Part shown: positions 1 through 64,000 of the stretch, in pieces | Position numbering within the stretch: position 1 is the first letter of the stretch | Layout of the letters: each line of letters starts with the position of its first letter | Virus record (IMG/VR): IMGVR_UViG_3300028388_004019 | Coordinates: 1 to 64,000 of that record | Direction: 5' to 3' (one strand) | Length of the DNA stretch: 64,000 nt | Source: a virus | Made by a program: the position numbers and the translations under genes | The notes under the pieces: generated by a model | Seen by the model: only the letters and a program-made list of their open reading frames with translations | What the model was told of the DNA's origin: nothing | Database searches by the model: none

Positions 1-3000
1 ACCTCTATAACCTTTTATTTTTGGACCCTTGTCTCCCGTTGGTCCTTGTGGAGAAGCCCCTTGAGGTCCTCTATTCCCTTTTGGCGAATTTCCTTGTGGA
101 CCCTTCGGACCTTGTCCTCCCTGTGGACCTACATAACCTTTCGGCCCTTTATTACCTGTTGAACCAGTACCACCTGTAGCACCACGATTACCAGTCGCTC
201 CCTTATTTCCTTTCGGTCCTTTCGGTCCTGGAGGAGCTGTTGGTCCTTTATTACCTTTCGGTCCTTTACTATTTGAAGTAGGACCAGTAGAACCTGTACT
301 ACCACGGTCAATAGGACCCTTATAACCTTTAACACCTTTCGTACCTACTGGTCCTGTTGAACCTCCCGGTCCTGGGTTATTAGCACCTGTTGGTCCTACT
401 GAACCATTCGGTCCTCTATCACCTTGTGGTCCTTGTGGAGAGGCACCTGTCGAACCGCCAGGTCCCTGTGGAGATGCCCCTGTCGAACCACCTGGTCCTT
501 GAGGTGAAGAACCTTGTGGTCCTTTACTACCTTGGCTTCCTTTATATCCTTTTGGCCCTTTAGGTCCTGTTGAACCTTTATATCCTTTTGGTCCTTTACT
601 TCCTGCAGGTGCAGTCGGCCCTTTCGGTCCTTTCGGTCCTGGAGGAGCTGTTGGTCCTTTATCACCGACTGGTCCTCCTGAACCACCTGGTCCTTGTGGA
701 CCTGCGTTGGCATATCCTTTTGGTCCTTTTGGACCTGGGTTGGCATATCCTTTAGGACCTTTTGGACCTGGATTATTTGCTCCTGTAGGTCCTACGGAAC
801 CACCACCACCTGTGTTACCTCTATTACCTTTAGGAGAATTACCTGTAGTACCCCTATTACCTTTCGGTGAATTACCCTGAGGTCCTTTTGGTCCTTGTGG
901 TGAATTACCTTGAGGACCTTTATTACCCTTATTACCTTTTACTCCTTTGTTACCTTTAGCCCCATCAGCACCTGAAGGTCCACGATTACCTTTCGGTCCA
1001 TCATTACCCGTCGGACCTTTATTACCTTTGGCACCTGATGGTGCTGTAGGTCCTTTATCACCCGTTGGTCCACCTGAACCTCCTGGACCCTGAGGACCTG
1101 GATTAGGTTCACCCTTTGGTCCCTTAGGACCTGGATTACCATCACCTACAGGACCTCTATCACCTTGTGCAGAATCACCAACAACACCTGGTCCACCTTG
1201 AGTACCTCTATCACCTTGTGGCCCTTGTGGAGATGCACCTGTTGAACCTCCTGGACCCTGCGGTGAGTTACCTCTATAACCTTTGACACCTTGAGGAGAA
1301 TTACCTTGAGCACCTTTATTACCCTTATTACCTTTTGTACCTTTGTTACCTTTGGCACCAGCACCACCTTTAACACCCTTGTTACCTTTAGGACCGTCAT
1401 TTCCTGTCGGCCCTTTATCTCCAGTACTACCTGCTGGTGCTGTTGGTCCTTTATCACCACCAGGACCTGTTGAACCTCCATCTCCTTGTGGTCCTTGATT
1501 TGTATCACCTATAGGACCTTTAGCACCAGGGTTTGGCTCACCCTTAGGTCCTTTTGGTCCTGGATTAGCGTCACCAGTACCACCTCTATTTCCTTTTGTA
1601 GAGTCACCGACATTACCTTGACTTCCTTGATTACCTTGTGGTCCCTTTGCACCACCTGGAGATGCTCCTGTATCACCTTGAGGTCCTTGAGGGGAATTAC
1701 CAATAAATCCTTTAGGTCCTTTCGGTGAACTACCTTGTGAACCTTTGTATCCTTTTACCCCCTTATTACCTTTATTACCTTTTGGACCTGTTGCACCTTT
1801 TTGTCCTTTATTACCTTTGGCTCCTGTAGCACCTTTTGTACCCTTATTACCTTTTGGACCATCATTACCTGTTGGTCCTTTATCACCTGTACCACCCGCA
1901 GGTGCTGTTGGCCCTTTATCACCACCTTCACCTGTTTCACCAGTTGAACCGTTAGGTCCTTGATTGGTGTCACCTGTCGGTCCTTTTGGACCAGGATTAG
2001 GGTCTCCTTGAGCACCTCTATTACCCTTTGTGGAGTCACCAACATTACCTTGCGGTCCTTTAGCCCCTTGACCACCTTGAGGACCCTGTGGAGATGCACC
2101 TGTATCACCCTGAGGACCTTGTGGGGATGCCCCAGTTGAACCTCCACCACCTTGTGGAGATGTCCCTTGTTCACCTTTCTGACCTTTCGGTGAGTTACCT
2201 TGTGAACCTTTTTGACCTTTTGTACCCTTAGTTCCTTTATTACCTTTGGCACCAGCACCACCTTTGACACCTTTATTACCTTTAGGCCCATCGTTTCCTG
2301 TTGGACCTTTTATACCTTTCTGACCTTGTGAACCTTTTTGTCCCTTCTGTCCTTTTTCACCTGTCGGACCTTTTTCACCTGCAGGACCTGTAATCGCTTC
2401 ACCTTTCTGACCTTTATCACCGGTATGGTTTTCACCTACACTACCTTGAGGTCCTTGTGTCGGCTCACCTGTTGGTCCCCCATCACCTGTAGAACCTCCA
2501 CCACCATTATCACCCACACCACCTTGAGGTGAGTTACCTTGAAAACCTTTGAGACCTTTAGGAGATGCACCACCGTCACCTGTAGCACCTTTTGGAGAGC
2601 TACCCTGTGGTCCTTTCGCACCTTGCGGAGAATTACCTTGACTACCTTTAGTACCTTTTTGACCTTTTTGTCCAGCAGGTCCTTGAGGTCCTTTGTTTCC
2701 TTTCGAACCTTTCTGACCTTTATCACCCGCAGTGGCGTTGTCACCTTTTTGACCTTTACGACCTTTAACACCTTTATCACCTTTTTGACCCGCTTCACCA
2801 CCAGCACCTTTATTACCCTTAGTACCGTCAGAACCTTTAGGTCCTTTTTGACCTTTATCTGCAGCTGTCGAGGTACCTTTAGTACCTTTACTACCCTTTT
2901 CACCTGTAGGTCCTTTTTCACCACCATCACCAGTGGATGCCGTAGGACCCGTTGGACCTTGGACTCCTGACTCACCCGTAGCTTCGGGGGATGCCGGACC

Positions 3001-3240
3001 CTGCCAAACACCCGAACTGTCAATCCTATTTGAACCACCTATTTTTAGATTTCCGTTATCGACATTTACATGAGCGTCAGTCTCGAATAATTTAGTATCA
3101 TGTAAAACTATGGCTTGATGAGCACCTGCAAATGTTAGTGTTTCCGCTGTTGAATCAAAAGTAAGATTAATCGTAGAAGCCGTACTTCCCGAAAATTCAA
3201 AAATACCCTGACCTGGTGTTATTTTAATATTTTTACCCAT
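1..3240 (-). CDS. Collagen-like fibre protein A (3' end lies outside the window; >1080 aa)
   Basis: Not in the ORF track because it has no stop inside the window. ATG at 3240 reads [20 protein letters not shown]...[27 protein letters not shown] and then Gly-X-Y repeats. The same frame still reads [20 protein letters not shown] at bases 60-1. All track ORFs listed here on the minus strand share one shadow frame, so there is no sign of a frameshift. Confidence 0.9.
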
Positions 3241-4031
3241 TATACTACTACTTCTTTGAGACTATTTATTCTATCTCTTAAATCATCAATCAGTTCCATA
3301 TGTTCTTGGACTGTACCAATACCTAAGGCAGTTATCAAATCATATTTCAATGAATGAATACCCGTCTCATCTTTAAATACCACTTCAGGAAGAACTTCTT
3401 CAACTTCTTGTGCAATAAATCCAAAAGATTCTCCCTTTAAGTACGGTCTGTGTTCTTTAGTAAATTCGTCATCATTCCAATCAAAATAAAGACCTTTCAA
3501 CATCAAAAGTTTTTCTATGTTACCCTTCAAACCTTTCAAATTATCTTTGTAACGAATATCCGAAGCTGGCCCCTGTGCCCCTGTAGGACCTTTAGAACCT
3601 TGTGGACCTCTGTTACCTGTAGCACCTGCAGAACCTTGTGGACCCGTTCCAAATGCACCCTGAGCGCCTCTATATCCTTTATCACCTGCCGAACCACCTG
3701 GTGAGTTACCTGCTGGACCTTTCTGACCTTTAGTATTACTCGCAGGTCCAGTATTACCTACAGCACCTTTTGGACCTTTATTACCCTTTGGACCATCGTT
3801 TCCTGTGGCACCTCTATTACCCTTTGGACCTATATAACCTTTTGGCCCCTTATCATTACTAGCAGAACCTGTAGAACCCTGAGGACCCTGTGGAGATGCA
3901 CCAGTTGAACCTTGTGGACCTCTGGCACCTGTAGCACCTCTATAACCTTTTATTTTTGGACCCTTGTCTCCCGTTGGTCCTTGTGGAGAAGCCCCTTGAG
4001 GTCCTCTATTCCCTTTTGGCGAATTTCCTTG
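3240..4031 (-). CDS. C-terminal segment of collagen fibre B: collagen repeats plus peptidase S74 intramolecular chaperone (out of frame with 3950-6910)
   Basis: Open frame [10 protein letters not shown]...[35 protein letters not shown]...[15 protein letters not shown]...LKYD. It has the SDxRxK cleavage motif and GFIAQE motif of S74 chaperones. The track only shows the part from an internal TTG (3240-3539). Confidence 0.85.
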
Positions 4032-6910
4032 TCTACTGAACCACCTGGACCTGGTGAACCTTGTGTACCTCTAAATCCTTTTATTTTTGGACCTTTATCA
4101 CCCGTTGGTCCTTGTGGTGAAGCACCTTGAGGTCCTCTTGTACCTTTTGGAGAACTTCCTTGAGGACCTTTAGCACCTCTAAAACCTTTGTCACCTATAT
4201 TACCTTTTGGACCATCGGCACCAGCAGGACCTCTATTACCCTTAGGTCCATCAGCACCTGTTGAACCTCTATTACCTTTAGGACCATCAGGAGCAGTATA
4301 TCCTTTAATACCCTTTGGACCTTTATCACCACCCGAACCTTGAGGTCCTTGATTACTATCACCCGTAGAACCTCCTGGCCCTTGAGTTGATGCACCTGTT
4401 GAACCTTGTGGCCCTTGAGTTGATGCACCAGGCACACCTGGCCCACCTTGACCTCCTCTTCCACCTTGTGGTCCTTGTGGAGAATCACCTGTCGAACCTC
4501 CAGGTCCCTGTGGAGAGGCACCTGTCGAACCACCTGGTCCTTGAGGTGAAGAACCTTGTGGTCCTTTACTACCTTGGTTTCCTTTATATCCCTTAGGACC
4601 CTTTGGACCTAAAACTCCTTTGTATCCTTTTGGCCCTTTTGGTCCTGTAGGCGCAGTCGGTCCTTTATTACCTTTGGCTCCTGATGGTGCTGTAGGTCCT
4701 TTATCACCCGTTGGTCCTGTAGAACCCTGAGGACCTTTCGGACCTACATTAGCGTAACCTTTCGGACCCTTTGGACCTGGATTTGGTGCTCCTGTTGGTC
4801 CTCTACCACCTTGAGTTGAATCACCAACATTACCTTGCGGTCCTTTAGCCCCTTGATTACCTTGTGGACCCTGAGGAGATGCACCTGTTGAACCCTGAGG
4901 CCCTTGTGGCTGTGAACCTCTATAACCTTTTACACCTTGAGGAGAGTTACCCTGAGGACCTTTTGGACCTTTGAAACCTTTAGGTCCCTTATTACCTTTT
5001 GGTCCATCATTACCCGTAGGACCTTTAACACCTTTTGGTCCGTCGTTACCTGTAGGACCTTTATTACCTTTACTACCGGCAGGTGCTGTCGGTCCTTTAT
5101 CACCACCAGGTCCTGTGGAACCTGTAGAACCACCTGGCCCTTGATTTGTATCACCCGTCGGTCCTTTTGGACCTGGATTGGCAGCACCCTGAGTACCTCT
5201 ATTACCCTTTGTAGAATCTCCCACTCCACCTGTACCACCTCTCGGACCTTGATTTCCTTGAGGTCCTTGTGGTGATGGACCCGTCGACCCTTGACCACCT
5301 TGCGGAGAAGCACCAGTTGAACCTCCTGGTCCTTGTGGTGAGTTACCAATGAATCCTTTCGGACCTTTCGGTGAGCTTCCTTGAGAACCTTTTTGTCCTT
5401 TATTACCCTTTTGGCCTTTTTGTCCCTTAGAACCCACAAATCCTTTGGTACCCTTATTACCTTTTGGTCCGTCATTACCTGTAGGTCCTTTGTCACCAGT
5501 TCCACCTGCAGGTGCCGTTGGTCCCTTATCACCACCAGGTCCTGTTGAACCTCCTGGTCCCTGTGGACCTTGGTTAGTATCACCTGTTGGTCCCTTAGCA
5601 CCAGGATTTGAATCACCCTGAGGACCCTTAGGTCCTGGATTGGCATCACCTGTTCCTCCTCTGTTTCCTTTTGTTGAGTCTCCGACATTCCCTTGGTTAC
5701 CTTGTGAACCCTGAGGTCCTTTGTTACCTATTGGAGATGCACCTGTATCACCTTGTGGACCTTGTGGAGAATTTCCAATAAATCCTTTAGGACCCTTTGG
5801 TGAGTTACCTTGTGACCCTTTTTGTCCTTTGTTCCCTTTAGTCCCTTTATTACCTTTAGGACCCTGAGAACCTTTAGTACCTTTATTACCCTTTGGACCG
5901 TCAGCACCAGTAGCCCCTCTATTACCTTTGGAACCTTCATTACCTTTTTGTCCTTTATCACCGGCAACACCTGCAGGTGCAGTAGGACCTTTGTCTCCTC
6001 CCTCACCTGTCGAACCAGTAGAACCTTGAGGACCTTGGTTGGTATCACCCGTCGGACCTTTTGGACCTGGGTTATTATCACCTACGGGACCCTGAGGTCC
6101 TTGATTACTATCACCCGTGGAACCACCACCACCTGTAGGTCCAATACCACCAGTACCACCTCTCGGAGAATCACCTACAGAACCCTGAGGACCTCCAATA
6201 GTATTACCTTTAGAACCTTTATTACCTTTTATTGATGTACCTGCAGTTCCTTGATTTCCCTGTGAACCCTTGGAACCCTTATTACCCTTAGTACCTTTTG
6301 GACCATCAGGTGCAGTAGAACCTTTGTCTCCTTTACCACCTTCACCACCTTTAGTACCCTTAGTACCCTTTTCACCTTTTGGGGCTGTAGGTCCCTTGAT
6401 ACCTTTTTGACCTTTAGTACCTTTTTGACCTTTGTCTCCACCTTCACCAGTACCACCAGCAGAACCATCAGCACCTGTAGGACCAACGAATGAATCACCC
6501 GTGGCTCCTTTAGTACCCTTGGTACTTTCACCACTTTCACCTTTCTGTCCCTTGAAGTATGCACCCTTAGTACCTTTGTCACCAGTATCACCTTTGGCTC
6601 CTTTAGAACCCTTTTCACCTGTTTCACCTTTCGAACCTGGTGTGACACCATCACCTTTTGGTCCCTTGTCACCACCAATCCCTTGGTCTCCACCACCACC
6701 TAAAGAGCCTTTCGTACCCTTTATCGGTTGAGTACCTGTCTGTCCTTTATTTCCTTTCTCACCCTTAATATTCGTGGTAGCACCTGACCAAACACCATCG
6801 TTACCAACTACTTGAGTACCACCTACACTTAGACCTTTATTCATCTTCATTGGTGAATAAATCTTCAATCTCGTAGTGTCGTCAGCTATGTGAAATAAAT
6901 TCTGTTTCAT
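3950..6910 (-). CDS. Collagen-like fibre protein B (main part; collagen frame breaks at about 4032)
   Basis: 986-aa ORF with a short non-collagen N-terminus, then about 900 aa of interrupted Gly-X-Y. The last 25 or so residues are out-of-frame read-through. Confidence 0.9.
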   Translation of the reverse strand: MKQNLFHIADDTTRLKIYSPMKMNKGLSVGGTQVVGNDGVWSGATTNIKGEKGNKGQTGTQPIKGTKGSLGGGGDQGIGGDKGPKGDGVTPGSKGETGEKGSKGAKGDTGDKGTKGAYFKGQKGESGESTKGTKGATGDSFVGPTGADGSAGGTGEGGDKGQKGTKGQKGIKGPTAPKGEKGTKGTKGGEGGKGDKGSTAPDGPKGTKGNKGSKGSQGNQGTAGTSIKGNKGSKGNTIGGPQGSVGDSPRGGTGGIGPTGGGGSTGDSNQGPQGPVGDNNPGPKGPTGDTNQGPQGSTGSTGEGGDKGPTAPAGVAGDKGQKGNEGSKGNRGATGADGPKGNKGTKGSQGPKGNKGTKGNKGQKGSQGNSPKGPKGFIGNSPQGPQGDTGASPIGNKGPQGSQGNQGNVGDSTKGNRGGTGDANPGPKGPQGDSNPGAKGPTGDTNQGPQGPGGSTGPGGDKGPTAPAGGTGDKGPTGNDGPKGNKGTKGFVGSKGQKGQKGNKGQKGSQGSSPKGPKGFIGNSPQGPGGSTGASPQGGQGSTGPSPQGPQGNQGPRGGTGGVGDSTKGNRGTQGAANPGPKGPTGDTNQGPGGSTGSTGPGGDKGPTAPAGSKGNKGPTGNDGPKGVKGPTGNDGPKGNKGPKGFKGPKGPQGNSPQGVKGYRGSQPQGPQGSTGASPQGPQGNQGAKGPQGNVGDSTQGGRGPTGAPNPGPKGPKGYANVGPKGPQGSTGPTGDKGPTAPSGAKGNKGPTAPTGPKGPKGYKGVLGPKGPKGYKGNQGSKGPQGSSPQGPGGSTGASPQGPGGSTGDSPQGPQGGRGGQGGPGVPGASTQGPQGSTGASTQGPGGSTGDSNQGPQGSGGDKGPKGIKGYTAPDGPKGNRGSTGADGPKGNRGPAGADGPKGNIGDKGFRGAKGPQGSSPKGTRGPQGASPQGPTGDKGPKIKGFRGTQGSPGPGGSVDKEIRQKGIEDLKGLLHKDQRETRVQK

Positions 6911-6955
6911 GTACTTTTATAAATAGTTTAATTAAGTGGTTTCCTGTTTAAAATA

Positions 6956-7096
6956 TTATACATCTTGACTAAATAGTAATTCACCATCAGTTGTCATTTC
7001 AATCGTGTATGTTGCACCAGTTCCTCCCGAAAATAATATGTGAGGATTGGTATTAGCCGTTGTCCCTGAAGGGTAAATAATTACTGTTCTTGACAT
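6956..7096 (-). CDS. 46-aa protein homologous to the N-terminal module of collagen fibre C
   Basis: Translated by hand: [46 protein letters not shown]. The start overlaps the upstream stop (TAATG). It aligns with [41 protein letters not shown]. Confidence 0.75.
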   Translation of the reverse strand: MSRTVIIYPSGTTANTNPHILFSGGTGATYTIEMTTDGELLFSQDV

Positions 7097-8145
7097 TATA
7101 ATTTACTATTTAATTCATCTATATCTTTATCTATCTCATCAATGAGATTCTGTTGTTCTTTAACCGCCTGAACTAAGTAGGCATTTAACATTGAGTAGTG
7201 AATACCTAAGTAACCATCTTTATTTCTGAATATTACCTCAGGGATGATTGGTTCCAATTGTTGTGCAATAATACCAATAGAGTGTAATTTATCTCTTTCT
7301 TTGAGGTATTCATACATCGGTAACGTCATGTTCCAATCGTATTCTTTCAATTCTATTTGTAATAGTTTTTCTGTAACATTAGTCAACGTCTGAATTTCTT
7401 TCTTCAGCCTTCTATCCGACTTTGGTGGTGGTGTTGGTTCATCACATTGGAAGACTTCAAAGACAACCATACATCCACCCAAATCAACCTCATATACCGC
7501 TGTAGTACCTGGATTATTTACAAACATTACCGGTCCACCACATGGATTTTCACTATCACAGTTCTCACATGCTGGTACCGTTTTAAATGGACATCCAGCG
7601 GCCCATGATGTACATGTATCAGAATAGAATGTCGCTAGATTCAGTTCAAAACACAACATATCAGGCGCATCACAGTGAAAATACGTTTGAATAGCATTAC
7701 AACCTCCAGGTCCTGGAGGTCCTGGGTCACCTGTAGCACCTCTATAACCTTTAGGTCCTGTACCTCCTTGGTTACCCCTCGGTCCTTGATAAGATACACC
7801 CCTGTTACCCTTAGGACCTTTATCACCTGGTGCACCTTGTCCACCTTTCGCACCCGTAGGTCCCACAGAACCTAAAGGTCCCTTGTTTCCTCGAATACCT
7901 TTTGGTCCCTTATCACCTTGTGGACCTTTTGGTCCTGGGTTGGCATATCCTTTAGGTCCTTTATCATTAGATGCTGGACCCTTATCACCTCCACCACCCG
8001 AAGCACCTGTAGCACCTCTACCACCTTTCGGTCCATCAGCACCTGTAGCACCTCTAAAACCTTTGTTACCTACATAACCTTTTGGTCCCTTATCACCAGT
8101 ACTACCAGTACCACCTGTAGCACCACGGTTACCAGTCGCACCTTT
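7096..8145 (-). CDS. C-terminal segment of collagen fibre C: collagen, Cys-rich tip domain, peptidase S74 chaperone (out of frame with 8129-12412)
   Basis: The frame of track ORF 7096-7866 stays open upstream to 8145 as [12 protein letters not shown]... It continues into a Cys-rich stretch ([17 protein letters not shown]...CENC...FQC) and then SDRRLKKEI...IGIIAQQLE, the S74 motifs. Confidence 0.85.
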
Positions 8146-11100
8146 GTAATCCCCTAAATCCTTTTACTTGCGGACCTTTATCACCCGTCGGACCTTGTGG
8201 TGAAGCACCCGATGGTCCCCTATTACCTTTTGGAGAGTTTCCTTGTGGACCTTTAGCTCCTTGTCCTCCCTGTGGACCTACATAACCTTTCGGCCCTTTA
8301 TCACCTGTTGAACCAGTACCACCTGTATTACCACGGTTACCTGTTGCTCCCTTATTACCTTTTGGTCCCTTTGGTCCGTCAGGTGCAGTAGGACCTTTAT
8401 TACCTTTTGGTCCCTTATCATTTGAAGAAGGACCTTTTGGTCCTACATTGGCATATCCTTTTGGTCCCTTTGGACCAGGATTAGCATAACCTTTAGGTCC
8501 CTTAGGTCCTGGATTATTTCCACCCGTAGGTCCCACAGAGCCACCTCCACCTGTACCACCCCTATTACCTTTAGGAGAGTTACCAGTAGCACCTCTATTA
8601 CCTTTCGGTGAATTACCTTGAGGTCCCTTATTACCTTGTGGTGAATTTCCTTGTGGTCCTTTAGGTCCCTTGAAACCTTTTGGTCCCTTATTACCTTTTG
8701 GTCCATCAGGACCTGCAGGACCTCTATTACCTTTTGGTCCGTCGTTACCTGTAGCCCCTCTATTTCCTTTAGGTCCATCAGGTGCAGTATATCCTTTGAT
8801 ACCTTTCGGACCCTTATCACCAGTAGTACCTTGAGGACCTTGATGATTATCACCTACAGAACCTCCTGGCCCTTGAGTTGAATCTCCAACAGGTCCCTGA
8901 GCACCAGGTGTAGATGCACCAACACCTCCTTGATTTCCTTGTCCTCCAGTATCACCGTGTGGTCCTTGTGGTGACGCACCTGTAGAACCTCCCGGTCCTT
9001 GAGGTGAACCACCTCTAAAACCTTTAACACCTTGTGGTGAATTTCCTTGAGCACCTTTTTGTCCTTTGTTACCTTTGTTACCTTTATTACCCTTTGGACC
9101 ATCAGGACCCGCAAAACCTTTGACACCTTTTGGACCATCATTACCCTTAGGACCTTTAGCACCTTTAGCACCTTTTGGTGCAGTTGGTCCCTTATCACCA
9201 ACAGGACCTCCTGAACCCGTTGGACCACCTGGTCCCGGATTTGGCTCACCCTTCGGACCTTTCGGACCTGGATTTGGTGCCCCTGTCGGTCCTCTACCAC
9301 CTTGAGTTGAATCACCAACACCGCCCTGAGGACCTTGACCACCTTGGTTACCCTGAGGTCCCTGTGGTGAAGCTCCTGTTCCACCTTGTGGTCCTTGTGG
9401 AGAATTTCCTATGAAACCTTTAGGTCCCTTCGGTGAACTACCCTGAGGACCTTTATAACCTTTGACACCTTTGTTACCCTTGTTTCCTTTAGGTCCCGTA
9501 GCACCTTTTTGTCCTTTATTACCTTTGGCTCCTGTAGCACCCTTTACACCTTTGTTACCTTTAGGTCCATCATTACCTTTTGGTCCCTTATCACCCGTAC
9601 CACCTGCAGGTGCAGTTGGTCCCTTGTCTCCACCAGCACCCGTTGAACCTGTTGAACCCTGAGGTCCCTGATTTGTATCACCCGTTGGTCCCTTAGGACC
9701 TGGATTGGCATCACCCTGAGCACCTCTATTACCTTTAGTAGAATCACCAACAGCACCTGTTCCACCCCTCGGACCCTGATTTCCTTGTGGACCCTGTGGA
9801 GACGCACCAGTATCACCCTGACCACCTTGTGGAGATGTACCTACATCACCTTGTGGCCCTTGAGGGGAACTACCGATAAATCCTTTAGGTCCTTTTGGTG
9901 AGCTTCCTTGAGAACCTTTTTGACCTTTATTACCTTTTTGACCTTTGACCCCTTTAGCACCTGTGAAACCTTTTTGACCTTTGTTTCCTTTTGGTCCATC
10001 ATTTCCTGTTGACCCCTTATCACCACCACCACCTGCAGGTGCAGTTGGACCTTTGTCACCACCTTCACCCGTAGGACCTGCAGAACCTTGTGGTCCTTGA
10101 TTTGTATCTCCTGTTGGACCTTTTGGTCCTGGGTTAGCATATCCTTTTGGTCCCTTTGGTCCTTGGTTAGAATCACCTTGTGCACCCTTGGTACCCTTAG
10201 TAGAATCACCAACACCACCTTGAGAACCTTGAGAACCTTGATTTCCCTGTGGTCCTTGTGGTGAGGCACCTGTATCACCTTGAGGTCCTTGAGGTGAATT
10301 TCCTCTATTACCTTTCTCACCTTGTGGTGACGCACCTAAGGAACCTTTTGTTCCTTTAACACCCTTATTACCCTTGAACCCTTTCAGACCCTTCGGACCG
10401 TCAGTACCTTTTGTACCTTTAGCACCTTTTGTACCCTTTTGACCCTTTTCACCTTTTGAACCGGCAGCCGCAGTTGAACCTTTAATACCTTTCTGACCCT
10501 TCTGCCCTTTCTCACCTGTCGGACCTTTAGGACCTGGATTATTATCACCCACGGGACCTCTTGCACCTTGTGACTCTTCACCCTTTTGACCTTTATCTCC
10601 TGGACTACTTGAACCTGTAGGACCAGCAGAACCTTGGAAATTTTCTCCAACACTTCCTGTTCCTCCCTGAGCCCCCTTAGTACCCTTGATACCCTTTGTA
10701 CCTTTGGGTGAACTACCTGTTGTACCCTTTTGACCTTTAGTATTACTACCTTTTGTTCCTGATTCACCAGGAATGATAGACATGGCATTATAGTTACGTA
10801 AAACTTCTGTGGCATTCAAAGGTGAAGAATATTGAATAACTCTTCTAATTCTACCATCTAAGTGTCCAACATATTGTGTATTTTCACCAATTCTACTCCA
10901 AGGGAAATCAGCTTCGAGTTGGGAAGCTGCCGCACCACAATTGATTGAACCATAGTTTGGTGTTTCACCAATGTAAGAACCATCAACATAGTGATAAGCC
11001 CTATTGTTATCGAACACTAAAGTGATTTGATACCACTGTCCTGTATTGAAAGTAAATGTCGGAGATGTAAAACTGTTACAGTTGGATGCAGTCTCACCAT

Positions 11101-12412
11101 ACATCTGATTACTGTTGGCTGAGAAATGTCTGTCATAATCGGCACCCCAAAAGACACCACCTGTTGCAGCATCTTTATAAATATCAAAACAAATTGTACC
11201 ACCACTTCTGGCTAAAGTAAGACCGTTGGTCATTTGAACGAAAGTACCGTCCTGACCGTCGAAGTCCATATACTCTGAATTAACATAACTGATACCACCG
11301 TTGAGTGTACCGTGATTGTTTTGACCACTCAAATCAGTCCATTGTGTACCTGTACCCCCATAACTTGATGGGTTTGTGGCATCCAAATGAAGAACCATAT
11401 CAGTAGTTATTAATGTTGGTGTAGAACCTTTATCACCCTTAGTACCTTTCGTACCCTTTTCACCAACATTACCCGTTTGAAATTCCTCAAAACTACCGTT
11501 TACCATCACATCAGTACCATCAGATGTTTTGGTCAATTCTACAGCATCCAAAAAGTTACCACCATCAGTCGCCGTAGTAGAACTAAATGTTAATACTAAA
11601 CTTGAATCTGTAGGTGTGAATGTATGTGTGTTTACAGTCCAAGCCGATGTGATACCAGTAAATGTACCCACATTGATATTTGTGGAACCCCCCTGAATCT
11701 TAACATTCATGATGTTAGGGAACGGACCTCCTGAAGACCTACCTCTATGTGCAAAAGAAAGTTCGTATTCTTGTCCCGACTCTACCGTCACGGTCTGTTG
11801 TAAGGCATGTCTCTGTGATACCCTTGAATTGATTTCACAGAAATATTCACCGTCATAGGCAGGAACACTCATAAACCCTGAGTTCCAAATTTCTATCACA
11901 TTATCTGATGCAGTAGGGTCCCAACCTGGAATACAATCCTCATAGAACCATTGAAACGTAGTTGGTGGTGGTGGACATGAACCTCCGAAACCGTCTTCAC
12001 CCTTATCACCTTTCTGACCTTTTACGTTTTCACCGACACCACCAAGGACACCTTTGATACCTTTAGTACCTTTCGTACCTTTGAGACCTTTTTCACCCTT
12101 GATACCTTTAGAACCTTTTTCACCTTTTTGACCTTTGATTCTTTCGTCACTACCAATCCAATCACCACTCGAATCGGTACCTTTCTCTCCTTTGAAGTTG
12201 ATATTATCTTCAAAATCAACATCACCTTTTACATGAAAATTTAGAGTATCGGCATCAATTTTAACTATCTCATCCCCTTGTGTCTTCCCCGAGAAGATAA
12301 GTGAACCGTCATCATGGACATGCATTTTGATTTCATCTCCACTACTGTTACTAAAAAGAATATATGGTGTAGAACCTGTTGGGTTAGGAACTATCTTAAT
12401 ATTTTTTGCCAT
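8129..12412 (-). CDS. Collagen-like fibre protein C with galactose-binding-like (DUF642/CBM-like) and LamG/concanavalin-A-like domains
   Basis: N-terminal module, short collagen, a beta-sandwich ([23 protein letters not shown]...[10 protein letters not shown]...GNFLDAV), a LamG-like domain ([31 protein letters not shown]...[11 protein letters not shown]...YVDG...[12 protein letters not shown]), then about 850 aa of interrupted Gly-X-Y. Confidence 0.9.
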
Positions 12413-12542
12413 GTAATTTTAAAGGTCTCAAGGTTTATAGTAATAAATATTACATATTCCAATTCTATACAATAAATACACAAGAACTCTTTAAGGTGTA
12501 GTAAGAATTTCATATAATTTCATCAAATAAGTTTAAGAACAT

Positions 12543-13259
12543 ATGAAAGAAAATAAATTGAAGTTTGATTATGATATTTGTAATCGAATCGCAAACATAA
12601 TTATTAACGAACACCACAAGTTAGACCCAAAAGTGAAAACCAGCATTTGGGTGACTTGGGTGGATAGATTTTTCGTACTCAACGGATTTACCACATTAAC
12701 AAATGTATTTGACATCTCATTATTAATTAATGATAAGATGGGAAAATCAGACGAGGATTGGACACCACTAAACTTTGTGGATTTAATTAGATATGGTGAG
12801 TTTGATGAAGATACATTACCGTATAACATCAAATTCATCAATGACATATCAAAACACCACCATTTCTTTAATGACATAGATTCACCCGTAAGAACAGAGG
12901 AATCAATACCATTTCAAAAACCTTGGATATCTGAAGACCATTACGGTCAATCATTTGAATTGAGAAAATATAAATTTCTTGCAATGAAAATTGCCAACCA
13001 TATCTTCTCAGCAAATTATACCAACAATATAAGATTAATAGCTTTCCGTGATGATACCGTTTTTGTAAGAACAGAAAATAGTACCGTCAGCGAAGAGTTC
13101 ATCAACAATGTTGTGGATGCTTGTTTCGGTGGGAGGATTGATGAAGAAATTCAAAAGATGGATTTATTAAACTTTGACTTTCAAAAGGTATTGGGATATA
13201 ATGATGAACCTTACCCATGGCAAGTCAAAGACCACATGAAAGACTTTATGATGATATAA
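12543..13259 (+). CDS. Hypothetical protein
   Basis: 238-aa ORF on the opposite strand, ending at a bidirectional terminator; no motif recognised. Confidence 0.7.
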   Translation: MKENKLKFDYDICNRIANIIINEHHKLDPKVKTSIWVTWVDRFFVLNGFTTLTNVFDISLLINDKMGKSDEDWTPLNFVDLIRYGEFDEDTLPYNIKFINDISKHHHFFNDIDSPVRTEESIPFQKPWISEDHYGQSFELRKYKFLAMKIANHIFSANYTNNIRLIAFRDDTVFVRTENSTVSEEFINNVVDACFGGRIDEEIQKMDLLNFDFQKVLGYNDEPYPWQVKDHMKDFMMI

Positions 13260-13290
13260 AAAGAAAGGGGACCGAAGTCCCCTTTTTTTA
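13258..13290. terminator. Bidirectional intrinsic terminator
   Basis: AAAGGGGAC-CGAA-GTCCCCTTT with an A-run before and a T-run after, between convergent genes. Confidence 0.85.
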
Positions 13291-13566
13291 TAAGAATTGT
13301 TTTACTTTTTCCAACGCTTCGTGGATGTCATCAAAATCCCTGTCGGGTGCCATCAACTTCACATCGTTAACCTGCTCACCCTCATGGTCAATCAACATGA
13401 ACGCAGGAATATAGTCATTACCTGTTGCTTCAACAAATGTATCATACTCTCTCTCGTACTCGTCGATATCTCTTTCAATGTAATCCACATTGGATTCTTT
13501 TAATAAGCCCTTCATCTGGTCACAGAAAGGACATCCCTTCATAGAATATAATACAACCTGCTTCAT
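13288..13566 (-). CDS. Glutaredoxin
   Basis: YSMKGCPFCDQMK (CPFC active site), thioredoxin-fold size, 92 aa. Confidence 0.85.
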   Translation of the reverse strand: MKQVVLYSMKGCPFCDQMKGLLKESNVDYIERDIDEYEREYDTFVEATGNDYIPAFMLIDHEGEQVNDVKLMAPDRDFDDIHEALEKVKQFL

Positions 13567-13883
13567 TACAACAACATTCCTTTTAATTCTTCCAATTGAG
13601 CTTCTTGCAAGATACCCGTCTTAGTAGCCAATACCTCACCCTCAGATACTACCTTAACCGTTGGGATAGAACGTACACCCATCTCAACAGCCAATTCCTT
13701 ATCACTCTCAATGTCAAATTTATATACTCCTACTTCAGAACCTTCTGACCTTAGTTTCTCAGCATACTTCTCAATGATTGGACCCATAACTCTACATGGT
13801 CCACACCATTCAGCATACATATCAACGATGAACTTCTCACCGCTATCCATCTTTTCTCTCAACTGTGTTGATGTTAACTCCAT
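13566..13883 (-). CDS. trxA: Thioredoxin
   Basis: WCGPC active site, GVRSIPT cis-Pro motif, 105 aa. Confidence 0.92.
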   Translation of the reverse strand: MELTSTQLREKMDSGEKFIVDMYAEWCGPCRVMGPIIEKYAEKLRSEGSEVGVYKFDIESDKELAVEMGVRSIPTVKVVSEGEVLATKTGILQEAQLEELKGMLL

Positions 13884-14215
13884 GGTAATCTAATTTTTTG
13901 TTTTTTAATACCGTTAATAAAGAATAAAATACCATCCCTTCCTTTCTCATCTGTCAAACAGACCAACCAATAGGTGGTATCTTCAGTATTCCTCTTGTAG
14001 TAAATATACGAAGAGCCAGGGCTAAACTCAATAAGTCCTTCGTATCTTTCTATCTTATCATCGATAAAACTATTCCCCCAAATTTCTTTGTTACCCTTAT
14101 TCAATAAAGACATCACAACATCTGGTGGGTACCAGCCTGATTGAATAAGAGAGGGGTATTCACCCACTCTCTTCTCAACCAATTCTATAATCTTATCCGA
14201 TAACTTTGTTTCCAT
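13874..14215 (-). CDS. Hypothetical protein
   Basis: 113-aa ORF, translationally coupled to its neighbours. Confidence 0.65.
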   Translation of the reverse strand: METKLSDKIIELVEKRVGEYPSLIQSGWYPPDVVMSLLNKGNKEIWGNSFIDDKIERYEGLIEFSPGSSYIYYKRNTEDTTYWLVCLTDEKGRDGILFFINGIKKQKIRLPWS

Positions 14216-15348
14216 TATTCGACTTCTCTTTCAAGAGGTTCGGTCTTAATCATATCTTTGACCTCATTACTAACCTCTACCTCACTATACATATTGTGCA
14301 AAGTTTTTTCCAACTCCTCAGCATGTGAAATAGATTCCGCAATAATGAAGGTAATGCGATAAGGGTCAGCATTAGATGCTGGTCTTCGGTCTTCAACATA
14401 TCCAACCCAATCCTTTGATGTAGACAACGGTACACGAATAGATGCACCTCTGTCAGAAACACCCCAACTAAACTTATCAATACTCTGAGTCTCATGTAAA
14501 CCTGTCAACCTCATCTCATTAGATGAACCATAACATTTGATGTGGTCCAAATGACGTGATTCAAATGTCTTAAAGATTGCATCGAAATACTCCTTACCAC
14601 CTTCACCTCTCATTCTATCATTAGAGAAGTTACAGTGTAGACCCGAACCGTTCCAATCACCAGTAACTGGTTTAGGGTGGAACTCAATCTTAAATCCATA
14701 GTCCTCAGACATCTGTAATAACATGTAACGAGAAACCCACAAATCATCCGCAGCTTTCAACTTACCTTTACTAAAAACCTGGTATTCCCACTGACCCAAC
14801 ATCACCTCAGCATTGGTACCAGTAATCTCGATACCCGCCATTATACAGTTTTCCATGTGTTGCTCCACAAACTCACGACCGTGAACCTGTCCATTACCAA
14901 CACCACAGTAATACTTACCTTGTGGTTCAGGGAATCCATTCACAGGGAAACCCAACGGTTTACCCTCCTTCATAATGGTATACTCCTGCTCGAAACCGAA
15001 CCACAAACCTTCTTCCTCCTCACCAATCAAGTGACGAGTGTTTGTCTCATGAGGTGTACCATCGGCATTCATCACCTCACACATCACCAAGTAAGAATCC
15101 ATCATACCCTTATTCATTGGGTTTGGATACAACCTCACTGGTTTCAAAATACAATCCGAGAAGTGACCCTCAGCTTGCATCGTTGATGAACCGTCAAATC
15201 CCCACTCAGGACAATCTTCCAATCCTACACCATGAACTCTCTTTCCATTGACTTCATGCACTGGTGCATTCACTACCTTTACCTTACTACGTAGATTTGG
15301 CTCGGGGTAGTAACCGTCTAACCAAATGTACTCTAACTTAATTTTCAT
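14215..15348 (-). CDS. glnII: Glutamine synthetase, type II (GSII)
   Basis: KLEYIWLDG, FDGSST, WFGFEQEY, NAEVMLGQWEYQ, HPKPVTGDWNGSGLHCNFS, RLTGLHET, DRGASIRVP and EDRRPASNADPY are all GSII signature motifs. Confidence 0.95.
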   Translation of the reverse strand: MKIKLEYIWLDGYYPEPNLRSKVKVVNAPVHEVNGKRVHGVGLEDCPEWGFDGSSTMQAEGHFSDCILKPVRLYPNPMNKGMMDSYLVMCEVMNADGTPHETNTRHLIGEEEEGLWFGFEQEYTIMKEGKPLGFPVNGFPEPQGKYYCGVGNGQVHGREFVEQHMENCIMAGIEITGTNAEVMLGQWEYQVFSKGKLKAADDLWVSRYMLLQMSEDYGFKIEFHPKPVTGDWNGSGLHCNFSNDRMRGEGGKEYFDAIFKTFESRHLDHIKCYGSSNEMRLTGLHETQSIDKFSWGVSDRGASIRVPLSTSKDWVGYVEDRRPASNADPYRITFIIAESISHAEELEKTLHNMYSEVEVSNEVKDMIKTEPLEREVE

Positions 15349-15400
15349 AAAATATTTTTTTATACCCTATAATTATATGGGTATTACCCATAAAATACAT

Positions 15401-15430
15401 AAAAAAAGGGGGTATCACCCCCTTATTTTT
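15401..15430 (-). terminator. Intrinsic terminator
   Basis: Minus strand AAGGGGGT-GAT-ACCCCCTT followed by T7, just after the stop of 15433-16017. Confidence 0.8.
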
Positions 15431-15432
15431 TA

Positions 15433-16017
15433 TTAATCTTCGTAATCCTCAATAGGTTCACCGTCAGTTTCAATCAAATCGTGACAATAAAGAACCATTT
15501 CACGTTGACGTTCGTATAGTGATTCCATGAAATCCATCTGAGTTTGTTCATACTCCTCATCATCCCAATCCATATCTACCGTTGGGTCTTCCATTTCATC
15601 ATCTTCCTCTTGCCAAATACATGGAGTTCCGTCTTTATCCTTTTTGATGACAACAGCACCAATCGGGTTGTAAGCTTCATCTTCATACATCACCTCGATT
15701 AAGACCTCAGGGTCAAGTTCCACTAAGATATTATAAAGGTGGATAAAGAATTTAATCGGTGGGTACCATGCTGATTCAACACTGAACGCTCCGTCACCTT
15801 GAATGTCATATAGATAAGTCCACTTTGAACCTAAATTATCTACTGACCATGTATTCAACACACCTTCACCACTTTCACCCATTTCTACTTCGTTATAGAA
15901 ATTTTTTGCAAAAGATGTTACATCACTGTATTCAACACCTTCCAATAGTTCGTCCACCTTCTTAACAACTTCTTCGTTGCCGTGAACCTCAATCATACTT
16001 TTTAGATAGTTTGCCAT
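15433..16017 (-). CDS. Hypothetical protein, possibly Api92/YubB-like ferredoxin fold
   Basis: WSVDNLGSKW...FSVESAWYPP...YEDE resembles the W..NWGTKW/TAWSPP pattern; acidic C-terminus. Confidence 0.55.
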   Translation of the reverse strand: MANYLKSMIEVHGNEEVVKKVDELLEGVEYSDVTSFAKNFYNEVEMGESGEGVLNTWSVDNLGSKWTYLYDIQGDGAFSVESAWYPPIKFFIHLYNILVELDPEVLIEVMYEDEAYNPIGAVVIKKDKDGTPCIWQEEDDEMEDPTVDMDWDDEEYEQTQMDFMESLYERQREMVLYCHDLIETDGEPIEDYED

Positions 16018-16041
16018 TTTATTTAATATTAATGTTTGTGA

Positions 16042-16083
16042 TAAAATTAGGCAAAAAAAAGGAGGGAGTCAAACCCCCTCCTG
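16042..16083 (-). promoter_or_regulatory. Overlapping terminator and Bacteroidota-type promoter
   Basis: Minus strand AGGAGGGGG-TTTGA-CTCCCTCCT-T7 hairpin. The loop TTTG is 20 nt upstream of TAATTTTA, a variant of the -7 box. Confidence 0.7.
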
Positions 16084-16102
16084 AAAATATTTATATTTTT
16101 TT

Positions 16103-18634
16103 TTAGAAGTTGTATTTCAAACTTGCGTTCCATGTACGACCGAAACCGAACCATACAGAGTTTCTTACATCAACACCATTCCACGTTACTGAATTTTCAT
16201 CAGCGTGAATGTTTGAGTTAGACTCAGCAATGTATGTTGTGTTCAACAAGTTGTTTACATTACCTCTCAAAGTGAACTTACCAAATCTTGCAGTAAGACC
16301 TAAGTCTACCAATCCGTAAGATGGTAATTTTAACGCTCCTTGGTTATCTTCTTGAGTAAAGTCTGAATCAGTGATTGAGTAGTCAGCATATAAACCGTCA
16401 ACAAAACGATAATTCATATCCATAGAAACTTTCTTACCAATTTTTTGGTCTAAACCTACAGCAGCTACGAACTGAGCAGCATCACCCACCTTAGCATCTT
16501 TCAAGTAAAGGACACCAGTACCAATTGATTGTTGGTTTTCATCAAACAACTCAGCCTCAAAGTCTTTAGTGTATCTCCAGTCACCCATAGATAACATACC
16601 TCTGAACTTAGTGTTGTTAGATAAACGATACTTACCTTCAACTTCGATACCATTGTGTACCACATCAATATCTCTAAACTGAGCAAATCCATCAACACCT
16701 TGTTGGTTAGTCAATGAACGTGTAACAAAACGGTTACCCCACGTTGTAGTGTAAGCATTTACATTCACAGATAAGTTACGGTCAGTATAACCATAACCCA
16801 ATTCCAATGAACGGATTTCTTCGTTTTGAAGGTCAGGGTTGATTTCATTAGCGTAGTTAGGGAAAACTGCGTCGAACAATGGTTGACGAGAGATGATACC
16901 CGTATTGAAGAATACGTTCTGATTCTCATCAATGTTGAAGTTTGCACCACCCTTAACGTAACCACCTAATTGGTTTTGTACTTCAGACTCAGGATTTCCT
17001 ACTTGGTCAAAGTAATCAATTCTTTGGAAAGCTTGGTTAGATACACCCGCTTGAACAACAGCAGTCAATCTATCACCACCATATTCAACTAAACCGTTCA
17101 AACCTTGCCATCCAACTTTACCTACATTATAGTAGTCAATCTTTGGACCATTCAAACCTGTGTTGTTAAATGGTGACGCTTCAACAGTTGTTTCAATAAT
17201 CTGACCTGCAGAGTTATCGTTACCTGTTGAGTAGTAACCATCTAATCCCATCAAGTGGTTTAATGCTCTGTAGTGGTAACCTGTGTAAGAACGTAAGTCA
17301 ACACCTAAAGATGTCTTCCAATTACCTTTTTCGTACTCTAAGTTAGAGATACCACCAACCCAGTTGTGTGAGTTCATAGAAGCTCTACGAACCAATACAG
17401 TACGGTTAACATTTGAATCTCTAAATCCGTTAGAACCGATTAACATTCCTTCATAACCTGAGATGTCACCAGTGTAACCATCAGTCGTTGATTGATTGTG
17501 AGCAACAATCGCATCGAAGTCGATGAATCCATTCTCGTCTCTTGTACCTCTACCATTTTCTAAGTAGTGTTCAGTAAGGTCTTTTCTAAATGGTAAGATA
17601 TCAGATGCACCCGCACGATAGTTGTTACCACGAGGACCTGTACCACCACCACGACCAGCAGAGCCATACAATGATGTGTTTAACTTCAAGTTAGAATTGA
17701 TTTCCCAATCCCAGTTCAAAGTAGCCAATGGTTTATTATAGAAGTTTCTTCTCATTGAGAACTCCTCACCATTCAACATACCACCGTTAGAGTTCCAACG
17801 TTGGTCAATACCTTCATCACCAAAGTTTTGGTAGTCTCTAATAGATACCCACACGTCTCTTTGGTGGTGCCATTGTCCTGCACCTAAGATAGAAAGGTTA
17901 AGTTCGTGGTCTGACCCCTCAGGAGCATAACCAACAGCACCGAAGTATGTCCAACCTTCACCAGAAGTGTTGTATACATATCCGTTACCTGCCCACTTAG
18001 ATAATAAGAAAGATGTTGCCCATCCTTTGTCATTCTTACCTGTGTTGTAAGACGCACCAGTTTTTACATAACCGTCGTTACCAACCATTTGTAATACCGA
18101 ACCACCTTCAGACTTCTGAGCCGCCTTTGTGAAGATAGATACCGTACCACCCACAGATGGAACTGCTAAACGTGATGCACCCAAACCTCTTTGGATTTGG
18201 ATTCCTGATGCCACATCTGTCAAACCTTGCCAGTTAGACCAATAAACCCATCCATTCTCCATATCATTGACAGGTTGTCCGTTGATTAGGAATGATGTGT
18301 TTCTCTGGTCAAAACCACGAAGTGACAAACGTGAGTCACCGTAACCACCACCTTGTTTAGTTGCATAAACACCAGGTGTATTGTTCATGATTTCAGGGAA
18401 CTCTAAGTTACCCGTCTTCAATGTGATTTCAGATGGAGAAATCGTAGATACTGCAATAGGTGTCTCACGAACCTTAGCAATATCAATCACCCCCGATGTA
18501 ACAACAACTTCATCCAATGTTTCAGAGTTGAAAAGGGAGTCTAACGCTTCAAGATTTTTGGCTTCTTGAGCAAAAGCACTGTTCACTGTCAATAAAGCCC
18601 CAGTGATGAAAGCCAATAAACTTACTTTTTTCAT
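16103..18634 (-). CDS. TonB-dependent outer-membrane receptor
   Basis: Signal peptide (MKKVSLL...AFA/QE), LDEVVVT TonB-box region, plug motifs (TPGVY...LRGF...LINGQPVND; IQIQRGLGASRL...SVGGTV), beta-barrel tail ending NVNNLLNTTY...GRTWNASLKYNF with terminal Phe; 843 aa. Confidence 0.95.
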   Translation of the reverse strand: MKKVSLLAFITGALLTVNSAFAQEAKNLEALDSLFNSETLDEVVVTSGVIDIAKVRETPIAVSTISPSEITLKTGNLEFPEIMNNTPGVYATKQGGGYGDSRLSLRGFDQRNTSFLINGQPVNDMENGWVYWSNWQGLTDVASGIQIQRGLGASRLAVPSVGGTVSIFTKAAQKSEGGSVLQMVGNDGYVKTGASYNTGKNDKGWATSFLLSKWAGNGYVYNTSGEGWTYFGAVGYAPEGSDHELNLSILGAGQWHHQRDVWVSIRDYQNFGDEGIDQRWNSNGGMLNGEEFSMRRNFYNKPLATLNWDWEINSNLKLNTSLYGSAGRGGGTGPRGNNYRAGASDILPFRKDLTEHYLENGRGTRDENGFIDFDAIVAHNQSTTDGYTGDISGYEGMLIGSNGFRDSNVNRTVLVRRASMNSHNWVGGISNLEYEKGNWKTSLGVDLRSYTGYHYRALNHLMGLDGYYSTGNDNSAGQIIETTVEASPFNNTGLNGPKIDYYNVGKVGWQGLNGLVEYGGDRLTAVVQAGVSNQAFQRIDYFDQVGNPESEVQNQLGGYVKGGANFNIDENQNVFFNTGIISRQPLFDAVFPNYANEINPDLQNEEIRSLELGYGYTDRNLSVNVNAYTTTWGNRFVTRSLTNQQGVDGFAQFRDIDVVHNGIEVEGKYRLSNNTKFRGMLSMGDWRYTKDFEAELFDENQQSIGTGVLYLKDAKVGDAAQFVAAVGLDQKIGKKVSMDMNYRFVDGLYADYSITDSDFTQEDNQGALKLPSYGLVDLGLTARFGKFTLRGNVNNLLNTTYIAESNSNIHADENSVTWNGVDVRNSVWFGFGRTWNASLKYNF

Positions 18635-18662
18635 GTTAATTTATTTTGGTTTATTTATTTAT

Positions 18663-18689
18663 AAAAAAAGCCGAAGAGTATACTTCGGC
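18663..18689 (-). terminator. Intrinsic terminator 28 nt upstream of the TBDR start
   Basis: Minus strand GCCGAAG-TATACT-CTTCGGC-T7. Confidence 0.8.
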
Positions 18690-18754
18690 CCTGATTATAC
18701 TGGTTAATTTCCTCGGTATTCCACGAGGTACTATTGGTTGGGGTATATATCGTT

Positions 18755-18889
18755 TTACCTTCCTTGACCACGATATTTCTTCTTGTAGTTTTTTGATTTT
18801 TTGTTACGAGATGTGTTGTTCTTAGAGTGAACTCCTGGACGAGACTTGTGTGTTGTCTCCATTTTTCCAATTGAATTGAGTTTTGCCAT
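18755..18889 (-). CDS. Small basic protein (44 aa)
   Basis: MAKLNSIGKMETTHKSRPGVHSKNNTSRNKKSKNYKKKYRGQGR*. The ATG follows an A-rich leader downstream of the promoter at 18931-18962. Confidence 0.7.
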   Translation of the reverse strand: MAKLNSIGKMETTHKSRPGVHSKNNTSRNKKSKNYKKKYRGQGR

Positions 18890-18930
18890 TTCTTTTCTTT
18901 TACTTAATTGTTTGACTTGTTTTAACTCTA

Positions 18931-18962
18931 CAAATATATACAAATTTATTTTACAAAAACAA
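18931..18962 (-). promoter_or_regulatory. Bacteroidota-type sigma-A promoter
   Basis: Minus strand TTG-N21-TATATTTG. Confidence 0.6.
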
Positions 18963-18966
18963 CCCT

Positions 18967-20628
18967 TTAGAAATAAAAATCTAAAATATCATCTTTCACG
19001 TCCTCATTGTTGTCCCACACCAATCTTTTTTTATCCCAATAAGATTGTCTATGTATGATTTTCCCATTTGGAAACTCTTTTTTCATCTTTGGTAACTCAA
19101 TAACTCTCGCATCACTGAGTCGTTTTATACGGTTACCAATCTCCTCCAAAGCGTAGTTCCAATTTGAATTCAAGGTTTCATTGAACCTTCCTAACGCTTG
19201 AACATTGAGTGGTGTTGACCCTTTGAAATACCTGAACTCTACGGTGGCCCTCTCCTTACTGTTCACACTACCCTCACGGAGTGATATGATGAAACAGTTC
19301 GCCTGTTCTATATAAGTCCTTACACAATTGTTTTGATGAGCACTCTCCTCATTGTATTGTTCAGTATTGGTTAACAACACTGGATAGTAATCTAAGTGAG
19401 GACCCATGATAGGTTGTTGAATTTCTTCAATCATTGTTGTTGGGTAATTTCTTTCAATTCTACCTCTTCTATAACTTTGCAATAGACTCACCCACTCACT
19501 ATGTTCAGTATCGAACTGTGACTTTGTTCTCGCTCTTAACTTTACCTCAACATCATATTTGAGTAGGTCCTTTTTGAATCTAAGGTGGTCGTTAATTATT
19601 GACACCAAAGAATCTTCAACTTTTACCATCTCAGTACTATTAGTTTTACTATTGAAATCATTAATATAATCCACCAAACACCTTTTCTCTATATTCGATA
19701 ATTCAACGTCAGGTAAATAGGAGACGTCACCAGTGGAAGTACATCTGTCATTATAAAACTGTAATTCTAACATATTGAAAAAGTCCACACCCAATAAATT
19801 ATAAAAGAAACTAAGAGAATAGAAGTTAACATGTTTATCTGAGTTCAACAACTTACGAACCTTCTTACCATTATAACCTTTATCTTTCATAAACGCATCA
19901 ACCACTGAACCACTCTTCTTCAATAAAGATTTTTTAATTGGTATTGGTAAGAACTTATAAGGATTATCAGGTAATTTGAAATCATTGATTTTATAATATA
20001 ATTTGAAATATTCATCAACGAGTGTACTGATGTCACCAATAACCTGTTGTTCAATACCCAAAGTCTTATTAAACACATCTATTACTTCCCAAAATATCTT
20101 CCATCCGTGTTTGGTATCCATCACCATCGCATTCTTTCCCGACAATGAAACTTCATTAACACTATTAACAATAGATGATAATATTCCCTGAATATGGTAC
20201 CAATTATTCGTTCTTACGTGCTTACCACGAACCTTACTCTTAGATGAGTTTCTACCACCACTATAAAAGTTTTTGTATTTCTTATTGTAGGTTATATATT
20301 GAACATATTTAGTCGTACCGAAATAAGCTTTACCGACCTTTCTGCCTTTGGAGAAGTTATACACCTTGAGAGAAATGGACTTTTCATTTTCTTCAACGAC
20401 AACGGTAACTCTCTCAATGAAGATACCTTTAGTCTTGTCCCCATAATATTGTTTGAGTTCCTCCTCATTCTTAAGGACAATCTTTTGTTTCTTTCTCCAA
20501 TAATCATCCTTCCTCTTCCGTGGAAATGGATAAGACTCGTCACCCTCTTCATAGTTGACTTCACAAGTATCATCATAGACCCACATCCATAGTGTCTCGT
20601 CCTGATATTTGTATAAAGGTTCTTTCAT
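18967..20628 (-). CDS. PcfJ-like domain protein
   Basis: C-terminal ESAHQNNCVRTY...IISLRE...RATVEF...VQALGRFN pattern typical of PcfJ-like proteins in large phages. Confidence 0.75.
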   Translation of the reverse strand: MKEPLYKYQDETLWMWVYDDTCEVNYEEGDESYPFPRKRKDDYWRKKQKIVLKNEEELKQYYGDKTKGIFIERVTVVVEENEKSISLKVYNFSKGRKVGKAYFGTTKYVQYITYNKKYKNFYSGGRNSSKSKVRGKHVRTNNWYHIQGILSSIVNSVNEVSLSGKNAMVMDTKHGWKIFWEVIDVFNKTLGIEQQVIGDISTLVDEYFKLYYKINDFKLPDNPYKFLPIPIKKSLLKKSGSVVDAFMKDKGYNGKKVRKLLNSDKHVNFYSLSFFYNLLGVDFFNMLELQFYNDRCTSTGDVSYLPDVELSNIEKRCLVDYINDFNSKTNSTEMVKVEDSLVSIINDHLRFKKDLLKYDVEVKLRARTKSQFDTEHSEWVSLLQSYRRGRIERNYPTTMIEEIQQPIMGPHLDYYPVLLTNTEQYNEESAHQNNCVRTYIEQANCFIISLREGSVNSKERATVEFRYFKGSTPLNVQALGRFNETLNSNWNYALEEIGNRIKRLSDARVIELPKMKKEFPNGKIIHRQSYWDKKRLVWDNNEDVKDDILDFYF

Positions 20629-20643
20629 AGATTATTATTTACC

Positions 20644-20686
20644 CAAATTATAAGTAAAAAAAAAGAGGGAGACAACTCCCTCTTAT
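20644..20686 (-). terminator. Terminator ending the PLOD-GT gene, overlapping a probable promoter
   Basis: AAGAGGGAG-TTGT-CTCCCTCTT-T8 followed by TATAATTTG. The TTG in the loop is 20 nt upstream of that box. Confidence 0.75.
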
Positions 20687-20691
20687 TAACA

Positions 20692-22122
20692 TTATATTAC
20701 ACCTCCAAAGTAATTTTTATTGGTAACCCAAATCTGATAACCTCTTCGTAATACTTCTCTACTAAAACCAATATCAAAGTCACCATCTTCATAATTGTCA
20801 ATAACTTTACCATATAAACCAACCATATTCGGAAGTATTGAAGATTTAAACATGATTATACCTGTCAGAAAACCAACACTGAAAGTTCCTCGTTTTTGGT
20901 AATTTCTTATCAGTACTTGATTTTCGTTTTCCACAACATAACCATCACTATCTGTCCTGAACCAAAAATTAACCCATTCGCTACCTTCACTCACAATCAT
21001 TGGTGAAAGTATATTTTTATCTTCCTCAATGAGGTATTTTAGAGACTCACGATTTCTAAAAATGTAGTTACAATCAAAGTTAATAATATAATCTACATTA
21101 TATTCCAAACTCTGTTTTATCGAAATATCTCTTTTCTCTGATTTTGATTTATTGACTTTATGTTTGGTGACACTCAAATAATCTGTTTCAAATTTTTCAA
21201 TAAATCTACTTATTTTATAATCATGTGAATCATCATCAAAGTATATTCTAAGATGGATATTATTTTTTGGATAATTCAAATATCTTATTTGGTCAAAAAC
21301 TTGGTCAATATCTTTCACTTCGAAATCTAAAAAAATATTGAATAAAAATTTATGTGTCTCTTGTTTGATGTCTTTGGATAAATAAAGTTCGTAATACATC
21401 TCATGAATCCTTTGTTTTACCGGTGATGGTCCATTCCCGTGTATGACAGAAGGTGTTGTCTCAGTAGTATTATTAATCACTTTATCCTTATGTACTATGA
21501 CATCATCTAATGCCAAATTCATTGTTTGAAACAACAATTGGTTGTGGTCCAAAACCATATTATCATTTTCATCACTCAAATAATAATTTGTGTAGAACTC
21601 CTGGTCGTCATCACTTTTTTCAATATTAACATCAACCAATTTCAATATGTGGTCACCATATCCGATGAATCCACCTGAATTCAAAAATCTATAATCACCA
21701 TCAATCTTAGGATATTCATCCACAAGGTCTTGATTGGGCCAACATGTTTTCTCAGCACTAAAGACCATTGGACTGTTAAAACTTCTGAACTTAGTCATAA
21801 TGTTTTTCGGACTATCATTGAATATGACATCATAAGAATCCGTAAACAGAATTACCGTGTTCTCTAAGTCGTACCAATCTTTAATTTCATCTCTCAAATA
21901 AATGATTTTTTGTGCACCACCTGGCTCTAATAATACTCCATTCTCAGCTGCACCACTTTCCCACGCCTGACCTAAACCCAATACCTTATATGGTATTTTA
22001 TTTCTTTTACACGTATCTTCAAACCTATCAAGGTTTTCATTCCTTTCTGTCGCAACAGTAATCACAACAAAACGGTCCACACCATCATAGTACGCATTTT
22101 CAATATTATCATATATTCCCAT
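20692..22122 (-). CDS. PLOD-type (procollagen lysyl hydroxylase/glycosyltransferase family) glycosyltransferase plus accessory domain, lacking the hydroxylase domain
   Basis: Colinear with the PLOD/LH3 GT domain as recalled: VITVAT, LGLGQAW, GGAQKI, FTDSYDVI (DxxD), FSAEKTCWP, RFLNSGGFIG, SDDDQEFYT, LDHNQLLFQTMN, HGNGP. The accessory domain follows: LNYP, KRD, LKYLIEEDKNILSPM, WVNFW, DFDIGFSR...YQIWVTNKNYFG. Confidence 0.92.
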   Translation of the reverse strand: MGIYDNIENAYYDGVDRFVVITVATERNENLDRFEDTCKRNKIPYKVLGLGQAWESGAAENGVLLEPGGAQKIIYLRDEIKDWYDLENTVILFTDSYDVIFNDSPKNIMTKFRSFNSPMVFSAEKTCWPNQDLVDEYPKIDGDYRFLNSGGFIGYGDHILKLVDVNIEKSDDDQEFYTNYYLSDENDNMVLDHNQLLFQTMNLALDDVIVHKDKVINNTTETTPSVIHGNGPSPVKQRIHEMYYELYLSKDIKQETHKFLFNIFLDFEVKDIDQVFDQIRYLNYPKNNIHLRIYFDDDSHDYKISRFIEKFETDYLSVTKHKVNKSKSEKRDISIKQSLEYNVDYIINFDCNYIFRNRESLKYLIEEDKNILSPMIVSEGSEWVNFWFRTDSDGYVVENENQVLIRNYQKRGTFSVGFLTGIIMFKSSILPNMVGLYGKVIDNYEDGDFDIGFSREVLRRGYQIWVTNKNYFGGVI

Positions 22123-22154
22123 AAGACAGTTTTATGGAAAAATAAGATAAGTTT

Positions 22155-22439
22155 CTAATTAAGAAATATTTTACCGTAGGAAGTTTCAAAATAGGGTTCA
22201 ACAATAGATACTACATCCTCTTCAGGTTGCATGTGGTTGAGTTCGAGAATAATCCCTATCATCTGTTTTTGAGTGAGTTCAATGTCCTCACCCTTATCAA
22301 AGTTTTCATTGGCAGTTTTTTCCACCTCATCGAAAAAATCTTGTGGCTCAGCAACACCAATCAACTTCTGAAGTTCATCAGGATTGTCAGTAAAAAACTT
22401 TACAAAATTACTTACGTATATTTGGACATCTACATTCAT
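22155..22439 (-). CDS. Hypothetical protein
   Basis: 94-aa ORF with its own -7 box (TATATTTG) directly upstream. Confidence 0.7.
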   Translation of the reverse strand: MNVDVQIYVSNFVKFFTDNPDELQKLIGVAEPQDFFDEVEKTANENFDKGEDIELTQKQMIGIILELNHMQPEEDVVSIVEPYFETSYGKIFLN

Positions 22440-22443
22440 ACTA

Positions 22444-22480
22444 CAAATATAAAAAAAGTCAGGAGAATGTCCTGACTTTT
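22444..22480 (-). terminator. Terminator with adjoining -7 promoter box
   Basis: Minus strand AAAAGTCAGGA-CATTC-TCCTGAC-T7 running into TATATTTG. Confidence 0.75.
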
Positions 22481-22486
22481 ACTAAA

Positions 22487-23839
22487 TTATCTTGAGATAA
22501 ACACACCCTCTTCCGCCAACTTCTCAACTGCTTCAGGTAGCTTAAGTTGACTGTTACCTTGGATGTTGATTACCTTCAAATTCGGTAATTTTGCAATATC
22601 CTCAGGGATAGTCTTTAAGTTAGGGTTGTTAGGAATTGAAAGGAACTGTAAGTTTTCCAATTGACCAATGGACTTTGGAAGTGATTTAAGAATACCTTCA
22701 AAGTGAACCGCCATCAAGTTTTTGTAATCACCCAATTTCTCAGGAATATCCAAAGCCAATTCTTTTACATCTTCACTTCTATATCCGTAACCACCACTAC
22801 TCTTAGTGAAGTCAAACGAAGTGATGTCTTTCGGTAAGTTTTGGAACAACTCATCGAAACCGTAAAGTGCAATATACTTAGAAGACGCATCTCTTGGGTA
22901 ATCGATATTTACCTTCTTACCGTCCATGGAAGTCATCCCCTTAGCAAATTCAGGTTTGAACGTATCTTTCAACTCAGGATTTGAATTTAAGAAACTAATC
23001 AAATCGATAGTACGGTCGTTAGCGTCCATAAACTGATTTGATGGGAAGTGGAATTGGTATCTCTTCGCTGGAAGACCCGATACCTGACCAACCTTAGGAC
23101 CACCTGACATAAACTCTTCAGCTTTGTTAGGTAGAATAACATATAATGGACCACTCTTAATGTAGTGGTTAAACATTGAACCACCAGGAGATGATGTACA
23201 CCATCCTGATTCACCCTTACCAGGCTTTTGGTCGTTACCACCGTAGAAACATGCCGCGTCCTTACCTAATTGACTTGAATCACTAATTCTAACAACAGTC
23301 CAATTAGCACCTCTGAATATTACCTCACCACCTGGGTGGTCGTAAGTCTTAGCAGCTTCTTCTTTCTCATCTTTAGTTGCCTTAGTCTTCTCCAAAGAGA
23401 ATGGTAACATCAAATCGTTAAGTCTTTCAATACTAATCTTATTGATATCACGGTATTCACGTTCCAACTTATTTTTGAACCTCTCGAACTTTTCCAAGTC
23501 CTGAGTTACCTTATATAAATCTTCAAAAAACAAACGTAACTTTTCTTTCTTCTCAGCTTTGAATGCTGGTGTACCGTAGTCGGCCTCAATATTCGGCTCA
23601 ATCTGTAGGAATTGTCTTAATAACCAATTCACATACTTACCTGCCTTTTTGATGTTATCTCCATCCTTACGTGTTGTAGGGTCAGCGGAGATAATCTTAT
23701 CAAATTCCTCCTTACTCATACGAGCAGGTTTTACTTTGTCACCTTTCTTTTTCGGCTCTGTATAAGTCTTCAACAAAAGCTCGTAACGACCTTGTTCAAG
23801 AATTACTGTCTTTACTATATTACTAAACTTAATTGCCAT
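22487..23839 (-). CDS. Phage protein with C-terminal leucine-rich repeats
   Basis: C-terminal LPKSIGQLENLQFLSIPNNPNLKTIPEDIAKLPNLKVINIQGNSQLKLP is an LRR. The middle region has WCTS...GPLYVI...RYQFHFPSNQFMD. Confidence 0.8.
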   Translation of the reverse strand: MAIKFSNIVKTVILEQGRYELLLKTYTEPKKKGDKVKPARMSKEEFDKIISADPTTRKDGDNIKKAGKYVNWLLRQFLQIEPNIEADYGTPAFKAEKKEKLRLFFEDLYKVTQDLEKFERFKNKLEREYRDINKISIERLNDLMLPFSLEKTKATKDEKEEAAKTYDHPGGEVIFRGANWTVVRISDSSQLGKDAACFYGGNDQKPGKGESGWCTSSPGGSMFNHYIKSGPLYVILPNKAEEFMSGGPKVGQVSGLPAKRYQFHFPSNQFMDANDRTIDLISFLNSNPELKDTFKPEFAKGMTSMDGKKVNIDYPRDASSKYIALYGFDELFQNLPKDITSFDFTKSSGGYGYRSEDVKELALDIPEKLGDYKNLMAVHFEGILKSLPKSIGQLENLQFLSIPNNPNLKTIPEDIAKLPNLKVINIQGNSQLKLPEAVEKLAEEGVFISR

Positions 23840-23897
23840 AGTGTTTGTTTTTCTTATAAATATATGAATAAATAAAAGATTCTATCTTACAACACCA

Positions 23898-23929
23898 CAA
23901 AGATAAAGAAAAGGTTTTAGATATCCAAA
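23898..23929 (-). promoter_or_regulatory. Bacteroidota-type sigma-A promoter
   Basis: Minus strand TTTG-N20-TATCTTTG, an exact consensus match. Confidence 0.8.
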
Positions 23930-24816
23930 GTAGTTTGACCCTTTTCTACCTCCTTATATGAACTCAGACCTTCAACTTCGTAGTTCATAATCAATAGTTC
24001 GGTTCCTTTCGATTGAGCCTTTCCACTACTTGCACCTGCAGCTTTGGAGAAGTCCTTAGTGACCCAAGCATGACTCTCCTTTGGGAACCATTGATGTAGA
24101 AGGTCGAAATCATAATAAGATAAAGAATACTTAGACTCAACTTCTGATAATACGTTGGCAAGTCTTTCATGGTCGTCACGGTCAAAATCATGGTTAGAAT
24201 AATAGTTTTCAGTTTTCCAATATGGTGGGTCCAAATAGATATATGTCGTTGGTGAGTCGTACTTCTTAATAACCTCAGCAAAGTCCATGTTCTCAACATG
24301 AGTAATTGACAAGAACTTCTTTACCCACTTCTCATTCCTCAACTTATCACGGAAGGTCAAGAACTTAGATTTATACTTACCTTTAAGGTCAATAAACTTA
24401 GACGATTCAGGTTTACTACCACTGAAAACTGAAGTAAGGATATAGGCATACTTCGCAGCAACCTCATAGTCAGGACCGTTCACCTCAAACCCATCAGCAA
24501 AGATTTCACTCTGAAATTGTTCAAACTGTAAACGATAGATTGCTGGTGTCGGGAACTCTCCCTTCTGTTGACAAGGGATTGCCTCAACAGCCTTCAACAA
24601 CTCTGTAGGGTTTTGAATACATTGAAACAAATTATAATTCAACGGATTGAAGTCATTGTACACAACCCTTTTTAAGTTTGGATACTTTTCCATATCCATG
24701 TTATAGAAACACCAAAACATTCCACCGAATGTCTCAACATACGTCTCCATATCTTGTGGGTAATAGTCCACAATCCATTTTCCAATTCTACTTTTTCCTC
24801 CGATATATGATAGCAT
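23917..24816 (-). CDS. DNA adenine methyltransferase (Dam/D12 class), orphan
   Basis: YIGGKS, YVETFGG (motif I) and YLDPPY (motif IV), in alpha-type order. Confidence 0.9.
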   Translation of the reverse strand: MLSYIGGKSRIGKWIVDYYPQDMETYVETFGGMFWCFYNMDMEKYPNLKRVVYNDFNPLNYNLFQCIQNPTELLKAVEAIPCQQKGEFPTPAIYRLQFEQFQSEIFADGFEVNGPDYEVAAKYAYILTSVFSGSKPESSKFIDLKGKYKSKFLTFRDKLRNEKWVKKFLSITHVENMDFAEVIKKYDSPTTYIYLDPPYWKTENYYSNHDFDRDDHERLANVLSEVESKYSLSYYDFDLLHQWFPKESHAWVTKDFSKAAGASSGKAQSKGTELLIMNYEVEGLSSYKEVEKGQTTLDI

Positions 24817-24832
24817 AAAAAATCCTTTTCCA

Positions 24833-24864
24833 CAAATATAGTAAATAAAAACGGAAAAGGCAAA
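24833..24864 (-). promoter_or_regulatory. Bacteroidota-type sigma-A promoter
   Basis: Minus strand TTTG-N20-TATATTTG, an exact consensus match, upstream of the Dam-like gene. Confidence 0.85.
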
Positions 24865-24874
24865 TCTTAAAATG

Positions 24875-24900
24875 AAAAAACCCCTCCGAAGAGGGGATTT
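24875..24900 (-). terminator. Terminator, copy 1 of a 22-bp direct repeat
   Basis: AAAAAACCCCTCCGAAGAGGGG (24875-24896), identical to 25802-25823. Confidence 0.85.
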
Positions 24901-24902
24901 GT

Positions 24903-25745
24903 TTAGTTTGTTCTCATAAATTTAACTCTCCTACCGTCACTATAAAGAACAATATAAACTTTATTTGGTTCTATATAATCAACATCACGTCCCAATAAAT
25001 CATAATAACCAACCACACTTACCTTATCTAAATCAGTTTGTGTTATCTTCTTGATAGATACTGACTTGAACTCCAAACATACATTTAATTTTTTGAATGC
25101 CCAAGTATCAATTCCTGTACACTTATTATAAATCATAGGGATAATGAAGTATCGACCTGAGTCTTTGAAGGTATAATCCAAAACTCTCTCAGAACGGATA
25201 CTATAATATTCAATAAGTTCATCATCCCAACTGTAAGTAAAATACAATGTTGAATCATCAACTTCTTTCCATTCTTTATTACTTAAACTATCAATCCATC
25301 CATCACCTTTATATATTGTGTAGTAATATTCGATACAGGTGTCTTTTCGGTCCTCCAACTCAAACGTATAATACTTACAATTCTTTGCTCCGATATTATA
25401 ACCATAACCTAATTTATTAAACACGGTAACATCAACCTCAACTGTAAATACAGTATCACACTTTTCACATTCGTTAAAAACATTGAGTCTCATTTGATAT
25501 TTTCCTTTACCAAATGAAACACCAGTGTACCCACCCCAATCTTCAAGAGTGTCCACCTTATCTAACTGATAATCATATACTGTGAAATAATAATACCAAC
25601 ACTCATCAGAATGCATGTTGGTTTGAAAATACATATCATTGGCTTGTTGTTGAACCTTCTTGAATGTGATGCCAGAAAAATCACATTTGGACCACCCTGT
25701 TATCGACGTAAACAAAATGGTGAGTAATAAGACTAATTTTTTCAT
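24903..25745 (-). CDS. Secreted protein with signal peptide, PKD/Ig-like repeats and T9SS type A-like C-terminal sorting domain
   Basis: Probable start MKKLVLLLTILFTSITGWS/K at 25745 (the track extends it to 25781). Two repeats contain YYFTVY/YYYTIY...GKY/GRY...NxC. The C-terminus is VVGYYDLLGRDVDYIEPNKVYIVLYSDGRRVKFMRTN. Confidence 0.75.
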   Translation of the reverse strand: MKKLVLLLTILFTSITGWSKCDFSGITFKKVQQQANDMYFQTNMHSDECWYYYFTVYDYQLDKVDTLEDWGGYTGVSFGKGKYQMRLNVFNECEKCDTVFTVEVDVTVFNKLGYGYNIGAKNCKYYTFELEDRKDTCIEYYYTIYKGDGWIDSLSNKEWKEVDDSTLYFTYSWDDELIEYYSIRSERVLDYTFKDSGRYFIIPMIYNKCTGIDTWAFKKLNVCLEFKSVSIKKITQTDLDKVSVVGYYDLLGRDVDYIEPNKVYIVLYSDGRRVKFMRTN

Positions 25746-25801
25746 GACCACAAAAGTAACCTTAAAAGAATAGAAGGACAATCATTAGTGTGTCATAAAA
25801 T

Positions 25802-25833
25802 AAAAAACCCCTCCGAAGAGGGGTTTTTTTTTT
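25802..25833. terminator. Bidirectional terminator, copy 2 of the 22-bp direct repeat
   Basis: AAAAAACCCCTC-CGAA-GAGGGG-T10. Confidence 0.85.
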
Positions 25834-25835
25834 GG

Positions 25836-26048
25836 TTACTTTTGGATTTTACTCATAACCCAGGCCTTTAAGATGTCCCAGTTACGTGTAGCAAATACAC
25901 CGAATGAGAAACCTGCCCAAATCTTGTATCCCATAGCCCATAAGACTAAACCGATAAGAAGACCTAAAATACCTTCAACACCGTTCGATACAATCCAGTT
26001 TTTACATACCGCAAAAACCATTTTAATAAAGTCTAATACTTTTTTCAT
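25836..26048 (-). CDS. Small membrane protein
   Basis: 70 aa with a hydrophobic hairpin (GILGLLIGLVLWAMGYKIWAGFSFGVFA). Confidence 0.7.
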   Translation of the reverse strand: MKKVLDFIKMVFAVCKNWIVSNGVEGILGLLIGLVLWAMGYKIWAGFSFGVFATRNWDILKAWVMSKIQK

Positions 26049-26150
26049 AATAGTACTGTTTTAAAAATAAATACTCCAAAACCTCAGAATGTTGATTTCT
26101 TAGATATTTATTGTTAAGTTAATGTAAATAAACTGTAAAAAAAAGTCGTT

Positions 26151-26489
26151 ATGAAACAAATATTTATAACCCTATTCCTTTTAATCGGTCTATCCTCATT
26201 CGGTCAAACAGTTTCCATTACAGACTGGGATAACAACAACGTTGAAGAATATGTTAAGTGGTCTGAAGAAGGGTACAAATTAGAATCTGGCAGTATGATT
26301 GCTGGAAAATTCCACGGTACATTTATCTCTTACTACCCTGACGGAACAATCAGAGTAAAAGCACAATTCAAAAACGGTAGTAAAGAAGGTGTATGGAAAT
26401 ACTTTAATAAAAATGGTGATATCACTCACCGTATCGTATACCAAGAAAATAAAAGGATACAAGCGTCAGAGACTCGTTATTTCGAATAA
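26151..26489 (+). CDS. MORN-variant repeat (YwqK-like) protein with signal peptide
   Basis: Signal MKQIFITLFLLIGLSSFG/Q; GKFHGTFISYYPDG and GSKEGVWKYFNKNG repeats. Confidence 0.75.
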   Translation: MKQIFITLFLLIGLSSFGQTVSITDWDNNNVEEYVKWSEEGYKLESGSMIAGKFHGTFISYYPDGTIRVKAQFKNGSKEGVWKYFNKNGDITHRIVYQENKRIQASETRYFE

Positions 26490-26635
26490 CAGTTCTTATA
26501 TGGACGACATGAAGCTTTCTGAGAGAACCCCATATCTTTACATGGGGTTTTTTCACAATAGGACTTACTCATCTTTCTCTCAGTGAGTTCCTCCTCTATA
26601 TACTTTTTCAATACGTTTCTTATTATATCTTCCAT
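26477..26635 (-). CDS. Small Cys-containing protein (52 aa)
   Basis: Translated by hand: MEDIIRNVLKKYIEEELTERKMSKSYCEKTPCKDMGFSQKASCRPYKNCYSK*. Four Cys; a TATTTAT motif lies directly upstream. Confidence 0.7.
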   Translation of the reverse strand: MEDIIRNVLKKYIEEELTERKMSKSYCEKTPCKDMGFSQKASCRPYKNCYSK

Positions 26636-26652
26636 ATAAAGATAAATATATT

Positions 26653-26793
26653 ATGGCAGAAAAAGAATGTTCACAGTGTAAAGAGAATCTAAACGGAATA
26701 CAAAAAGGTATGTTAGTCCTTTCTATTTATATTCTCATGGCTTCAGTTTACGGAACTATTAAGTTGTTCGAACTAGCCATGACTTGGTTCTAA
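26653..26793 (+). CDS. Small membrane protein with CxxC (46 aa)
   Basis: Translated by hand: [46 protein letters not shown]. Confidence 0.6.
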
Positions 26794-27723
26794 AGACTCT
26801 TCACGAGTTACACTCAACTTAATAAAAAGGTCACCCTTCATATTTTGAATGTTAAACCCTTTACCCCTCACTCGTAGGGGTTTTTCTGTATCCAATACCT
26901 GAGGCAATGGAATACTAATCTTTGAATCGGGGTGTGGGACCTCAATCTTTTCCATACTCATAAAATCATTAACATTGACCTTATGGTGATATACTAAATC
27001 ATTGTTTATCTTTTCAAAACCTTCACCCTTAACCATATTGACTTTAAGAATTAGGTCACCAATACCTCTACCAGGGTAAAAGTCACCCTTCTGTTGTAAT
27101 CTTAGGAAGTCACCACTATCCACATTTTTAGGAATGTTAACTTTTACATTTGTGAATACAGGTTTTGTCTTTTGACCACCACAAGTATAACATGGATTGA
27201 TAATTCTATAACCTTCACCTCTACATTGAGGACAGTCAGATTCCACCACCTGAGCAAACATACCTGAACCGAATTTCTGTCTTACCCTACCGTGACCTTG
27301 ACAGGTACCACAAACTTCTCGGTCACCACCAACACCTTTACAAGTTTCACAACTACCTCTTACTTGATAACTTAATTCACGTTCCACACCATTGTAGGAT
27401 TCCACAGGATTAATATCAATGTTGATAATCTTATCAGGTGCTTGAGGTTTACGTCTTTGTCGTGTTTGTGTTTGTTGGTTAAACATATTGAAGAAGTCCT
27501 CCATAGAACCTCCACCCCCACCAAATGGATTCGGATTATCGTATTGATTTTTCTTATTCTCATCACTCAGAACACCATAGGCTTCACCAATCTCTTTGAA
27601 CTTATCACCACCCTCAGGGTTTACATCTGGGTGATATTGTTTACTTAATTTTCTATACGCCTTTTTGATTTCGTCCTGAGACGCATCACGAGAGACACCT
27701 AAAATTTGATAATAATCTTTCAT
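26773..27723 (-). CDS. dnaJ: DnaJ chaperone
   Basis: MKDYYQILG...YHPD J-domain, G/F linker, four CxxCxGxG-type zinc-finger repeats, C-terminal KGDLFI. Confidence 0.95.
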
Positions 27724-28366
27724 GGACAACTATATAATTGTATTGTTTAAGAATAAGAAAAAGAGACGAATAATCAAAGGTTACGTAACAGAAAGTAACG
27801 CTCGTCAGAAATTCAATACATTACTCAAAGAAAATGAGGTTCTTTTCCCTATGGAATATGAGAATGCTGAGTATTGTGTTCATGAATTAGGTATACTCAC
27901 CACACAACGTGATTTTCAATTACCACTGTTTTATACTGATGAGTTTGGTAGGAATGAAAAGGTCTTTGTTGACGGTGAAAGTCATTATACCTTTATTGAT
28001 ATCAAACCTTATCAAATAGAAGAAAAAATTTATGATTGGCAAACAGATAAGAAGATTGACATGCAAAAACTTATCTACGACTACTGCCCAATCAAAGAAA
28101 TGAAAAGTATCTCCACTTTGAATAATAAAATTATTGTACAGATTAATGATGATTTCAAATTGTTCTCTTTGAAGAATATTGATGATGCACAACGAGCATT
28201 GAAAGTAATGGAAAAGTATTTCATTAAAAAGGGTCGTAAAGATGCCATTTTTGTTCGTGACATTTCTACGACCCAACGTAAGTGGTTATATGATGTGCTA
28301 GAAAGAAACGGATTTGACCGTAAGAAACTCTATCGTCAACACACTACTTACTCGAAACGAGAGTAA
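27722..28366 (+). CDS. Hypothetical protein
   Basis: 214-aa ORF; its ATG overlaps the dnaJ start codon head-to-head. Confidence 0.7.
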
Positions 28367-28571
28367 ATTCAATACCTGATATATCAATAATAACTTGTTC
28401 TGAACGTACATCCCTCGGACTGAATAAACCTACGACCTTCCTGAATTCATCTGACTGTAGTTCAACAATAACCGAAACTTTACCTTTATTAAAAACTGAG
28501 TCGTCCAAGATTTCAGAAATCTCAGCCAACTTTCTTAGTTCATCCCTAAAGTTCGTTTCAGTCTCTGCCAT
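28344..28571 (-). CDS. Hypothetical protein
   Basis: 75-aa ORF in a coupled minus-strand run. Confidence 0.6.
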   Translation of the reverse strand: MAETETNFRDELRKLAEISEILDDSVFNKGKVSVIVELQSDEFRKVVGLFSPRDVRSEQVIIDISGIEFTLVSSK

Positions 28572-28738
28572 AACGTATACTTTTTCTCTACAACAGGTGT
28601 ATTCTTAATCTTTTCAGGCTCAACCTTCTTAATTTGTTCAATGAAGTCTATTTTAGACTTCTTCTCCTCTTGACTGTCCTTCAGCTTCTCGCTCTTGAAC
28701 CACGTCATCAGATTCTCCGTCTGTTTGTCCATCATCAT
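28535..28738 (-). CDS. Hypothetical protein
   Basis: 67-aa ORF overlapping both neighbours. Confidence 0.55.
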   Translation of the reverse strand: MMMDKQTENLMTWFKSEKLKDSQEEKKSKIDFIEQIKKVEPEKIKNTPVVEKKYTLWQRLKRTLGMN

Positions 28739-29138
28739 CTAATTTTGCTTCTAACTCCAACGTTGTGTTTTCATCAATCTCAAAATACAAACGTTTAAGT
28801 TCATTAACATCTTTTGATTCAAACATACTCTTCAACTCCTGAAACTTATCTTTGAATAATCTTTCTTTTTCTTCCCTTTCTAAATTGAACTCGAACACTT
28901 TGTTGATTGCTGTTTCCAACGTATCAACCATTTCCTTCTCATTCTTAACCACGAAAGCATATAACTTATGATTTTCTCTTTCAGAAGTGTCCTGTGGTAA
29001 TACCTCAATATCCGTTACCAATTTCTTTGGAATGACCCACGAAGATTTAATATACAAATCAAAAGACACATAGTCCTTTAATAGTCTCATAGACTTAAGG
29101 TAAGATTTAGTTTGTTCTGTAAATTGTGAAAAAATCAT
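28653..29138 (-). CDS. Hypothetical protein
   Basis: 161-aa ORF, helical and charged. Confidence 0.65.
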   Translation of the reverse strand: MIFSQFTEQTKSYLKSMRLLKDYVSFDLYIKSSWVIPKKLVTDIEVLPQDTSERENHKLYAFVVKNEKEMVDTLETAINKVFEFNLEREEKERLFKDKFQELKSMFESKDVNELKRLYFEIDENTTLELEAKLDDDGQTDGESDDVVQEREAEGQSRGEEV

Positions 29139-29332
29139 AATAATACAATAATGTATGAAATGATGTAACTCAAGAAAATACCGTGTAGGATAATTTCTCG
29201 GTTACTTAAGTTTAGAGGTTGTGGAGGGTCAGAAAGAAGAGAACTAACAAAGTTCACCCCAAGTCTGACCATCGCCAAAACCGAGAACACAAAGATAAAG
29301 AGAGTAATATTTGCTACTATCTCGTTTATCAT
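29135..29332 (-). CDS. Small two-helix membrane protein
   Basis: 65 aa with two hydrophobic segments; coupled start (TAATG). Confidence 0.7.
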   Translation of the reverse strand: MINEIVANITLFIFVFSVLAMVRLGVNFVSSLLSDPPQPLNLSNREIILHGIFLSYIISYIIVLL

Positions 29333-29505
29333 TATAGTGTTTTTTTGTGGTCTAAGATTTCACCTCTCAAATCCTGAAGCATTGCTTTCAATTCCTGAGC
29401 AGTCTTTCTAGCTCTTGTACCAGCAGATTTGTTACCAGCGTAGAATTTATTCGTGTCAACTGACAATGTTTCTACTAATGTTTTGATGTTTTCTAATGTT
29501 TCCAT
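29332..29505 (-). CDS. Histone H1-like (Hc1-family-like) small DNA-binding protein (57 aa)
   Basis: Translated by hand: METLENIKTLVETLSVDTNKFYAGNKSAGTRARKTAQELKAMLQDLRGEILDHKKTL*. The KF..GNKSAGTRARK..QELK...Q.LR.E pattern is characteristic of this family. Confidence 0.8.
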   Translation of the reverse strand: METLENIKTLVETLSVDTNKFYAGNKSAGTRARKTAQELKAMLQDLRGEILDHKKTL

Positions 29506-29580
29506 TTTAATTCAATTGTTAAAAATTTATTACCCAAAATGTAGATTTTATGGGTTTATAGTAAAGCCAATAAGGAAAAA

Positions 29581-30063
29581 TTAATTTTCGAGTGACCTCT
29601 CTAATACTTTATATATGTCGGTATACATTTCTAAATCAGACTTTGTAAAAGTCCTTTCCATATCAAAAAGTTGTTTAAGAAATGGGACAATAGAGTCTCT
29701 AACCTCTCTATCAGATTGGTCATAATATACCTCGAAATAGAAACTTTCGAAATAATCATAATCATCCTTTTTGAATTTGAATTTGATGTTCTCTTTCTTG
29801 AAGTTATCAATAGTAGTATTCCAACACCATTGGAAGTGTCCTCTCTTATCGTCCTCATTCAACGATATCTTAGTCGCCCTACTCTCACCATGACTATCAC
29901 CCAAATAAGTATCCTGAACCAAATATATTAAGGAATAACAAAAGTCCTCAAATAGTTCAGAATACTCTCTTTGAATATTATGTGCACGGAACCACAGGTC
30001 GACATCCGATTTCGGCATCGGTTTCGATATCCAATTAAAAAAAAAGTCCATCCCCTCTTTCAT
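29581..30063 (-). CDS. Hypothetical protein
   Basis: 160-aa ORF. Confidence 0.7.
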   Translation of the reverse strand: MKEGMDFFFNWISKPMPKSDVDLWFRAHNIQREYSELFEDFCYSLIYLVQDTYLGDSHGESRATKISLNEDDKRGHFQWCWNTTIDNFKKENIKFKFKKDDYDYFESFYFEVYYDQSDREVRDSIVPFLKQLFDMERTFTKSDLEMYTDIYKVLERSLEN

Positions 30064-30106
30064 AATAGAAAGATAAGATGGACCTTAATAAAAGAAATAT
30101 TAAATA

Positions 30107-31126
30107 TTATTGTGTTTTGTAGTCGTGACCTAACAACGATTTCATTCTATCAATGTCTTCGTTGATTTTCTTTTGTGACTTGTCCTCAGTGTTCTCAGCG
30201 ATTGCACTCATCACTTCATCAGGTGACATTGCAGCCGTATCACTTTTCTTTTTTCCTGAAAACTCTTCAACAGGTTGAACCGCTTTATTATAAGATTGTT
30301 TCTTCAACTTAGCCAACCAATTTTTCTTACGTCTGTCGTTAACCTTTTCGTTAGCGTCCGTCTTAACAGCATTTGCATATTCTGAAGAGTTACCTGTCTT
30401 AGAATCACCTAAGATGTTCATTTCAATCCAATCCTCGTCAGGTTTTATCGCATCATAGTCTAAGTTTTCCATACCTCCTGAACGAGCAATTTGGTCAATG
30501 TACTCTTCAACCGCGTCAGAAGCATGATACTTCATACTTAAATCTTCACCCATCTCACCATTTCCTTTAGGGAAACCTTCAGGGTTTTCTTCATAACCTT
30601 CGTTAGAACCCGCTTTAACGTAATCTTTCATTTTCTTGTTAACTTCTTTCATTGCTTCGTCGTTAACCTTCTTTGAATCTTTCAACGTTTTCTCAGTATC
30701 TTTAAGACCTTTAGCTTCTTTTTGTTCCATAACCAATCTTTGGATAAGTTCAATCATTTCTGATTCAGATAAAGTAACAACGTTCTTCTTGGATTCTTTA
30801 ATCTCGTCTTCCTCACCTTTAACTGGATATGTTTTACCATCAACTTCAAAAGAATCTTCACCTTTCTCAATTGCTTCGGCTCTTGCCGCACTGAAAGCAT
30901 TTCCTTCTTCCATTTCCTCTTCGTCCATTTCTTCTTCCATACGTTGTTTTTTGATGTCTGAATCAACACCTACAACTTCAGAATCACGACCGTCAAACTC
31001 ATCTCTTTCTTCTGGCATTTTACCCATGTCTTCTGAAACCGCGTCAACAGCTTCTTCAACTTTTTTTGACAATTCCTCGTTAAGGACTCTGTCAACAATG
31101 TTATTTATAGTTTCTTCAATATTCAT
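30107..31126 (-). CDS. Acidic hypothetical protein, probable head-associated
   Basis: 339 aa, Glu-rich, with LxE motifs and AFSAARAEAIEKGEDSFEVDGKTYPVK; TATTTAT upstream. Confidence 0.6.
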   Translation of the reverse strand: MNIEETINNIVDRVLNEELSKKVEEAVDAVSEDMGKMPEERDEFDGRDSEVVGVDSDIKKQRMEEEMDEEEMEEGNAFSAARAEAIEKGEDSFEVDGKTYPVKGEEDEIKESKKNVVTLSESEMIELIQRLVMEQKEAKGLKDTEKTLKDSKKVNDEAMKEVNKKMKDYVKAGSNEGYEENPEGFPKGNGEMGEDLSMKYHASDAVEEYIDQIARSGGMENLDYDAIKPDEDWIEMNILGDSKTGNSSEYANAVKTDANEKVNDRRKKNWLAKLKKQSYNKAVQPVEEFSGKKKSDTAAMSPDEVMSAIAENTEDKSQKKINEDIDRMKSLLGHDYKTQ

Positions 31127-31156
31127 AATATTTCTTTTTATAATAAATATACGTAA

Positions 31157-33337
31157 TTATCTAAATCTCGCATATGGATTTATTCTCATACCACCAAGGT
31201 GTAAACCCAAACTTTTCATCAACCTGTGGACATGTTCAAGACCACCTAAGATAGCGTATTCAATAGGGTCTCCTCTATATGAATCTTCATCTTCCGTTGG
31301 TAAGTATCGAGATATCAAATCATAGAACTCAACTGAAACCTCTTTACCTTTATATTTCAGGTCAGACAACTCCACCCATATTTCAGCGTACTTATTGTCA
31401 CTGAAATCGTAGTCACTACCAACACCGAAAAATCCACCAACCTTACCCTTAGGGCCAACATCGAGAATTTTCACCTTACCTGATAATCCATTATGATTAA
31501 ATTCAAACTCCTTATCTTTTAATTCTTTGATAAGGAACTTAGCTTTCTCATCAGGAATACTATCTAACCATTCTTTTTGGTGTTCTTCAGAACTCTTTGG
31601 TTTGTAGTCATCAGGAAACTCAATAGTCACTATTTCACCGTCCTCTTGTTCTTGGATATATCCTAATTCCTTCGCTATGATGTTTCTTACAACATATTCT
31701 TCAACGTTCGCTTTTTCAGCGGTATTGGAAACAATTTCCTTGACAACCTCTCTCTCGAAAAACTCTAATGCGTTGATATCCCCCTGATTACAATAAGGAA
31801 ACTTCTTACATTTAGATTTTATCTTAACAAACTTAGCACCAGGTCCACCGTATTTCGGAAAGTTTTTATCTTTTACTGACCTTAACTCATTCTCCACAGT
31901 GTCAGGATTAGATAACTTTAATGGGTCTTTCTTAGGTCCTCCAAATGGTGCGTCATAAACACCAGCAGATGCCGATGTTGTTGCTTCAGTAGCTTCACCA
32001 CCACTCTCCATACCTTCTAACTTAGTATAATACTCAGGGTCTTCATATAAGTGGTCCAATGCAATCTCAACAGCAACCATCATCTCTGATGTGTGTTCCA
32101 TTTCATGTTGAATACCTTTTGTGAACTCATCATAGATTTCATCAACAGTGATATCATGCATCTTAGCGATGTCTTCGATATCCATACCGTCGGCTTTACC
32201 ACCTTTGATTCTTTCTTCATCGATTCTAACACCACGAACATACTTAACACCACTAGCCCTTGTATCACCCAATTTTCTTTCTAATTGGTCAATAATCATT
32301 TCAATGTGTTTGAGAGCAGAAGGTCCTTGAGCGGCTTTCATTAGTTTTCTAATCAATTCTTGCTTTTCAAAATCTCTTAATCTCGCCTCGTTAAGTTGAC
32401 CATTAAACTTTTTATGATTCATCTTAGTGATGTCATACTTTGTTTGGTCTAACTCATCATATACAATCTCCTCAAAGTATTTTTCAAACATTGGGTCGAA
32501 TAACTTTTCCAATTGTTCAGGTTTTCTGTGCCAACCTTTCATATACAAAGCTCTTTTGTCACCCACTCTTTGAATCTTTAGGTCTTCCATATTTTTCTTA
32601 TAGAACCAATACGGCATTCTGATAAACTTAAACCCGTCCTTACCTGGTACATCATCTAATATCTCAATTTGAGAAATTGGTAACATCGCCTTATGTAAAG
32701 ACATTGAATAAGGTTTGTGACCGCTAATAAAAAATGCGTCATTATCAGGGTATTGTCTGATGTTATAAACTTCCAATTGTTTTGGTGTTTCTTCACCAAC
32801 CAAATAGGAACCAACATACGATTTAGTATCCGCTTCGTACTCACCCTTCATGAAGTCATAATCATTCGTATCAACCTCTTCCTGACCATCTTCATCTGAA
32901 GCATCTTCCTGCTCGTTAACAAACCCACCCTCAGGTTTTGTTGTTAACTTAGACTCCGTCCCTGGTTGGAACATTGTGTTTTTCTTTGGCTCAGTAAACA
33001 ATGGTGCTTCGAAACCACCAGCACTACCAGCACCTGTAGCTTCAGTTGTCTCACCACCTTCACCTTCTTCATCCTGAACAATCTTCATTAAGATTTGATT
33101 CAATACATCCACCGTTAACCCTTCAGTTTCACCCTTTGGATTATCCTTACTCTTTAGGAATGGTGAATAACCTGTTTCTTCCTCAACTTCTTCCTCAGCC
33201 ATATTCTTGGCTTTATTCAAACTTATGAAGTTGTCAGTGACAGCATCATTACCACCCAGTGATGACAAATTCTTTGAGAATGCTTTTTGCAAACTCGTTT
33301 TAATCATATCTTTAAGTTCTTGTTCGTTCAATTTCAT
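31157..33337 (-). CDS. Large multi-module hypothetical protein containing a DUF5661-like segment
   Basis: Probable start MKLNEQ at 33337 (TAATG overlap). Contains GGKADGMDIEDIAKMH...GIQHEMEHT...EIALDHLYEDPEYYTKL. Confidence 0.7.
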   Translation of the reverse strand: MKLNEQELKDMIKTSLQKAFSKNLSSLGGNDAVTDNFISLNKAKNMAEEEVEEETGYSPFLKSKDNPKGETEGLTVDVLNQILMKIVQDEEGEGGETTEATGAGSAGGFEAPLFTEPKKNTMFQPGTESKLTTKPEGGFVNEQEDASDEDGQEEVDTNDYDFMKGEYEADTKSYVGSYLVGEETPKQLEVYNIRQYPDNDAFFISGHKPYSMSLHKAMLPISQIEILDDVPGKDGFKFIRMPYWFYKKNMEDLKIQRVGDKRALYMKGWHRKPEQLEKLFDPMFEKYFEEIVYDELDQTKYDITKMNHKKFNGQLNEARLRDFEKQELIRKLMKAAQGPSALKHIEMIIDQLERKLGDTRASGVKYVRGVRIDEERIKGGKADGMDIEDIAKMHDITVDEIYDEFTKGIQHEMEHTSEMMVAVEIALDHLYEDPEYYTKLEGMESGGEATEATTSASAGVYDAPFGGPKKDPLKLSNPDTVENELRSVKDKNFPKYGGPGAKFVKIKSKCKKFPYCNQGDINALEFFEREVVKEIVSNTAEKANVEEYVVRNIIAKELGYIQEQEDGEIVTIEFPDDYKPKSSEEHQKEWLDSIPDEKAKFLIKELKDKEFEFNHNGLSGKVKILDVGPKGKVGGFFGVGSDYDFSDNKYAEIWVELSDLKYKGKEVSVEFYDLISRYLPTEDEDSYRGDPIEYAILGGLEHVHRLMKSLGLHLGGMRINPYARFR

Positions 33338-33585
33338 TACTTCACCGATTTTAAGGTAGGCTCCCAAAAACTTCTACGAGTCCACATAATCTTATAGAAC
33401 TCTCTCATGATTTTTACAACGATATCATTGATATCACCAGAAAGCTTACCTCTTTGAAGTTCTTTCTGAATGGTCTTAATCATTTTGTCCTCAAATTGTT
33501 TTAATGTGTTAGAATCCAAGAAATCTTTGATTTCCTTTCTAACCATCACTTCAATCTCTTTCTTATCTGTATTTGATAATGCCAT
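33337..33585 (-). CDS. Hypothetical protein
   Basis: Probable start MALSNTDKKEIE at 33585; coupled on both sides. Confidence 0.7.
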   Translation of the reverse strand: MALSNTDKKEIEVMVRKEIKDFLDSNTLKQFEDKMIKTIQKELQRGKLSGDINDIVVKIMREFYKIMWTRRSFWEPTLKSVK

Positions 33586-34163
33586 TACTTCCCAATTTTC
33601 CAATACATACGTCCCGATATTGTCGGTTGTAAATCTTGGTTTACACCTACACCCACTCCGAACATATTTCTTTGTTTATTCTTAAACATGAATTCACCAC
33701 CCACATAATCCAATTGTGATGTACCACCGTTAACACCTATACCCCAATAGAACTCTCTCTTATTAAGGTAAATCTCTTTGGTGATGGTTGTCGTTGGAAT
33801 ACTGATGTCTGAAGTGAAACTTCTACTCAATACACTGTTCTTTGAGATGGTATCATTCAAAACCAAATATCCTAACGTATCTAAAGTTAGGGTATCAGTG
33901 TAATGGTATTTAGCATAATAGTCTTTTAATATTGACATCGTATCAATGTCCTGTGGTATTGTATCATGTTCTGTAACCACCCTTGTCCTCCATTTGGGAA
34001 CGTATTCTGTTTGTGTTACATTTACTGTATCCCACTTGGTTTCAATAGTTACAATAACCTCAGGTTCCACGGGGTCCTTTCTACTACATTGACTTTGATA
34101 TAGTAATACCAAAGCCAAAGCAATAATCAAAACATTCTGTATGGAACCGATATACTTTTTCAT
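33585..34163 (-). CDS. Membrane-anchored protein in the lysis-like cluster (possible spanin-like)
   Basis: N-terminal TM helix (VLIIALALVLLY), a region with six D-T-hydrophobic motifs and a beta-rich C-terminus. The function is inferred from proximity to the amidase. Confidence 0.5.
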   Translation of the reverse strand: MKKYIGSIQNVLIIALALVLLYQSQCSRKDPVEPEVIVTIETKWDTVNVTQTEYVPKWRTRVVTEHDTIPQDIDTMSILKDYYAKYHYTDTLTLDTLGYLVLNDTISKNSVLSRSFTSDISIPTTTITKEIYLNKREFYWGIGVNGGTSQLDYVGGEFMFKNKQRNMFGVGVGVNQDLQPTISGRMYWKIGK

Positions 34164-34762
34164 TATTCAGAATCTACGTTTCTAGTCTTCTTTCTAGATG
34201 CCAAGACCTTAGCCCATTTAGACTTAAATTGTTCGTAGTAAGATGTTAATTTATTGATTAACTCAACCAATGACTCGTCCAACTTAATCATATCACCATT
34301 AACGTATACACCATTGTTTTCACCGATAGAATAGAAGAACTCCAAATCAAAGTCGATAACCTTACCACTCCACTCAACATTGTTAGGATAGATGTGCAAC
34401 GTACCGAAGTCTGATAAGTCAGATACTTGTTCAACAAAGTCATCCATTGTTTCTTGGAACGCCATTTTCTCTTCCGAACTAAGTTCCAATTCTTGTTTGT
34501 CTTTACCGTGTAAGGTTACAATACCACCTGATACTCTATAAGATTGACTCTTATCCTCATCAGGTGTAGTCTCGATGTCAATTTCTTCTTCACTGTCAAC
34601 ATCAACGTTCACCGGCTCGTCAGTCAAGTCTGTAACTACCTCTTCTTGTTCATTGATAAGACCCGCTTTGATTAGAGACTTTCTTGACTCATTCAAATCA
34701 CTCTTACCTAACATTTCTCTTGATGCTTTCAAGAGATTTTTCATTTCATCATACTGATTCAT
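34163..34762 (-). CDS. Hypothetical acidic protein
   Basis: 199-aa ORF with LNES/INEQ motifs. Confidence 0.65.
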   Translation of the reverse strand: MNQYDEMKNLLKASREMLGKSDLNESRKSLIKAGLINEQEEVVTDLTDEPVNVDVDSEEEIDIETTPDEDKSQSYRVSGGIVTLHGKDKQELELSSEEKMAFQETMDDFVEQVSDLSDFGTLHIYPNNVEWSGKVIDFDLEFFYSIGENNGVYVNGDMIKLDESLVELINKLTSYYEQFKSKWAKVLASRKKTRNVDSE

Positions 34763-35351
34763 TTTCTAATACTTTTAATAACTCTTCATAGTCAAAAGCC
34801 GGACTCAAATCTGTTACATTTTGAGAATAGTTACTTCTTGTAACAATACCCTCATAGAACTCGACATTGTCGACCTTTACATTATGACCTATACAGGTCT
34901 TCGGAATCTCGAACCTATCACATAAATCAACCACCAATTTCTGTAGTGATTCCATCTGAGAGTCAGTGTATGGGTCCCAAAAAAAGTGACTTCTCCACTT
35001 GCGTTCGTATACTCCTTCACTATAAATATTACCAATCCAGTTAATGTAAGAAGCATTAAGGGGGTTTTTCTTCAACCACCCAAGATTCTCCAAAGTGATA
35101 ACAATGGTTTGCTTTTGATTATTGTAATCTTTTAGGTAGTCGGAATAAGTCTCAGGGTCGAGCAATTGAAAGACCCTCCCATCTTTTCTTATAAGATAGT
35201 GAGGGACTTTCTTGTATTCTCCGTTGTGCCTTGTTTTAAGTGATGTTACGTATTCACCACCTTCTCTTGATGTATGACTTAATAGTATTTGTTTTTTGTT
35301 TTTCCAACGTCCAACACTATTAAATCCTGTCAATTCTTGTATTTCTTGCAT
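34749..35351 (-). CDS. N-acetylmuramoyl-L-alanine amidase (Amidase_2 type), probable endolysin
   Basis: ILLSHT, PHYLIRKDGRVFQL, ITLENLG, YTDSQMESL..L...L, IGH and TDLSPAFD match the Amidase_2 layout. Confidence 0.8.
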   Translation of the reverse strand: MQEIQELTGFNSVGRWKNKKQILLSHTSREGGEYVTSLKTRHNGEYKKVPHYLIRKDGRVFQLLDPETYSDYLKDYNNQKQTIVITLENLGWLKKNPLNASYINWIGNIYSEGVYERKWRSHFFWDPYTDSQMESLQKLVVDLCDRFEIPKTCIGHNVKVDNVEFYEGIVTRSNYSQNVTDLSPAFDYEELLKVLENESV

Positions 35352-36501
35352 TACGTGGTTGATATCTCAAAGTCTTTATCTGAGGTTTTGGAGTTTCCTC
35401 TTTAGGAGTTTCCTCAGGTGTTTCTTCAATACTAACCTCTTTTTTAGAATTTTCAATCTTATCTAACTGTTCTTTGAGTTTTTCAATGTCTTCATCAGTA
35501 GGATTGATTGGTTGTGGTTCCTTTTCATTATCCACCACAAATATCTCACCATCCAAGATTTCATCCAATACTTCTTCAGGTAAATCGTCAGACCAATTTT
35601 CGCTCTTAGTCTCTTGTAAGTCTAATAAGTCCGAAAACTCATTGTCCACATCAACAGGTTCTTTGACCTTTGGTTGTGGTTCCTCTTTACCTTTCTTACG
35701 TAAACGATTGAAAGCGAAGTTCGCAGCAATAACCAAAGATATCGCCAATGGGTCAAAAACAAAAATAATAACCAACATAAGAATGTTTACCACCTTACTC
35801 ATTGGTGTATTTGTCAACTCACTTATGTATTTCAATGGTCCCAACTCCGCAGCCACCTCTGAATTTGATTGAACATCCAATCGTTTAATTTCTAACGAAG
35901 TAATAGAATCTGTAACAACCTCCAATTTCTGAGATATCTCATTTCTACTTTCAACAGCTTCGTCCAATTCTTTTTGTAACGCTCGTCTCGTTGATGATGA
36001 TGTGGTCGTTATAATCTGACCCGTTTCTTTATCTTTATATTGTATTACGTTGTTTGCCAAACCCGCTCTTAGGCCTGAAATACTTTGGTCCAATGCCTCT
36101 TTTTCGGATAGGTAGTATGTACGGTTTTCTTCAAAACGTCCTTTCTTTAGGTCAATCAACTCAACTTCCTTATCTACAATACCAGCAGATGCCGCAGTCT
36201 CTTGATACGCAGCAGATAAGAACCCATAGATACCCGCAGAGGTGATTAACACCAATACAAACGCAGCAACAGTTAAGTAGGTTCTTAAAAATTTGTTAAG
36301 TTCACTCCAGTATTGATATAATAGGGATGCAATGACCAATTTGGCAATCTCCAATGAAGACGCCATAATTAAAACCTGAAACGAGGCTCCCGCGAATAAC
36401 TTCGAAAGCCCCGTTACAGAGTAGAATGCCGCTGACAAACTCACAGATAGAGCTGACAACGCTATAATAAAGGGAAAAATCCTTTTTTGAATCTCTTTCA
36501 T
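35320..36501 (-). CDS. Multi-pass membrane protein with coiled coil
   Basis: Three N-terminal TM segments (SAAFYSVTGL...SLEIAKLV...LITSAGIYGFLS), a coiled coil, ELGPLKYI and a TM segment VIIFVFDPLAISLVIAA. Confidence 0.75.
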   Translation of the reverse strand: MKEIQKRIFPFIIALSALSVSLSAAFYSVTGLSKLFAGASFQVLIMASSLEIAKLVIASLLYQYWSELNKFLRTYLTVAAFVLVLITSAGIYGFLSAAYQETAASAGIVDKEVELIDLKKGRFEENRTYYLSEKEALDQSISGLRAGLANNVIQYKDKETGQIITTTSSSTRRALQKELDEAVESRNEISQKLEVVTDSITSLEIKRLDVQSNSEVAAELGPLKYISELTNTPMSKVVNILMLVIIFVFDPLAISLVIAANFAFNRLRKKGKEEPQPKVKEPVDVDNEFSDLLDLQETKSENWSDDLPEEVLDEILDGEIFVVDNEKEPQPINPTDEDIEKLKEQLDKIENSKKEVSIEETPEETPKEETPKPQIKTLRYQPRNARNTRIDRI

Positions 36502-36544
36502 AATAAACTATTTAGGCAAAACTACCTTACAATAAATAGTTCAT

Positions 36545-37300
36545 TTATAGATAATCAAACAATTCTGAGGATTCGTTACGTAGTTTACGGAGTGCCTTCT
36601 CCTTAATTTGACGGACACGCTCCTTAGTCAAACTGAAGTCGGTACCAATATCTTCCAATGTTCTTGGAACACCAGTCATCCCGAAATAGTCCATAATGAT
36701 TGACTTCTCACGGTCGTCCAACACATCCATAATCTCAACCATCTTCGCCTTCAATAAATCCGCAGTATTGAAACCTTCATCAGGTTGAACAGCATTTTTA
36801 TTCTCAATCAAATCAACCAACGTATCACCTTCCTCATTGATGTTCATATCCAAATCAATTACTTTAGGTAAAGTGGTGAACTTCTCGTCCAACTCCTTGT
36901 TGGTCTTCTGAGCCTCTTTTTTCGCTCGATGCATCTCCTGAACAACGTTTACTGGTAGACGAATGGTACGAGAGTTTTCATTCAAACTTTGGATAATAGA
37001 TTGTTTAATCCACTTCGTCCAATCAAAGTTCTTAATTGCTTTCATCAATCCCAAATTACCCTCAGCAATCAAGTCACCCAACGGTAACCCTTGATTCTGA
37101 TATTGTTTGGCAACGGTGATAACGAAACGTAGGTTTCCTTGCAACAACTCCTGATGGATAGCATCACGCTGAGCATCAGAAACATTGTCAGAACAAATCA
37201 TCTCTGATAGTTCCTTCTCACGTTCAGGGGTCATTACCTTAATCTTTCTAATGTCTGATAGATACATTTGTATCTCCTCTTGGTTCAATGGTGAACTCAT
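36545..37300 (-). CDS. Phage sigma70-family RNA polymerase sigma factor with an apparent 10-aa deletion in region 2.3
   Basis: Region 1.2 YLSDIRK, region 2.1-2.2 GNLRFVITVAKQY...DLIAEGNLGLMKA, region 2.4 WIKQSI...RTIRLPVN, region 4 RTLEDIG...LTKERVRQIKEKALRKLR. The start could also be at 37340 or 37363. Confidence 0.9.
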   Translation of the reverse strand: MSSPLNQEEIQMYLSDIRKIKVMTPEREKELSEMICSDNVSDAQRDAIHQELLQGNLRFVITVAKQYQNQGLPLGDLIAEGNLGLMKAIKNFDWTKWIKQSIIQSLNENSRTIRLPVNVVQEMHRAKKEAQKTNKELDEKFTTLPKVIDLDMNINEEGDTLVDLIENKNAVQPDEGFNTADLLKAKMVEIMDVLDDREKSIIMDYFGMTGVPRTLEDIGTDFSLTKERVRQIKEKALRKLRNESSELFDYL

Positions 37301-37319
37301 AAAATTTTCTTCTTTATTG

Positions 37320-37898
37320 TTATTTGTATTCATTTGCATATCGGTCAAGTAGTTTACGCTCATCCAAAGTTAAGGAATCTGGTCCATTCTCCACCAACTT
37401 ATCTAAGATATCATCCATGGAAGGTAGAGTATTGTCGACCAACATAGGGTCAACATCTTCATCTTCCTCCATATCAAAGGTGAAATCTAATTCTTTGGTG
37501 AAGTAATCAATGATTCGGTCCAACTCCTCGTCGTCCTGTTTCACCTCCATCTCAGGAACGTTCAACATAAGGTTAACATTTTCGTTATCCTCTTCTAAAT
37601 CAAAAAGATTGTCCGCTAACTCTTTGGGTAATTTTGCGGATGTCTTCTCTGACATCGGCATTAGGAAATATTCATACTTATCCTCTTTCAAAGATTCATA
37701 GATGAATTTTTTGAATTCATCAAAGGGGATGTCTGTATTAATCTTTATAATCATATGGTATGACCCATAAATGTATTTAATAGTTTCATCGGTGCTGGCA
37801 AGGATTACCGACTTTCCGACCTGATTTACCTTATAATCACTCGTGAAGTCTCCAAACACGAATAATAAGTATGTTTCATTACTGTTTTCTATTGACAT
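37320..37898 (-). CDS. Hypothetical protein
   Basis: Probable start MSIENSNE. The C-terminal LPSMDDILDKLVENGPDSLTLDERKLLDRY is a DUF6576-like short helical motif. Confidence 0.65.
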   Translation of the reverse strand: MSIENSNETYLLFVFGDFTSDYKVNQVGKSVILASTDETIKYIYGSYHMIIKINTDIPFDEFKKFIYESLKEDKYEYFLMPMSEKTSAKLPKELADNLFDLEEDNENVNLMLNVPEMEVKQDDEELDRIIDYFTKELDFTFDMEEDEDVDPMLVDNTLPSMDDILDKLVENGPDSLTLDERKLLDRYANEYK

Positions 37899-37913
37899 AT
37901 CGTTTATTTTTTC

Positions 37914-37945
37914 CAAAGGTAAGTATATTTATCTAATAAACCAAA
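37914..37945 (-). promoter_or_regulatory. Bacteroidota-type sigma-A promoter
   Basis: Minus strand TTTG-N20-TACCTTTG, an exact consensus match. Confidence 0.8.
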
Positions 37946-37949
37946 GAGT

Positions 37950-38579
37950 ATGAAAAAGATTTCTTTAACAGAATCTCAGTTAACAGATTTAATCCAAAAG
38001 GTAGTAAAACAAAAATTGGGCCAAATCAATGAGGATTCTGCAGATATAAATCAGGATGGTATTATTTCTCCTGAAGAGCTTTACCAACACTTCGACCTTG
38101 ATGGTGACGGTGTGGTAACAATGGCTGATTACGCAGCTCACGTGGACTTCCACTGTGAAAACCCTGAACTACTTCAACCGTCAAGAGAATCTGACGAATA
38201 CGTCATGAAGATGGACCAAGACCGTGAACCATTCATGGCATTCTTTAATGTTGATGATATGGCTCCAATGATGGAACAAGAGGAAGAAGATATGGACGAA
38301 AAACCAGGAAAATATCCTGTTGAAGACCCAATGTTTGACCTTGACGATTCTGACGTTGCAGACATCATGTCAGCAGATGGTCCAATGAGAAGATTCAGAG
38401 GTTCTATCTACGTTGATGGAATGATTCCTGAAACTGACGATGTTGAGTACGATAGAAAACTCGCAATCAAAGTATTAGAAAACTACGCTAAGAAACTTCC
38501 AACGGCTGAAGTTTATGTCGGAGGTGCTGGATTCAAACAAAGAAGTTTAATCGAACCTTACGACAACATGGACTTCTAA
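37950..38579 (+). CDS. EF-hand-containing acidic protein
   Basis: Paired 12-residue loops DINQDGIISPEE and DLDGDGVVTMAD; N-terminal MKKISLTESQLTDLIQKVV. Confidence 0.75.
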   Translation: MKKISLTESQLTDLIQKVVKQKLGQINEDSADINQDGIISPEELYQHFDLDGDGVVTMADYAAHVDFHCENPELLQPSRESDEYVMKMDQDREPFMAFFNVDDMAPMMEQEEEDMDEKPGKYPVEDPMFDLDDSDVADIMSADGPMRRFRGSIYVDGMIPETDDVEYDRKLAIKVLENYAKKLPTAEVYVGGAGFKQRSLIEPYDNMDF

Positions 38580-38600
38580 CCAAACCACCATATATAAATA

Positions 38601-38630
38601 AGAAACCCACCATTACGGTGGGTTTTTTTA
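38601..38630. terminator. Bidirectional terminator
   Basis: AAACCCACC-ATTAC-GGTGGGTTT-TTTT between convergent genes. Confidence 0.85.
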
Positions 38631-39167
38631 TACCCTCTTTGAATATCCAACGACCTGGTAGAAATCCTTCTTATCGTCACAGTAATCCTTTACCAACTCC
38701 AACAACGTTCTGAACATAAACGCTCCTGTGGTCTGTTTCTCACAACGAATGAATAACTCAATAAATGCCGTCAACGTATCCATAGGGTAGTATCCATGTC
38801 CATTGAGTTCATCATATACTCCATCCAACTGAGAATACAAACTAAGTTCGTAACCGTCCCTCTCCTCAACAGTTTGGAAGGGGTCCAACTGGTCATACTG
38901 TTCCAACATGTTGTAAACAAAACCACGAACCAATCCTTTGTTGTATTCTGACTTCACCAACAAATCTACAATCCAGTGAGTGTGACTCGGTGTTCTCAAT
39001 CGTTTACCGTCCTCACGGTATTTGACGATGAAATCTAAGTCAGGGTTCTCACCACGGAATCCCTGATAGATAGCAATTGCCGTTCCATCTTCCATAGTGT
39101 AGTGTTTGAGGGGTGGGTAATAGTTGTCCGTTCCTCGTTGTTTGTAGGTTAATTGTTCTACAGTCAT
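38628..39167 (-). CDS. Hypothetical protein
   Basis: 179-aa ORF (GFRGENPDLDFIVKY...RTPSHTHWIVDLL). Confidence 0.7.
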   Translation of the reverse strand: MTVEQLTYKQRGTDNYYPPLKHYTMEDGTAIAIYQGFRGENPDLDFIVKYREDGKRLRTPSHTHWIVDLLVKSEYNKGLVRGFVYNMLEQYDQLDPFQTVEERDGYELSLYSQLDGVYDELNGHGYYPMDTLTAFIELFIRCEKQTTGAFMFRTLLELVKDYCDDKKDFYQVVGYSKRV

Positions 39168-39171
39168 AGTA

Positions 39172-39429
39172 TTATCCTAAGTGGTTATTAAATTCTCTCA
39201 TCTCTTGCTCCTCGTATTTCTTGAATTGCTCTTCACGACGCAAGACTGTCATAAAGTCGAAAATGTATTTCTTAACCTCGTTGAGGTGATTGTTAACATC
39301 CATTCCACGGTCCAACATCTCTTGGGTGTCAGATAGATTGGATGCCACTCGCATCAATACATCAGTGGTTTTCAACATTTCAGCTGGTAGGTATTCTCCG
39401 TGCTTCTCACAAAATTCAACTTTGGTCAT
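39172..39429 (-). CDS. Hypothetical protein
   Basis: 85-aa ORF downstream of a promoter module. Confidence 0.65.
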   Translation of the reverse strand: MTKVEFCEKHGEYLPAEMLKTTDVLMRVASNLSDTQEMLDRGMDVNNHLNEVKKYIFDFMTVLRREEQFKKYEEQEMREFNNHLG

Positions 39430-39454
39430 ATCGTTATCGTTTTATTAGATTACG

Positions 39455-39488
39455 AATATACAACAAAAAAGGGACTCTCACAAGTCCC
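39455..39488. repeat. 34-bp direct repeat copy 1 (terminator plus promoter module)
   Basis: AATATACAACAAAAAAGGGACTCTCACAAGTCCC, identical to 40983-41016. Confidence 0.9.
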
Positions 39489-39500
39489 TTCTTAAAAAAG

Positions 39501-40334
39501 TTAAATTAACTCCATAGGTAATTGAATATTACTTAACCTCTCAGTTATAATATCATAATACTCTTTAACCATCTCACTACCAAGGTAATTTCTATCTTTA
39601 TTAATTGCCGCTCTCGCGGTAGTACCACTACCCATCATTGGGTCATAAACTAAATCACCCTTATTAGTCCAAGTCTCAATATGGTCTTCCACAAGCTTAG
39701 TTGGAAATATCGCGGGATGTTGATATGCAATCTCATCTTCTTGACCATTCTTCGATGTCTTATATGTCCATACATTATATCTCTGTCCATATTCAGAAAT
39801 TGTTTTTCTACTGTTTTCCTTCATAGTACCGTCCTTTTGTCTAACGGTGTTTTTACCCCATGAACCGACCTTACCCCCATAAACATTTTTACGGTCTTTA
39901 ATTGAGTTAAATGTTTTCGGTTTTCCCTTAGAAAAAACAAACATATACTCAAATATTTGATGGTATCGATTAGAAGACGGGTTAGAAAAGTTATTCTTTT
40001 GATAAATCATAGTATCATGAATATTGAAACCTATCTCTTTGAAATATAACGCCTGTCTAAATGATGTTCCTGTTTCTGAACCATTATGTGTAGCATCACC
40101 AACAACCCAAACAACTACCCCACCTTCTTTTGTGACTCGATATAACTCCTTCGCAATATCCTCAAAGGGAAACGAATATCCGTTATAATCTGTTTGATTA
40201 CCTTTTATGTGGTTTTTATAGGTTCTTAAATCATCGTAAGGTGGAGAAGTAACAGTTAAATCAATACTATTATCATCCATTCTTGACATAGTATCAAGAC
40301 AGTTTTCATTATAAATCATATTTTTTTTAATCAT
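39501..40334 (-). CDS. Beta-class DNA methyltransferase (N4-C/N6-A)
   Basis: VTSPPY (motif IV) precedes HPAIFP and DPMMGSGTT (motif I). Confidence 0.92.
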   Translation of the reverse strand: MIKKNMIYNENCLDTMSRMDDNSIDLTVTSPPYDDLRTYKNHIKGNQTDYNGYSFPFEDIAKELYRVTKEGGVVVWVVGDATHNGSETGTSFRQALYFKEIGFNIHDTMIYQKNNFSNPSSNRYHQIFEYMFVFSKGKPKTFNSIKDRKNVYGGKVGSWGKNTVRQKDGTMKENSRKTISEYGQRYNVWTYKTSKNGQEDEIAYQHPAIFPTKLVEDHIETWTNKGDLVYDPMMGSGTTARAAINKDRNYLGSEMVKEYYDIITERLSNIQLPMELI

Positions 40335-40370
40335 ATTAATAGTGTAATATTTTTTTGTATTTTGTACAGT

Positions 40371-40961
40371 TTATCCTCGTAAAATAACTTTATTATGATT
40401 ACTATAAATATCATAATAACTACCTTGTTGGATATTACCATAGGCCATATACTCGAAATTACAAAGGTCAGTCACTTTATATCTACCCGTCAATTGTCCT
40501 GGTCCTGAATGTTCAAAATGAAATAATATGTGATATCCATCTTGAATATTTTTTCTTAATTTAGTCTTTTCTTCAGGTGTTGAAGTATAAAAAACTCTGA
40601 ACCTACTTTTAATATCATCTATATCTGAACTTATTTTTAATTCAGGATATATTACTTTTTCCCCAACTCTAAGTCTTAAGTCAGGATATCCCGTACCTAA
40701 TCTTTCAACAATAACATCATCACCATAATGTTTCTGTATTGCATTAACCATGACATTTTCAACAAAATTACCATATTCATTAATACGTCCATGATACTCC
40801 ATTTCACTATTTTTAACAATGGTTTGTTCAGTTATATTACTCAAAAAATCAATCATATCTTGAGTAACTTCTAAAATTTCTGAATCATAATATGCTGAAA
40901 TATAATCATTCAATGTTATTTTTTGTTTTTTTTGAGCCCTAAGATATGATATATTGTCCAT
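40371..40961 (-). CDS. Putative PD-(D/E)XK restriction-endonuclease-like protein
   Basis: RINEYGNFVE...GYPD...YPELK catalytic-like motif, directly upstream of the MTase. Confidence 0.6.
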   Translation of the reverse strand: MDNISYLRAQKKQKITLNDYISAYYDSEILEVTQDMIDFLSNITEQTIVKNSEMEYHGRINEYGNFVENVMVNAIQKHYGDDVIVERLGTGYPDLRLRVGEKVIYPELKISSDIDDIKSRFRVFYTSTPEEKTKLRKNIQDGYHILFHFEHSGPGQLTGRYKVTDLCNFEYMAYGNIQQGSYYDIYSNHNKVILRG

Positions 40962-40982
40962 TTAATATTATTTTACATTTCA

Positions 40983-41016
40983 AATATACAACAAAAAAGG
41001 GACTCTCACAAGTCCC
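40983..41016. repeat. 34-bp direct repeat copy 2 (terminator plus promoter module)
   Basis: Identical to 39455-39488. On the minus strand it is a GGGACT-TGTGAG-AGTCCC-T6 hairpin and TTG-N20-TATATTTG. Confidence 0.9.
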
Positions 41017-41458
41017 CTTCATAAAAAATCACCTCAACACCACTTTCTTCGAACATCTGTTTTGAACGTTTGGCATGTTCGTCCCAATGTTCTCGGTTTC
41101 TTGTGGTGTCCACAGTCTTACAATAGATACGTCTGACCCCTGAACTAATTATCCCACGAGCACAATCACTACACGGTATACCACAGGTCAAATACATTGT
41201 TGTATCTCTTAGACTGACACCGATACGTGCTGCGTTATATAAAGCGTTACGTTCCGCATGTTCAAACCAAAAATACTTCTCTGGTCTTACCTGACGTTCT
41301 TCCACATCATCGTTGATACCACGAGGAAAGGAGTTATACCCAGTGGTGATAATCTCGTGGTCCTTACCCACGATGACTGCACCAATTTTTGTTCTACGGT
41401 CTTTTGACTTCTCTTTGACCTGTTCGGCAATATTCAAAAAATACTTATCCCAATTCAT
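41006..41458 (-). CDS. dCMP deaminase family protein
   Basis: KIGAVIV, TGYNSFP, HAERNA and PCSDCA zinc-binding motifs. Confidence 0.92.
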   Translation of the reverse strand: MNWDKYFLNIAEQVKEKSKDRRTKIGAVIVGKDHEIITTGYNSFPRGINDDVEERQVRPEKYFWFEHAERNALYNAARIGVSLRDTTMYLTCGIPCSDCARGIISSGVRRIYCKTVDTTRNREHWDEHAKRSKQMFEESGVEVIFYEGDL

Positions 41459-41594
41459 CTTCTTCTTTTGTTTCGTACCACGAAGGATTTGGTAAACCTG
41501 AATAATGGTCCCAAGTCTCGTCTGGTAACCAGTTTACTGTTTCACCTGAGAGACGTTGTTGGTCTTCTCTATCTTTACTATTCCGTCTGCCCAT
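41445..41594 (-). CDS. Possible small ORF (49 aa)
   Basis: Translated by hand: MGRRNSKDREDQQRLSGETVNWLPDETWDHYSGLPNPSWYETKEEDELG*. It fills the gap between sbcC and the deaminase; the start is uncertain. Confidence 0.35.
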   Translation of the reverse strand: MGRRNSKDREDQQRLSGETVNWLPDETWDHYSGLPNPSWYETKEEDELG

Positions 41595-42643
41595 TGTGAT
41601 ACCATTGGATTATGTGTGATAATTAATATTTTCTCGAAGTAGTCTTTAATCTTATGGAAGAATTCTGCTACCATCTCCAAGTTGTCGTTGGATATCTTTC
41701 CAAATACTTCATCGAATACCACCACGTTTGGTTTTGGTAGTGAACATACTTTTGACAGTACCGCTCTAAGTGCCAAGGACGCCATCGTTCTTTCAAACCC
41801 TGAACCTGACGACATCAACTTCTCAATCTGAGTGTTGTTGTCAATCATCCAAAATTCAACCTCATCTTTCTCTGAGATACGAACCTCCAACTTAAACTCT
41901 GCCGAGTCCATAAGTAGTCGTTGTAGTTCTGAGTTGATGACTGGCATCATACTTCTCATAATCATCTTTGAGATACCCTTCTTACCGAAGAGTTCCAAAT
42001 AGATTTTGTAGATTTTTAGTTTTGCTTCTTCCTCTTTGATTTTCTCAATAAGGTCTTTGAAATCAACAATCTTCTCTTCGTATTTTTTGATGTTGGCTTG
42101 AGATGTGGTAATCTCGTAGTTGACTCCTTCTTTTTCTCTTTGAAGGTCGTCCAATCTCATATCAGCACGAAGGATGGTCTCATCAATCTTTTTGTTCTCC
42201 TCAAACTTCTCTTTGTCTTTGTTGAAACGGTCCAACTTATCTTGAGCTTGGTCTTTCTTCAACTTCAACGATTCCAATTGAATCTCAAACTTCTCTTTGA
42301 TGAGCTTGTTTCTTTCATAAAGGTCAAAAGCTTTCTTAAGGTCCACAAACGATTGTTCTTCCTTTGTCAACTTCTCAACTTCTTTCACACTTTTCTTAAC
42401 CTTCTTTTCAAGGTCTTTTGACTCTTCTTTCTTTTTGTCGGCATAGTCTGACTTGGCCAGTTCTATACCACAATACTGACAGGAGAAACCTCCTTCAAAA
42501 TCCTTTAGTTCATCGGTGATGTCCGAGATTTTGGATTCCATGGTTCCCAACTTAACTTTCTCTTCTGATAATAAGTCCTTCACGTTATCGTGCTGGTCCT
42601 CATGGTAATATTCAGAAGGTTCAACAACCTTAACCTGTTTCAA
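41534..42643 (-). CDS. SbcC/Rad50/gp46-like ATPase, C-terminal part
   Basis: Zinc hook CQYC, coiled coil, signature SSGSGFE, Walker B VVVFDEVFG and H-loop IITHN. Confidence 0.9.
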   Translation of the reverse strand: MKQVKVVEPSEYYHEDQHDNVKDLLSEEKVKLGTMESKISDITDELKDFEGGFSCQYCGIELAKSDYADKKKEESKDLEKKVKKSVKEVEKLTKEEQSFVDLKKAFDLYERNKLIKEKFEIQLESLKLKKDQAQDKLDRFNKDKEKFEENKKIDETILRADMRLDDLQREKEGVNYEITTSQANIKKYEEKIVDFKDLIEKIKEEEAKLKIYKIYLELFGKKGISKMIMRSMMPVINSELQRLLMDSAEFKLEVRISEKDEVEFWMIDNNTQIEKLMSSGSGFERTMASLALRAVLSKVCSLPKPNVVVFDEVFGKISNDNLEMVAEFFHKIKDYFEKILIITHNPMVSQWADGIVKIEKTNNVSQVKQ

Positions 42644-43752
42644 GTCAGACTCAACACCATTGATTCCTTGATGTTATCTTCTTGACCTTTGATAAGTTCA
42701 TTGTGCTCTTCAATGTAACCCTTCAAAGATTCGATATCATAAAGGTTTGAGGTCATGCTCTTTTGAAACTTTGAGGACATTTCCTTTGCGGTATCTTCCT
42801 TAAGTTTCAATGCGTCCAATCCCAAGAACCTTGAAAGGACTTGTCCTCTCGCTGTTGGTTTGGCATCAATCAACTCTTCCAAGTTGGTTGCCGTTGTTAA
42901 GATGGTCATCAAAAAGTCATCCATTGTTCCAATGGACTTCTTAATGAAATCCTCCGTTTCTCTTCTCTGTTCACCAGTAAAGTTCAATAAGCTTCCGTCG
43001 GCAAGTTTCTTGAAGAACTCCAAAGATGTGCTAACGGTATAGTCAACTTTGTTTCTCTTCAACTTTCTGGTCACCTCTCTGACGATGATATACTCCTCAC
43101 CGTCAATAAGAACTTCACCCTTTACTGTGACCTTATCCTTGTTTCTAAATCTATTAAAGATTTCTTCTGCTTTACTCGTCTTAGTAGTTTGGTTGAAGAA
43201 AAGGAAAAGAAGGAGGTCTACTGTCAAAACGGTCTTTCCTCCAAAATTGGGGGGATTGGATTCGACCGTTGAGATTCCTTTGATTTTATCAAAGTTCAAA
43301 ATTTGTCCATCACCAAAAGATAAGAAGTTTGAAAACTCAATCTTCTTAATATACCACTTCTTAAATGGGGTGACCTCTGCCTTCTCAGACGCAATAGCGT
43401 TCTCAACAGCATCATCCAAATTAAGAATGTCGTCGGCATATTCCTTCAACTTATTGTTGTCCAAATACTTAACGATGAGTTCCTTTTGGTAGTTCTCATC
43501 CAAAATGTTCACAGACACATCAATGGACTGTAAATCACCTTCATCAGTTTTGACTTTGGTAACCACATTCACATTGGTCGATGAATACTTCTTCTGAAAG
43601 TACGTCCTTACCCTTTTGATTCTTTCTTGTGTGAAGTTTTCGGGGGTGTCTTCCCACACTACTTGAATGTAAGGGTTGGTCAACTCATCAGTTTTTAATT
43701 TGTGAGACATAAAGTTGTAGTTTAGTTCTTTCGGTGGATTGAACAAATCCAT
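42640..43752 (-). CDS. SbcC/Rad50/gp46-like ATPase, N-terminal part (frame break at about 42660)
   Basis: IKKIEFSNFLSFG, Walker A-like NPPNFGGKT and start of the coiled coil; the frame switches near codon 364. Confidence 0.88.
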   Translation of the reverse strand: MDLFNPPKELNYNFMSHKLKTDELTNPYIQVVWEDTPENFTQERIKRVRTYFQKKYSSTNVNVVTKVKTDEGDLQSIDVSVNILDENYQKELIVKYLDNNKLKEYADDILNLDDAVENAIASEKAEVTPFKKWYIKKIEFSNFLSFGDGQILNFDKIKGISTVESNPPNFGGKTVLTVDLLLFLFFNQTTKTSKAEEIFNRFRNKDKVTVKGEVLIDGEEYIIVREVTRKLKRNKVDYTVSTSLEFFKKLADGSLLNFTGEQRRETEDFIKKSIGTMDDFLMTILTTATNLEELIDAKPTARGQVLSRFLGLDALKLKEDTAKEMSSKFQKSMTSNLYDIESLKGYIEEHNELIKGQEDNIKESMVLSLT

Positions 43753-43753
43753 T

Positions 43754-43996
43754 TTATAGTTTGATATCCAAAGGTGTGTTTTCGTCTGCGTTTGGTAACT
43801 CTACGTCACCCATACTAATTTGAGGACCTGTTTGTTGTGTTTCCTCTTGCTCACCTCTTAATTGCTCCAACTGAGCAGTCATCTGCTCTTGCCATAGTTT
43901 TTGCATTTGGTTCATTTCACCTTTTAGACGAGCATTTCTCGCCTGAACTCTTTTACGGTGTGCCTTGGCTCCACCTCTTTTTTTTGTTCTACCCAT
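43754..43996 (-). CDS. Hypothetical protein
   Basis: 80 aa with a basic N-terminus. Confidence 0.65.
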   Translation of the reverse strand: MGRTKKRGGAKAHRKRVQARNARLKGEMNQMQKLWQEQMTAQLEQLRGEQEETQQTGPQISMGDVELPNADENTPLDIKL

Positions 43997-44186
43997 TGTT
44001 TTTTTTGTTTTCTAAGTAATCTATTATAAAACCGATAGCCACAAGTATATGCATTCCAAATGACATAATCAACTCGTGGATATCATCATATACGTTCAAA
44101 CTCAAATGAACGTGACCCACAACCCAAAATGGTATTGCAAGGTTTTGACTAATCCATACCGTAGTATATTTTAAGAAATGTTTCAT
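43989..44186 (-). CDS. Small membrane protein
   Basis: Probable start MKHFLKY; two hydrophobic segments. Confidence 0.65.
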   Translation of the reverse strand: MKHFLKYTTVWISQNLAIPFWVVGHVHLSLNVYDDIHELIMSFGMHILVAIGFIIDYLENKKNNG

Positions 44187-44187
44187 C

Positions 44188-44520
44188 TTATTTCTCGAAA
44201 TGTTCAACAATCGTGTTGATGGCCCATACACCACCTGATGCCAACATCCCATCGAAGAATATTGCCGGTACTGTTGGTATTCCCATCTCGATACCCCAAA
44301 TGGAGTAGATAAATGCACCCATGAAAAATCCTACCCATGTTGAACAACACATCATACAGGAAATGATTCCGTGAATGAAATTGAACAACGGTCCGAGGAC
44401 TGGAATACGTGAGTTACCCAATTTTTCAATGGACAAACGTGTTGATTGGAATATGGAACCATACACAATAATCTGTGTCATTCCGTAAGCGGCGATTAAC
44501 CATAATAATAATATCATCAT
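44188..44520 (-). CDS. DUF1360-like membrane protein
   Basis: Hydrophobic helices around ISCMMCCSTWVGF (CxxC...W). Confidence 0.65.
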   Translation of the reverse strand: MMILLLWLIAAYGMTQIIVYGSIFQSTRLSIEKLGNSRIPVLGPLFNFIHGIISCMMCCSTWVGFFMGAFIYSIWGIEMGIPTVPAIFFDGMLASGGVWAINTIVEHFEK

Positions 44521-45401
44521 AATTCTTTATTTAAGTTTGTTGATGCCAAATATGTGGCAGTTTGTTTTTTGAATTCCTTATCCAATTCTAACATAATTTC
44601 TTCATATTGTGAAATGGATTTATCTTTTTCTCTAATTTCTTCTTTTAACTTCTGAATGGTGTTTTGTAATCCTTTGAGTTTTTCAGGGTCAGCATTTCCT
44701 TTGACTTCCTTAATAACCTCAACCTCTTTGATTACCTCCACTGGTACTTCTTTGATAATTTCGACCTCTTTGGTGACCTCGATTTCCTTAACAACCTCTT
44801 TAGGTTTCTCCTCCAAAAGAACTTCCAACTCAGATAGTTGCCTCTCCAATTTTTTCTTTTCAGCATTTGCATTCTTCAGTTTTGTACTATATGTTTTGTT
44901 TGACCTCTCCAACTTGGTAAGTTTCCCTCCGAGTTCCTTTACCTGCTCATCATCGGTGATATAAACCTCTTTGGTGACCACCTTCTCAACTGGTTTCTCC
45001 ACCTCGACAATCTTCTCTACTTCTTTGATTACCTCTACAGGTTTTTCAACCTCAACGATTACCTCTTTCTCAATAACCTTTTCAACAATCTTTTCAACGG
45101 GGACCTCCTTGGTGATGACCCTCTCGACCTCTTTAATGACTTCTACGGGGACTTCTTTCTCCACAACCTTCTCCACCACCTTTTCAACTGGAACCTCAAC
45201 ACGGACCTCCTTAATCACCTCTTTCTCGATGACCTTCACCCCATCAGCATTTAATAATCCATATTTTTCAATCTGATACCCTTGAGCGAAGCATTCTTTG
45301 ATGAACTCATTGATGTCGAGTTCATTCAACTTACAGAACACTTTAAGGTCCTTAAGTTCTGAAGATGAAAAGTTAATAGTTGGTGAGTTGTTCTGTGCCA
45401 T
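44517..45401 (-). CDS. Protein with V/E/K-rich (VEKIVEKEVPVEV) repeats and coiled coil
   Basis: Two blocks of VEK/VPVEV/IKEVE repeats flanking a coiled coil; 294 aa. Confidence 0.8.
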   Translation of the reverse strand: MAQNNSPTINFSSSELKDLKVFCKLNELDINEFIKECFAQGYQIEKYGLLNADGVKVIEKEVIKEVRVEVPVEKVVEKVVEKEVPVEVIKEVERVITKEVPVEKIVEKVIEKEVIVEVEKPVEVIKEVEKIVEVEKPVEKVVTKEVYITDDEQVKELGGKLTKLERSNKTYSTKLKNANAEKKKLERQLSELEVLLEEKPKEVVKEIEVTKEVEIIKEVPVEVIKEVEVIKEVKGNADPEKLKGLQNTIQKLKEEIREKDKSISQYEEIMLELDKEFKKQTATYLASTNLNKEL

Positions 45402-46155
45402 GTTCTAAGTCTTCAATGTCGGTGATTTTGAAACTCAAGAATGGTCTTGGGTTTGATAAATCCACAAAGGAATATTTGTCCTTCTCTATATTATAAATAC
45501 CGAAACCATGCTTGGTCACACTCTCCCCAAAGTTTTGTTGAATGGTGGAACCCACCATATAGGCTTTCTTATCATCAGGGATATTAATCACCTGACGTTT
45601 GTGGATATCACCACATAATACCACATCCAATCCTCTGAAGTTCTCCAACTCATACGCATGGTCACCAAAATCAAAACCAGTGTCAGTTGTCAATCCCTGA
45701 ATAGGGTCATGAAATAACCCAATCTTAAATCCTTCAGCCTCACTAATATCAGGTTTGATATTCCCCTGAAACTGTGAATATACACACCAACTGACATTCT
45801 CATCTTCATAAACTCCTCTGTCTCTGTAATATACAATCTCAGGGTTCTTTAATGAATCAATGATAGGTGTCAACGCATCCAAACGATTAAGGTTATTGTT
45901 AAGGAAGTCGTGATTACCAGGGATAAGGACCGTCTTTGCAATTTTGGTACACTCTGTCAATGTCCATGCAACAATCTCAATAAGTTCAGGCGTCATCTGA
46001 TTCTTACTATGAACCAAATCACCAGTGAACACAATACGGTCAGGACCAATCTCCTTAAACTTCTCCAACATATCTGTTAGAATCTGTCTATATAAGTCGT
46101 GGTCCTTGAATAATCTTAAATGTAAATCTGAAAAGTGTACTAAGGTATTAATCAT
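45373..46155 (-). CDS. SbcD/Mre11/gp47-like metallophosphoesterase nuclease
   Basis: SDLH, TGD, PGNHD, FH and CGDIHK motifs. Confidence 0.9.
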   Translation of the reverse strand: MINTLVHFSDLHLRLFKDHDLYRQILTDMLEKFKEIGPDRIVFTGDLVHSKNQMTPELIEIVAWTLTECTKIAKTVLIPGNHDFLNNNLNRLDALTPIIDSLKNPEIVYYRDRGVYEDENVSWCVYSQFQGNIKPDISEAEGFKIGLFHDPIQGLTTDTGFDFGDHAYELENFRGLDVVLCGDIHKRQVINIPDDKKAYMVGSTIQQNFGESVTKHGFGIYNIEKDKYSFVDLSNPRPFLSFKITDIEDLEHGTEQLTNY

Positions 46156-46496
46156 CGGATTGATTTGAATTTACCGTGAATATAATAGTTGAATTGTTCC
46201 CATTTATTGAGTTCGGAACCCCATAACTTTCGGTCACTCATATCGATACACCAATCATCCCATTTTTCAAATAGGTAAAGGATATCAATTGTAAGTTCAC
46301 CAGAATGTGTGACCGTTGGGAATGACCACGTGATTTCAAATAGTGAACCCTCCCAATGAATACCATTATGAATATTCAAGAATTGGAAACCAAACTTATC
46401 ATGGTCACCACCCAAATACACATTGAATAATCCTATCTTAAGATTCCATCGGTGGGTCTTCCACGCTATCTTCTGAAGTAGTTTTCTTATTTTCAT
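46152..46496 (-). CDS. Hypothetical protein
   Basis: Probable start MKIRKLL; Trp-rich. Confidence 0.6.
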   Translation of the reverse strand: MKIRKLLQKIAWKTHRWNLKIGLFNVYLGGDHDKFGFQFLNIHNGIHWEGSLFEITWSFPTVTHSGELTIDILYLFEKWDDWCIDMSDRKLWGSELNKWEQFNYYIHGKFKSIR

Positions 46497-46561
46497 TTTC
46501 TTCTGTTTTACTATTCCACATTTCGTCCCAAAAGTAGAACGTTTCTTTCTTATTGTTAAAA

Positions 46562-46786
46562 TCACTCATCTCCGAGAATATCAAATTCTTCGTTCATGTG
46601 TCCACACTTTGCACACACATAAGTTTCCATAGGTACCAGTTGGTCCTCAGGAGACCCAGTTAACAATTTACTAATTTTTTTTATAATTGTCACCTTTTCA
46701 AAGAAAATATTTTCACATTCCTCACATTTCACATTCGGCGAGTCCATTACGTTCACCTGAATCTTCTTTCCTCCACTTAAATCCAT
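46562..46786 (-). CDS. Small zinc-ribbon protein
   Basis: CEEC...CAKC pairs, 74 aa. Confidence 0.75.
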   Translation of the reverse strand: MDLSGGKKIQVNVMDSPNVKCEECENIFFEKVTIIKKISKLLTGSPEDQLVPMETYVCAKCGHMNEEFDILGDE

Positions 46787-46799
46787 TTTTAATTGGCAA

Positions 46800-47429
46800 T
46801 TATCTTTTTAATTGGCAGAACGATACAATGATGTACCTCTGACCTGTTAATACGGGTAAACCCCCGTGGCGGTGTGTTATCTGACCAGGGTGAATGGATA
46901 TATTCCCCTTCAACCCTTTTAATGATGTCTGTTGATTTGGGAAGTAGGTACCTCCACCAGTAAAGTCCTCAGTATTTAATGTTACCACAACAGTAATCTG
47001 ACTCATATCGTGGTGTAACCCCAAATGGTATTGAGCATAAGGATGATAACGAGCAATAAAGTTTTCCGAATGTAGATTTAACCAATCAGGTTCTTCTAAT
47101 TTATAAAGATATGTCGCCATCGGCCAAACATATTCTTTCAATACCGCTTCATAGGTTTCGTGTAAACCCAAAGTCTCCATCACCATATCTGTCGTTGGAT
47201 AACTCTCATGTCGGTCCACAGTCCAACAATTACATGCCTCAGCTTCTTGAATGATATAGTCACAAAATAAATCAGTGAAACAAGGAATGGTATATATATT
47301 CGGCAATTCCTCTTGAGCATATAGGTCCCATTTGAAACTCGTAACCTCAGGACGTAAAAACTTTTCCCTCCAACCTTCAGGGTCGCTAAAATAGGTATAT
47401 AATTCTGGATGTACTCTACTCTCTCCCAT
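46800..47429 (-). CDS. PLOD-type lysyl hydroxylase domain (2-oxoglutarate/Fe(II) dioxygenase), intact active site
   Basis: HPELYTYFSDPEGWREKF, PNIYTIPCFTDLFCD, YPTTD, NFIARY, LHHD (HxD), FTGGGTYF, HPGQITHRHGGLPVLTGQRYIIVSF. Colinear with the PLOD C-terminal domain, including the distal His and the 2OG-binding Arg. Confidence 0.9.
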   Translation of the reverse strand: MGESRVHPELYTYFSDPEGWREKFLRPEVTSFKWDLYAQEELPNIYTIPCFTDLFCDYIIQEAEACNCWTVDRHESYPTTDMVMETLGLHETYEAVLKEYVWPMATYLYKLEEPDWLNLHSENFIARYHPYAQYHLGLHHDMSQITVVVTLNTEDFTGGGTYFPNQQTSLKGLKGNISIHPGQITHRHGGLPVLTGQRYIIVSFCQLKR

Positions 47430-47580
47430 ATTCTTCTCCCGATTCTCTAGCTAGTTTAACACCATACCCGATTAACACCCCACCAATAAATGATGTCCAT
47501 AACCACGGGTACGAAGTCATGAATATCCCCAACATGGTGAAGATGATTGCGTGTCCGTATTTACTTACCTTTATCTTCAT
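47416..47580 (-). CDS. Small membrane protein (54 aa) between the two hydroxylase-domain genes
   Basis: Translated by hand: MKIKVSKYGHAIIFTMLGIFMTSYPWLWTSFIGGVLIGYGVKLARESGEEYGRE*. Confidence 0.65.
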   Translation of the reverse strand: MKIKVSKYGHAIIFTMLGIFMTSYPWLWTSFIGGVLIGYGVKLARESGEEYGRE

Positions 47581-48172
47581 TGCTATAATTAATCATATAT
47601 TTTACCTCACCCTTTTGAACCATCTTAACACCATATCTATGGGTAATCTGTCCTGGGAAGATGTACATATGTCCTTGTTTTGGCTTGATTGAGCATTTAT
47701 ACTTTTCAAAGTAAATTTCACCACCATTATCTTCGTTTTTATCAAACTTAATCAACTTGGTAATATTAACAAAATCATGGTGTAAACGTATGTCATCCCC
47801 TTCTTCCAAAGTGATTAACTCACTATCAACATCCATTTGCCTGAATCCTCTACCCGCAACACCCCAATAATGGTTCATCATCTCGAACCCATACTCTTCG
47901 ATAACATCATAATAGTCTTGATAAAAAGGGTGACCATTAAATGTATAGGTTTTAAGTCTTGACCCCCACTTATTACTAACCATAAGTTCTTCATCTTTGG
48001 TATTCTCCAAAAATTTATCACAAAACTCTTGTGTGAAAAAAGGAATTTCTAAAACATCTGTACAGGGATTGGTAATCATAAGGTCCCATTCCTTGGATAT
48101 TGCCTCTTTTCTCATACAGAGTTTTTTCCATCCATTTACATCCGAAAAATCAAAAATCTCAGGGTATTTCAT
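47561..48172 (-). CDS. Second PLOD-type lysyl hydroxylase domain, degenerate active site
   Basis: YPEIFDFSDVNGW, NPCTDVLEIPFFTQEFCD, LHHD, GGEIYF, FPGQITHRYG...GEVKY. The distal His is replaced by Tyr and the Arg by Lys. Confidence 0.82.
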   Translation of the reverse strand: MKYPEIFDFSDVNGWKKLCMRKEAISKEWDLMITNPCTDVLEIPFFTQEFCDKFLENTKDEELMVSNKWGSRLKTYTFNGHPFYQDYYDVIEEYGFEMMNHYWGVAGRGFRQMDVDSELITLEEGDDIRLHHDFVNITKLIKFDKNEDNGGEIYFEKYKCSIKPKQGHMYIFPGQITHRYGVKMVQKGEVKYMINYSNEDKGK

Positions 48173-48198
48173 AACAGATTAAAAATAATACATTCTTA

Positions 48199-49056
48199 TT
48201 ATTTATCAAGATATTCACTCATATCCATTTCCATAACTCTTTCAATCACAGACTTTGGAACTCTAAACTCTCTATAATCAGATTCTTTGGTAACCAACAC
48301 CACTATACATCCCATCAACTTAAGGTCTTCATATTTGGTTCCCTCTAACATCTTCATTAAAAGTTTACCGTAGAAAGGTAACTGTAAGTAATAGTGACCC
48401 AGCGAGTTATCAGGCAAATCTTGGAATGGTTCCTTCATTGGTGTGGTCCACTTATTTGTTTCAAAGTTTTTAGGTTTATTGGTCTTCCAATCCGTGATTA
48501 CCATACCGAAACCCGTCTTTTCTTTATTCATCACCAACCAAACCTTATCAGGTTGACCAGTGTAGCCTAAATCAGGATGTCCCAACACCATCTCCGTATC
48601 TAATAATACCGCATCTCTCTCTTCCATTAACCTGATAAACTTTTCACCAGCGTTAATCATTGAGTTAGACTTCATCTCTTGTTCCAAATCGACCTCAAAG
48701 ATTGGTTCACGAACATCTTTGTAGTCACCATTTTGTTCAATGATTTTCTTTTCCAAAATATAGTGAACACGTGACCCCATGTTGGTTGCATAGCTACCAG
48801 CAGCAGACCACTCGTCCAACAGACGTTGCATCTCCACTCGGTCTCCCTTCGCCTTCTTATAAGCAATTTCCTCAGCAGGAAACGGTTCATAAAACAACTT
48901 CAACAACTTTGATACTGACGGCCAGTCTTTACGAGTCTCACCTTTGTGGTCCCTCATAAAGTAGGTGTGGGTATCTTCAATAAAGCTGAGGTTTAATTCT
49001 TTTTTTCTCTCTTCTACTATTTCTCTGATTTCCTCAGCAATCTTCTTTAATTCCAT
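48199..49056 (-). CDS. PD-(D/E)XK nuclease (RecB/Cas4-like exonuclease fold)
   Basis: PSVSKLL, GSRVHYILE, TE, GQPD, ITDWKT and YYLQLPFY. Confidence 0.8.
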   Translation of the reverse strand: MELKKIAEEIREIVEERKKELNLSFIEDTHTYFMRDHKGETRKDWPSVSKLLKLFYEPFPAEEIAYKKAKGDRVEMQRLLDEWSAAGSYATNMGSRVHYILEKKIIEQNGDYKDVREPIFEVDLEQEMKSNSMINAGEKFIRLMEERDAVLLDTEMVLGHPDLGYTGQPDKVWLVMNKEKTGFGMVITDWKTNKPKNFETNKWTTPMKEPFQDLPDNSLGHYYLQLPFYGKLLMKMLEGTKYEDLKLMGCIVVLVTKESDYREFRVPKSVIERVMEMDMSEYLDK

Positions 49057-49059
49057 ATT

Positions 49060-49986
49060 CTATTTCTCTAATGTGACGTAAGCATCTTCAGGTATCTGAC
49101 CTCGTAAGTCACCCAAATCTTTATCATCAGGTAACCTTACAATATCTATTCGACCATATAACTTTCCACCACTTAATTTATAATATATTTTCTTCGCATC
49201 TTCCCATGCGTCACCATCCAAACAAATGATGATTCTTCCTTTTGCATTATCATATAAAGTCTCCCACAACATATCAGATAAAAACTTACCCAACAACGGA
49301 ATGGAATTCGGCACGAAGAATCCATCAAAGACCCCTTCAACCAAATAAATGTCCTCCTCCCAATTGATACGACTTTCATTAAAGATAAGCAATTCTTTTG
49401 GAGCAACAGGGTTTTTATACTTAAATTTTGAGTATTTATCCCAACTCCTTGAAACGAAGTAGTTTAACTCACCGTCTTTATCATAAGATGGGACGATAAT
49501 ACGACCCGAATACTCACCCTCTAACGCGAAACCAATGTCATACTTCTCAATCATCTCATCAGTAATACCACGTCTCTTAAGATAATTGTATGCTTGAGCT
49601 CGAGGGGGGTACCTTTCATTAATATCTTTGAACTGTCTATATTCTTTGGGGATTCTTAGTTTTTGATATTCCTTTTCTCTCTTCTCGAAATCATCAGGAC
49701 GAACTAAGTTATAAAACTCCTTATCTTTCTTATTACCATATTGGTCAATAAGACGACCCAAGTGACCGTGAGTACCATGAGTTTCAGCACATGCCCAACA
49801 TTTATAAACGTGTTGACCATAGTTGATTTCGAGGTTTCCCTTTCCATCACCATGGTCCAACCCTTTAATGTCGTGAGAACATACAGGGCAGTCAAAAGAT
49901 ATCTGTCCAGTGACCTCGTTGTGTTTACGAGGGTCACCGAAGATACCTTCAACTAAATCTAAAACTAATGATTCATCTCTCTCCAT
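49060..49986 (-). CDS. DNA primase (zinc finger plus TOPRIM)
   Basis: CPVC...CWAC, YLKRRGI, GRIIVP, YF.SR, KYKNP, VEGVFD and CLDGDA. Confidence 0.9.
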   Translation of the reverse strand: MERDESLVLDLVEGIFGDPRKHNEVTGQISFDCPVCSHDIKGLDHGDGKGNLEINYGQHVYKCWACAETHGTHGHLGRLIDQYGNKKDKEFYNLVRPDDFEKREKEYQKLRIPKEYRQFKDINERYPPRAQAYNYLKRRGITDEMIEKYDIGFALEGEYSGRIIVPSYDKDGELNYFVSRSWDKYSKFKYKNPVAPKELLIFNESRINWEEDIYLVEGVFDGFFVPNSIPLLGKFLSDMLWETLYDNAKGRIIICLDGDAWEDAKKIYYKLSGGKLYGRIDIVRLPDDKDLGDLRGQIPEDAYVTLEK

Positions 49987-49991
49987 CAGAC

Positions 49992-50023
49992 AAAAGATAA
50001 GAATTTATTGGAGAGTAGTCAAA
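49992..50023 (-). promoter_or_regulatory. Bacteroidota-type promoter upstream of the primase
   Basis: Minus strand TTTG-N20-TATCTTTT (one mismatch). Confidence 0.65.
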
Positions 50024-50638
50024 CTAAAAGTTATAACCTAAGTTCTCTATTGTTTTTTTAGACTTTTCGAAAACCAACTCGATAGACCTATCGTTGGTGT
50101 ACATATCCCTGTAATTGTCAGGCTTTACGTAATTAAAATAATTTTTCCTGCTGTTCGTTTTATTATGATGTACCAATTCAACATTCCCAAAACCATTAAT
50201 TTCACAGAGGTAATCCCAATCCTTCTCTCTTTCTTCAAGTCTTAACCACTTATCAACCATAAAGTTATCATCATTAAATGTCATAACATCCTGAGGGTCA
50301 TAATCATGGTCAAGATAAAACTCAAAATTATCATACATTTCTATAGAATTAGTTTTACGAGTTTTCGCAATACGTTTAGTATCTATAAAATGAAAATACC
50401 TACTCACCGCATGTGACCATGGATTTCTAACCGTAGACATCTTAAACCAATTTTCTTTAACTTCATTGAAAAGTTGTTCATTTTGGTTCTTCAACATAGT
50501 ATAAGTCACGTGGGAACCATATTTCGACAACCATCTTGAGCCGACAGGACTATGTTTACCTAAGCAATAGTATAGGGACTCTCCACCTGTTTTCGGCACG
50601 TGTTGAATCAATGATTTATATTTTTCATTAAAAAACAT
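50024..50638 (-). CDS. Sulfotransferase family 2 protein
   Basis: 5'-phosphosulfate-binding loop HVPKTGGES, 3'-phosphate motif VRNPWSHAVSRY, C-terminal LRLE...YRDMYT. Confidence 0.85.
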   Translation of the reverse strand: MFFNEKYKSLIQHVPKTGGESLYYCLGKHSPVGSRWLSKYGSHVTYTMLKNQNEQLFNEVKENWFKMSTVRNPWSHAVSRYFHFIDTKRIAKTRKTNSIEMYDNFEFYLDHDYDPQDVMTFNDDNFMVDKWLRLEEREKDWDYLCEINGFGNVELVHHNKTNSRKNYFNYVKPDNYRDMYTNDRSIELVFEKSKKTIENLGYNF

Positions 50639-50639
50639 A

Positions 50640-51239
50640 TCACCAAAGACCTTGTTGTCTCATATAACCCTGAACACAGGTATAAGCATCCGCTTGGTCG
50701 AAACATTCTTTCTTCAAAGTGTTGTTTCTTGTATACAACCAAACAATCTGTGGTTCAGCCTCTGAAACCTTTTCCCATACAAGTAATTTCTTATCAATAT
50801 CTTTTGGAAGACCACCGAAAAGAACTTTTTTACCCTTACCGTTATCTTGTACCAATTCAGGCCAAGCAAACTTTCTTGAATTATAGGTTGAAATGTAATT
50901 AGGGATAATTCCCAATATATCATAGATGGATTTGGTAATCATTGAGTTATATCTCAACAGTGTCCCCACCGTCCACACGTTATTGGAATTCAATAATGGT
51001 TCCTCAATAATAACTTTGGTAATACCAATTTCTTTATACTCTTGTAGTTTTTCCTCGAACGCATCAACCTTTGCCAACAACTCCTCAATCTTATCTTCGG
51101 GTTTTGGTTTGATAACAGGTGAAACGTGAGTTAATTCCAACAACTTTTGTGTTTGGATGTCAAAAAGTGACCATCCAATTGTTTTGGTAGAAATGTCTAA
51201 CCCCAATACTTTTGGAGTATTCTTCAAATTATTTCTCAT
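50640..51239 (-). CDS. RuvC-like Holliday junction resolvase
   Basis: LGLDIST, IIEEP and DQADA RNase H-fold acidic motifs. Confidence 0.8.
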   Translation of the reverse strand: MRNNLKNTPKVLGLDISTKTIGWSLFDIQTQKLLELTHVSPVIKPKPEDKIEELLAKVDAFEEKLQEYKEIGITKVIIEEPLLNSNNVWTVGTLLRYNSMITKSIYDILGIIPNYISTYNSRKFAWPELVQDNGKGKKVLFGGLPKDIDKKLLVWEKVSEAEPQIVWLYTRNNTLKKECFDQADAYTCVQGYMRQQGLW

Positions 51240-51244
51240 ATTTT

Positions 51245-53449
51245 TTAGAAATCGAACTTTATCGTGTACTGTTGTACCCCTACTCTCTTTTCAGGGGATT
51301 GTACCTTAGATATAATCATAAGGTCTTTGTCCGAATTATAAAGTCCAACTTCAGTAACGTAAGGAGCGTTACCCGTCCATGTAGGATTTGAACTATCCAA
51401 GAATTGTGTCTGACCTAAGTTGACTTGATAGTTCATTACATAAATTGTGGCTGCAATATCGGACTTCAATGTTCCGTAGAAGAAAAATTCATCACCGAAG
51501 TTAAGTTGGGAGTCTCCCGTCTGTGGAATATCAATATAGTTTTCTAAGACATATGAAGAACCTCCATCAAAATTTTCTTTGGTGATTTGAAATGTTTTGG
51601 ATGCCATATTAGATTCAGAGATGTATGAACCTGAAGTTATACCTGAAATTTGTGATGTCATATCTATTTCAATCCATTCATCAGCTTCTGGTCTTTCACC
51701 AGTCGTAGTCTTCTGAACCAACAATACCAATTTGTTTGCACTGAAACCTGATGGATTTCCTGATGGTGAATCATCTAAGAATGGGAACTCCGCACCAAAA
51801 CTCACTGTCACATTTTTACTCGTTCCGTCACCACAACCCGCATCTTCACCAGTGATAGTGGTATAATAGTTACAGTGTAATGAATCTGTAAACGCGTCAT
51901 TGTTGAATCTATAAGTTACCCATAAAGTTTCATTGGACCCAGTCAATACTCCTTGAAACCCTGTAGTCACAGAGTCAGAATTTATTGGTGATATATACCC
52001 CAACTTAGGTGCTGGCAAAGTCCAATTTCTGTTCGATTTGTAGTTCAAAGCCGCCACCAACTCTTCGTCGTCAATCACAACAATTTTTAAGTCAGGGAAT
52101 ACTTTTCCTACTCTATTCGGGTAACCATTGATATCTGAATTAGTATCCCATAAATGGTAATATCTAATACCTGGCTCGTTCATATTAGAATTTGGTGTCG
52201 ACTCAATATAGTGAGGGGTGAATAAAGACAACGTATCGTAACCCGCAGGGTCAGTATAGAACGTTTCACCCATAGTATTTCCTGTTGACTTATGCCACAT
52301 CAACCATGGAATATCCAAATTGAAATTACGTGCAGCACCTGTATCACTTGATAATGACTTCGAAGTGTCTCTATTTTTTTGTGATAACTTTTCACCATAA
52401 AAGTTATCGATAGCGTTATTTGTATAGTGAATTATTGCAATGGCTTTTTGGTCTGAAGGAGAGACCTCAACTTTCTCGCTGAATGAATTGTAGTAATATG
52501 TGGAATCAGTATCAGTCTGACCACTATCACTGTTATAACCCAAATATTCTTTTGTACCTACATAACCTTTGGAACCGAAGTTGTTAAAATCTAAATCATC
52601 AATCGTAAAACCTGCAGGTGATTCAGTCCAAGGTGTGTTCATATTCCAAATTTTCACATCTTCACCTGTTGAACAATTTGTTTCGAAATTCAACTCTTGA
52701 TTCTGAATGTAAGATAAAGGAGTATTGGAATCATACATTTCCGTCATACCTGAAGGAAAGAAATATACTCGACCATCACCATTTAAAGACATCGTTGAAA
52801 AGTCAGGAAGATTTCTGTCAACTTCGACCGTCACAGTACCTGAAGTACCAGTAGTCGAGCCAGTGATTCCTTCCACCCTATATAATAAAACAGGAAAACT
52901 ACCTGACCATGTGTTACAATTTGCAGTACCGTCCATCCAAATTGAGACATAGTCACCAACAGCAGTATCTGCCGAGAATGATGTACTACAGTTTGAATAA
53001 GTCGCTTCAAAAGTTTTACCTGAGTTCAAAGTAGATAAATCAACAACCCAATTCGACGATTTCACATAAGTCGATGATGATTGATGATAAAACGAACCAG
53101 TGGTACCTGTAAAGAATCCTCTTGGTGACGCACTATTAAAAATTTCATCTACTTCAGGCTTTGAGAAAGGAATACCAAAATATGATGTCTTATTGGAATC
53201 AACATACAAAGGATATTTGATATTCATTTGGTTTTTCTCAGGAATAGAAGTTTTATTCTGAGCATTGAAAGAAGGTGATAATACTTCTAAGGTTGATAAG
53301 TCTATATTATCTATACAATCATAACAAACTTCACTATCACCAACTTGGAAATAACTGATGTTGAAATCTCCTCGTGAGATAGCTCTACGACCTGCATCAG
53401 TAATCACTGAGTTAATCAAAGCTGAAGTATCTTTTATAATGTATCCCAT
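51245..53449 (-). CDS. Putative virion structural protein
   Basis: 734 aa, S/T/G/N-rich, starting MGYIIKDTSALINSVITDAGRRAIS and ending YVTEVGLYNSDKDLMIISK. TATTTATA upstream; at the edge of the structural block. Confidence 0.6.
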   Translation of the reverse strand: MGYIIKDTSALINSVITDAGRRAISRGDFNISYFQVGDSEVCYDCIDNIDLSTLEVLSPSFNAQNKTSIPEKNQMNIKYPLYVDSNKTSYFGIPFSKPEVDEIFNSASPRGFFTGTTGSFYHQSSSTYVKSSNWVVDLSTLNSGKTFEATYSNCSTSFSADTAVGDYVSIWMDGTANCNTWSGSFPVLLYRVEGITGSTTGTSGTVTVEVDRNLPDFSTMSLNGDGRVYFFPSGMTEMYDSNTPLSYIQNQELNFETNCSTGEDVKIWNMNTPWTESPAGFTIDDLDFNNFGSKGYVGTKEYLGYNSDSGQTDTDSTYYYNSFSEKVEVSPSDQKAIAIIHYTNNAIDNFYGEKLSQKNRDTSKSLSSDTGAARNFNLDIPWLMWHKSTGNTMGETFYTDPAGYDTLSLFTPHYIESTPNSNMNEPGIRYYHLWDTNSDINGYPNRVGKVFPDLKIVVIDDEELVAALNYKSNRNWTLPAPKLGYISPINSDSVTTGFQGVLTGSNETLWVTYRFNNDAFTDSLHCNYYTTITGEDAGCGDGTSKNVTVSFGAEFPFLDDSPSGNPSGFSANKLVLLVQKTTTGERPEADEWIEIDMTSQISGITSGSYISESNMASKTFQITKENFDGGSSYVLENYIDIPQTGDSQLNFGDEFFFYGTLKSDIAATIYVMNYQVNLGQTQFLDSSNPTWTGNAPYVTEVGLYNSDKDLMIISKVQSPEKRVGVQQYTIKFDF

Positions 53450-53477
53450 ATTCTTATAAATACCTTATCTAATTATT

Positions 53478-54872
53478 TTATGTACCTGACGGATAAGGAC
53501 TTGTTGAAATACTTTGATTAGTACCACCATTACCTGTCGCTGTACCACAATTGGTACCATTTATTGTCACATTCTGCACTCCGATACTGTAATAGTTATA
53601 ACCATATACAGGGCAGATATCACTCAGAGGATATGAATGTGATACTGTAAATGTATCAACACCACTAACAGAACCACCAGAAATCGTTACACTGACAGTT
53701 CTTGAGAATCCTGAGTATTTGTACCCTCCTGAAGATATTGGTGTTACAGTGTTACCTCCACAACTTCTGAAACCACCACTTACATTATTATACAATGTAC
53801 CAACAGTAAATGAAGCATTTCCTGAAGAAGTGACAGTAGAACCTGATGTAAACACAGCATTTTGAGAACCAAAATAATAATTTGTGAAATTATTATTGAT
53901 TTGTATATCAGCACTTATACTAACCCCACTCGGTAATGATGGAGTCACTGAGGCGGTCCAATTAACAGTCTTAGACTTGTTATATTGAGTGTTACTATTT
54001 GTACTTGTGGATGTTGTCAATTGAAGTGTATATGCCGTACTATTATTACCTGACCCTATACTAAAGTTTCTTGTAATAACATTCGGGTTTGCATCTTTGA
54101 TGTAAACCGTACCATTGCCCGCAGGTAAATTCAAGAATGTTGGAGAACTTTGGTAAGTAACTCCATCTAAAGAGTACACAATAGGTCCTACACCTCCCCA
54201 AGCCTGGACGGTGACTGTACCGTTATCAGCATTTACACATGTTTCGTCAGTCGTAGTAACAGTAGCGTTCAATCCTTGAGTTACACAAGTACCTGTTACC
54301 ATAGTCCAAGTGTTACTTGTACCCAATTCTGTCCATGTTCCAGTCGGAATGGTTATATTACTATTGAATACTAAATTAGCGCTTGTATAACCACTTAGTA
54401 CCCATCTTGTTCTTCCACTATCGTACACAACGTCATATGTTGTACCACTCCAAGATGGACGACCATTGATAACACCTTGGTAATCAAATTCATATTGAGT
54501 GTATGGTGATTGGTTTTTGGTCAAACACATATTCGATGGATATGTTGGTGCAGATGATGGTGTCGGTGTTGGTGTTGATGACGGAGTGATTGCTGGCGGT
54601 GGTCCTTCAACAACACAAGTTGCCGTTTGAATGAAATCACCATAATTGTCCGTGACCGTGGCAGTATATGTTCCCGGTACGATATTAGATAAAGTCGTTT
54701 CTCCAACATCACCTGTGGACCATTCAATACTATAAGGAGGAGTTCCACCAGTGATGAACAACTGCATAGAACCGTCATTACCAACTGCAGACGCATCGTT
54801 AGTCTCACAATCAACACCCAATGGGTAGACTGTAAAGATGTTGCAATTATTATTTGTTACTGTATCACTCAT
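53478..54872 (-). CDS. SprB-repeat/beta-rich putative virion surface protein
   Basis: NDGSMQLFITGGTPPYSIEWSTG...LSNIVPGTYTATVTD is a SprB repeat. A second unit is ADNGTVTVQAWGGVGPIVYSLDG...FLNLPAG; short TP linker. Confidence 0.75.
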   Translation of the reverse strand: MSDTVTNNNCNIFTVYPLGVDCETNDASAVGNDGSMQLFITGGTPPYSIEWSTGDVGETTLSNIVPGTYTATVTDNYGDFIQTATCVVEGPPPAITPSSTPTPTPSSAPTYPSNMCLTKNQSPYTQYEFDYQGVINGRPSWSGTTYDVVYDSGRTRWVLSGYTSANLVFNSNITIPTGTWTELGTSNTWTMVTGTCVTQGLNATVTTTDETCVNADNGTVTVQAWGGVGPIVYSLDGVTYQSSPTFLNLPAGNGTVYIKDANPNVITRNFSIGSGNNSTAYTLQLTTSTSTNSNTQYNKSKTVNWTASVTPSLPSGVSISADIQINNNFTNYYFGSQNAVFTSGSTVTSSGNASFTVGTLYNNVSGGFRSCGGNTVTPISSGGYKYSGFSRTVSVTISGGSVSGVDTFTVSHSYPLSDICPVYGYNYYSIGVQNVTINGTNCGTATGNGGTNQSISTSPYPSGT

Positions 54873-54873
54873 A

Positions 54874-57066
54874 TTAACAACCTGACCCAACTTGACATTC
54901 TAAAAATAGTACACCATTAGGTCCTACACTATAAATAGTAGAACCATCAGATATGAAAGTACCGTTTGCAACATATGTTGTCAAAGCACTATTATTATAT
55001 ACCACAACACCATTTGCAAGTGCATTTACAGAAGAATTAGTATAAACTACAGTCAATGGACCGAACAAAGTACATAGAGGACAATTAATACTTATAGACC
55101 TTTGCACATTCCATTGCGTAAACTGAGGAGCTAGAGTTGATTGTGTCAAACAGAATTCACCACTCCACGTATTATTTGTATTATCCGTGAAAAATTTAGA
55201 TGAGTTCACTTGAGTTGTTGCACTTGTACACTCGGCTTCAAAGTAATAGAAAGTTTTTCCGTTGGTTGTCGTAACAGTACTGTTTGTGGTTGCACTAAAG
55301 ACAAAACCTTGACCTGTCAACCATTGATTCTGTGGGTCTCGAGCCTCGAATGTTAGTACTTGGTTTGCAGATAGGGAAGGTACACCCCATGTAACTGTAT
55401 TATTCAAGTCATTTGCACACATTTTGACAGCATAAACATCACCAACGTTTATAGTACTATCAACAGTCGTTGAGTTCAGACTATTATTTGTAAATGACTT
55501 AGCAAAAGTGATATTACCGTTTACAGTAAATGAAGATGAACCTCCAGTGTTCTGATATTCAGTATATGACGCAATCACTGGACTATAGAAATTAAAATTC
55601 TCAATTTTTGTTTTGTAATCATTGAGATTTGTGACACCATTATTTAACCATGATGGATGAGTCGCAGGACCGGGACTAAACACAGTTAAACTACATGTGA
55701 TAGGTAAAGGTGTTGGCGTGGCAGCATTTAAATTACTATTACATATAGTACAATCATCAAACACTGTCGGACTTCCAAAAATATTAGTCGTGGAATTAGA
55801 GTAAATAAAACCTTGAGGCGGTACATACGGTTGATTGAATAAACCCACATATACATAACATACTCCTTGATATTGGAATGTTTTACCCACTGAAACATTT
55901 GGTACTGGTACATCTTGACTGATAATAATCGCAATTTCGGTTGTACATGCACTATAAACATGTGTCTGTGAAGGTACACCACCACTTGTAGACGGTGTGA
56001 TTGAAGCAGTGACACTTGGAGTTAAGGTAGGTGTCGGTGTTTGTGTCTGAGTATTTGTCGGCGTTTGGGTTGGCGTATGTGTCGGAGTAGGTGTCTGAGA
56101 TTGAGTAGGTGTTGGTGTTGGTGAAAGACAAACACAACCTGTGTCTGCATAAAAACTTCCACTTGAATCAGGTGTCAAAATTTGTACTCTGACCGCACAA
56201 ACATTGACGGCCGTATACTCATTTACAAATAAACTGTAGGTAATACCATCACAATCTTCAATCTCAAAATGTGTACCCCTTGTATAACCTCCATACAATT
56301 CAAAATTTGTACAACACGGTGTAGTAGAACTTGGTGTAGGTGTATGTGTTGGTGTGACCTCAGGTGTATCTGAAATTGTTGGCGTTGGTGTTTGACTAAC
56401 ACCTGGTGTATCCGATACAGAAACAGTTGGAGTATTAGTTGGTGTAACACTTGAAGTCATTGACTGAGTCAAAGTTGGCGTATTAGATGGTGTCACCGTA
56501 TTGGTTGGTGTATTAGATGCGGTAACAGATGGTGTGATACTTTGTGTAACTGTAGGAGTATGTGTTGGTGTGGGTGTCACAGTTTGTGTTCTCGTCAAAG
56601 TAGGTGTTGGTGAAGGTGTTTTAGTAGGTCTCGGTGTACCAGTCTGAGAAACACCAGGAGTTGGAGATAACGAAGCCGTAGGTGTGACATACGCAGTGAC
56701 AGAAGGTGTAGGAGTATTCGTCGGCGTTACTGAAGGAGTGGCCGTTTGACTTGGAGTTGGCGAAGGAGTAATCTGAATATCACTATTACAAATAGTACAT
56801 GTGGAGTGTGTATCATTGATACTATCAATATAAGAATCTGGAGAACCTGAAACATCACTATCATATCTCAAACATAATAATTGTTGTCCGTCAGCATTTG
56901 TGATATATGCGGAAAACACATCACCAATTTCTATAAGAGTTGAATTGTAAACTAACTCATCGGCCACATAAAATGTGTTATTAGTTGCACATTGTACAAG
57001 TTTTTTAACTGTATCACAATCTGTTGCCTCACGAAATATATTGAACCTTTTACTACCTGTTACCAT
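54874..57066 (-). CDS. Thr-Pro-Thr repeat protein with small Cys-containing domains
   Basis: Long TPT tract plus CTICN motifs and a CCTNFELY...EDCDG...NVCA module. Confidence 0.85.
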   Translation of the reverse strand: MVTGSKRFNIFREATDCDTVKKLVQCATNNTFYVADELVYNSTLIEIGDVFSAYITNADGQQLLCLRYDSDVSGSPDSYIDSINDTHSTCTICNSDIQITPSPTPSQTATPSVTPTNTPTPSVTAYVTPTASLSPTPGVSQTGTPRPTKTPSPTPTLTRTQTVTPTPTHTPTVTQSITPSVTASNTPTNTVTPSNTPTLTQSMTSSVTPTNTPTVSVSDTPGVSQTPTPTISDTPEVTPTHTPTPSSTTPCCTNFELYGGYTRGTHFEIEDCDGITYSLFVNEYTAVNVCAVRVQILTPDSSGSFYADTGCVCLSPTPTPTQSQTPTPTHTPTQTPTNTQTQTPTPTLTPSVTASITPSTSGGVPSQTHVYSACTTEIAIIISQDVPVPNVSVGKTFQYQGVCYVYVGLFNQPYVPPQGFIYSNSTTNIFGSPTVFDDCTICNSNLNAATPTPLPITCSLTVFSPGPATHPSWLNNGVTNLNDYKTKIENFNFYSPVIASYTEYQNTGGSSSFTVNGNITFAKSFTNNSLNSTTVDSTINVGDVYAVKMCANDLNNTVTWGVPSLSANQVLTFEARDPQNQWLTGQGFVFSATTNSTVTTTNGKTFYYFEAECTSATTQVNSSKFFTDNTNNTWSGEFCLTQSTLAPQFTQWNVQRSISINCPLCTLFGPLTVVYTNSSVNALANGVVVYNNSALTTYVANGTFISDGSTIYSVGPNGVLFLECQVGSGC

Positions 57067-57067
57067 C

Positions 57068-58345
57068 CTAATCTATCGTTCCTGCTTGCCAGTATTCATC
57101 TCCCGACAAATCTAAATTTATGTCATCACTTAGACCATTCACTATATGTAATTGAGTAGACCCTGTATCTGAAAAGTAAACAGAATTACCCGTCCATGCT
57201 GAAATAGATAGTTGTTCAGCAACTTTATCAATTCGATTTGCCAAACCTCGTACTGGTCTCCATACATAAGTATTTTCTGTGATGTACACTTTTATACTCT
57301 GACTTGCGAAAACTAATCCGACAATCTTTCTTGTACCTTCAATATCGGCCACTAATGCTGAGCCAGAATCCCCACCGTTTATAGGATAATAACACCAATA
57401 GTCCTCAGTGGTTGTTAATGCACTGGCACCAAATCTTATACAATCAGAGAAATAAATAACCTCCTCTACACCTTGATTATTATATTTGATAGTTATCGAA
57501 TGTGAAGTTGAATCAACAAATAGTTTACTATCACCTTCACCTTTTGGACCTGTAGTACGACCAGTACTGAATAAGTTGTTTCGATTGGTTAATAAACTGT
57601 CAATTTCTGATGTCGAAGCAAATTCCAAAGTGTCTAACCAATCATTCATCCCGTATTGTTTATACGAAACAGAATAATCAATATCAGATTCATTGATTGT
57701 TGTCAATGCAGCATCAACAGTATTATATTCAGGAGTACCACTCAACGGTACATACCTTTTAACTAAACCAATCGAATTTTGTAGTCCTCTATTACTACCA
57801 TCGTTAGGTTGAGTAACAAAATTATTACTTATACTTGTATGTGTTTTATCAGGGTTTCTCTCCGATGCTAAAAAAGCGTTTTTAACTAAAACATGGTTAT
57901 TACTTACACCAACCAATGAATTAGTATCAGTATCCACTGCTAAAAAACCTAAAGTACCCACATAATTACCTAAATTAGTATAGTTGGTTACTGAAATACC
58001 TCCTTGAAGTGGTCTGAATTTATCTCGATTACCAGGCGCCACCGAATCCCATGAGTAAAAATTGGATGGACACCATTGAGCATTTTCAAGACTGGCGAAT
58101 TCATATTTACCTTCTTCAACATCAGTGGGTAATAATTCCTCACCGACTTGTATTTCAGAAGGTAAAACCTCATCTTCAGGTATTTCATCGAGAGGTTTTT
58201 TCTTGATGACCGTAAAAACAATAGCATCTTCATTGGTGAGTTTACCACCAACTGTTTTTTTACCATAACCAACACCTACTACATCCTCGGGTGTTATACT
58301 ATGGTAGTGTTTAGTTATTTTGTTAATTATACTTTGGTCCATCAT
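57068..58345 (-). CDS. Trypsin-like (S1/Nal1-like) serine protease
   Basis: Catalytic triad motifs SNNHV, VDAAL and GGDSGSAL; GRTTG; N-terminal GVGYGKK...AIVFTV.KK...LP...TDV prodomain-like region. Confidence 0.88.
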   Translation of the reverse strand: MMDQSIINKITKHYHSITPEDVVGVGYGKKTVGGKLTNEDAIVFTVIKKKPLDEIPEDEVLPSEIQVGEELLPTDVEEGKYEFASLENAQWCPSNFYSWDSVAPGNRDKFRPLQGGISVTNYTNLGNYVGTLGFLAVDTDTNSLVGVSNNHVLVKNAFLASERNPDKTHTSISNNFVTQPNDGSNRGLQNSIGLVKRYVPLSGTPEYNTVDAALTTINESDIDYSVSYKQYGMNDWLDTLEFASTSEIDSLLTNRNNLFSTGRTTGPKGEGDSKLFVDSTSHSITIKYNNQGVEEVIYFSDCIRFGASALTTTEDYWCYYPINGGDSGSALVADIEGTRKIVGLVFASQSIKVYITENTYVWRPVRGLANRIDKVAEQLSISAWTGNSVYFSDTGSTQLHIVNGLSDDINLDLSGDEYWQAGTID

Positions 58346-58411
58346 ATGTTATAAATATTAACCATTAGGTTTATATTTGCCATGTAGACACTTGTTATTT
58401 TTTTATTTCAT

Positions 58412-61400
58412 TTACCCACCACATGGGTGCTCTGCAGGTGATGTACACTCACTACAGTCGACATATACCTCACTAGGTCCACCTGTCCACAGATTACCAT
58501 TATTACCAATAAACTGACCGTTAATAACACCCAGTTTGGTCTCCGTACCAGTTGATGAGGTATAGAAACTGACACATTGGTCACTTATACCTGTTTGATT
58601 TTGTAAATATAATGTAGTTCTACCAGCAGTAATTGCTTGATTAATCTCACTTTGAAGTGTTGTAGTCACACTCAATGAATATGGAGTAGCTTCACCAGTT
58701 TCACAACACCCTGAGAAATATATGTCAACATAATTTGGTGTTTGTGTAATTGACGGAGTAACCGTATTTGTAGGTGTGACCGATGGAGTCACTGAGGCCG
58801 TCACAGTTTGAGTTGGTGTATTAGTAACAGTTTGAGTTGGTGTATTAGTTTGTGTTTGGGTCGGTGTATTAGTTTGTGTTTGGGTCGGTGTATTAGTTTG
58901 TGTTTGGGTTGGAGTAGAAGTGACTGTTTGTGTAGGTGTCTTAGTTTGTGTCATAGTATTTGTCGGAGTATTAGTTACAGTCTGTGTAATAGTTGGCGTC
59001 ACAGATAACGTAGGCGTCACTGTCGGTGTTGGTGTTTGACTCTGTGTAGGTGTTGGGGTAGGTGAAAGACAGTAACCTAAATTATTTATAGCATCTTCAA
59101 TCAGGTCCGCGTAGTACTGTGAACTACCTTGTCTTAATACATTGTAAGTATTATGTATTTCTGTTTTATCTGAAAGTCCATATATACCAGCATAATTTCC
59201 GAGACCCTCTTCAACCGCAATCAATAAGTTTTGGAAATTGATATGACTTTGATTTGTTCCAGAGACTTGGAAATACTCACCTCTTATATCATAACTATTA
59301 CTATCGATACGAGACCTTAGTCTCACAATATCGGAATCGAATGTAGACGTTCTGGTTGTAAAAATACCCCAATTACCATCTCCAGTATAATCAGTTTGGG
59401 CTTCATCTTGGAATACCATATTTAGACGCTTATCAACGGTAGGGTCATCGAAACTTAAACTCGATAAAAAGAAATAACCACGTTCATCAGATTTTTTGAA
59501 TTTAACACGTTTGTCGTATAAGTCTTCGTCATTATTATAGAACGGTAATAAAACAGGTTTAAGAAGTGTATTCACAGCAACAGATAAAGGTGGAATAGTT
59601 ACATCCATAGAACCCGATGAATCATAGTAAATATTAATTTCTGTCCCATCATCTATTGGGATACATGCCGGTGTTTCTGTAAGTGTAGGACTAATCGAAG
59701 GCGTAGGTGTTAGTGTTGCATTAGGTATGAAAATAAATTCTGTAAATACCTCCCCTTCTGTAGGTGTGACTGTAGGTGTAACTGTCGGAGTTGATGTATA
59801 TGTTGGACTCACAGAGATTGATGGTGTATTAGTTGGACTATTTGATATTGTAGGTGTGTTAGTTGGACTTACCGATATAGTTGGCGTGTTTGTAGGACTC
59901 ACTGAAATCGTAGGGGTATTTGTTGGTGTAGGTGTAGGACTCACATCAGGATTACTACAACAGTTGTTACATATTGTTGTCAATGTGTATGCGGATGATG
60001 GGTATTGTGGTGGGAATACTACAGTACCTTGTTGAGCACATATTCTCACAGTTTGAGGTACTCTATAAATAAATCCATGAGATTGTCTCACTGTCCCACA
60101 TAATGTTTCATCACACTCATCGTACCAATATTCAAATAGACCTTCATTACCTAACTTAGTAACAGTTATTTCATAAACACTACAATCATACAATACCCCT
60201 GATGGTGATGGAGTCACTGTATGTGTCGGAGTAACTGTTGGTGTCGAAGTTACTGTTGGGGTTTGAGTCGATGATGGTGTATAAGTTTGAGTTGGGGTTT
60301 GTGAACTACCAGGTGTTTGTGATACTGTGACTGTAGGTGTTAAAGTAGGTGACTGAGTCACAGTAACCGTTGGTGTTTGGGTTGACGCAGGGCTTGAAGT
60401 TATTGTCGGAGTCTGTGTTACTGTCGGAGTATTCGATGGTGTTGGAGTATTAGACGACGTTACAGTCACCGTTTGTGTTGGAGTGATTGTGGATGTCGGA
60501 GTAGATGTAGGAGTCCCACCAGGTGTCTCTGATGGTGTTACAGTCTGTGTTATGGTGGCTGTTGGTGTAAATGTTGGAGTGATACTTGATGTAATTGACG
60601 GAGTTACCGTTAAAGTAGGTGTTACCGATGCTGTTGTTGATGGTGTCAATGTCGGGGTAATAGACGGTGTTGCCGATGCGGTTGGAGTAAATGTTGAGGT
60701 TTGTGTTGGCGTATTTGTCTGTGTAACACCAGGAGTTTCAGAAGGAGTTACCGTCAATGTTGGTGTTTGTGTTGGGGTTTCACTGGCAGTAACCGTTGGA
60801 GTTACAGAACCTGTAGGTGTATTAGTATTTGTAACCGTTGGTGTTACCGAAGCAGTCGTAGATGGTGTTGGTGTAATCGAAGCTGTTGGAGTAACAGACG
60901 ATGTTGGAGTTACCGTTTGTGTTGGAGTATTAGATGGTGTTACCGTGACCGTTTGAGTAGGTGTATTAGTAGGTGTTGAACCTGGCGTTTCAGATGGAGT
61001 CACCGTTTGTGTCTGAGTAACCGTCGGAGTAATACTTGCCGTTAATGTTGGAGTTACTGATGCTGTTGGTGTATTCGTATTTGTAACCGTTGGAGTAACT
61101 GATGAAGTCACTGATGGTGTAGGTGTTACAGACGCTGTTTGAGTAACAGTAGATGTCGGAGTAACAGAAGATGTAGGGGTTACTGTTGACGTTTGAGTTA
61201 CAGTCTGAGTTGGTGTAGATGTTGGAGTTACTCCTGGTGTTTCTGATGGTGTTACCGTTTGTGTTTGAGTAACTGTTGGAGTCACACTCGAAGTCAATGT
61301 TGGAGTTACTGACGCAGTTGGAGTAATCGAAGCAGTCACTGTAGATGTAACTGACGGTGTTGGTGTATTTGACGTTGTTGGTGTTATTGTAGCAGTTGGA

Positions 61401-64000
61401 GTAACCGTTGAAGTCTGTGTTACCGTTTGTGTTGGGGTATTAGTCGGGGTCACCCCTGGTGTTTCAGAAGGAGTTACCGTCAATGTTGGTGTTTGTGTTG
61501 GGGTTTCACTGGCAGTCACTGTAGGTGTTACAGATGCCGTTGGTGTGATAGTAGATGTAATTGTCGCTGTTACTGATGGTGTCGGCGTATTTGATGTTGT
61601 TGGAGTAACAGACGCAGTAGGAGTAACTGATGATGTAGGTGTTACTGAAGCGGTTTGTGTAACCGTCGCAGTTGGCGTAGATGTCGGTGTAACCCCTGGT
61701 GTTTCAGAAGGTGTGACCGTTTGTGTTTGTGTCACTGTCGGTGTGATAGTAGCGGTCAATGTTGGTGTAACTGATGCCGTTGGAGTAACTGTTGAAGTAA
61801 TTGTTGCAGTCACTGATGGTGTCGGAGTTACAGAAGATGTTGGGGTAACCGATGCCGTCGGGGTAACAGAAGCTGTTGGTGTGACTGAACTTGTTGGAGT
61901 ATTAGTCGGAGTAGAAACAGGTGTTTCAGAAGGTGTAACAGTTTGTGTTTGAGTAACAGTTGGAGTTACACTTGAAGTTACTGTCGGCGTTACTGATGCA
62001 GTTGGAGTAACACTTGCAGTGATTGTAGCAGTCACAGACGGTGTTGGAGTATTTGATGTTGTAGGAGTAACGGAGGCCGTTGGAGTTACTGACGATGTCG
62101 GAGTAACAGACGCAGTTTGTGTTACCGTTTGAGTCGGTGTAGATGTTGGAGTTACCCCTGGAGTCTCAGATGGTGTTACCGTTTGAGTCTGAGTAACCGT
62201 CGGTGTAATAGTTGCCGTTACCGTTGGTGTAATAGAAGCGGTAGGAGTAACAGATGATGTAACTGTCGCAGTAACTGATGGGGTTGGAGTATTTGACGTT
62301 GTAGGTGTAACCGATGCTGTTGGTGTAACTGATGAAGTAGGAGTATTAGAAGGTGTTACCGTAACTGTAGAAGTTGGTGTAGATGTCGGAGTAACACCTG
62401 GCGTTTCAGAAGGAGTTACAGTTTGTGTTGGCGTGAATGTTGGTGTAACTGTAGCAGTTACGGTCGGTGTAATACTTGCCGTTGGTGTTACACTCGCAGT
62501 TATAGTTGCAGTTACCGATGGTGTTACTGTTTGAGTAGGAGTTACTGATGCAGTTGGTGTAACTGATGAAGTAGGAGTTACTGAAGCCGTCACCGTTTGA
62601 GTTGGTGTGATTGATGCAGTTGGTGTCACACTAGCAGTCGGCGTTACAGATGAAGTAGGAGTATTTGTTTGTGTTACCGCAGGTGTTTCAGATGGTGTTA
62701 CCGTTTGAGTCGGTGTGTTAGTTGGTGTCTCACTTGCCGTCAATGTTGGTGTAACAGACGCCGTTGGTGTTACCGATGCCGTTACAGTAGCAGTAACCGA
62801 AGGTGTCGGAGTATTTGTAGGTGTTTCAGTAGGTGTTGGAGTTACCGATGATGTAGGCGTTACACTTGCAGTTGGAGTAACCGAAGCGGTAACCGTTTGT
62901 GTTGGTGTGATAGTTGCCGTTTGAGTAACAGTTGAAGTTGGAGTATTAGTTGGCGTACTTACAGGTGTTGACGAAGCAGTAACAGTTTGTGTCGGTGTAA
63001 ATGTTGGAGTCACGGTAGAAGTGACCGTTGGAGTTATAGACGCAGTAGGAGTTACCGATGCAGTAACAGTTTGAGTAACTGTTTGAGTAGGTGTGTTTGT
63101 CGGAGTTAACGATGCTGTTGGAGTAACTGAAGATGTTGGAGTAACACTTGATGTTGGAGTAACCGAAGCAGTAACCGTTTGAGTTGGAGTAATAGTTGAC
63201 GTTTGAGTTACCGTTTGTGTTGGAGTGTTAGTTGGGGTAATTGATGGTGTCTCAGATGGAGTAACCGTCTGAGTAGGCGTAAATGTCGGAGTAACCGTGG
63301 CAGTTACCGTTGGAGTAATAGACGCAGTTGGTGTAACTGAAGCAGTAACAGTTTGTGTAACAGTCTGAGTTGGGGTATTTGTCGGTGTAATACTTGCAGT
63401 TGGAGTGACCGAACTTGTAGGTGTTACTGATGATGTTGGCGTAACCGAAGCCGTAACCGTTTGAGTTGGGGTAATAGTTGCAGTCGGTGTCAATGTAGAC
63501 GTAGGAGTATTCGTAGGTGTCACTGCTGGTGTAGAAGAAGCTGTTACCGTTTGTGTCGGAGTAAAGGTTGGAGTCACCGTTGAAGTAACAGTTGGAGTAA
63601 TAGACGCAGTAGGTGTTACCGATGCAGTAACCGTTTGAGTCACTGTTTGTGTTGGCGTATTTGTAGGTGTCAACGAGGCAGTTGGTGTAACCGAAGCAGT
63701 TGGTGTTATTGATGATGTTGGAGTAACCGAAGCAGTTACCGTTTGAGTCGGAGTTATAGTTGCAGTTTGTGTAACTGTTGATGTTGGGGTATTAGTTGGA
63801 GTAACTGCGGGGGTTGAAGAAGCAGTGACAGTTTGTGTTGGCGTAAATGTCGGAGTGACCGTGGCAGTTACCGTTGGTGTGATAGTTGCAGTTGGTGTAA
63901 ATGTTGGAGTAACCGTAGCCGTAACTGTTGGTGTTATTGAGGCAGTTGGTGTTACACTAGCGGTTGGAGTAACTGAAGATGTAGGCGTTACCGAAGCTGT
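58412..64000 (-). CDS. Giant Thr/Pro/Ser/Val-rich repeat protein with C-terminal Cys module, VWA-like domain and tip domain (5' end outside the window; >1860 aa)
   Basis: The track start at 63673 is an internal TTG; the frame is open to base 64000 (TASVTPTSSVTPT). More than 1200 aa of TPTxxx hexamers, then YDC...DECD...RICA, YYDSSGSM (DxSxS) and a C-terminal CC...CSEC domain. Confidence 0.9.
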   Translation of the reverse strand, partial: TASVTPTSSVTPTASVTPTASITPTVTATVTPTFTPTATITPTVTATVTPTFTPTQTVTASSTPAVTPTNTPTSTVTQTATITPTQTVTASVTPTSSITPTASVTPTASLTPTNTPTQTVTQTVTASVTPTASITPTVTSTVTPTFTPTQTVTASSTPAVTPTNTPTSTLTPTATITPTQTVTASVTPTSSVTPTSSVTPTASITPTNTPTQTVTQTVTASVTPTASITPTVTATVTPTFTPTQTVTPSETPSITPTNTPTQTVTQTSTITPTQTVTASVTPTSSVTPTSSVTPTASLTPTNTPTQTVTQTVTASVTPTASITPTVTSTVTPTFTPTQTVTASSTPVSTPTNTPTSTVTQTATITPTQTVTASVTPTASVTPTSSVTPTPTETPTNTPTPSVTATVTASVTPTASVTPTLTASETPTNTPTQTVTPSETPAVTQTNTPTSSVTPTASVTPTASITPTQTVTASVTPTSSVTPTASVTPTQTVTPSVTATITASVTPTASITPTVTATVTPTFTPTQTVTPSETPGVTPTSTPTSTVTVTPSNTPTSSVTPTASVTPTTSNTPTPSVTATVTSSVTPTASITPTVTATITPTVTQTQTVTPSETPGVTPTSTPTQTVTQTASVTPTSSVTPTASVTPTTSNTPTPSVTATITASVTPTASVTPTVTSSVTPTVTQTQTVTPSETPVSTPTNTPTSSVTPTASVTPTASVTPTSSVTPTPSVTATITSTVTPTASVTPTLTATITPTVTQTQTVTPSETPGVTPTSTPTATVTQTASVTPTSSVTPTASVTPTTSNTPTPSVTATITSTITPTASVTPTVTASETPTQTPTLTVTPSETPGVTPTNTPTQTVTQTSTVTPTATITPTTSNTPTPSVTSTVTASITPTASVTPTLTSSVTPTVTQTQTVTPSETPGVTPTSTPTQTVTQTSTVTPTSSVTPTSTVTQTASVTPTPSVTSSVTPTVTNTNTPTASVTPTLTASITPTVTQTQTVTPSETPGSTPTNTPTQTVTVTPSNTPTQTVTPTSSVTPTASITPTPSTTASVTPTVTNTNTPTGSVTPTVTASETPTQTPTLTVTPSETPGVTQTNTPTQTSTFTPTASATPSITPTLTPSTTASVTPTLTVTPSITSSITPTFTPTATITQTVTPSETPGGTPTSTPTSTITPTQTVTVTSSNTPTPSNTPTVTQTPTITSSPASTQTPTVTVTQSPTLTPTVTVSQTPGSSQTPTQTYTPSSTQTPTVTSTPTVTPTHTVTPSPSGVLYDCSVYEITVTKLGNEGLFEYWYDECDETLCGTVRQSHGFIYRVPQTVRICAQQGTVVFPPQYPSSAYTLTTICNNCCSNPDVSPTPTPTNTPTISVSPTNTPTISVSPTNTPTISNSPTNTPSISVSPTYTSTPTVTPTVTPTEGEVFTEFIFIPNATLTPTPSISPTLTETPACIPIDDGTEINIYYDSSGSMDVTIPPLSVAVNTLLKPVLLPFYNNDEDLYDKRVKFKKSDERGYFFLSSLSFDDPTVDKRLNMVFQDEAQTDYTGDGNWGIFTTRTSTFDSDIVRLRSRIDSNSYDIRGEYFQVSGTNQSHINFQNLLIAVEEGLGNYAGIYGLSDKTEIHNTYNVLRQGSSQYYADLIEDAINNLGYCLSPTPTPTQSQTPTPTVTPTLSVTPTITQTVTNTPTNTMTQTKTPTQTVTSTPTQTQTNTPTQTQTNTPTQTQTNTPTQTVTNTPTQTVTASVTPSVTPTNTVTPSITQTPNYVDIYFSGCCETGEATPYSLSVTTTLQSEINQAITAGRTTLYLQNQTGISDQCVSFYTSSTGTETKLGVINGQFIGNNGNLWTGGPSEVYVDCSECTSPAEHPCGG

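Follow-up and report, generated by a model that had tools for sequence, protein, structure and literature searches.

The window analysed here (positions 1 to 64,000, 64,000 nucleotides, of IMG/VR record IMGVR_UViG_3300028388_004019) derives from a T4-like marine phage of roughly 300 kb, and the record is 60% complete. Thr/Pro-rich giant proteins are among the products of this genome. Judged by sequence, the phage carries, as separate genes, relatives of the lysine hydroxylase and glycosyltransferase of PLOD (procollagen lysyl hydroxylase/glycosyltransferase) type, together with lysine-rich collagen-like tail-fibre genes. The collagen-like genes, the open frame next to colC and the three enzyme genes of the window are all on the minus strand.

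Three collagen-like genes occupy the left end of the window. colA (1..3240) runs off the start of both the window and the record and encodes at least 1080 residues, with 197 GXY triplets of which 85 have Lys at Y (43%). The 986-residue product of colB (3950..6910) has 183 triplets and 74 such lysines (40%), and that of colC (8129..12412), at 1427 residues, has 186 triplets and 86 lysines (46%). Each gene has 20-21 runs of at least five triplets, with 549-591 residues lying within runs, and PF01391 gives 30 matches on the whole record, those listed scoring above the cut-off. In runs of eight or more triplets across the three genes, Lys occupies 216 of 406 Y positions and no X position, in keeping with an initial annotation that described the region 1-12412 as rich in GxK, and the three genes together offer about 245 candidate Gly-X-Lys sites. 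The Y position of collagens is generally favoured by Lys and Arg, and low GC favours Lys codons, so lysine richness alone is weak evidence of modification.

An open frame at 7096..8163 (355 residues, stop to stop) encodes collagen repeats followed by a Peptidase_S74 intramolecular-chaperone domain (PF13884, E 7e-13, plus PF01391), and PHROG tail-fibre C-termini also match it (E 9e-20). Its reading frame differs from that of colC, whose end it overlaps, and it probably encodes the C-terminal part of the same fibre; relatives carry single ORFs of 1727-1773 residues. We regard the collagens as fibres because of this chaperone domain and tail-fibre C-terminus, and the N-terminal 120 residues of colC also have weak matches to PHROG tail-fibre families. 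The motif TATTTAT is present 37 and 66 nt upstream of colC, and TATTTATA 15 nt upstream of colB, but this late-promoter-like motif is absent before the GT-AC and LH genes.

The first of the enzyme genes, GT-AC (20692..22122), encodes a 476-residue protein with a PLOD-type glycosyltransferase domain (residues ~16-236) and an accessory GT-A-like domain (~262-474). Positions 4-228 of the 246 in the Pfam profile PF25342 GT_PLOD are matched with a score of 230 bits (cut-off 27; E 2.8e-68), and phmmer searches of PDB recover human LH3 (6fxk_A, E 6.1e-58) and mimivirus R699 (9dyt_A, E 3.7e-46); these E-values, like those of LH1 below, are from whole-database searches. Residues 16-236 align with LH3 chain 14-238 and 262-474 with LH3 chain 278-491. 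In R699, which has 458 residues, the counterpart of residues 21-473 is 18-455, and the accessory domain aligns up to the R699 C-terminus. The metal, donor and acceptor residues reported in the R699 structure paper (PMC12279948) served as the reference for the active site: D95 and D98 align with the R699 Mn ligands D83 and D86, and K72, W128, N148, D172/D173/Q174 and H228 with K62, W118, N138, D162/D163/Q164 and H216. None of these positions varies among 22 homologues. The AF2 model (pLDDT 83) has its best Foldseek matches in LH3 (9e-42) and R699 (2e-36), covering both domains. By sequence and model, GT-AC is a member of the PLOD glycosyltransferase domain family with its accessory domain, and its predicted activity, by analogy, is that of a UDP-Glc:Gal-Hyl glucosyltransferase. 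The same analogy with R699 and LH3 suggests that it would need a galactosylated acceptor.

Among known proteins R699 (PDB 9dyt, 9dzs, 9e92) is of the same build, being a stand-alone glycosyltransferase with accessory domain and no hydroxylase (458 versus 476 residues), and the two align end to end with the published acceptor and donor residues and Mn ligands all conserved. Identity is only ~26-30%, however, and the hosts differ, amoebae for the giant virus that encodes R699 and bacteria for the tailed phage. R699 is thus a published precedent for a stand-alone GT-AC protein, which in itself is not new. The Gal-Hyl glucosyltransferase activity of R699 is proven (PMC9546862, PMC12279948), whereas that of GT-AC is predicted.

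LH1 (46800..47429; 209 residues) is a stand-alone domain of the PLOD-type lysyl hydroxylase (2OG/Fe(II) dioxygenase) class. In PDB searches it matches LH3 chain 502-713 (E 9.6e-27) and the hydroxylase domain of mimivirus L230 (6ax6, E 2.5e-22), and is slightly nearer to LH3 by sequence; Pfam matches are to the OGFOD2-like family PF25238 (31.6 bits, cut-off 31) and 2OG-FeII_Oxy (26.6 bits, cut-off 23). H139, D141 and H188 align with the Fe ligands of LH3 and R198 with its 2OG-binding Arg; in LH3 these residues are H667/D669/H719/R729 (Scietti et al. 2018). The four LH1 residues are invariant across 20 homologues. The AF2 model (pLDDT 89) superimposes on the LH3 hydroxylase domain with TM 0.89 and rmsd 2.0 A, and on L230 with TM 0.84-0.89 and rmsd 1.7 A. 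The next fold class, a viral prolyl hydroxylase, is at least 10 orders weaker (E 1.6e-7 versus 6e-21 for the PLOD type). As far as sequence and model can tell, LH1 is a PLOD lysyl hydroxylase domain, with the HxD...H triad, the Arg, the OGFOD2-like part and the DSBH core. Mimivirus uses L230 on its own Lys-bearing collagens; the hydroxylase domain of this viral enzyme is homologous to LH1 but is fused to a glycosyltransferase domain, whereas LH1 is bare.

GT-AC and LH1 tile LH3 chain 14-491 and 502-713, leaving about 10 linker residues uncovered, which places the split at the AC/LH junction. The initial annotation had read the two genes, from their motifs, as a PLOD glycosyltransferase with accessory domain and a gene with the full hydroxylase motif set, together forming a PLOD split at this junction with the halves about 25 kb apart. 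Each part of that reading is borne out, far beyond chance given the whole-database E-values and a gene order kept on independent contigs, and the comparison of profiles and structures that it proposed finds the predicted folds of both proteins closest to the PLOD type. No signal peptide was evident in GT-AC or LH1 when the translations were inspected by eye, and the phage has no single GT-AC-LH polypeptide with an ER signal peptide, the form that defines a full-length animal PLOD. With two genes 24.7 kb apart and no visible signal sequence, we class the phage set as a split homologue rather than a PLOD orthologue. Thioredoxin, glutamine-synthetase-like, TonB receptor, Dam methylase, primase and SbcCD genes lie around the enzyme set.

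The human counterparts are LH3/PLOD3 and COLGALT1/GLT25D1 (PDB 6fxk, 8zgc). GT-AC and LH1 are ~27-31% identical to LH3 and have the DxxD, poly-Asp, HGNG, HxD...H and Arg motifs in common with it. LH3 is a single chain, whereas the phage genes are separate and include an extra hydroxylase paralogue. The lack of an ER signal peptide points to action in the cytoplasm for the phage proteins, and the substrate of LH3 is extracellular matrix whereas that proposed for the phage is its tail fibres.

The paralogue, LH2 (47561..48172; 203 residues), is diverged, with 27% identity to LH1. LH3 alone is matched in PDB (E 2.5e-4), and in that alignment the distal His of LH3 stands opposite Y180. The canonical Fe triad with Arg (HxD...H + Arg) is lacking in LH2, in which the HxD motif is kept, the distal Fe-ligand His is replaced by Tyr and the basic 2OG-binding residue is Lys or shifted. 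The Tyr is present in all six LH2 orthologues examined, which are 36-80% identical to one another, and relatives G003, G004, G007, G008 and G014 keep the tandem LH2-LH1 order; no related record that covers the expected site lacks the pair. Homodimerisation of the PLOD hydroxylase domain is required for its activity. LH2 may serve as a dimer partner without catalysis of its own, or it may be a hydroxylase of a variant type, and an LH1/LH2 heterodimer is purely hypothetical.

The loss of a canonical Fe ligand from LH2, and a likeness to animal proteins that is unusual in a phage, are what one might expect if the genes were functionless passengers or decaying relics, or if the contig were a chimera with eukaryotic or giant-virus DNA. 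We consider this very improbable, since the LH2 substitutions are themselves conserved, the GC content of the enzyme genes matches that of the rest of the phage, and catalytic residues are invariant in homologues at 38-95% identity. The phage GT-AC proteins also form their own well-supported clade in the tree, apart from the animal clade. Relatives with a GT-AC only 65% and 44% identical share the gene order Dam MTase, LRR, small ORF, GT-AC, PcfJ-like and, further on, the collagens, and this synteny recurs on many independent contigs from other samples.

The galactose step is the part of the pathway for which the record itself holds no gene: searches with PF01755 and with protein sequences found no GT25 gene on the record, which is 60% complete. 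Separate GT25 genes are present in relatives G005, G007 and G008, with COLGALT1 as their sole PDB match; in G008, a 99%-complete relative of 297 kb, the match is weak (E 2e-6). In a relative, the protein P0045, encoded at the syntenic position of GT-AC, joins the catalytic domain of COLGALT1 (E 4e-31) and a GT-AC module (E 5e-62) in one chain, and GT25-GT-AC-LH, GT25-GT-LH and related fusions are found on other viral contigs. The present record appears to end ~20 kb before the syntenic GT25 position, and it is on this inferred end and on the relatives that the galactose step rests. At the gene level, and as predicted from sequence, the lineage has all three animal activities (LH, GT25 and GT-AC).

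It could be proposed instead that collagen is the substrate but carries another glycan, with GT-AC acting on hydroxylysine directly or using another donor and with no galactose step. The missing GT25 gene would fit this, as would the weak COLGALT1 match in G008, given that Pfam GT25 also spans LPS glycosyltransferases, and a parallel would be L230, which forms Glc-Hyl in a direct step (Luther et al. 2011, cited in PMC9546862). We think it unlikely: the R699 first-sugar residues K62, W118, N138, D162 and H216 are all conserved and invariant in the phage proteins, GT25 is fused to the same glycosyltransferase domain in many viral proteins, one of which nests inside the same clade as the phage GT-AC, and the record is incomplete.

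In this phage the enzyme genes do not adjoin the collagens, GT-AC lying ~8 kb and the LH genes ~34 kb away. The association is seen when viral records are compared, as the initial annotation had suggested. Collagen is present in all 21 viral records with a PLOD glycosyltransferase, many of them related to one another, versus 4 of 45 random records (Fisher 1e-13), and counting by seven lineage groups still gives 2.5e-6. Lys occupies a median of 38% of Y positions in PLOD-linked collagens versus 2% in other viral collagens, the exception being a PLOD-linked lineage (L023, L024 and L031) with 6%. Only one of 48 collagen-bearing viral records has a PLOD glycosyltransferase, which marks the enzyme as a specialised accessory of collagen rather than something that phages carry in general.

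In unrelated cultured phages the enzyme genes adjoin collagen tail-fibre genes. In Roseobacter phage CRP-6, gp58 lies two genes after the tail fibre gp60 (99 GXY triplets, 26 with Lys at Y), and in Synechococcus phages S-CAM9 and S-8S53 the genes after a GxK collagen tail fibre encode two 2OG oxygenases and a GT25-PLOD-GT protein. CRP-6 gp58 and S-CAM9 gp218 have homologous GT and LH domains at ~25-33% identity, and the adjoining fibre genes have Lys at 26-44% of Y positions. The two proteins are single GT25/PLOD-GT/LH fusion polypeptides, encoded beside the fibre gene and without an accessory domain, whereas the phage described here has separate genes, keeps the LH3/R699 accessory domain and disperses the set over tens of kb or more. 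The cultured-phage homologues are annotated as 'hypothetical' or '2OG-Fe(II) oxygenase' (PHROG phrog_61). The initial annotation named animals and Mimivirus (L230) as the known sources of PLODs, apart from standard phage biology, yet these unrecognised homologues are already present in the genomes of cultured phages.

PHROGs classes the phrog_61 family as an auxiliary metabolic gene, and in this phage the enzyme genes sit among early or auxiliary-type genes. Both observations would suit a target other than collagen, such as the Thr/Pro-rich giant proteins of the phage, envelope or ribosomal proteins of the host, or a small molecule. Such a target is improbable given the strict co-occurrence with collagen in about seven lineages, the direct adjacency in several, the near-absence of the glycosyltransferase from collagen-bearing records at large, and the fact that the nearest characterised relatives, LH3, L230 and R699, all act on collagen.

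We therefore return to the phage's own fibres, which are probably the targets of sugar decoration; homology, predicted fold, co-occurrence with collagen and adjacency in cultured phages all support the earlier proposal that the phage modifies its own collagen. That a dispersed collagen-lysine modification pathway of animal and mimivirus type acts on these collagen-like tail fibres is, in our judgement, likely. A literature search for a phage pathway of collagen lysine hydroxylation and glycosylation found no paper. The most likely course, by analogy, is Lys to Hyl to Gal-Hyl to Glc-Gal-Hyl, taking place in the host cytoplasm before fibre assembly. LH1 would convert Y-position Lys in Gly-X-Lys-Gly to 5-hydroxylysine at some or all of the candidate sites, as suggested by its homology and intact active-site residues. 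A COLGALT1-type GT25, seen in relatives, would add galactose, and GT-AC, with Mn2+ and UDP-glucose, would then make Glc-Gal-Hyl, as its architecture and acceptor residues, shared with R699 and LH3, suggest. Such chemistry appears feasible in a bacterial cytoplasm because E. coli expressing a mimiviral lysyl hydroxylase yields active enzyme (PMC9546862). The fuller scenario, in which Glc-Gal-Hyl-decorated tail fibres are made by a modular toolkit of LH, GT25 and PLOD-GT(-AC), fused or dispersed, with LH2 as a conserved pseudo-hydroxylase, is tentative and falls somewhat short of an even chance. The glycocoat roles proposed in the initial annotation are speculation.

Glc-Gal on hydroxylysine is a hallmark of animal collagen, and we know of no demonstration of Glc-Gal-Hyl outside animals except in mimivirus. 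If the proposal is correct, a machinery for modifying collagen lysines, seen as a metazoan and giant-virus trait, would be widespread and old in marine phages, and the origin of collagen-modifying enzymes and their movement between viruses and cells would have to be revised. Receptor-binding fibres of phages would gain a layer of post-translational modification that affects stability, protease resistance, adhesion and host range. Small, separately encoded LH, GalT and GlcT modules that are free of signal peptides would be suited to the bacterial cytoplasm, soluble and expressible in bacteria, and modules for glycosylated recombinant collagen in E. coli are needed by the field (PMC9546862). CRP-6 and S-CAM9 are cultured and carry homologous systems, which makes the idea directly testable.

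P0001 (GT-AC), a 476-aa protein encoded at 20692-22122 on the minus strand, combines a PLOD-type glycosyltransferase (GT) with an accessory domain (AC). It scores 230 bits on the Pfam GT_PLOD model (cut-off 27), and its best PDB-sequence matches by phmmer are human LH3 (PLOD3; E 6e-58) and the mimivirus collagen-modifying enzyme R699 (E 3.7e-46). In the phmmer alignment residues 16-236 correspond to LH3 chain 14-238, the GT domain, and residues 262-474 to LH3 chain 278-491, the accessory domain; residues 21-473 align to 18-455 of the 458 residues of R699. The AF2 model (pLDDT 83) has LH3 (9e-42) and R699 (2e-36) as its top Foldseek matches and fits the isolated human GT domain 6wfv with a TM of 0.87 and an rmsd of 2.1 A. 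Because the model orients the two domains differently relative to each other, its pTM is low (0.54) and the global superposition poor (rmsd about 19 A), so the per-domain matches alone are meaningful. The Mn ligands and the acceptor and donor residues of R699, as given in its structure paper (PMC12279948), were placed on P0001 through a HMMER alignment. The Mn ligands D83/D86 correspond to P0001 D95/D98, and among the acceptor and donor residues K62 corresponds to K72, W118 to W128, N138 to N148, D162/D163/Q164 to D172/D173/Q174, and H216 to H228; every one of these falls in a column that is invariant across 22 homologues with 39-95% identity to P0001.

The PLOD-type lysyl hydroxylase LH1 (P0002, 209 aa) is encoded at 46800-47429, also on the minus strand. 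Its sequence aligns with LH3 over chain residues 502-713 (E 1e-26) and with the hydroxylase domain of mimivirus L230 (E 2.5e-22), and its model (pLDDT 89) superposes on the LH3 hydroxylase domain with a TM of 0.89 and an rmsd of 2.0 A, and on L230 with a TM of 0.84-0.89; Foldseek ranks viral prolyl hydroxylase as the next fold class, with an E-value weaker by over ten orders of magnitude. Residues H139, D141 and H188 align to the LH3 Fe ligands and R198 to its 2OG-binding Arg, and all four are invariant in 20 homologues. The proposal of the initial annotation that P0001 and P0002 together tile a PLOD split at the AC/hydroxylase junction is confirmed: they cover LH3 chain 14-491 and 502-713, leaving about 10 linker residues uncovered, and the comparisons it called for, by sequence and by AlphaFold/Foldseek, return LH3 and R699 as best matches for P0001, and LH3 and L230 for P0002. 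DNA-base hydroxylation and glucosylation, as in T4-like hmC chemistry, was considered and rejected, because the oxygenase includes the N-terminal part specific to PLOD and has LH3 and L230 as its closest matches, and because P0001 is a GT-A enzyme of PLOD type and not a T4 alpha- or beta-glucosyltransferase.

A second hydroxylase-like gene, LH2 (P0003), lies at 47561-48172 (minus strand) and is 27% identical to LH1, with LH3 as its only PDB match (E 2.5e-4). The HxD motif is retained and Tyr occupies the distal His ligand site; the 2OG-binding Arg is retained in four orthologues and replaced by Val-Lys in the window phage and in its relative G008. The Tyr is found in all six orthologues, which are just 36-80% identical, and the LH2-LH1 tandem is retained in five related records, which argues that LH2 has been maintained as a diverged paralogue and is not decaying. 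PLOD LH domains work as dimers, and LH2 may be a pseudo-enzyme partner or an oxygenase with a shifted ligand. Wherever a related record extends over the expected position, LH is present, and the records without LH end short on that side. We also note a small ORF at 47430-47560 (minus strand), between LH2 and LH1 and overlapping the LH1 start codon; its product, hydrophobic and about 35-40 aa long, may be a small membrane peptide.

The window covers positions 1 to 64,000 of an IMG/VR record that is 183,755 bp long and has a CheckV completeness of about 60%; nearly all genes of the window are read from the minus strand. Farther along, at 177.6-179.1 kb, the record encodes a major capsid protein of T4 type (PF07068, E 5e-63), a tail sheath is also encoded on the record, and SbcCD-like nuclease and primase genes, both phage-type, are inside the window; together these identify a T4-like jumbo myovirus. 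Its relative G008 is 297 kb long and 99% complete. A TonB-dependent outer-membrane receptor (Plug and beta-barrel, 843 aa) is encoded at 16103-18634 (minus strand), and one distant LH homologue carries a Crocinitomicaceae MAG as its source label; the two hint at a Bacteroidota host. The receptor is kept at the same site in the related loci L003-L005 (852 aa) and is missing from L006, a more distant relative; the gene may be auxiliary, or serve in superinfection or nutrient uptake.

Contigs with GT-AC proteins of 65% and 44% identity, one of which is 412 kb long, share a conserved gene order around GT-AC that runs Dam methylase, LRR, small ORF, GT-AC, PcfJ-like, glutamine-synthetase-like and thioredoxin, followed by the collagens, which on these contigs are Lys-rich at the Y position (109 of 246 triplets). 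An assembly chimera or contamination was considered and rejected on the basis of synteny and GC. In the window a Dam-type N6-adenine methyltransferase (23917-24816) and a 450-aa LRR-containing protein (22487-23839) are encoded as a pair directly upstream of GT-AC, and a glutamine-synthetase-like protein (377 aa) and a thioredoxin (13566-15348) between the collagens and GT-AC, all on the minus strand; both pairs are syntenic in relatives, where a glutaredoxin accompanies the latter.

The three collagen-like fibre genes colA (1-3240), colB (3950-6910) and colC (8129-12412), all on the minus strand, were described at the outset as GxK-rich, and this holds: counting runs of five triplets or more, each has 183-197 Gly-X-Y triplets, with Lys at 40-46% of Y positions and at no X position. 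Thr is second to Lys among the Y residues, with 27-29 per gene. An open frame after colC, at 7096-8163 (minus strand), encodes further collagen repeats and a C-terminal Peptidase_S74 intramolecular chaperone domain, which is typical of tail fibres and spikes. It overlaps the end of colC by 35 nt in another frame, and a single ORF of 1727-1773 aa takes the place of the two in relatives, so that they are probably one fibre gene; the frameshift that splits them may be programmed, mutational or an artefact of assembly. The motifs TATTTAT(A) and TATAAATA, which resemble late promoters, were found before colB and colC and not upstream of GT-AC, LH1 or LH2, so co-regulation of the enzymes with the collagens is not supported.

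A search of 5.8 billion proteins gave about 100 clusters of metagenomic GT-AC (474-491 aa), variants of about 692 aa in which a methyltransferase separates GT from AC, and proteins of 718 aa with GT25; vertebrate LH3, at about 32% identity, ranks behind these. Among the relatives P0018-P0025 and P0058-P0090 and the loci L016, L017 and L023, many have a SAM-methyltransferase (PF13489/PF08242) as this insert and are about 692 aa, or 920 aa with GT25; others, of 626-633 aa, have another insert. The phage proteins in the GT-AC tree group in a clade of their own (SH-aLRT 99), apart from the animal proteins (100) and the low-GC viral clades, and since the deep order among animal, giant-virus-like and phage clades is not resolved, no direction of transfer is claimed.

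A single-sequence scan of IMG/VR with P0001 gave no matches, after which a family alignment of GT-AC homologues was used and recovered 26 loci with PLOD GT. Whole-record tests covered the IMG/VR records, with the ENA contigs behind L003-L006 left out. The co-occurrence with collagen that had been proposed as a check is borne out: PF01391 collagen genes above cut-off are present in 21 of 21 PLOD-GT records (20 searchable records and that of the window), and in 17-22 kb fragments among these the collagen gene is only a few kb away from that of the enzyme. As a control, 45 records of 17 kb or longer were drawn at random from IMG/VR by an arbitrary 15-mer, and of these only four had any collagen match and two a match above cut-off (Fisher p 1e-13 by record, and 2.5e-6 with the 21 collapsed to 7 lineage groups). 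In the reverse direction, one of 48 collagen-bearing viral records chosen by a (Gly-Pro-X)4 DNA pattern had a PLOD GT, which is thus a specialised companion of some collagens. The median proportion of Lys at Y is 38% in PLOD-linked collagens versus 2% in control collagens (Mann-Whitney p 3e-10), a comparison in which the rows are related to each other and Lys codons are favoured by lower GC; one PLOD-linked lineage has only 6%. The single record from the reverse control, L115 (IMGVR_UViG_3300020409_000778, 7.2 kb), is a small marine phage fragment with a PLOD GT module (E 1.6e-52, 607-aa ORF), and of the 164 Y positions in its collagen 30 are Lys and 103 Thr.

Domain scans of other viral proteins show recurring fusions of the forms GT25-GT-AC-LH, GT25-GT-AC, GT25-GT-MT-AC and GT25-GT-LH. 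In Roseobacter phage CRP-6, gp58 (GT25 fragment, PLOD GT and LH) comes after the tail fibre gp60, which has 99 uninterrupted GXY triplets, 26 with Lys at Y, and in Synechococcus phages S-CAM9 and S-8S53 a GxK-rich collagen tail-fibre gene is followed by two 2OG oxygenases and then a GT25-PLOD-GT protein. The enzyme genes of these three phages are annotated 'hypothetical' or '2OG-Fe(II) oxygenase', the latter also being the PHROGs label (phrog_61). All-in-one proteins of 1114-1140 aa, in the order GT25, PLOD GT(-AC), LH, are encoded at L018:3421-6762 and L020:6089-9499, low-GC viral contigs with collagen genes a few kb away that are probably giant viruses, judging from a CheckV completeness of 2-6%.

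GT25 is also present closer to the window phage. P0045, encoded at the syntenic site of GT-AC and falling within the jumbo-phage GT-AC clade, is a fusion of a catalytic domain of the type in the collagen galactosyltransferase COLGALT1 (E 4e-31) to GT-AC (E 5e-62), and G008, G005 and G007 have a separate GT25 gene (254-259 aa) with COLGALT1 as its only PDB match and homology to the P0045 GT25 domain (E 5e-17). Searches of the whole 183,755-bp record with the Pfam model and with the G008 protein found no GT25 gene. The capsid and sheath genes are 29-32 kb farther along in G008, and from this offset the window record stops about 20 kb before the G008 GT25 site (236.6 kb). With the LH, GT-AC and GT25 of its relatives, the lineage would have all three activities of the animal pathway (LH, GalT and GlcT), and by analogy the window phage itself would be expected to have GalT.

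The most likely scenario is a three-step pathway acting on the phage fibres. Y-position Lys would be hydroxylated by LH1, perhaps with LH2, in the host cytoplasm, a GT25 enzyme would add galactose, and GT-AC would place Glc on the galactosylated hydroxylysine (Gal-Hyl) with Mn2+ and UDP-Glc, as for R699 and LH3. A disaccharide-forming role is favoured over direct glycosylation of Hyl, since P0001 keeps those residues with which R699 binds the acceptor's first sugar. No N-terminal signal peptide was seen by eye in P0001 or P0002, so both should act in the cytoplasm, and lysyl hydroxylation is feasible in bacteria, as a mimiviral lysyl hydroxylase is active in E. coli (PMC9546862). P0001 and P0002 almost certainly both belong to the PLOD families, collagen is quite probably their substrate, and the case for Glc-Gal-Hyl as the exact product is about evenly balanced.

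The split has a published precedent, since P0001, which belongs to the PLOD GT/AC family, shares its architecture with the giant-virus protein R699; P0002 in turn belongs to the PLOD LH family. Literature searches found no paper on PLOD-type enzymes or hydroxylysine in bacteriophages or phage tail fibres. The phage system differs from full-length PLOD in its separate genes, the lack of an evident signal peptide and the extra LH paralogue, and four things set the window phage apart: its genes are dispersed, its GT still has the accessory domain known from LH3 and R699, LH1 and LH2 form a conserved pair, and the system is found in a T4-like phage of roughly 300 kb. Comparative evidence supports the reading of a phage that would modify its own collagen fibres.
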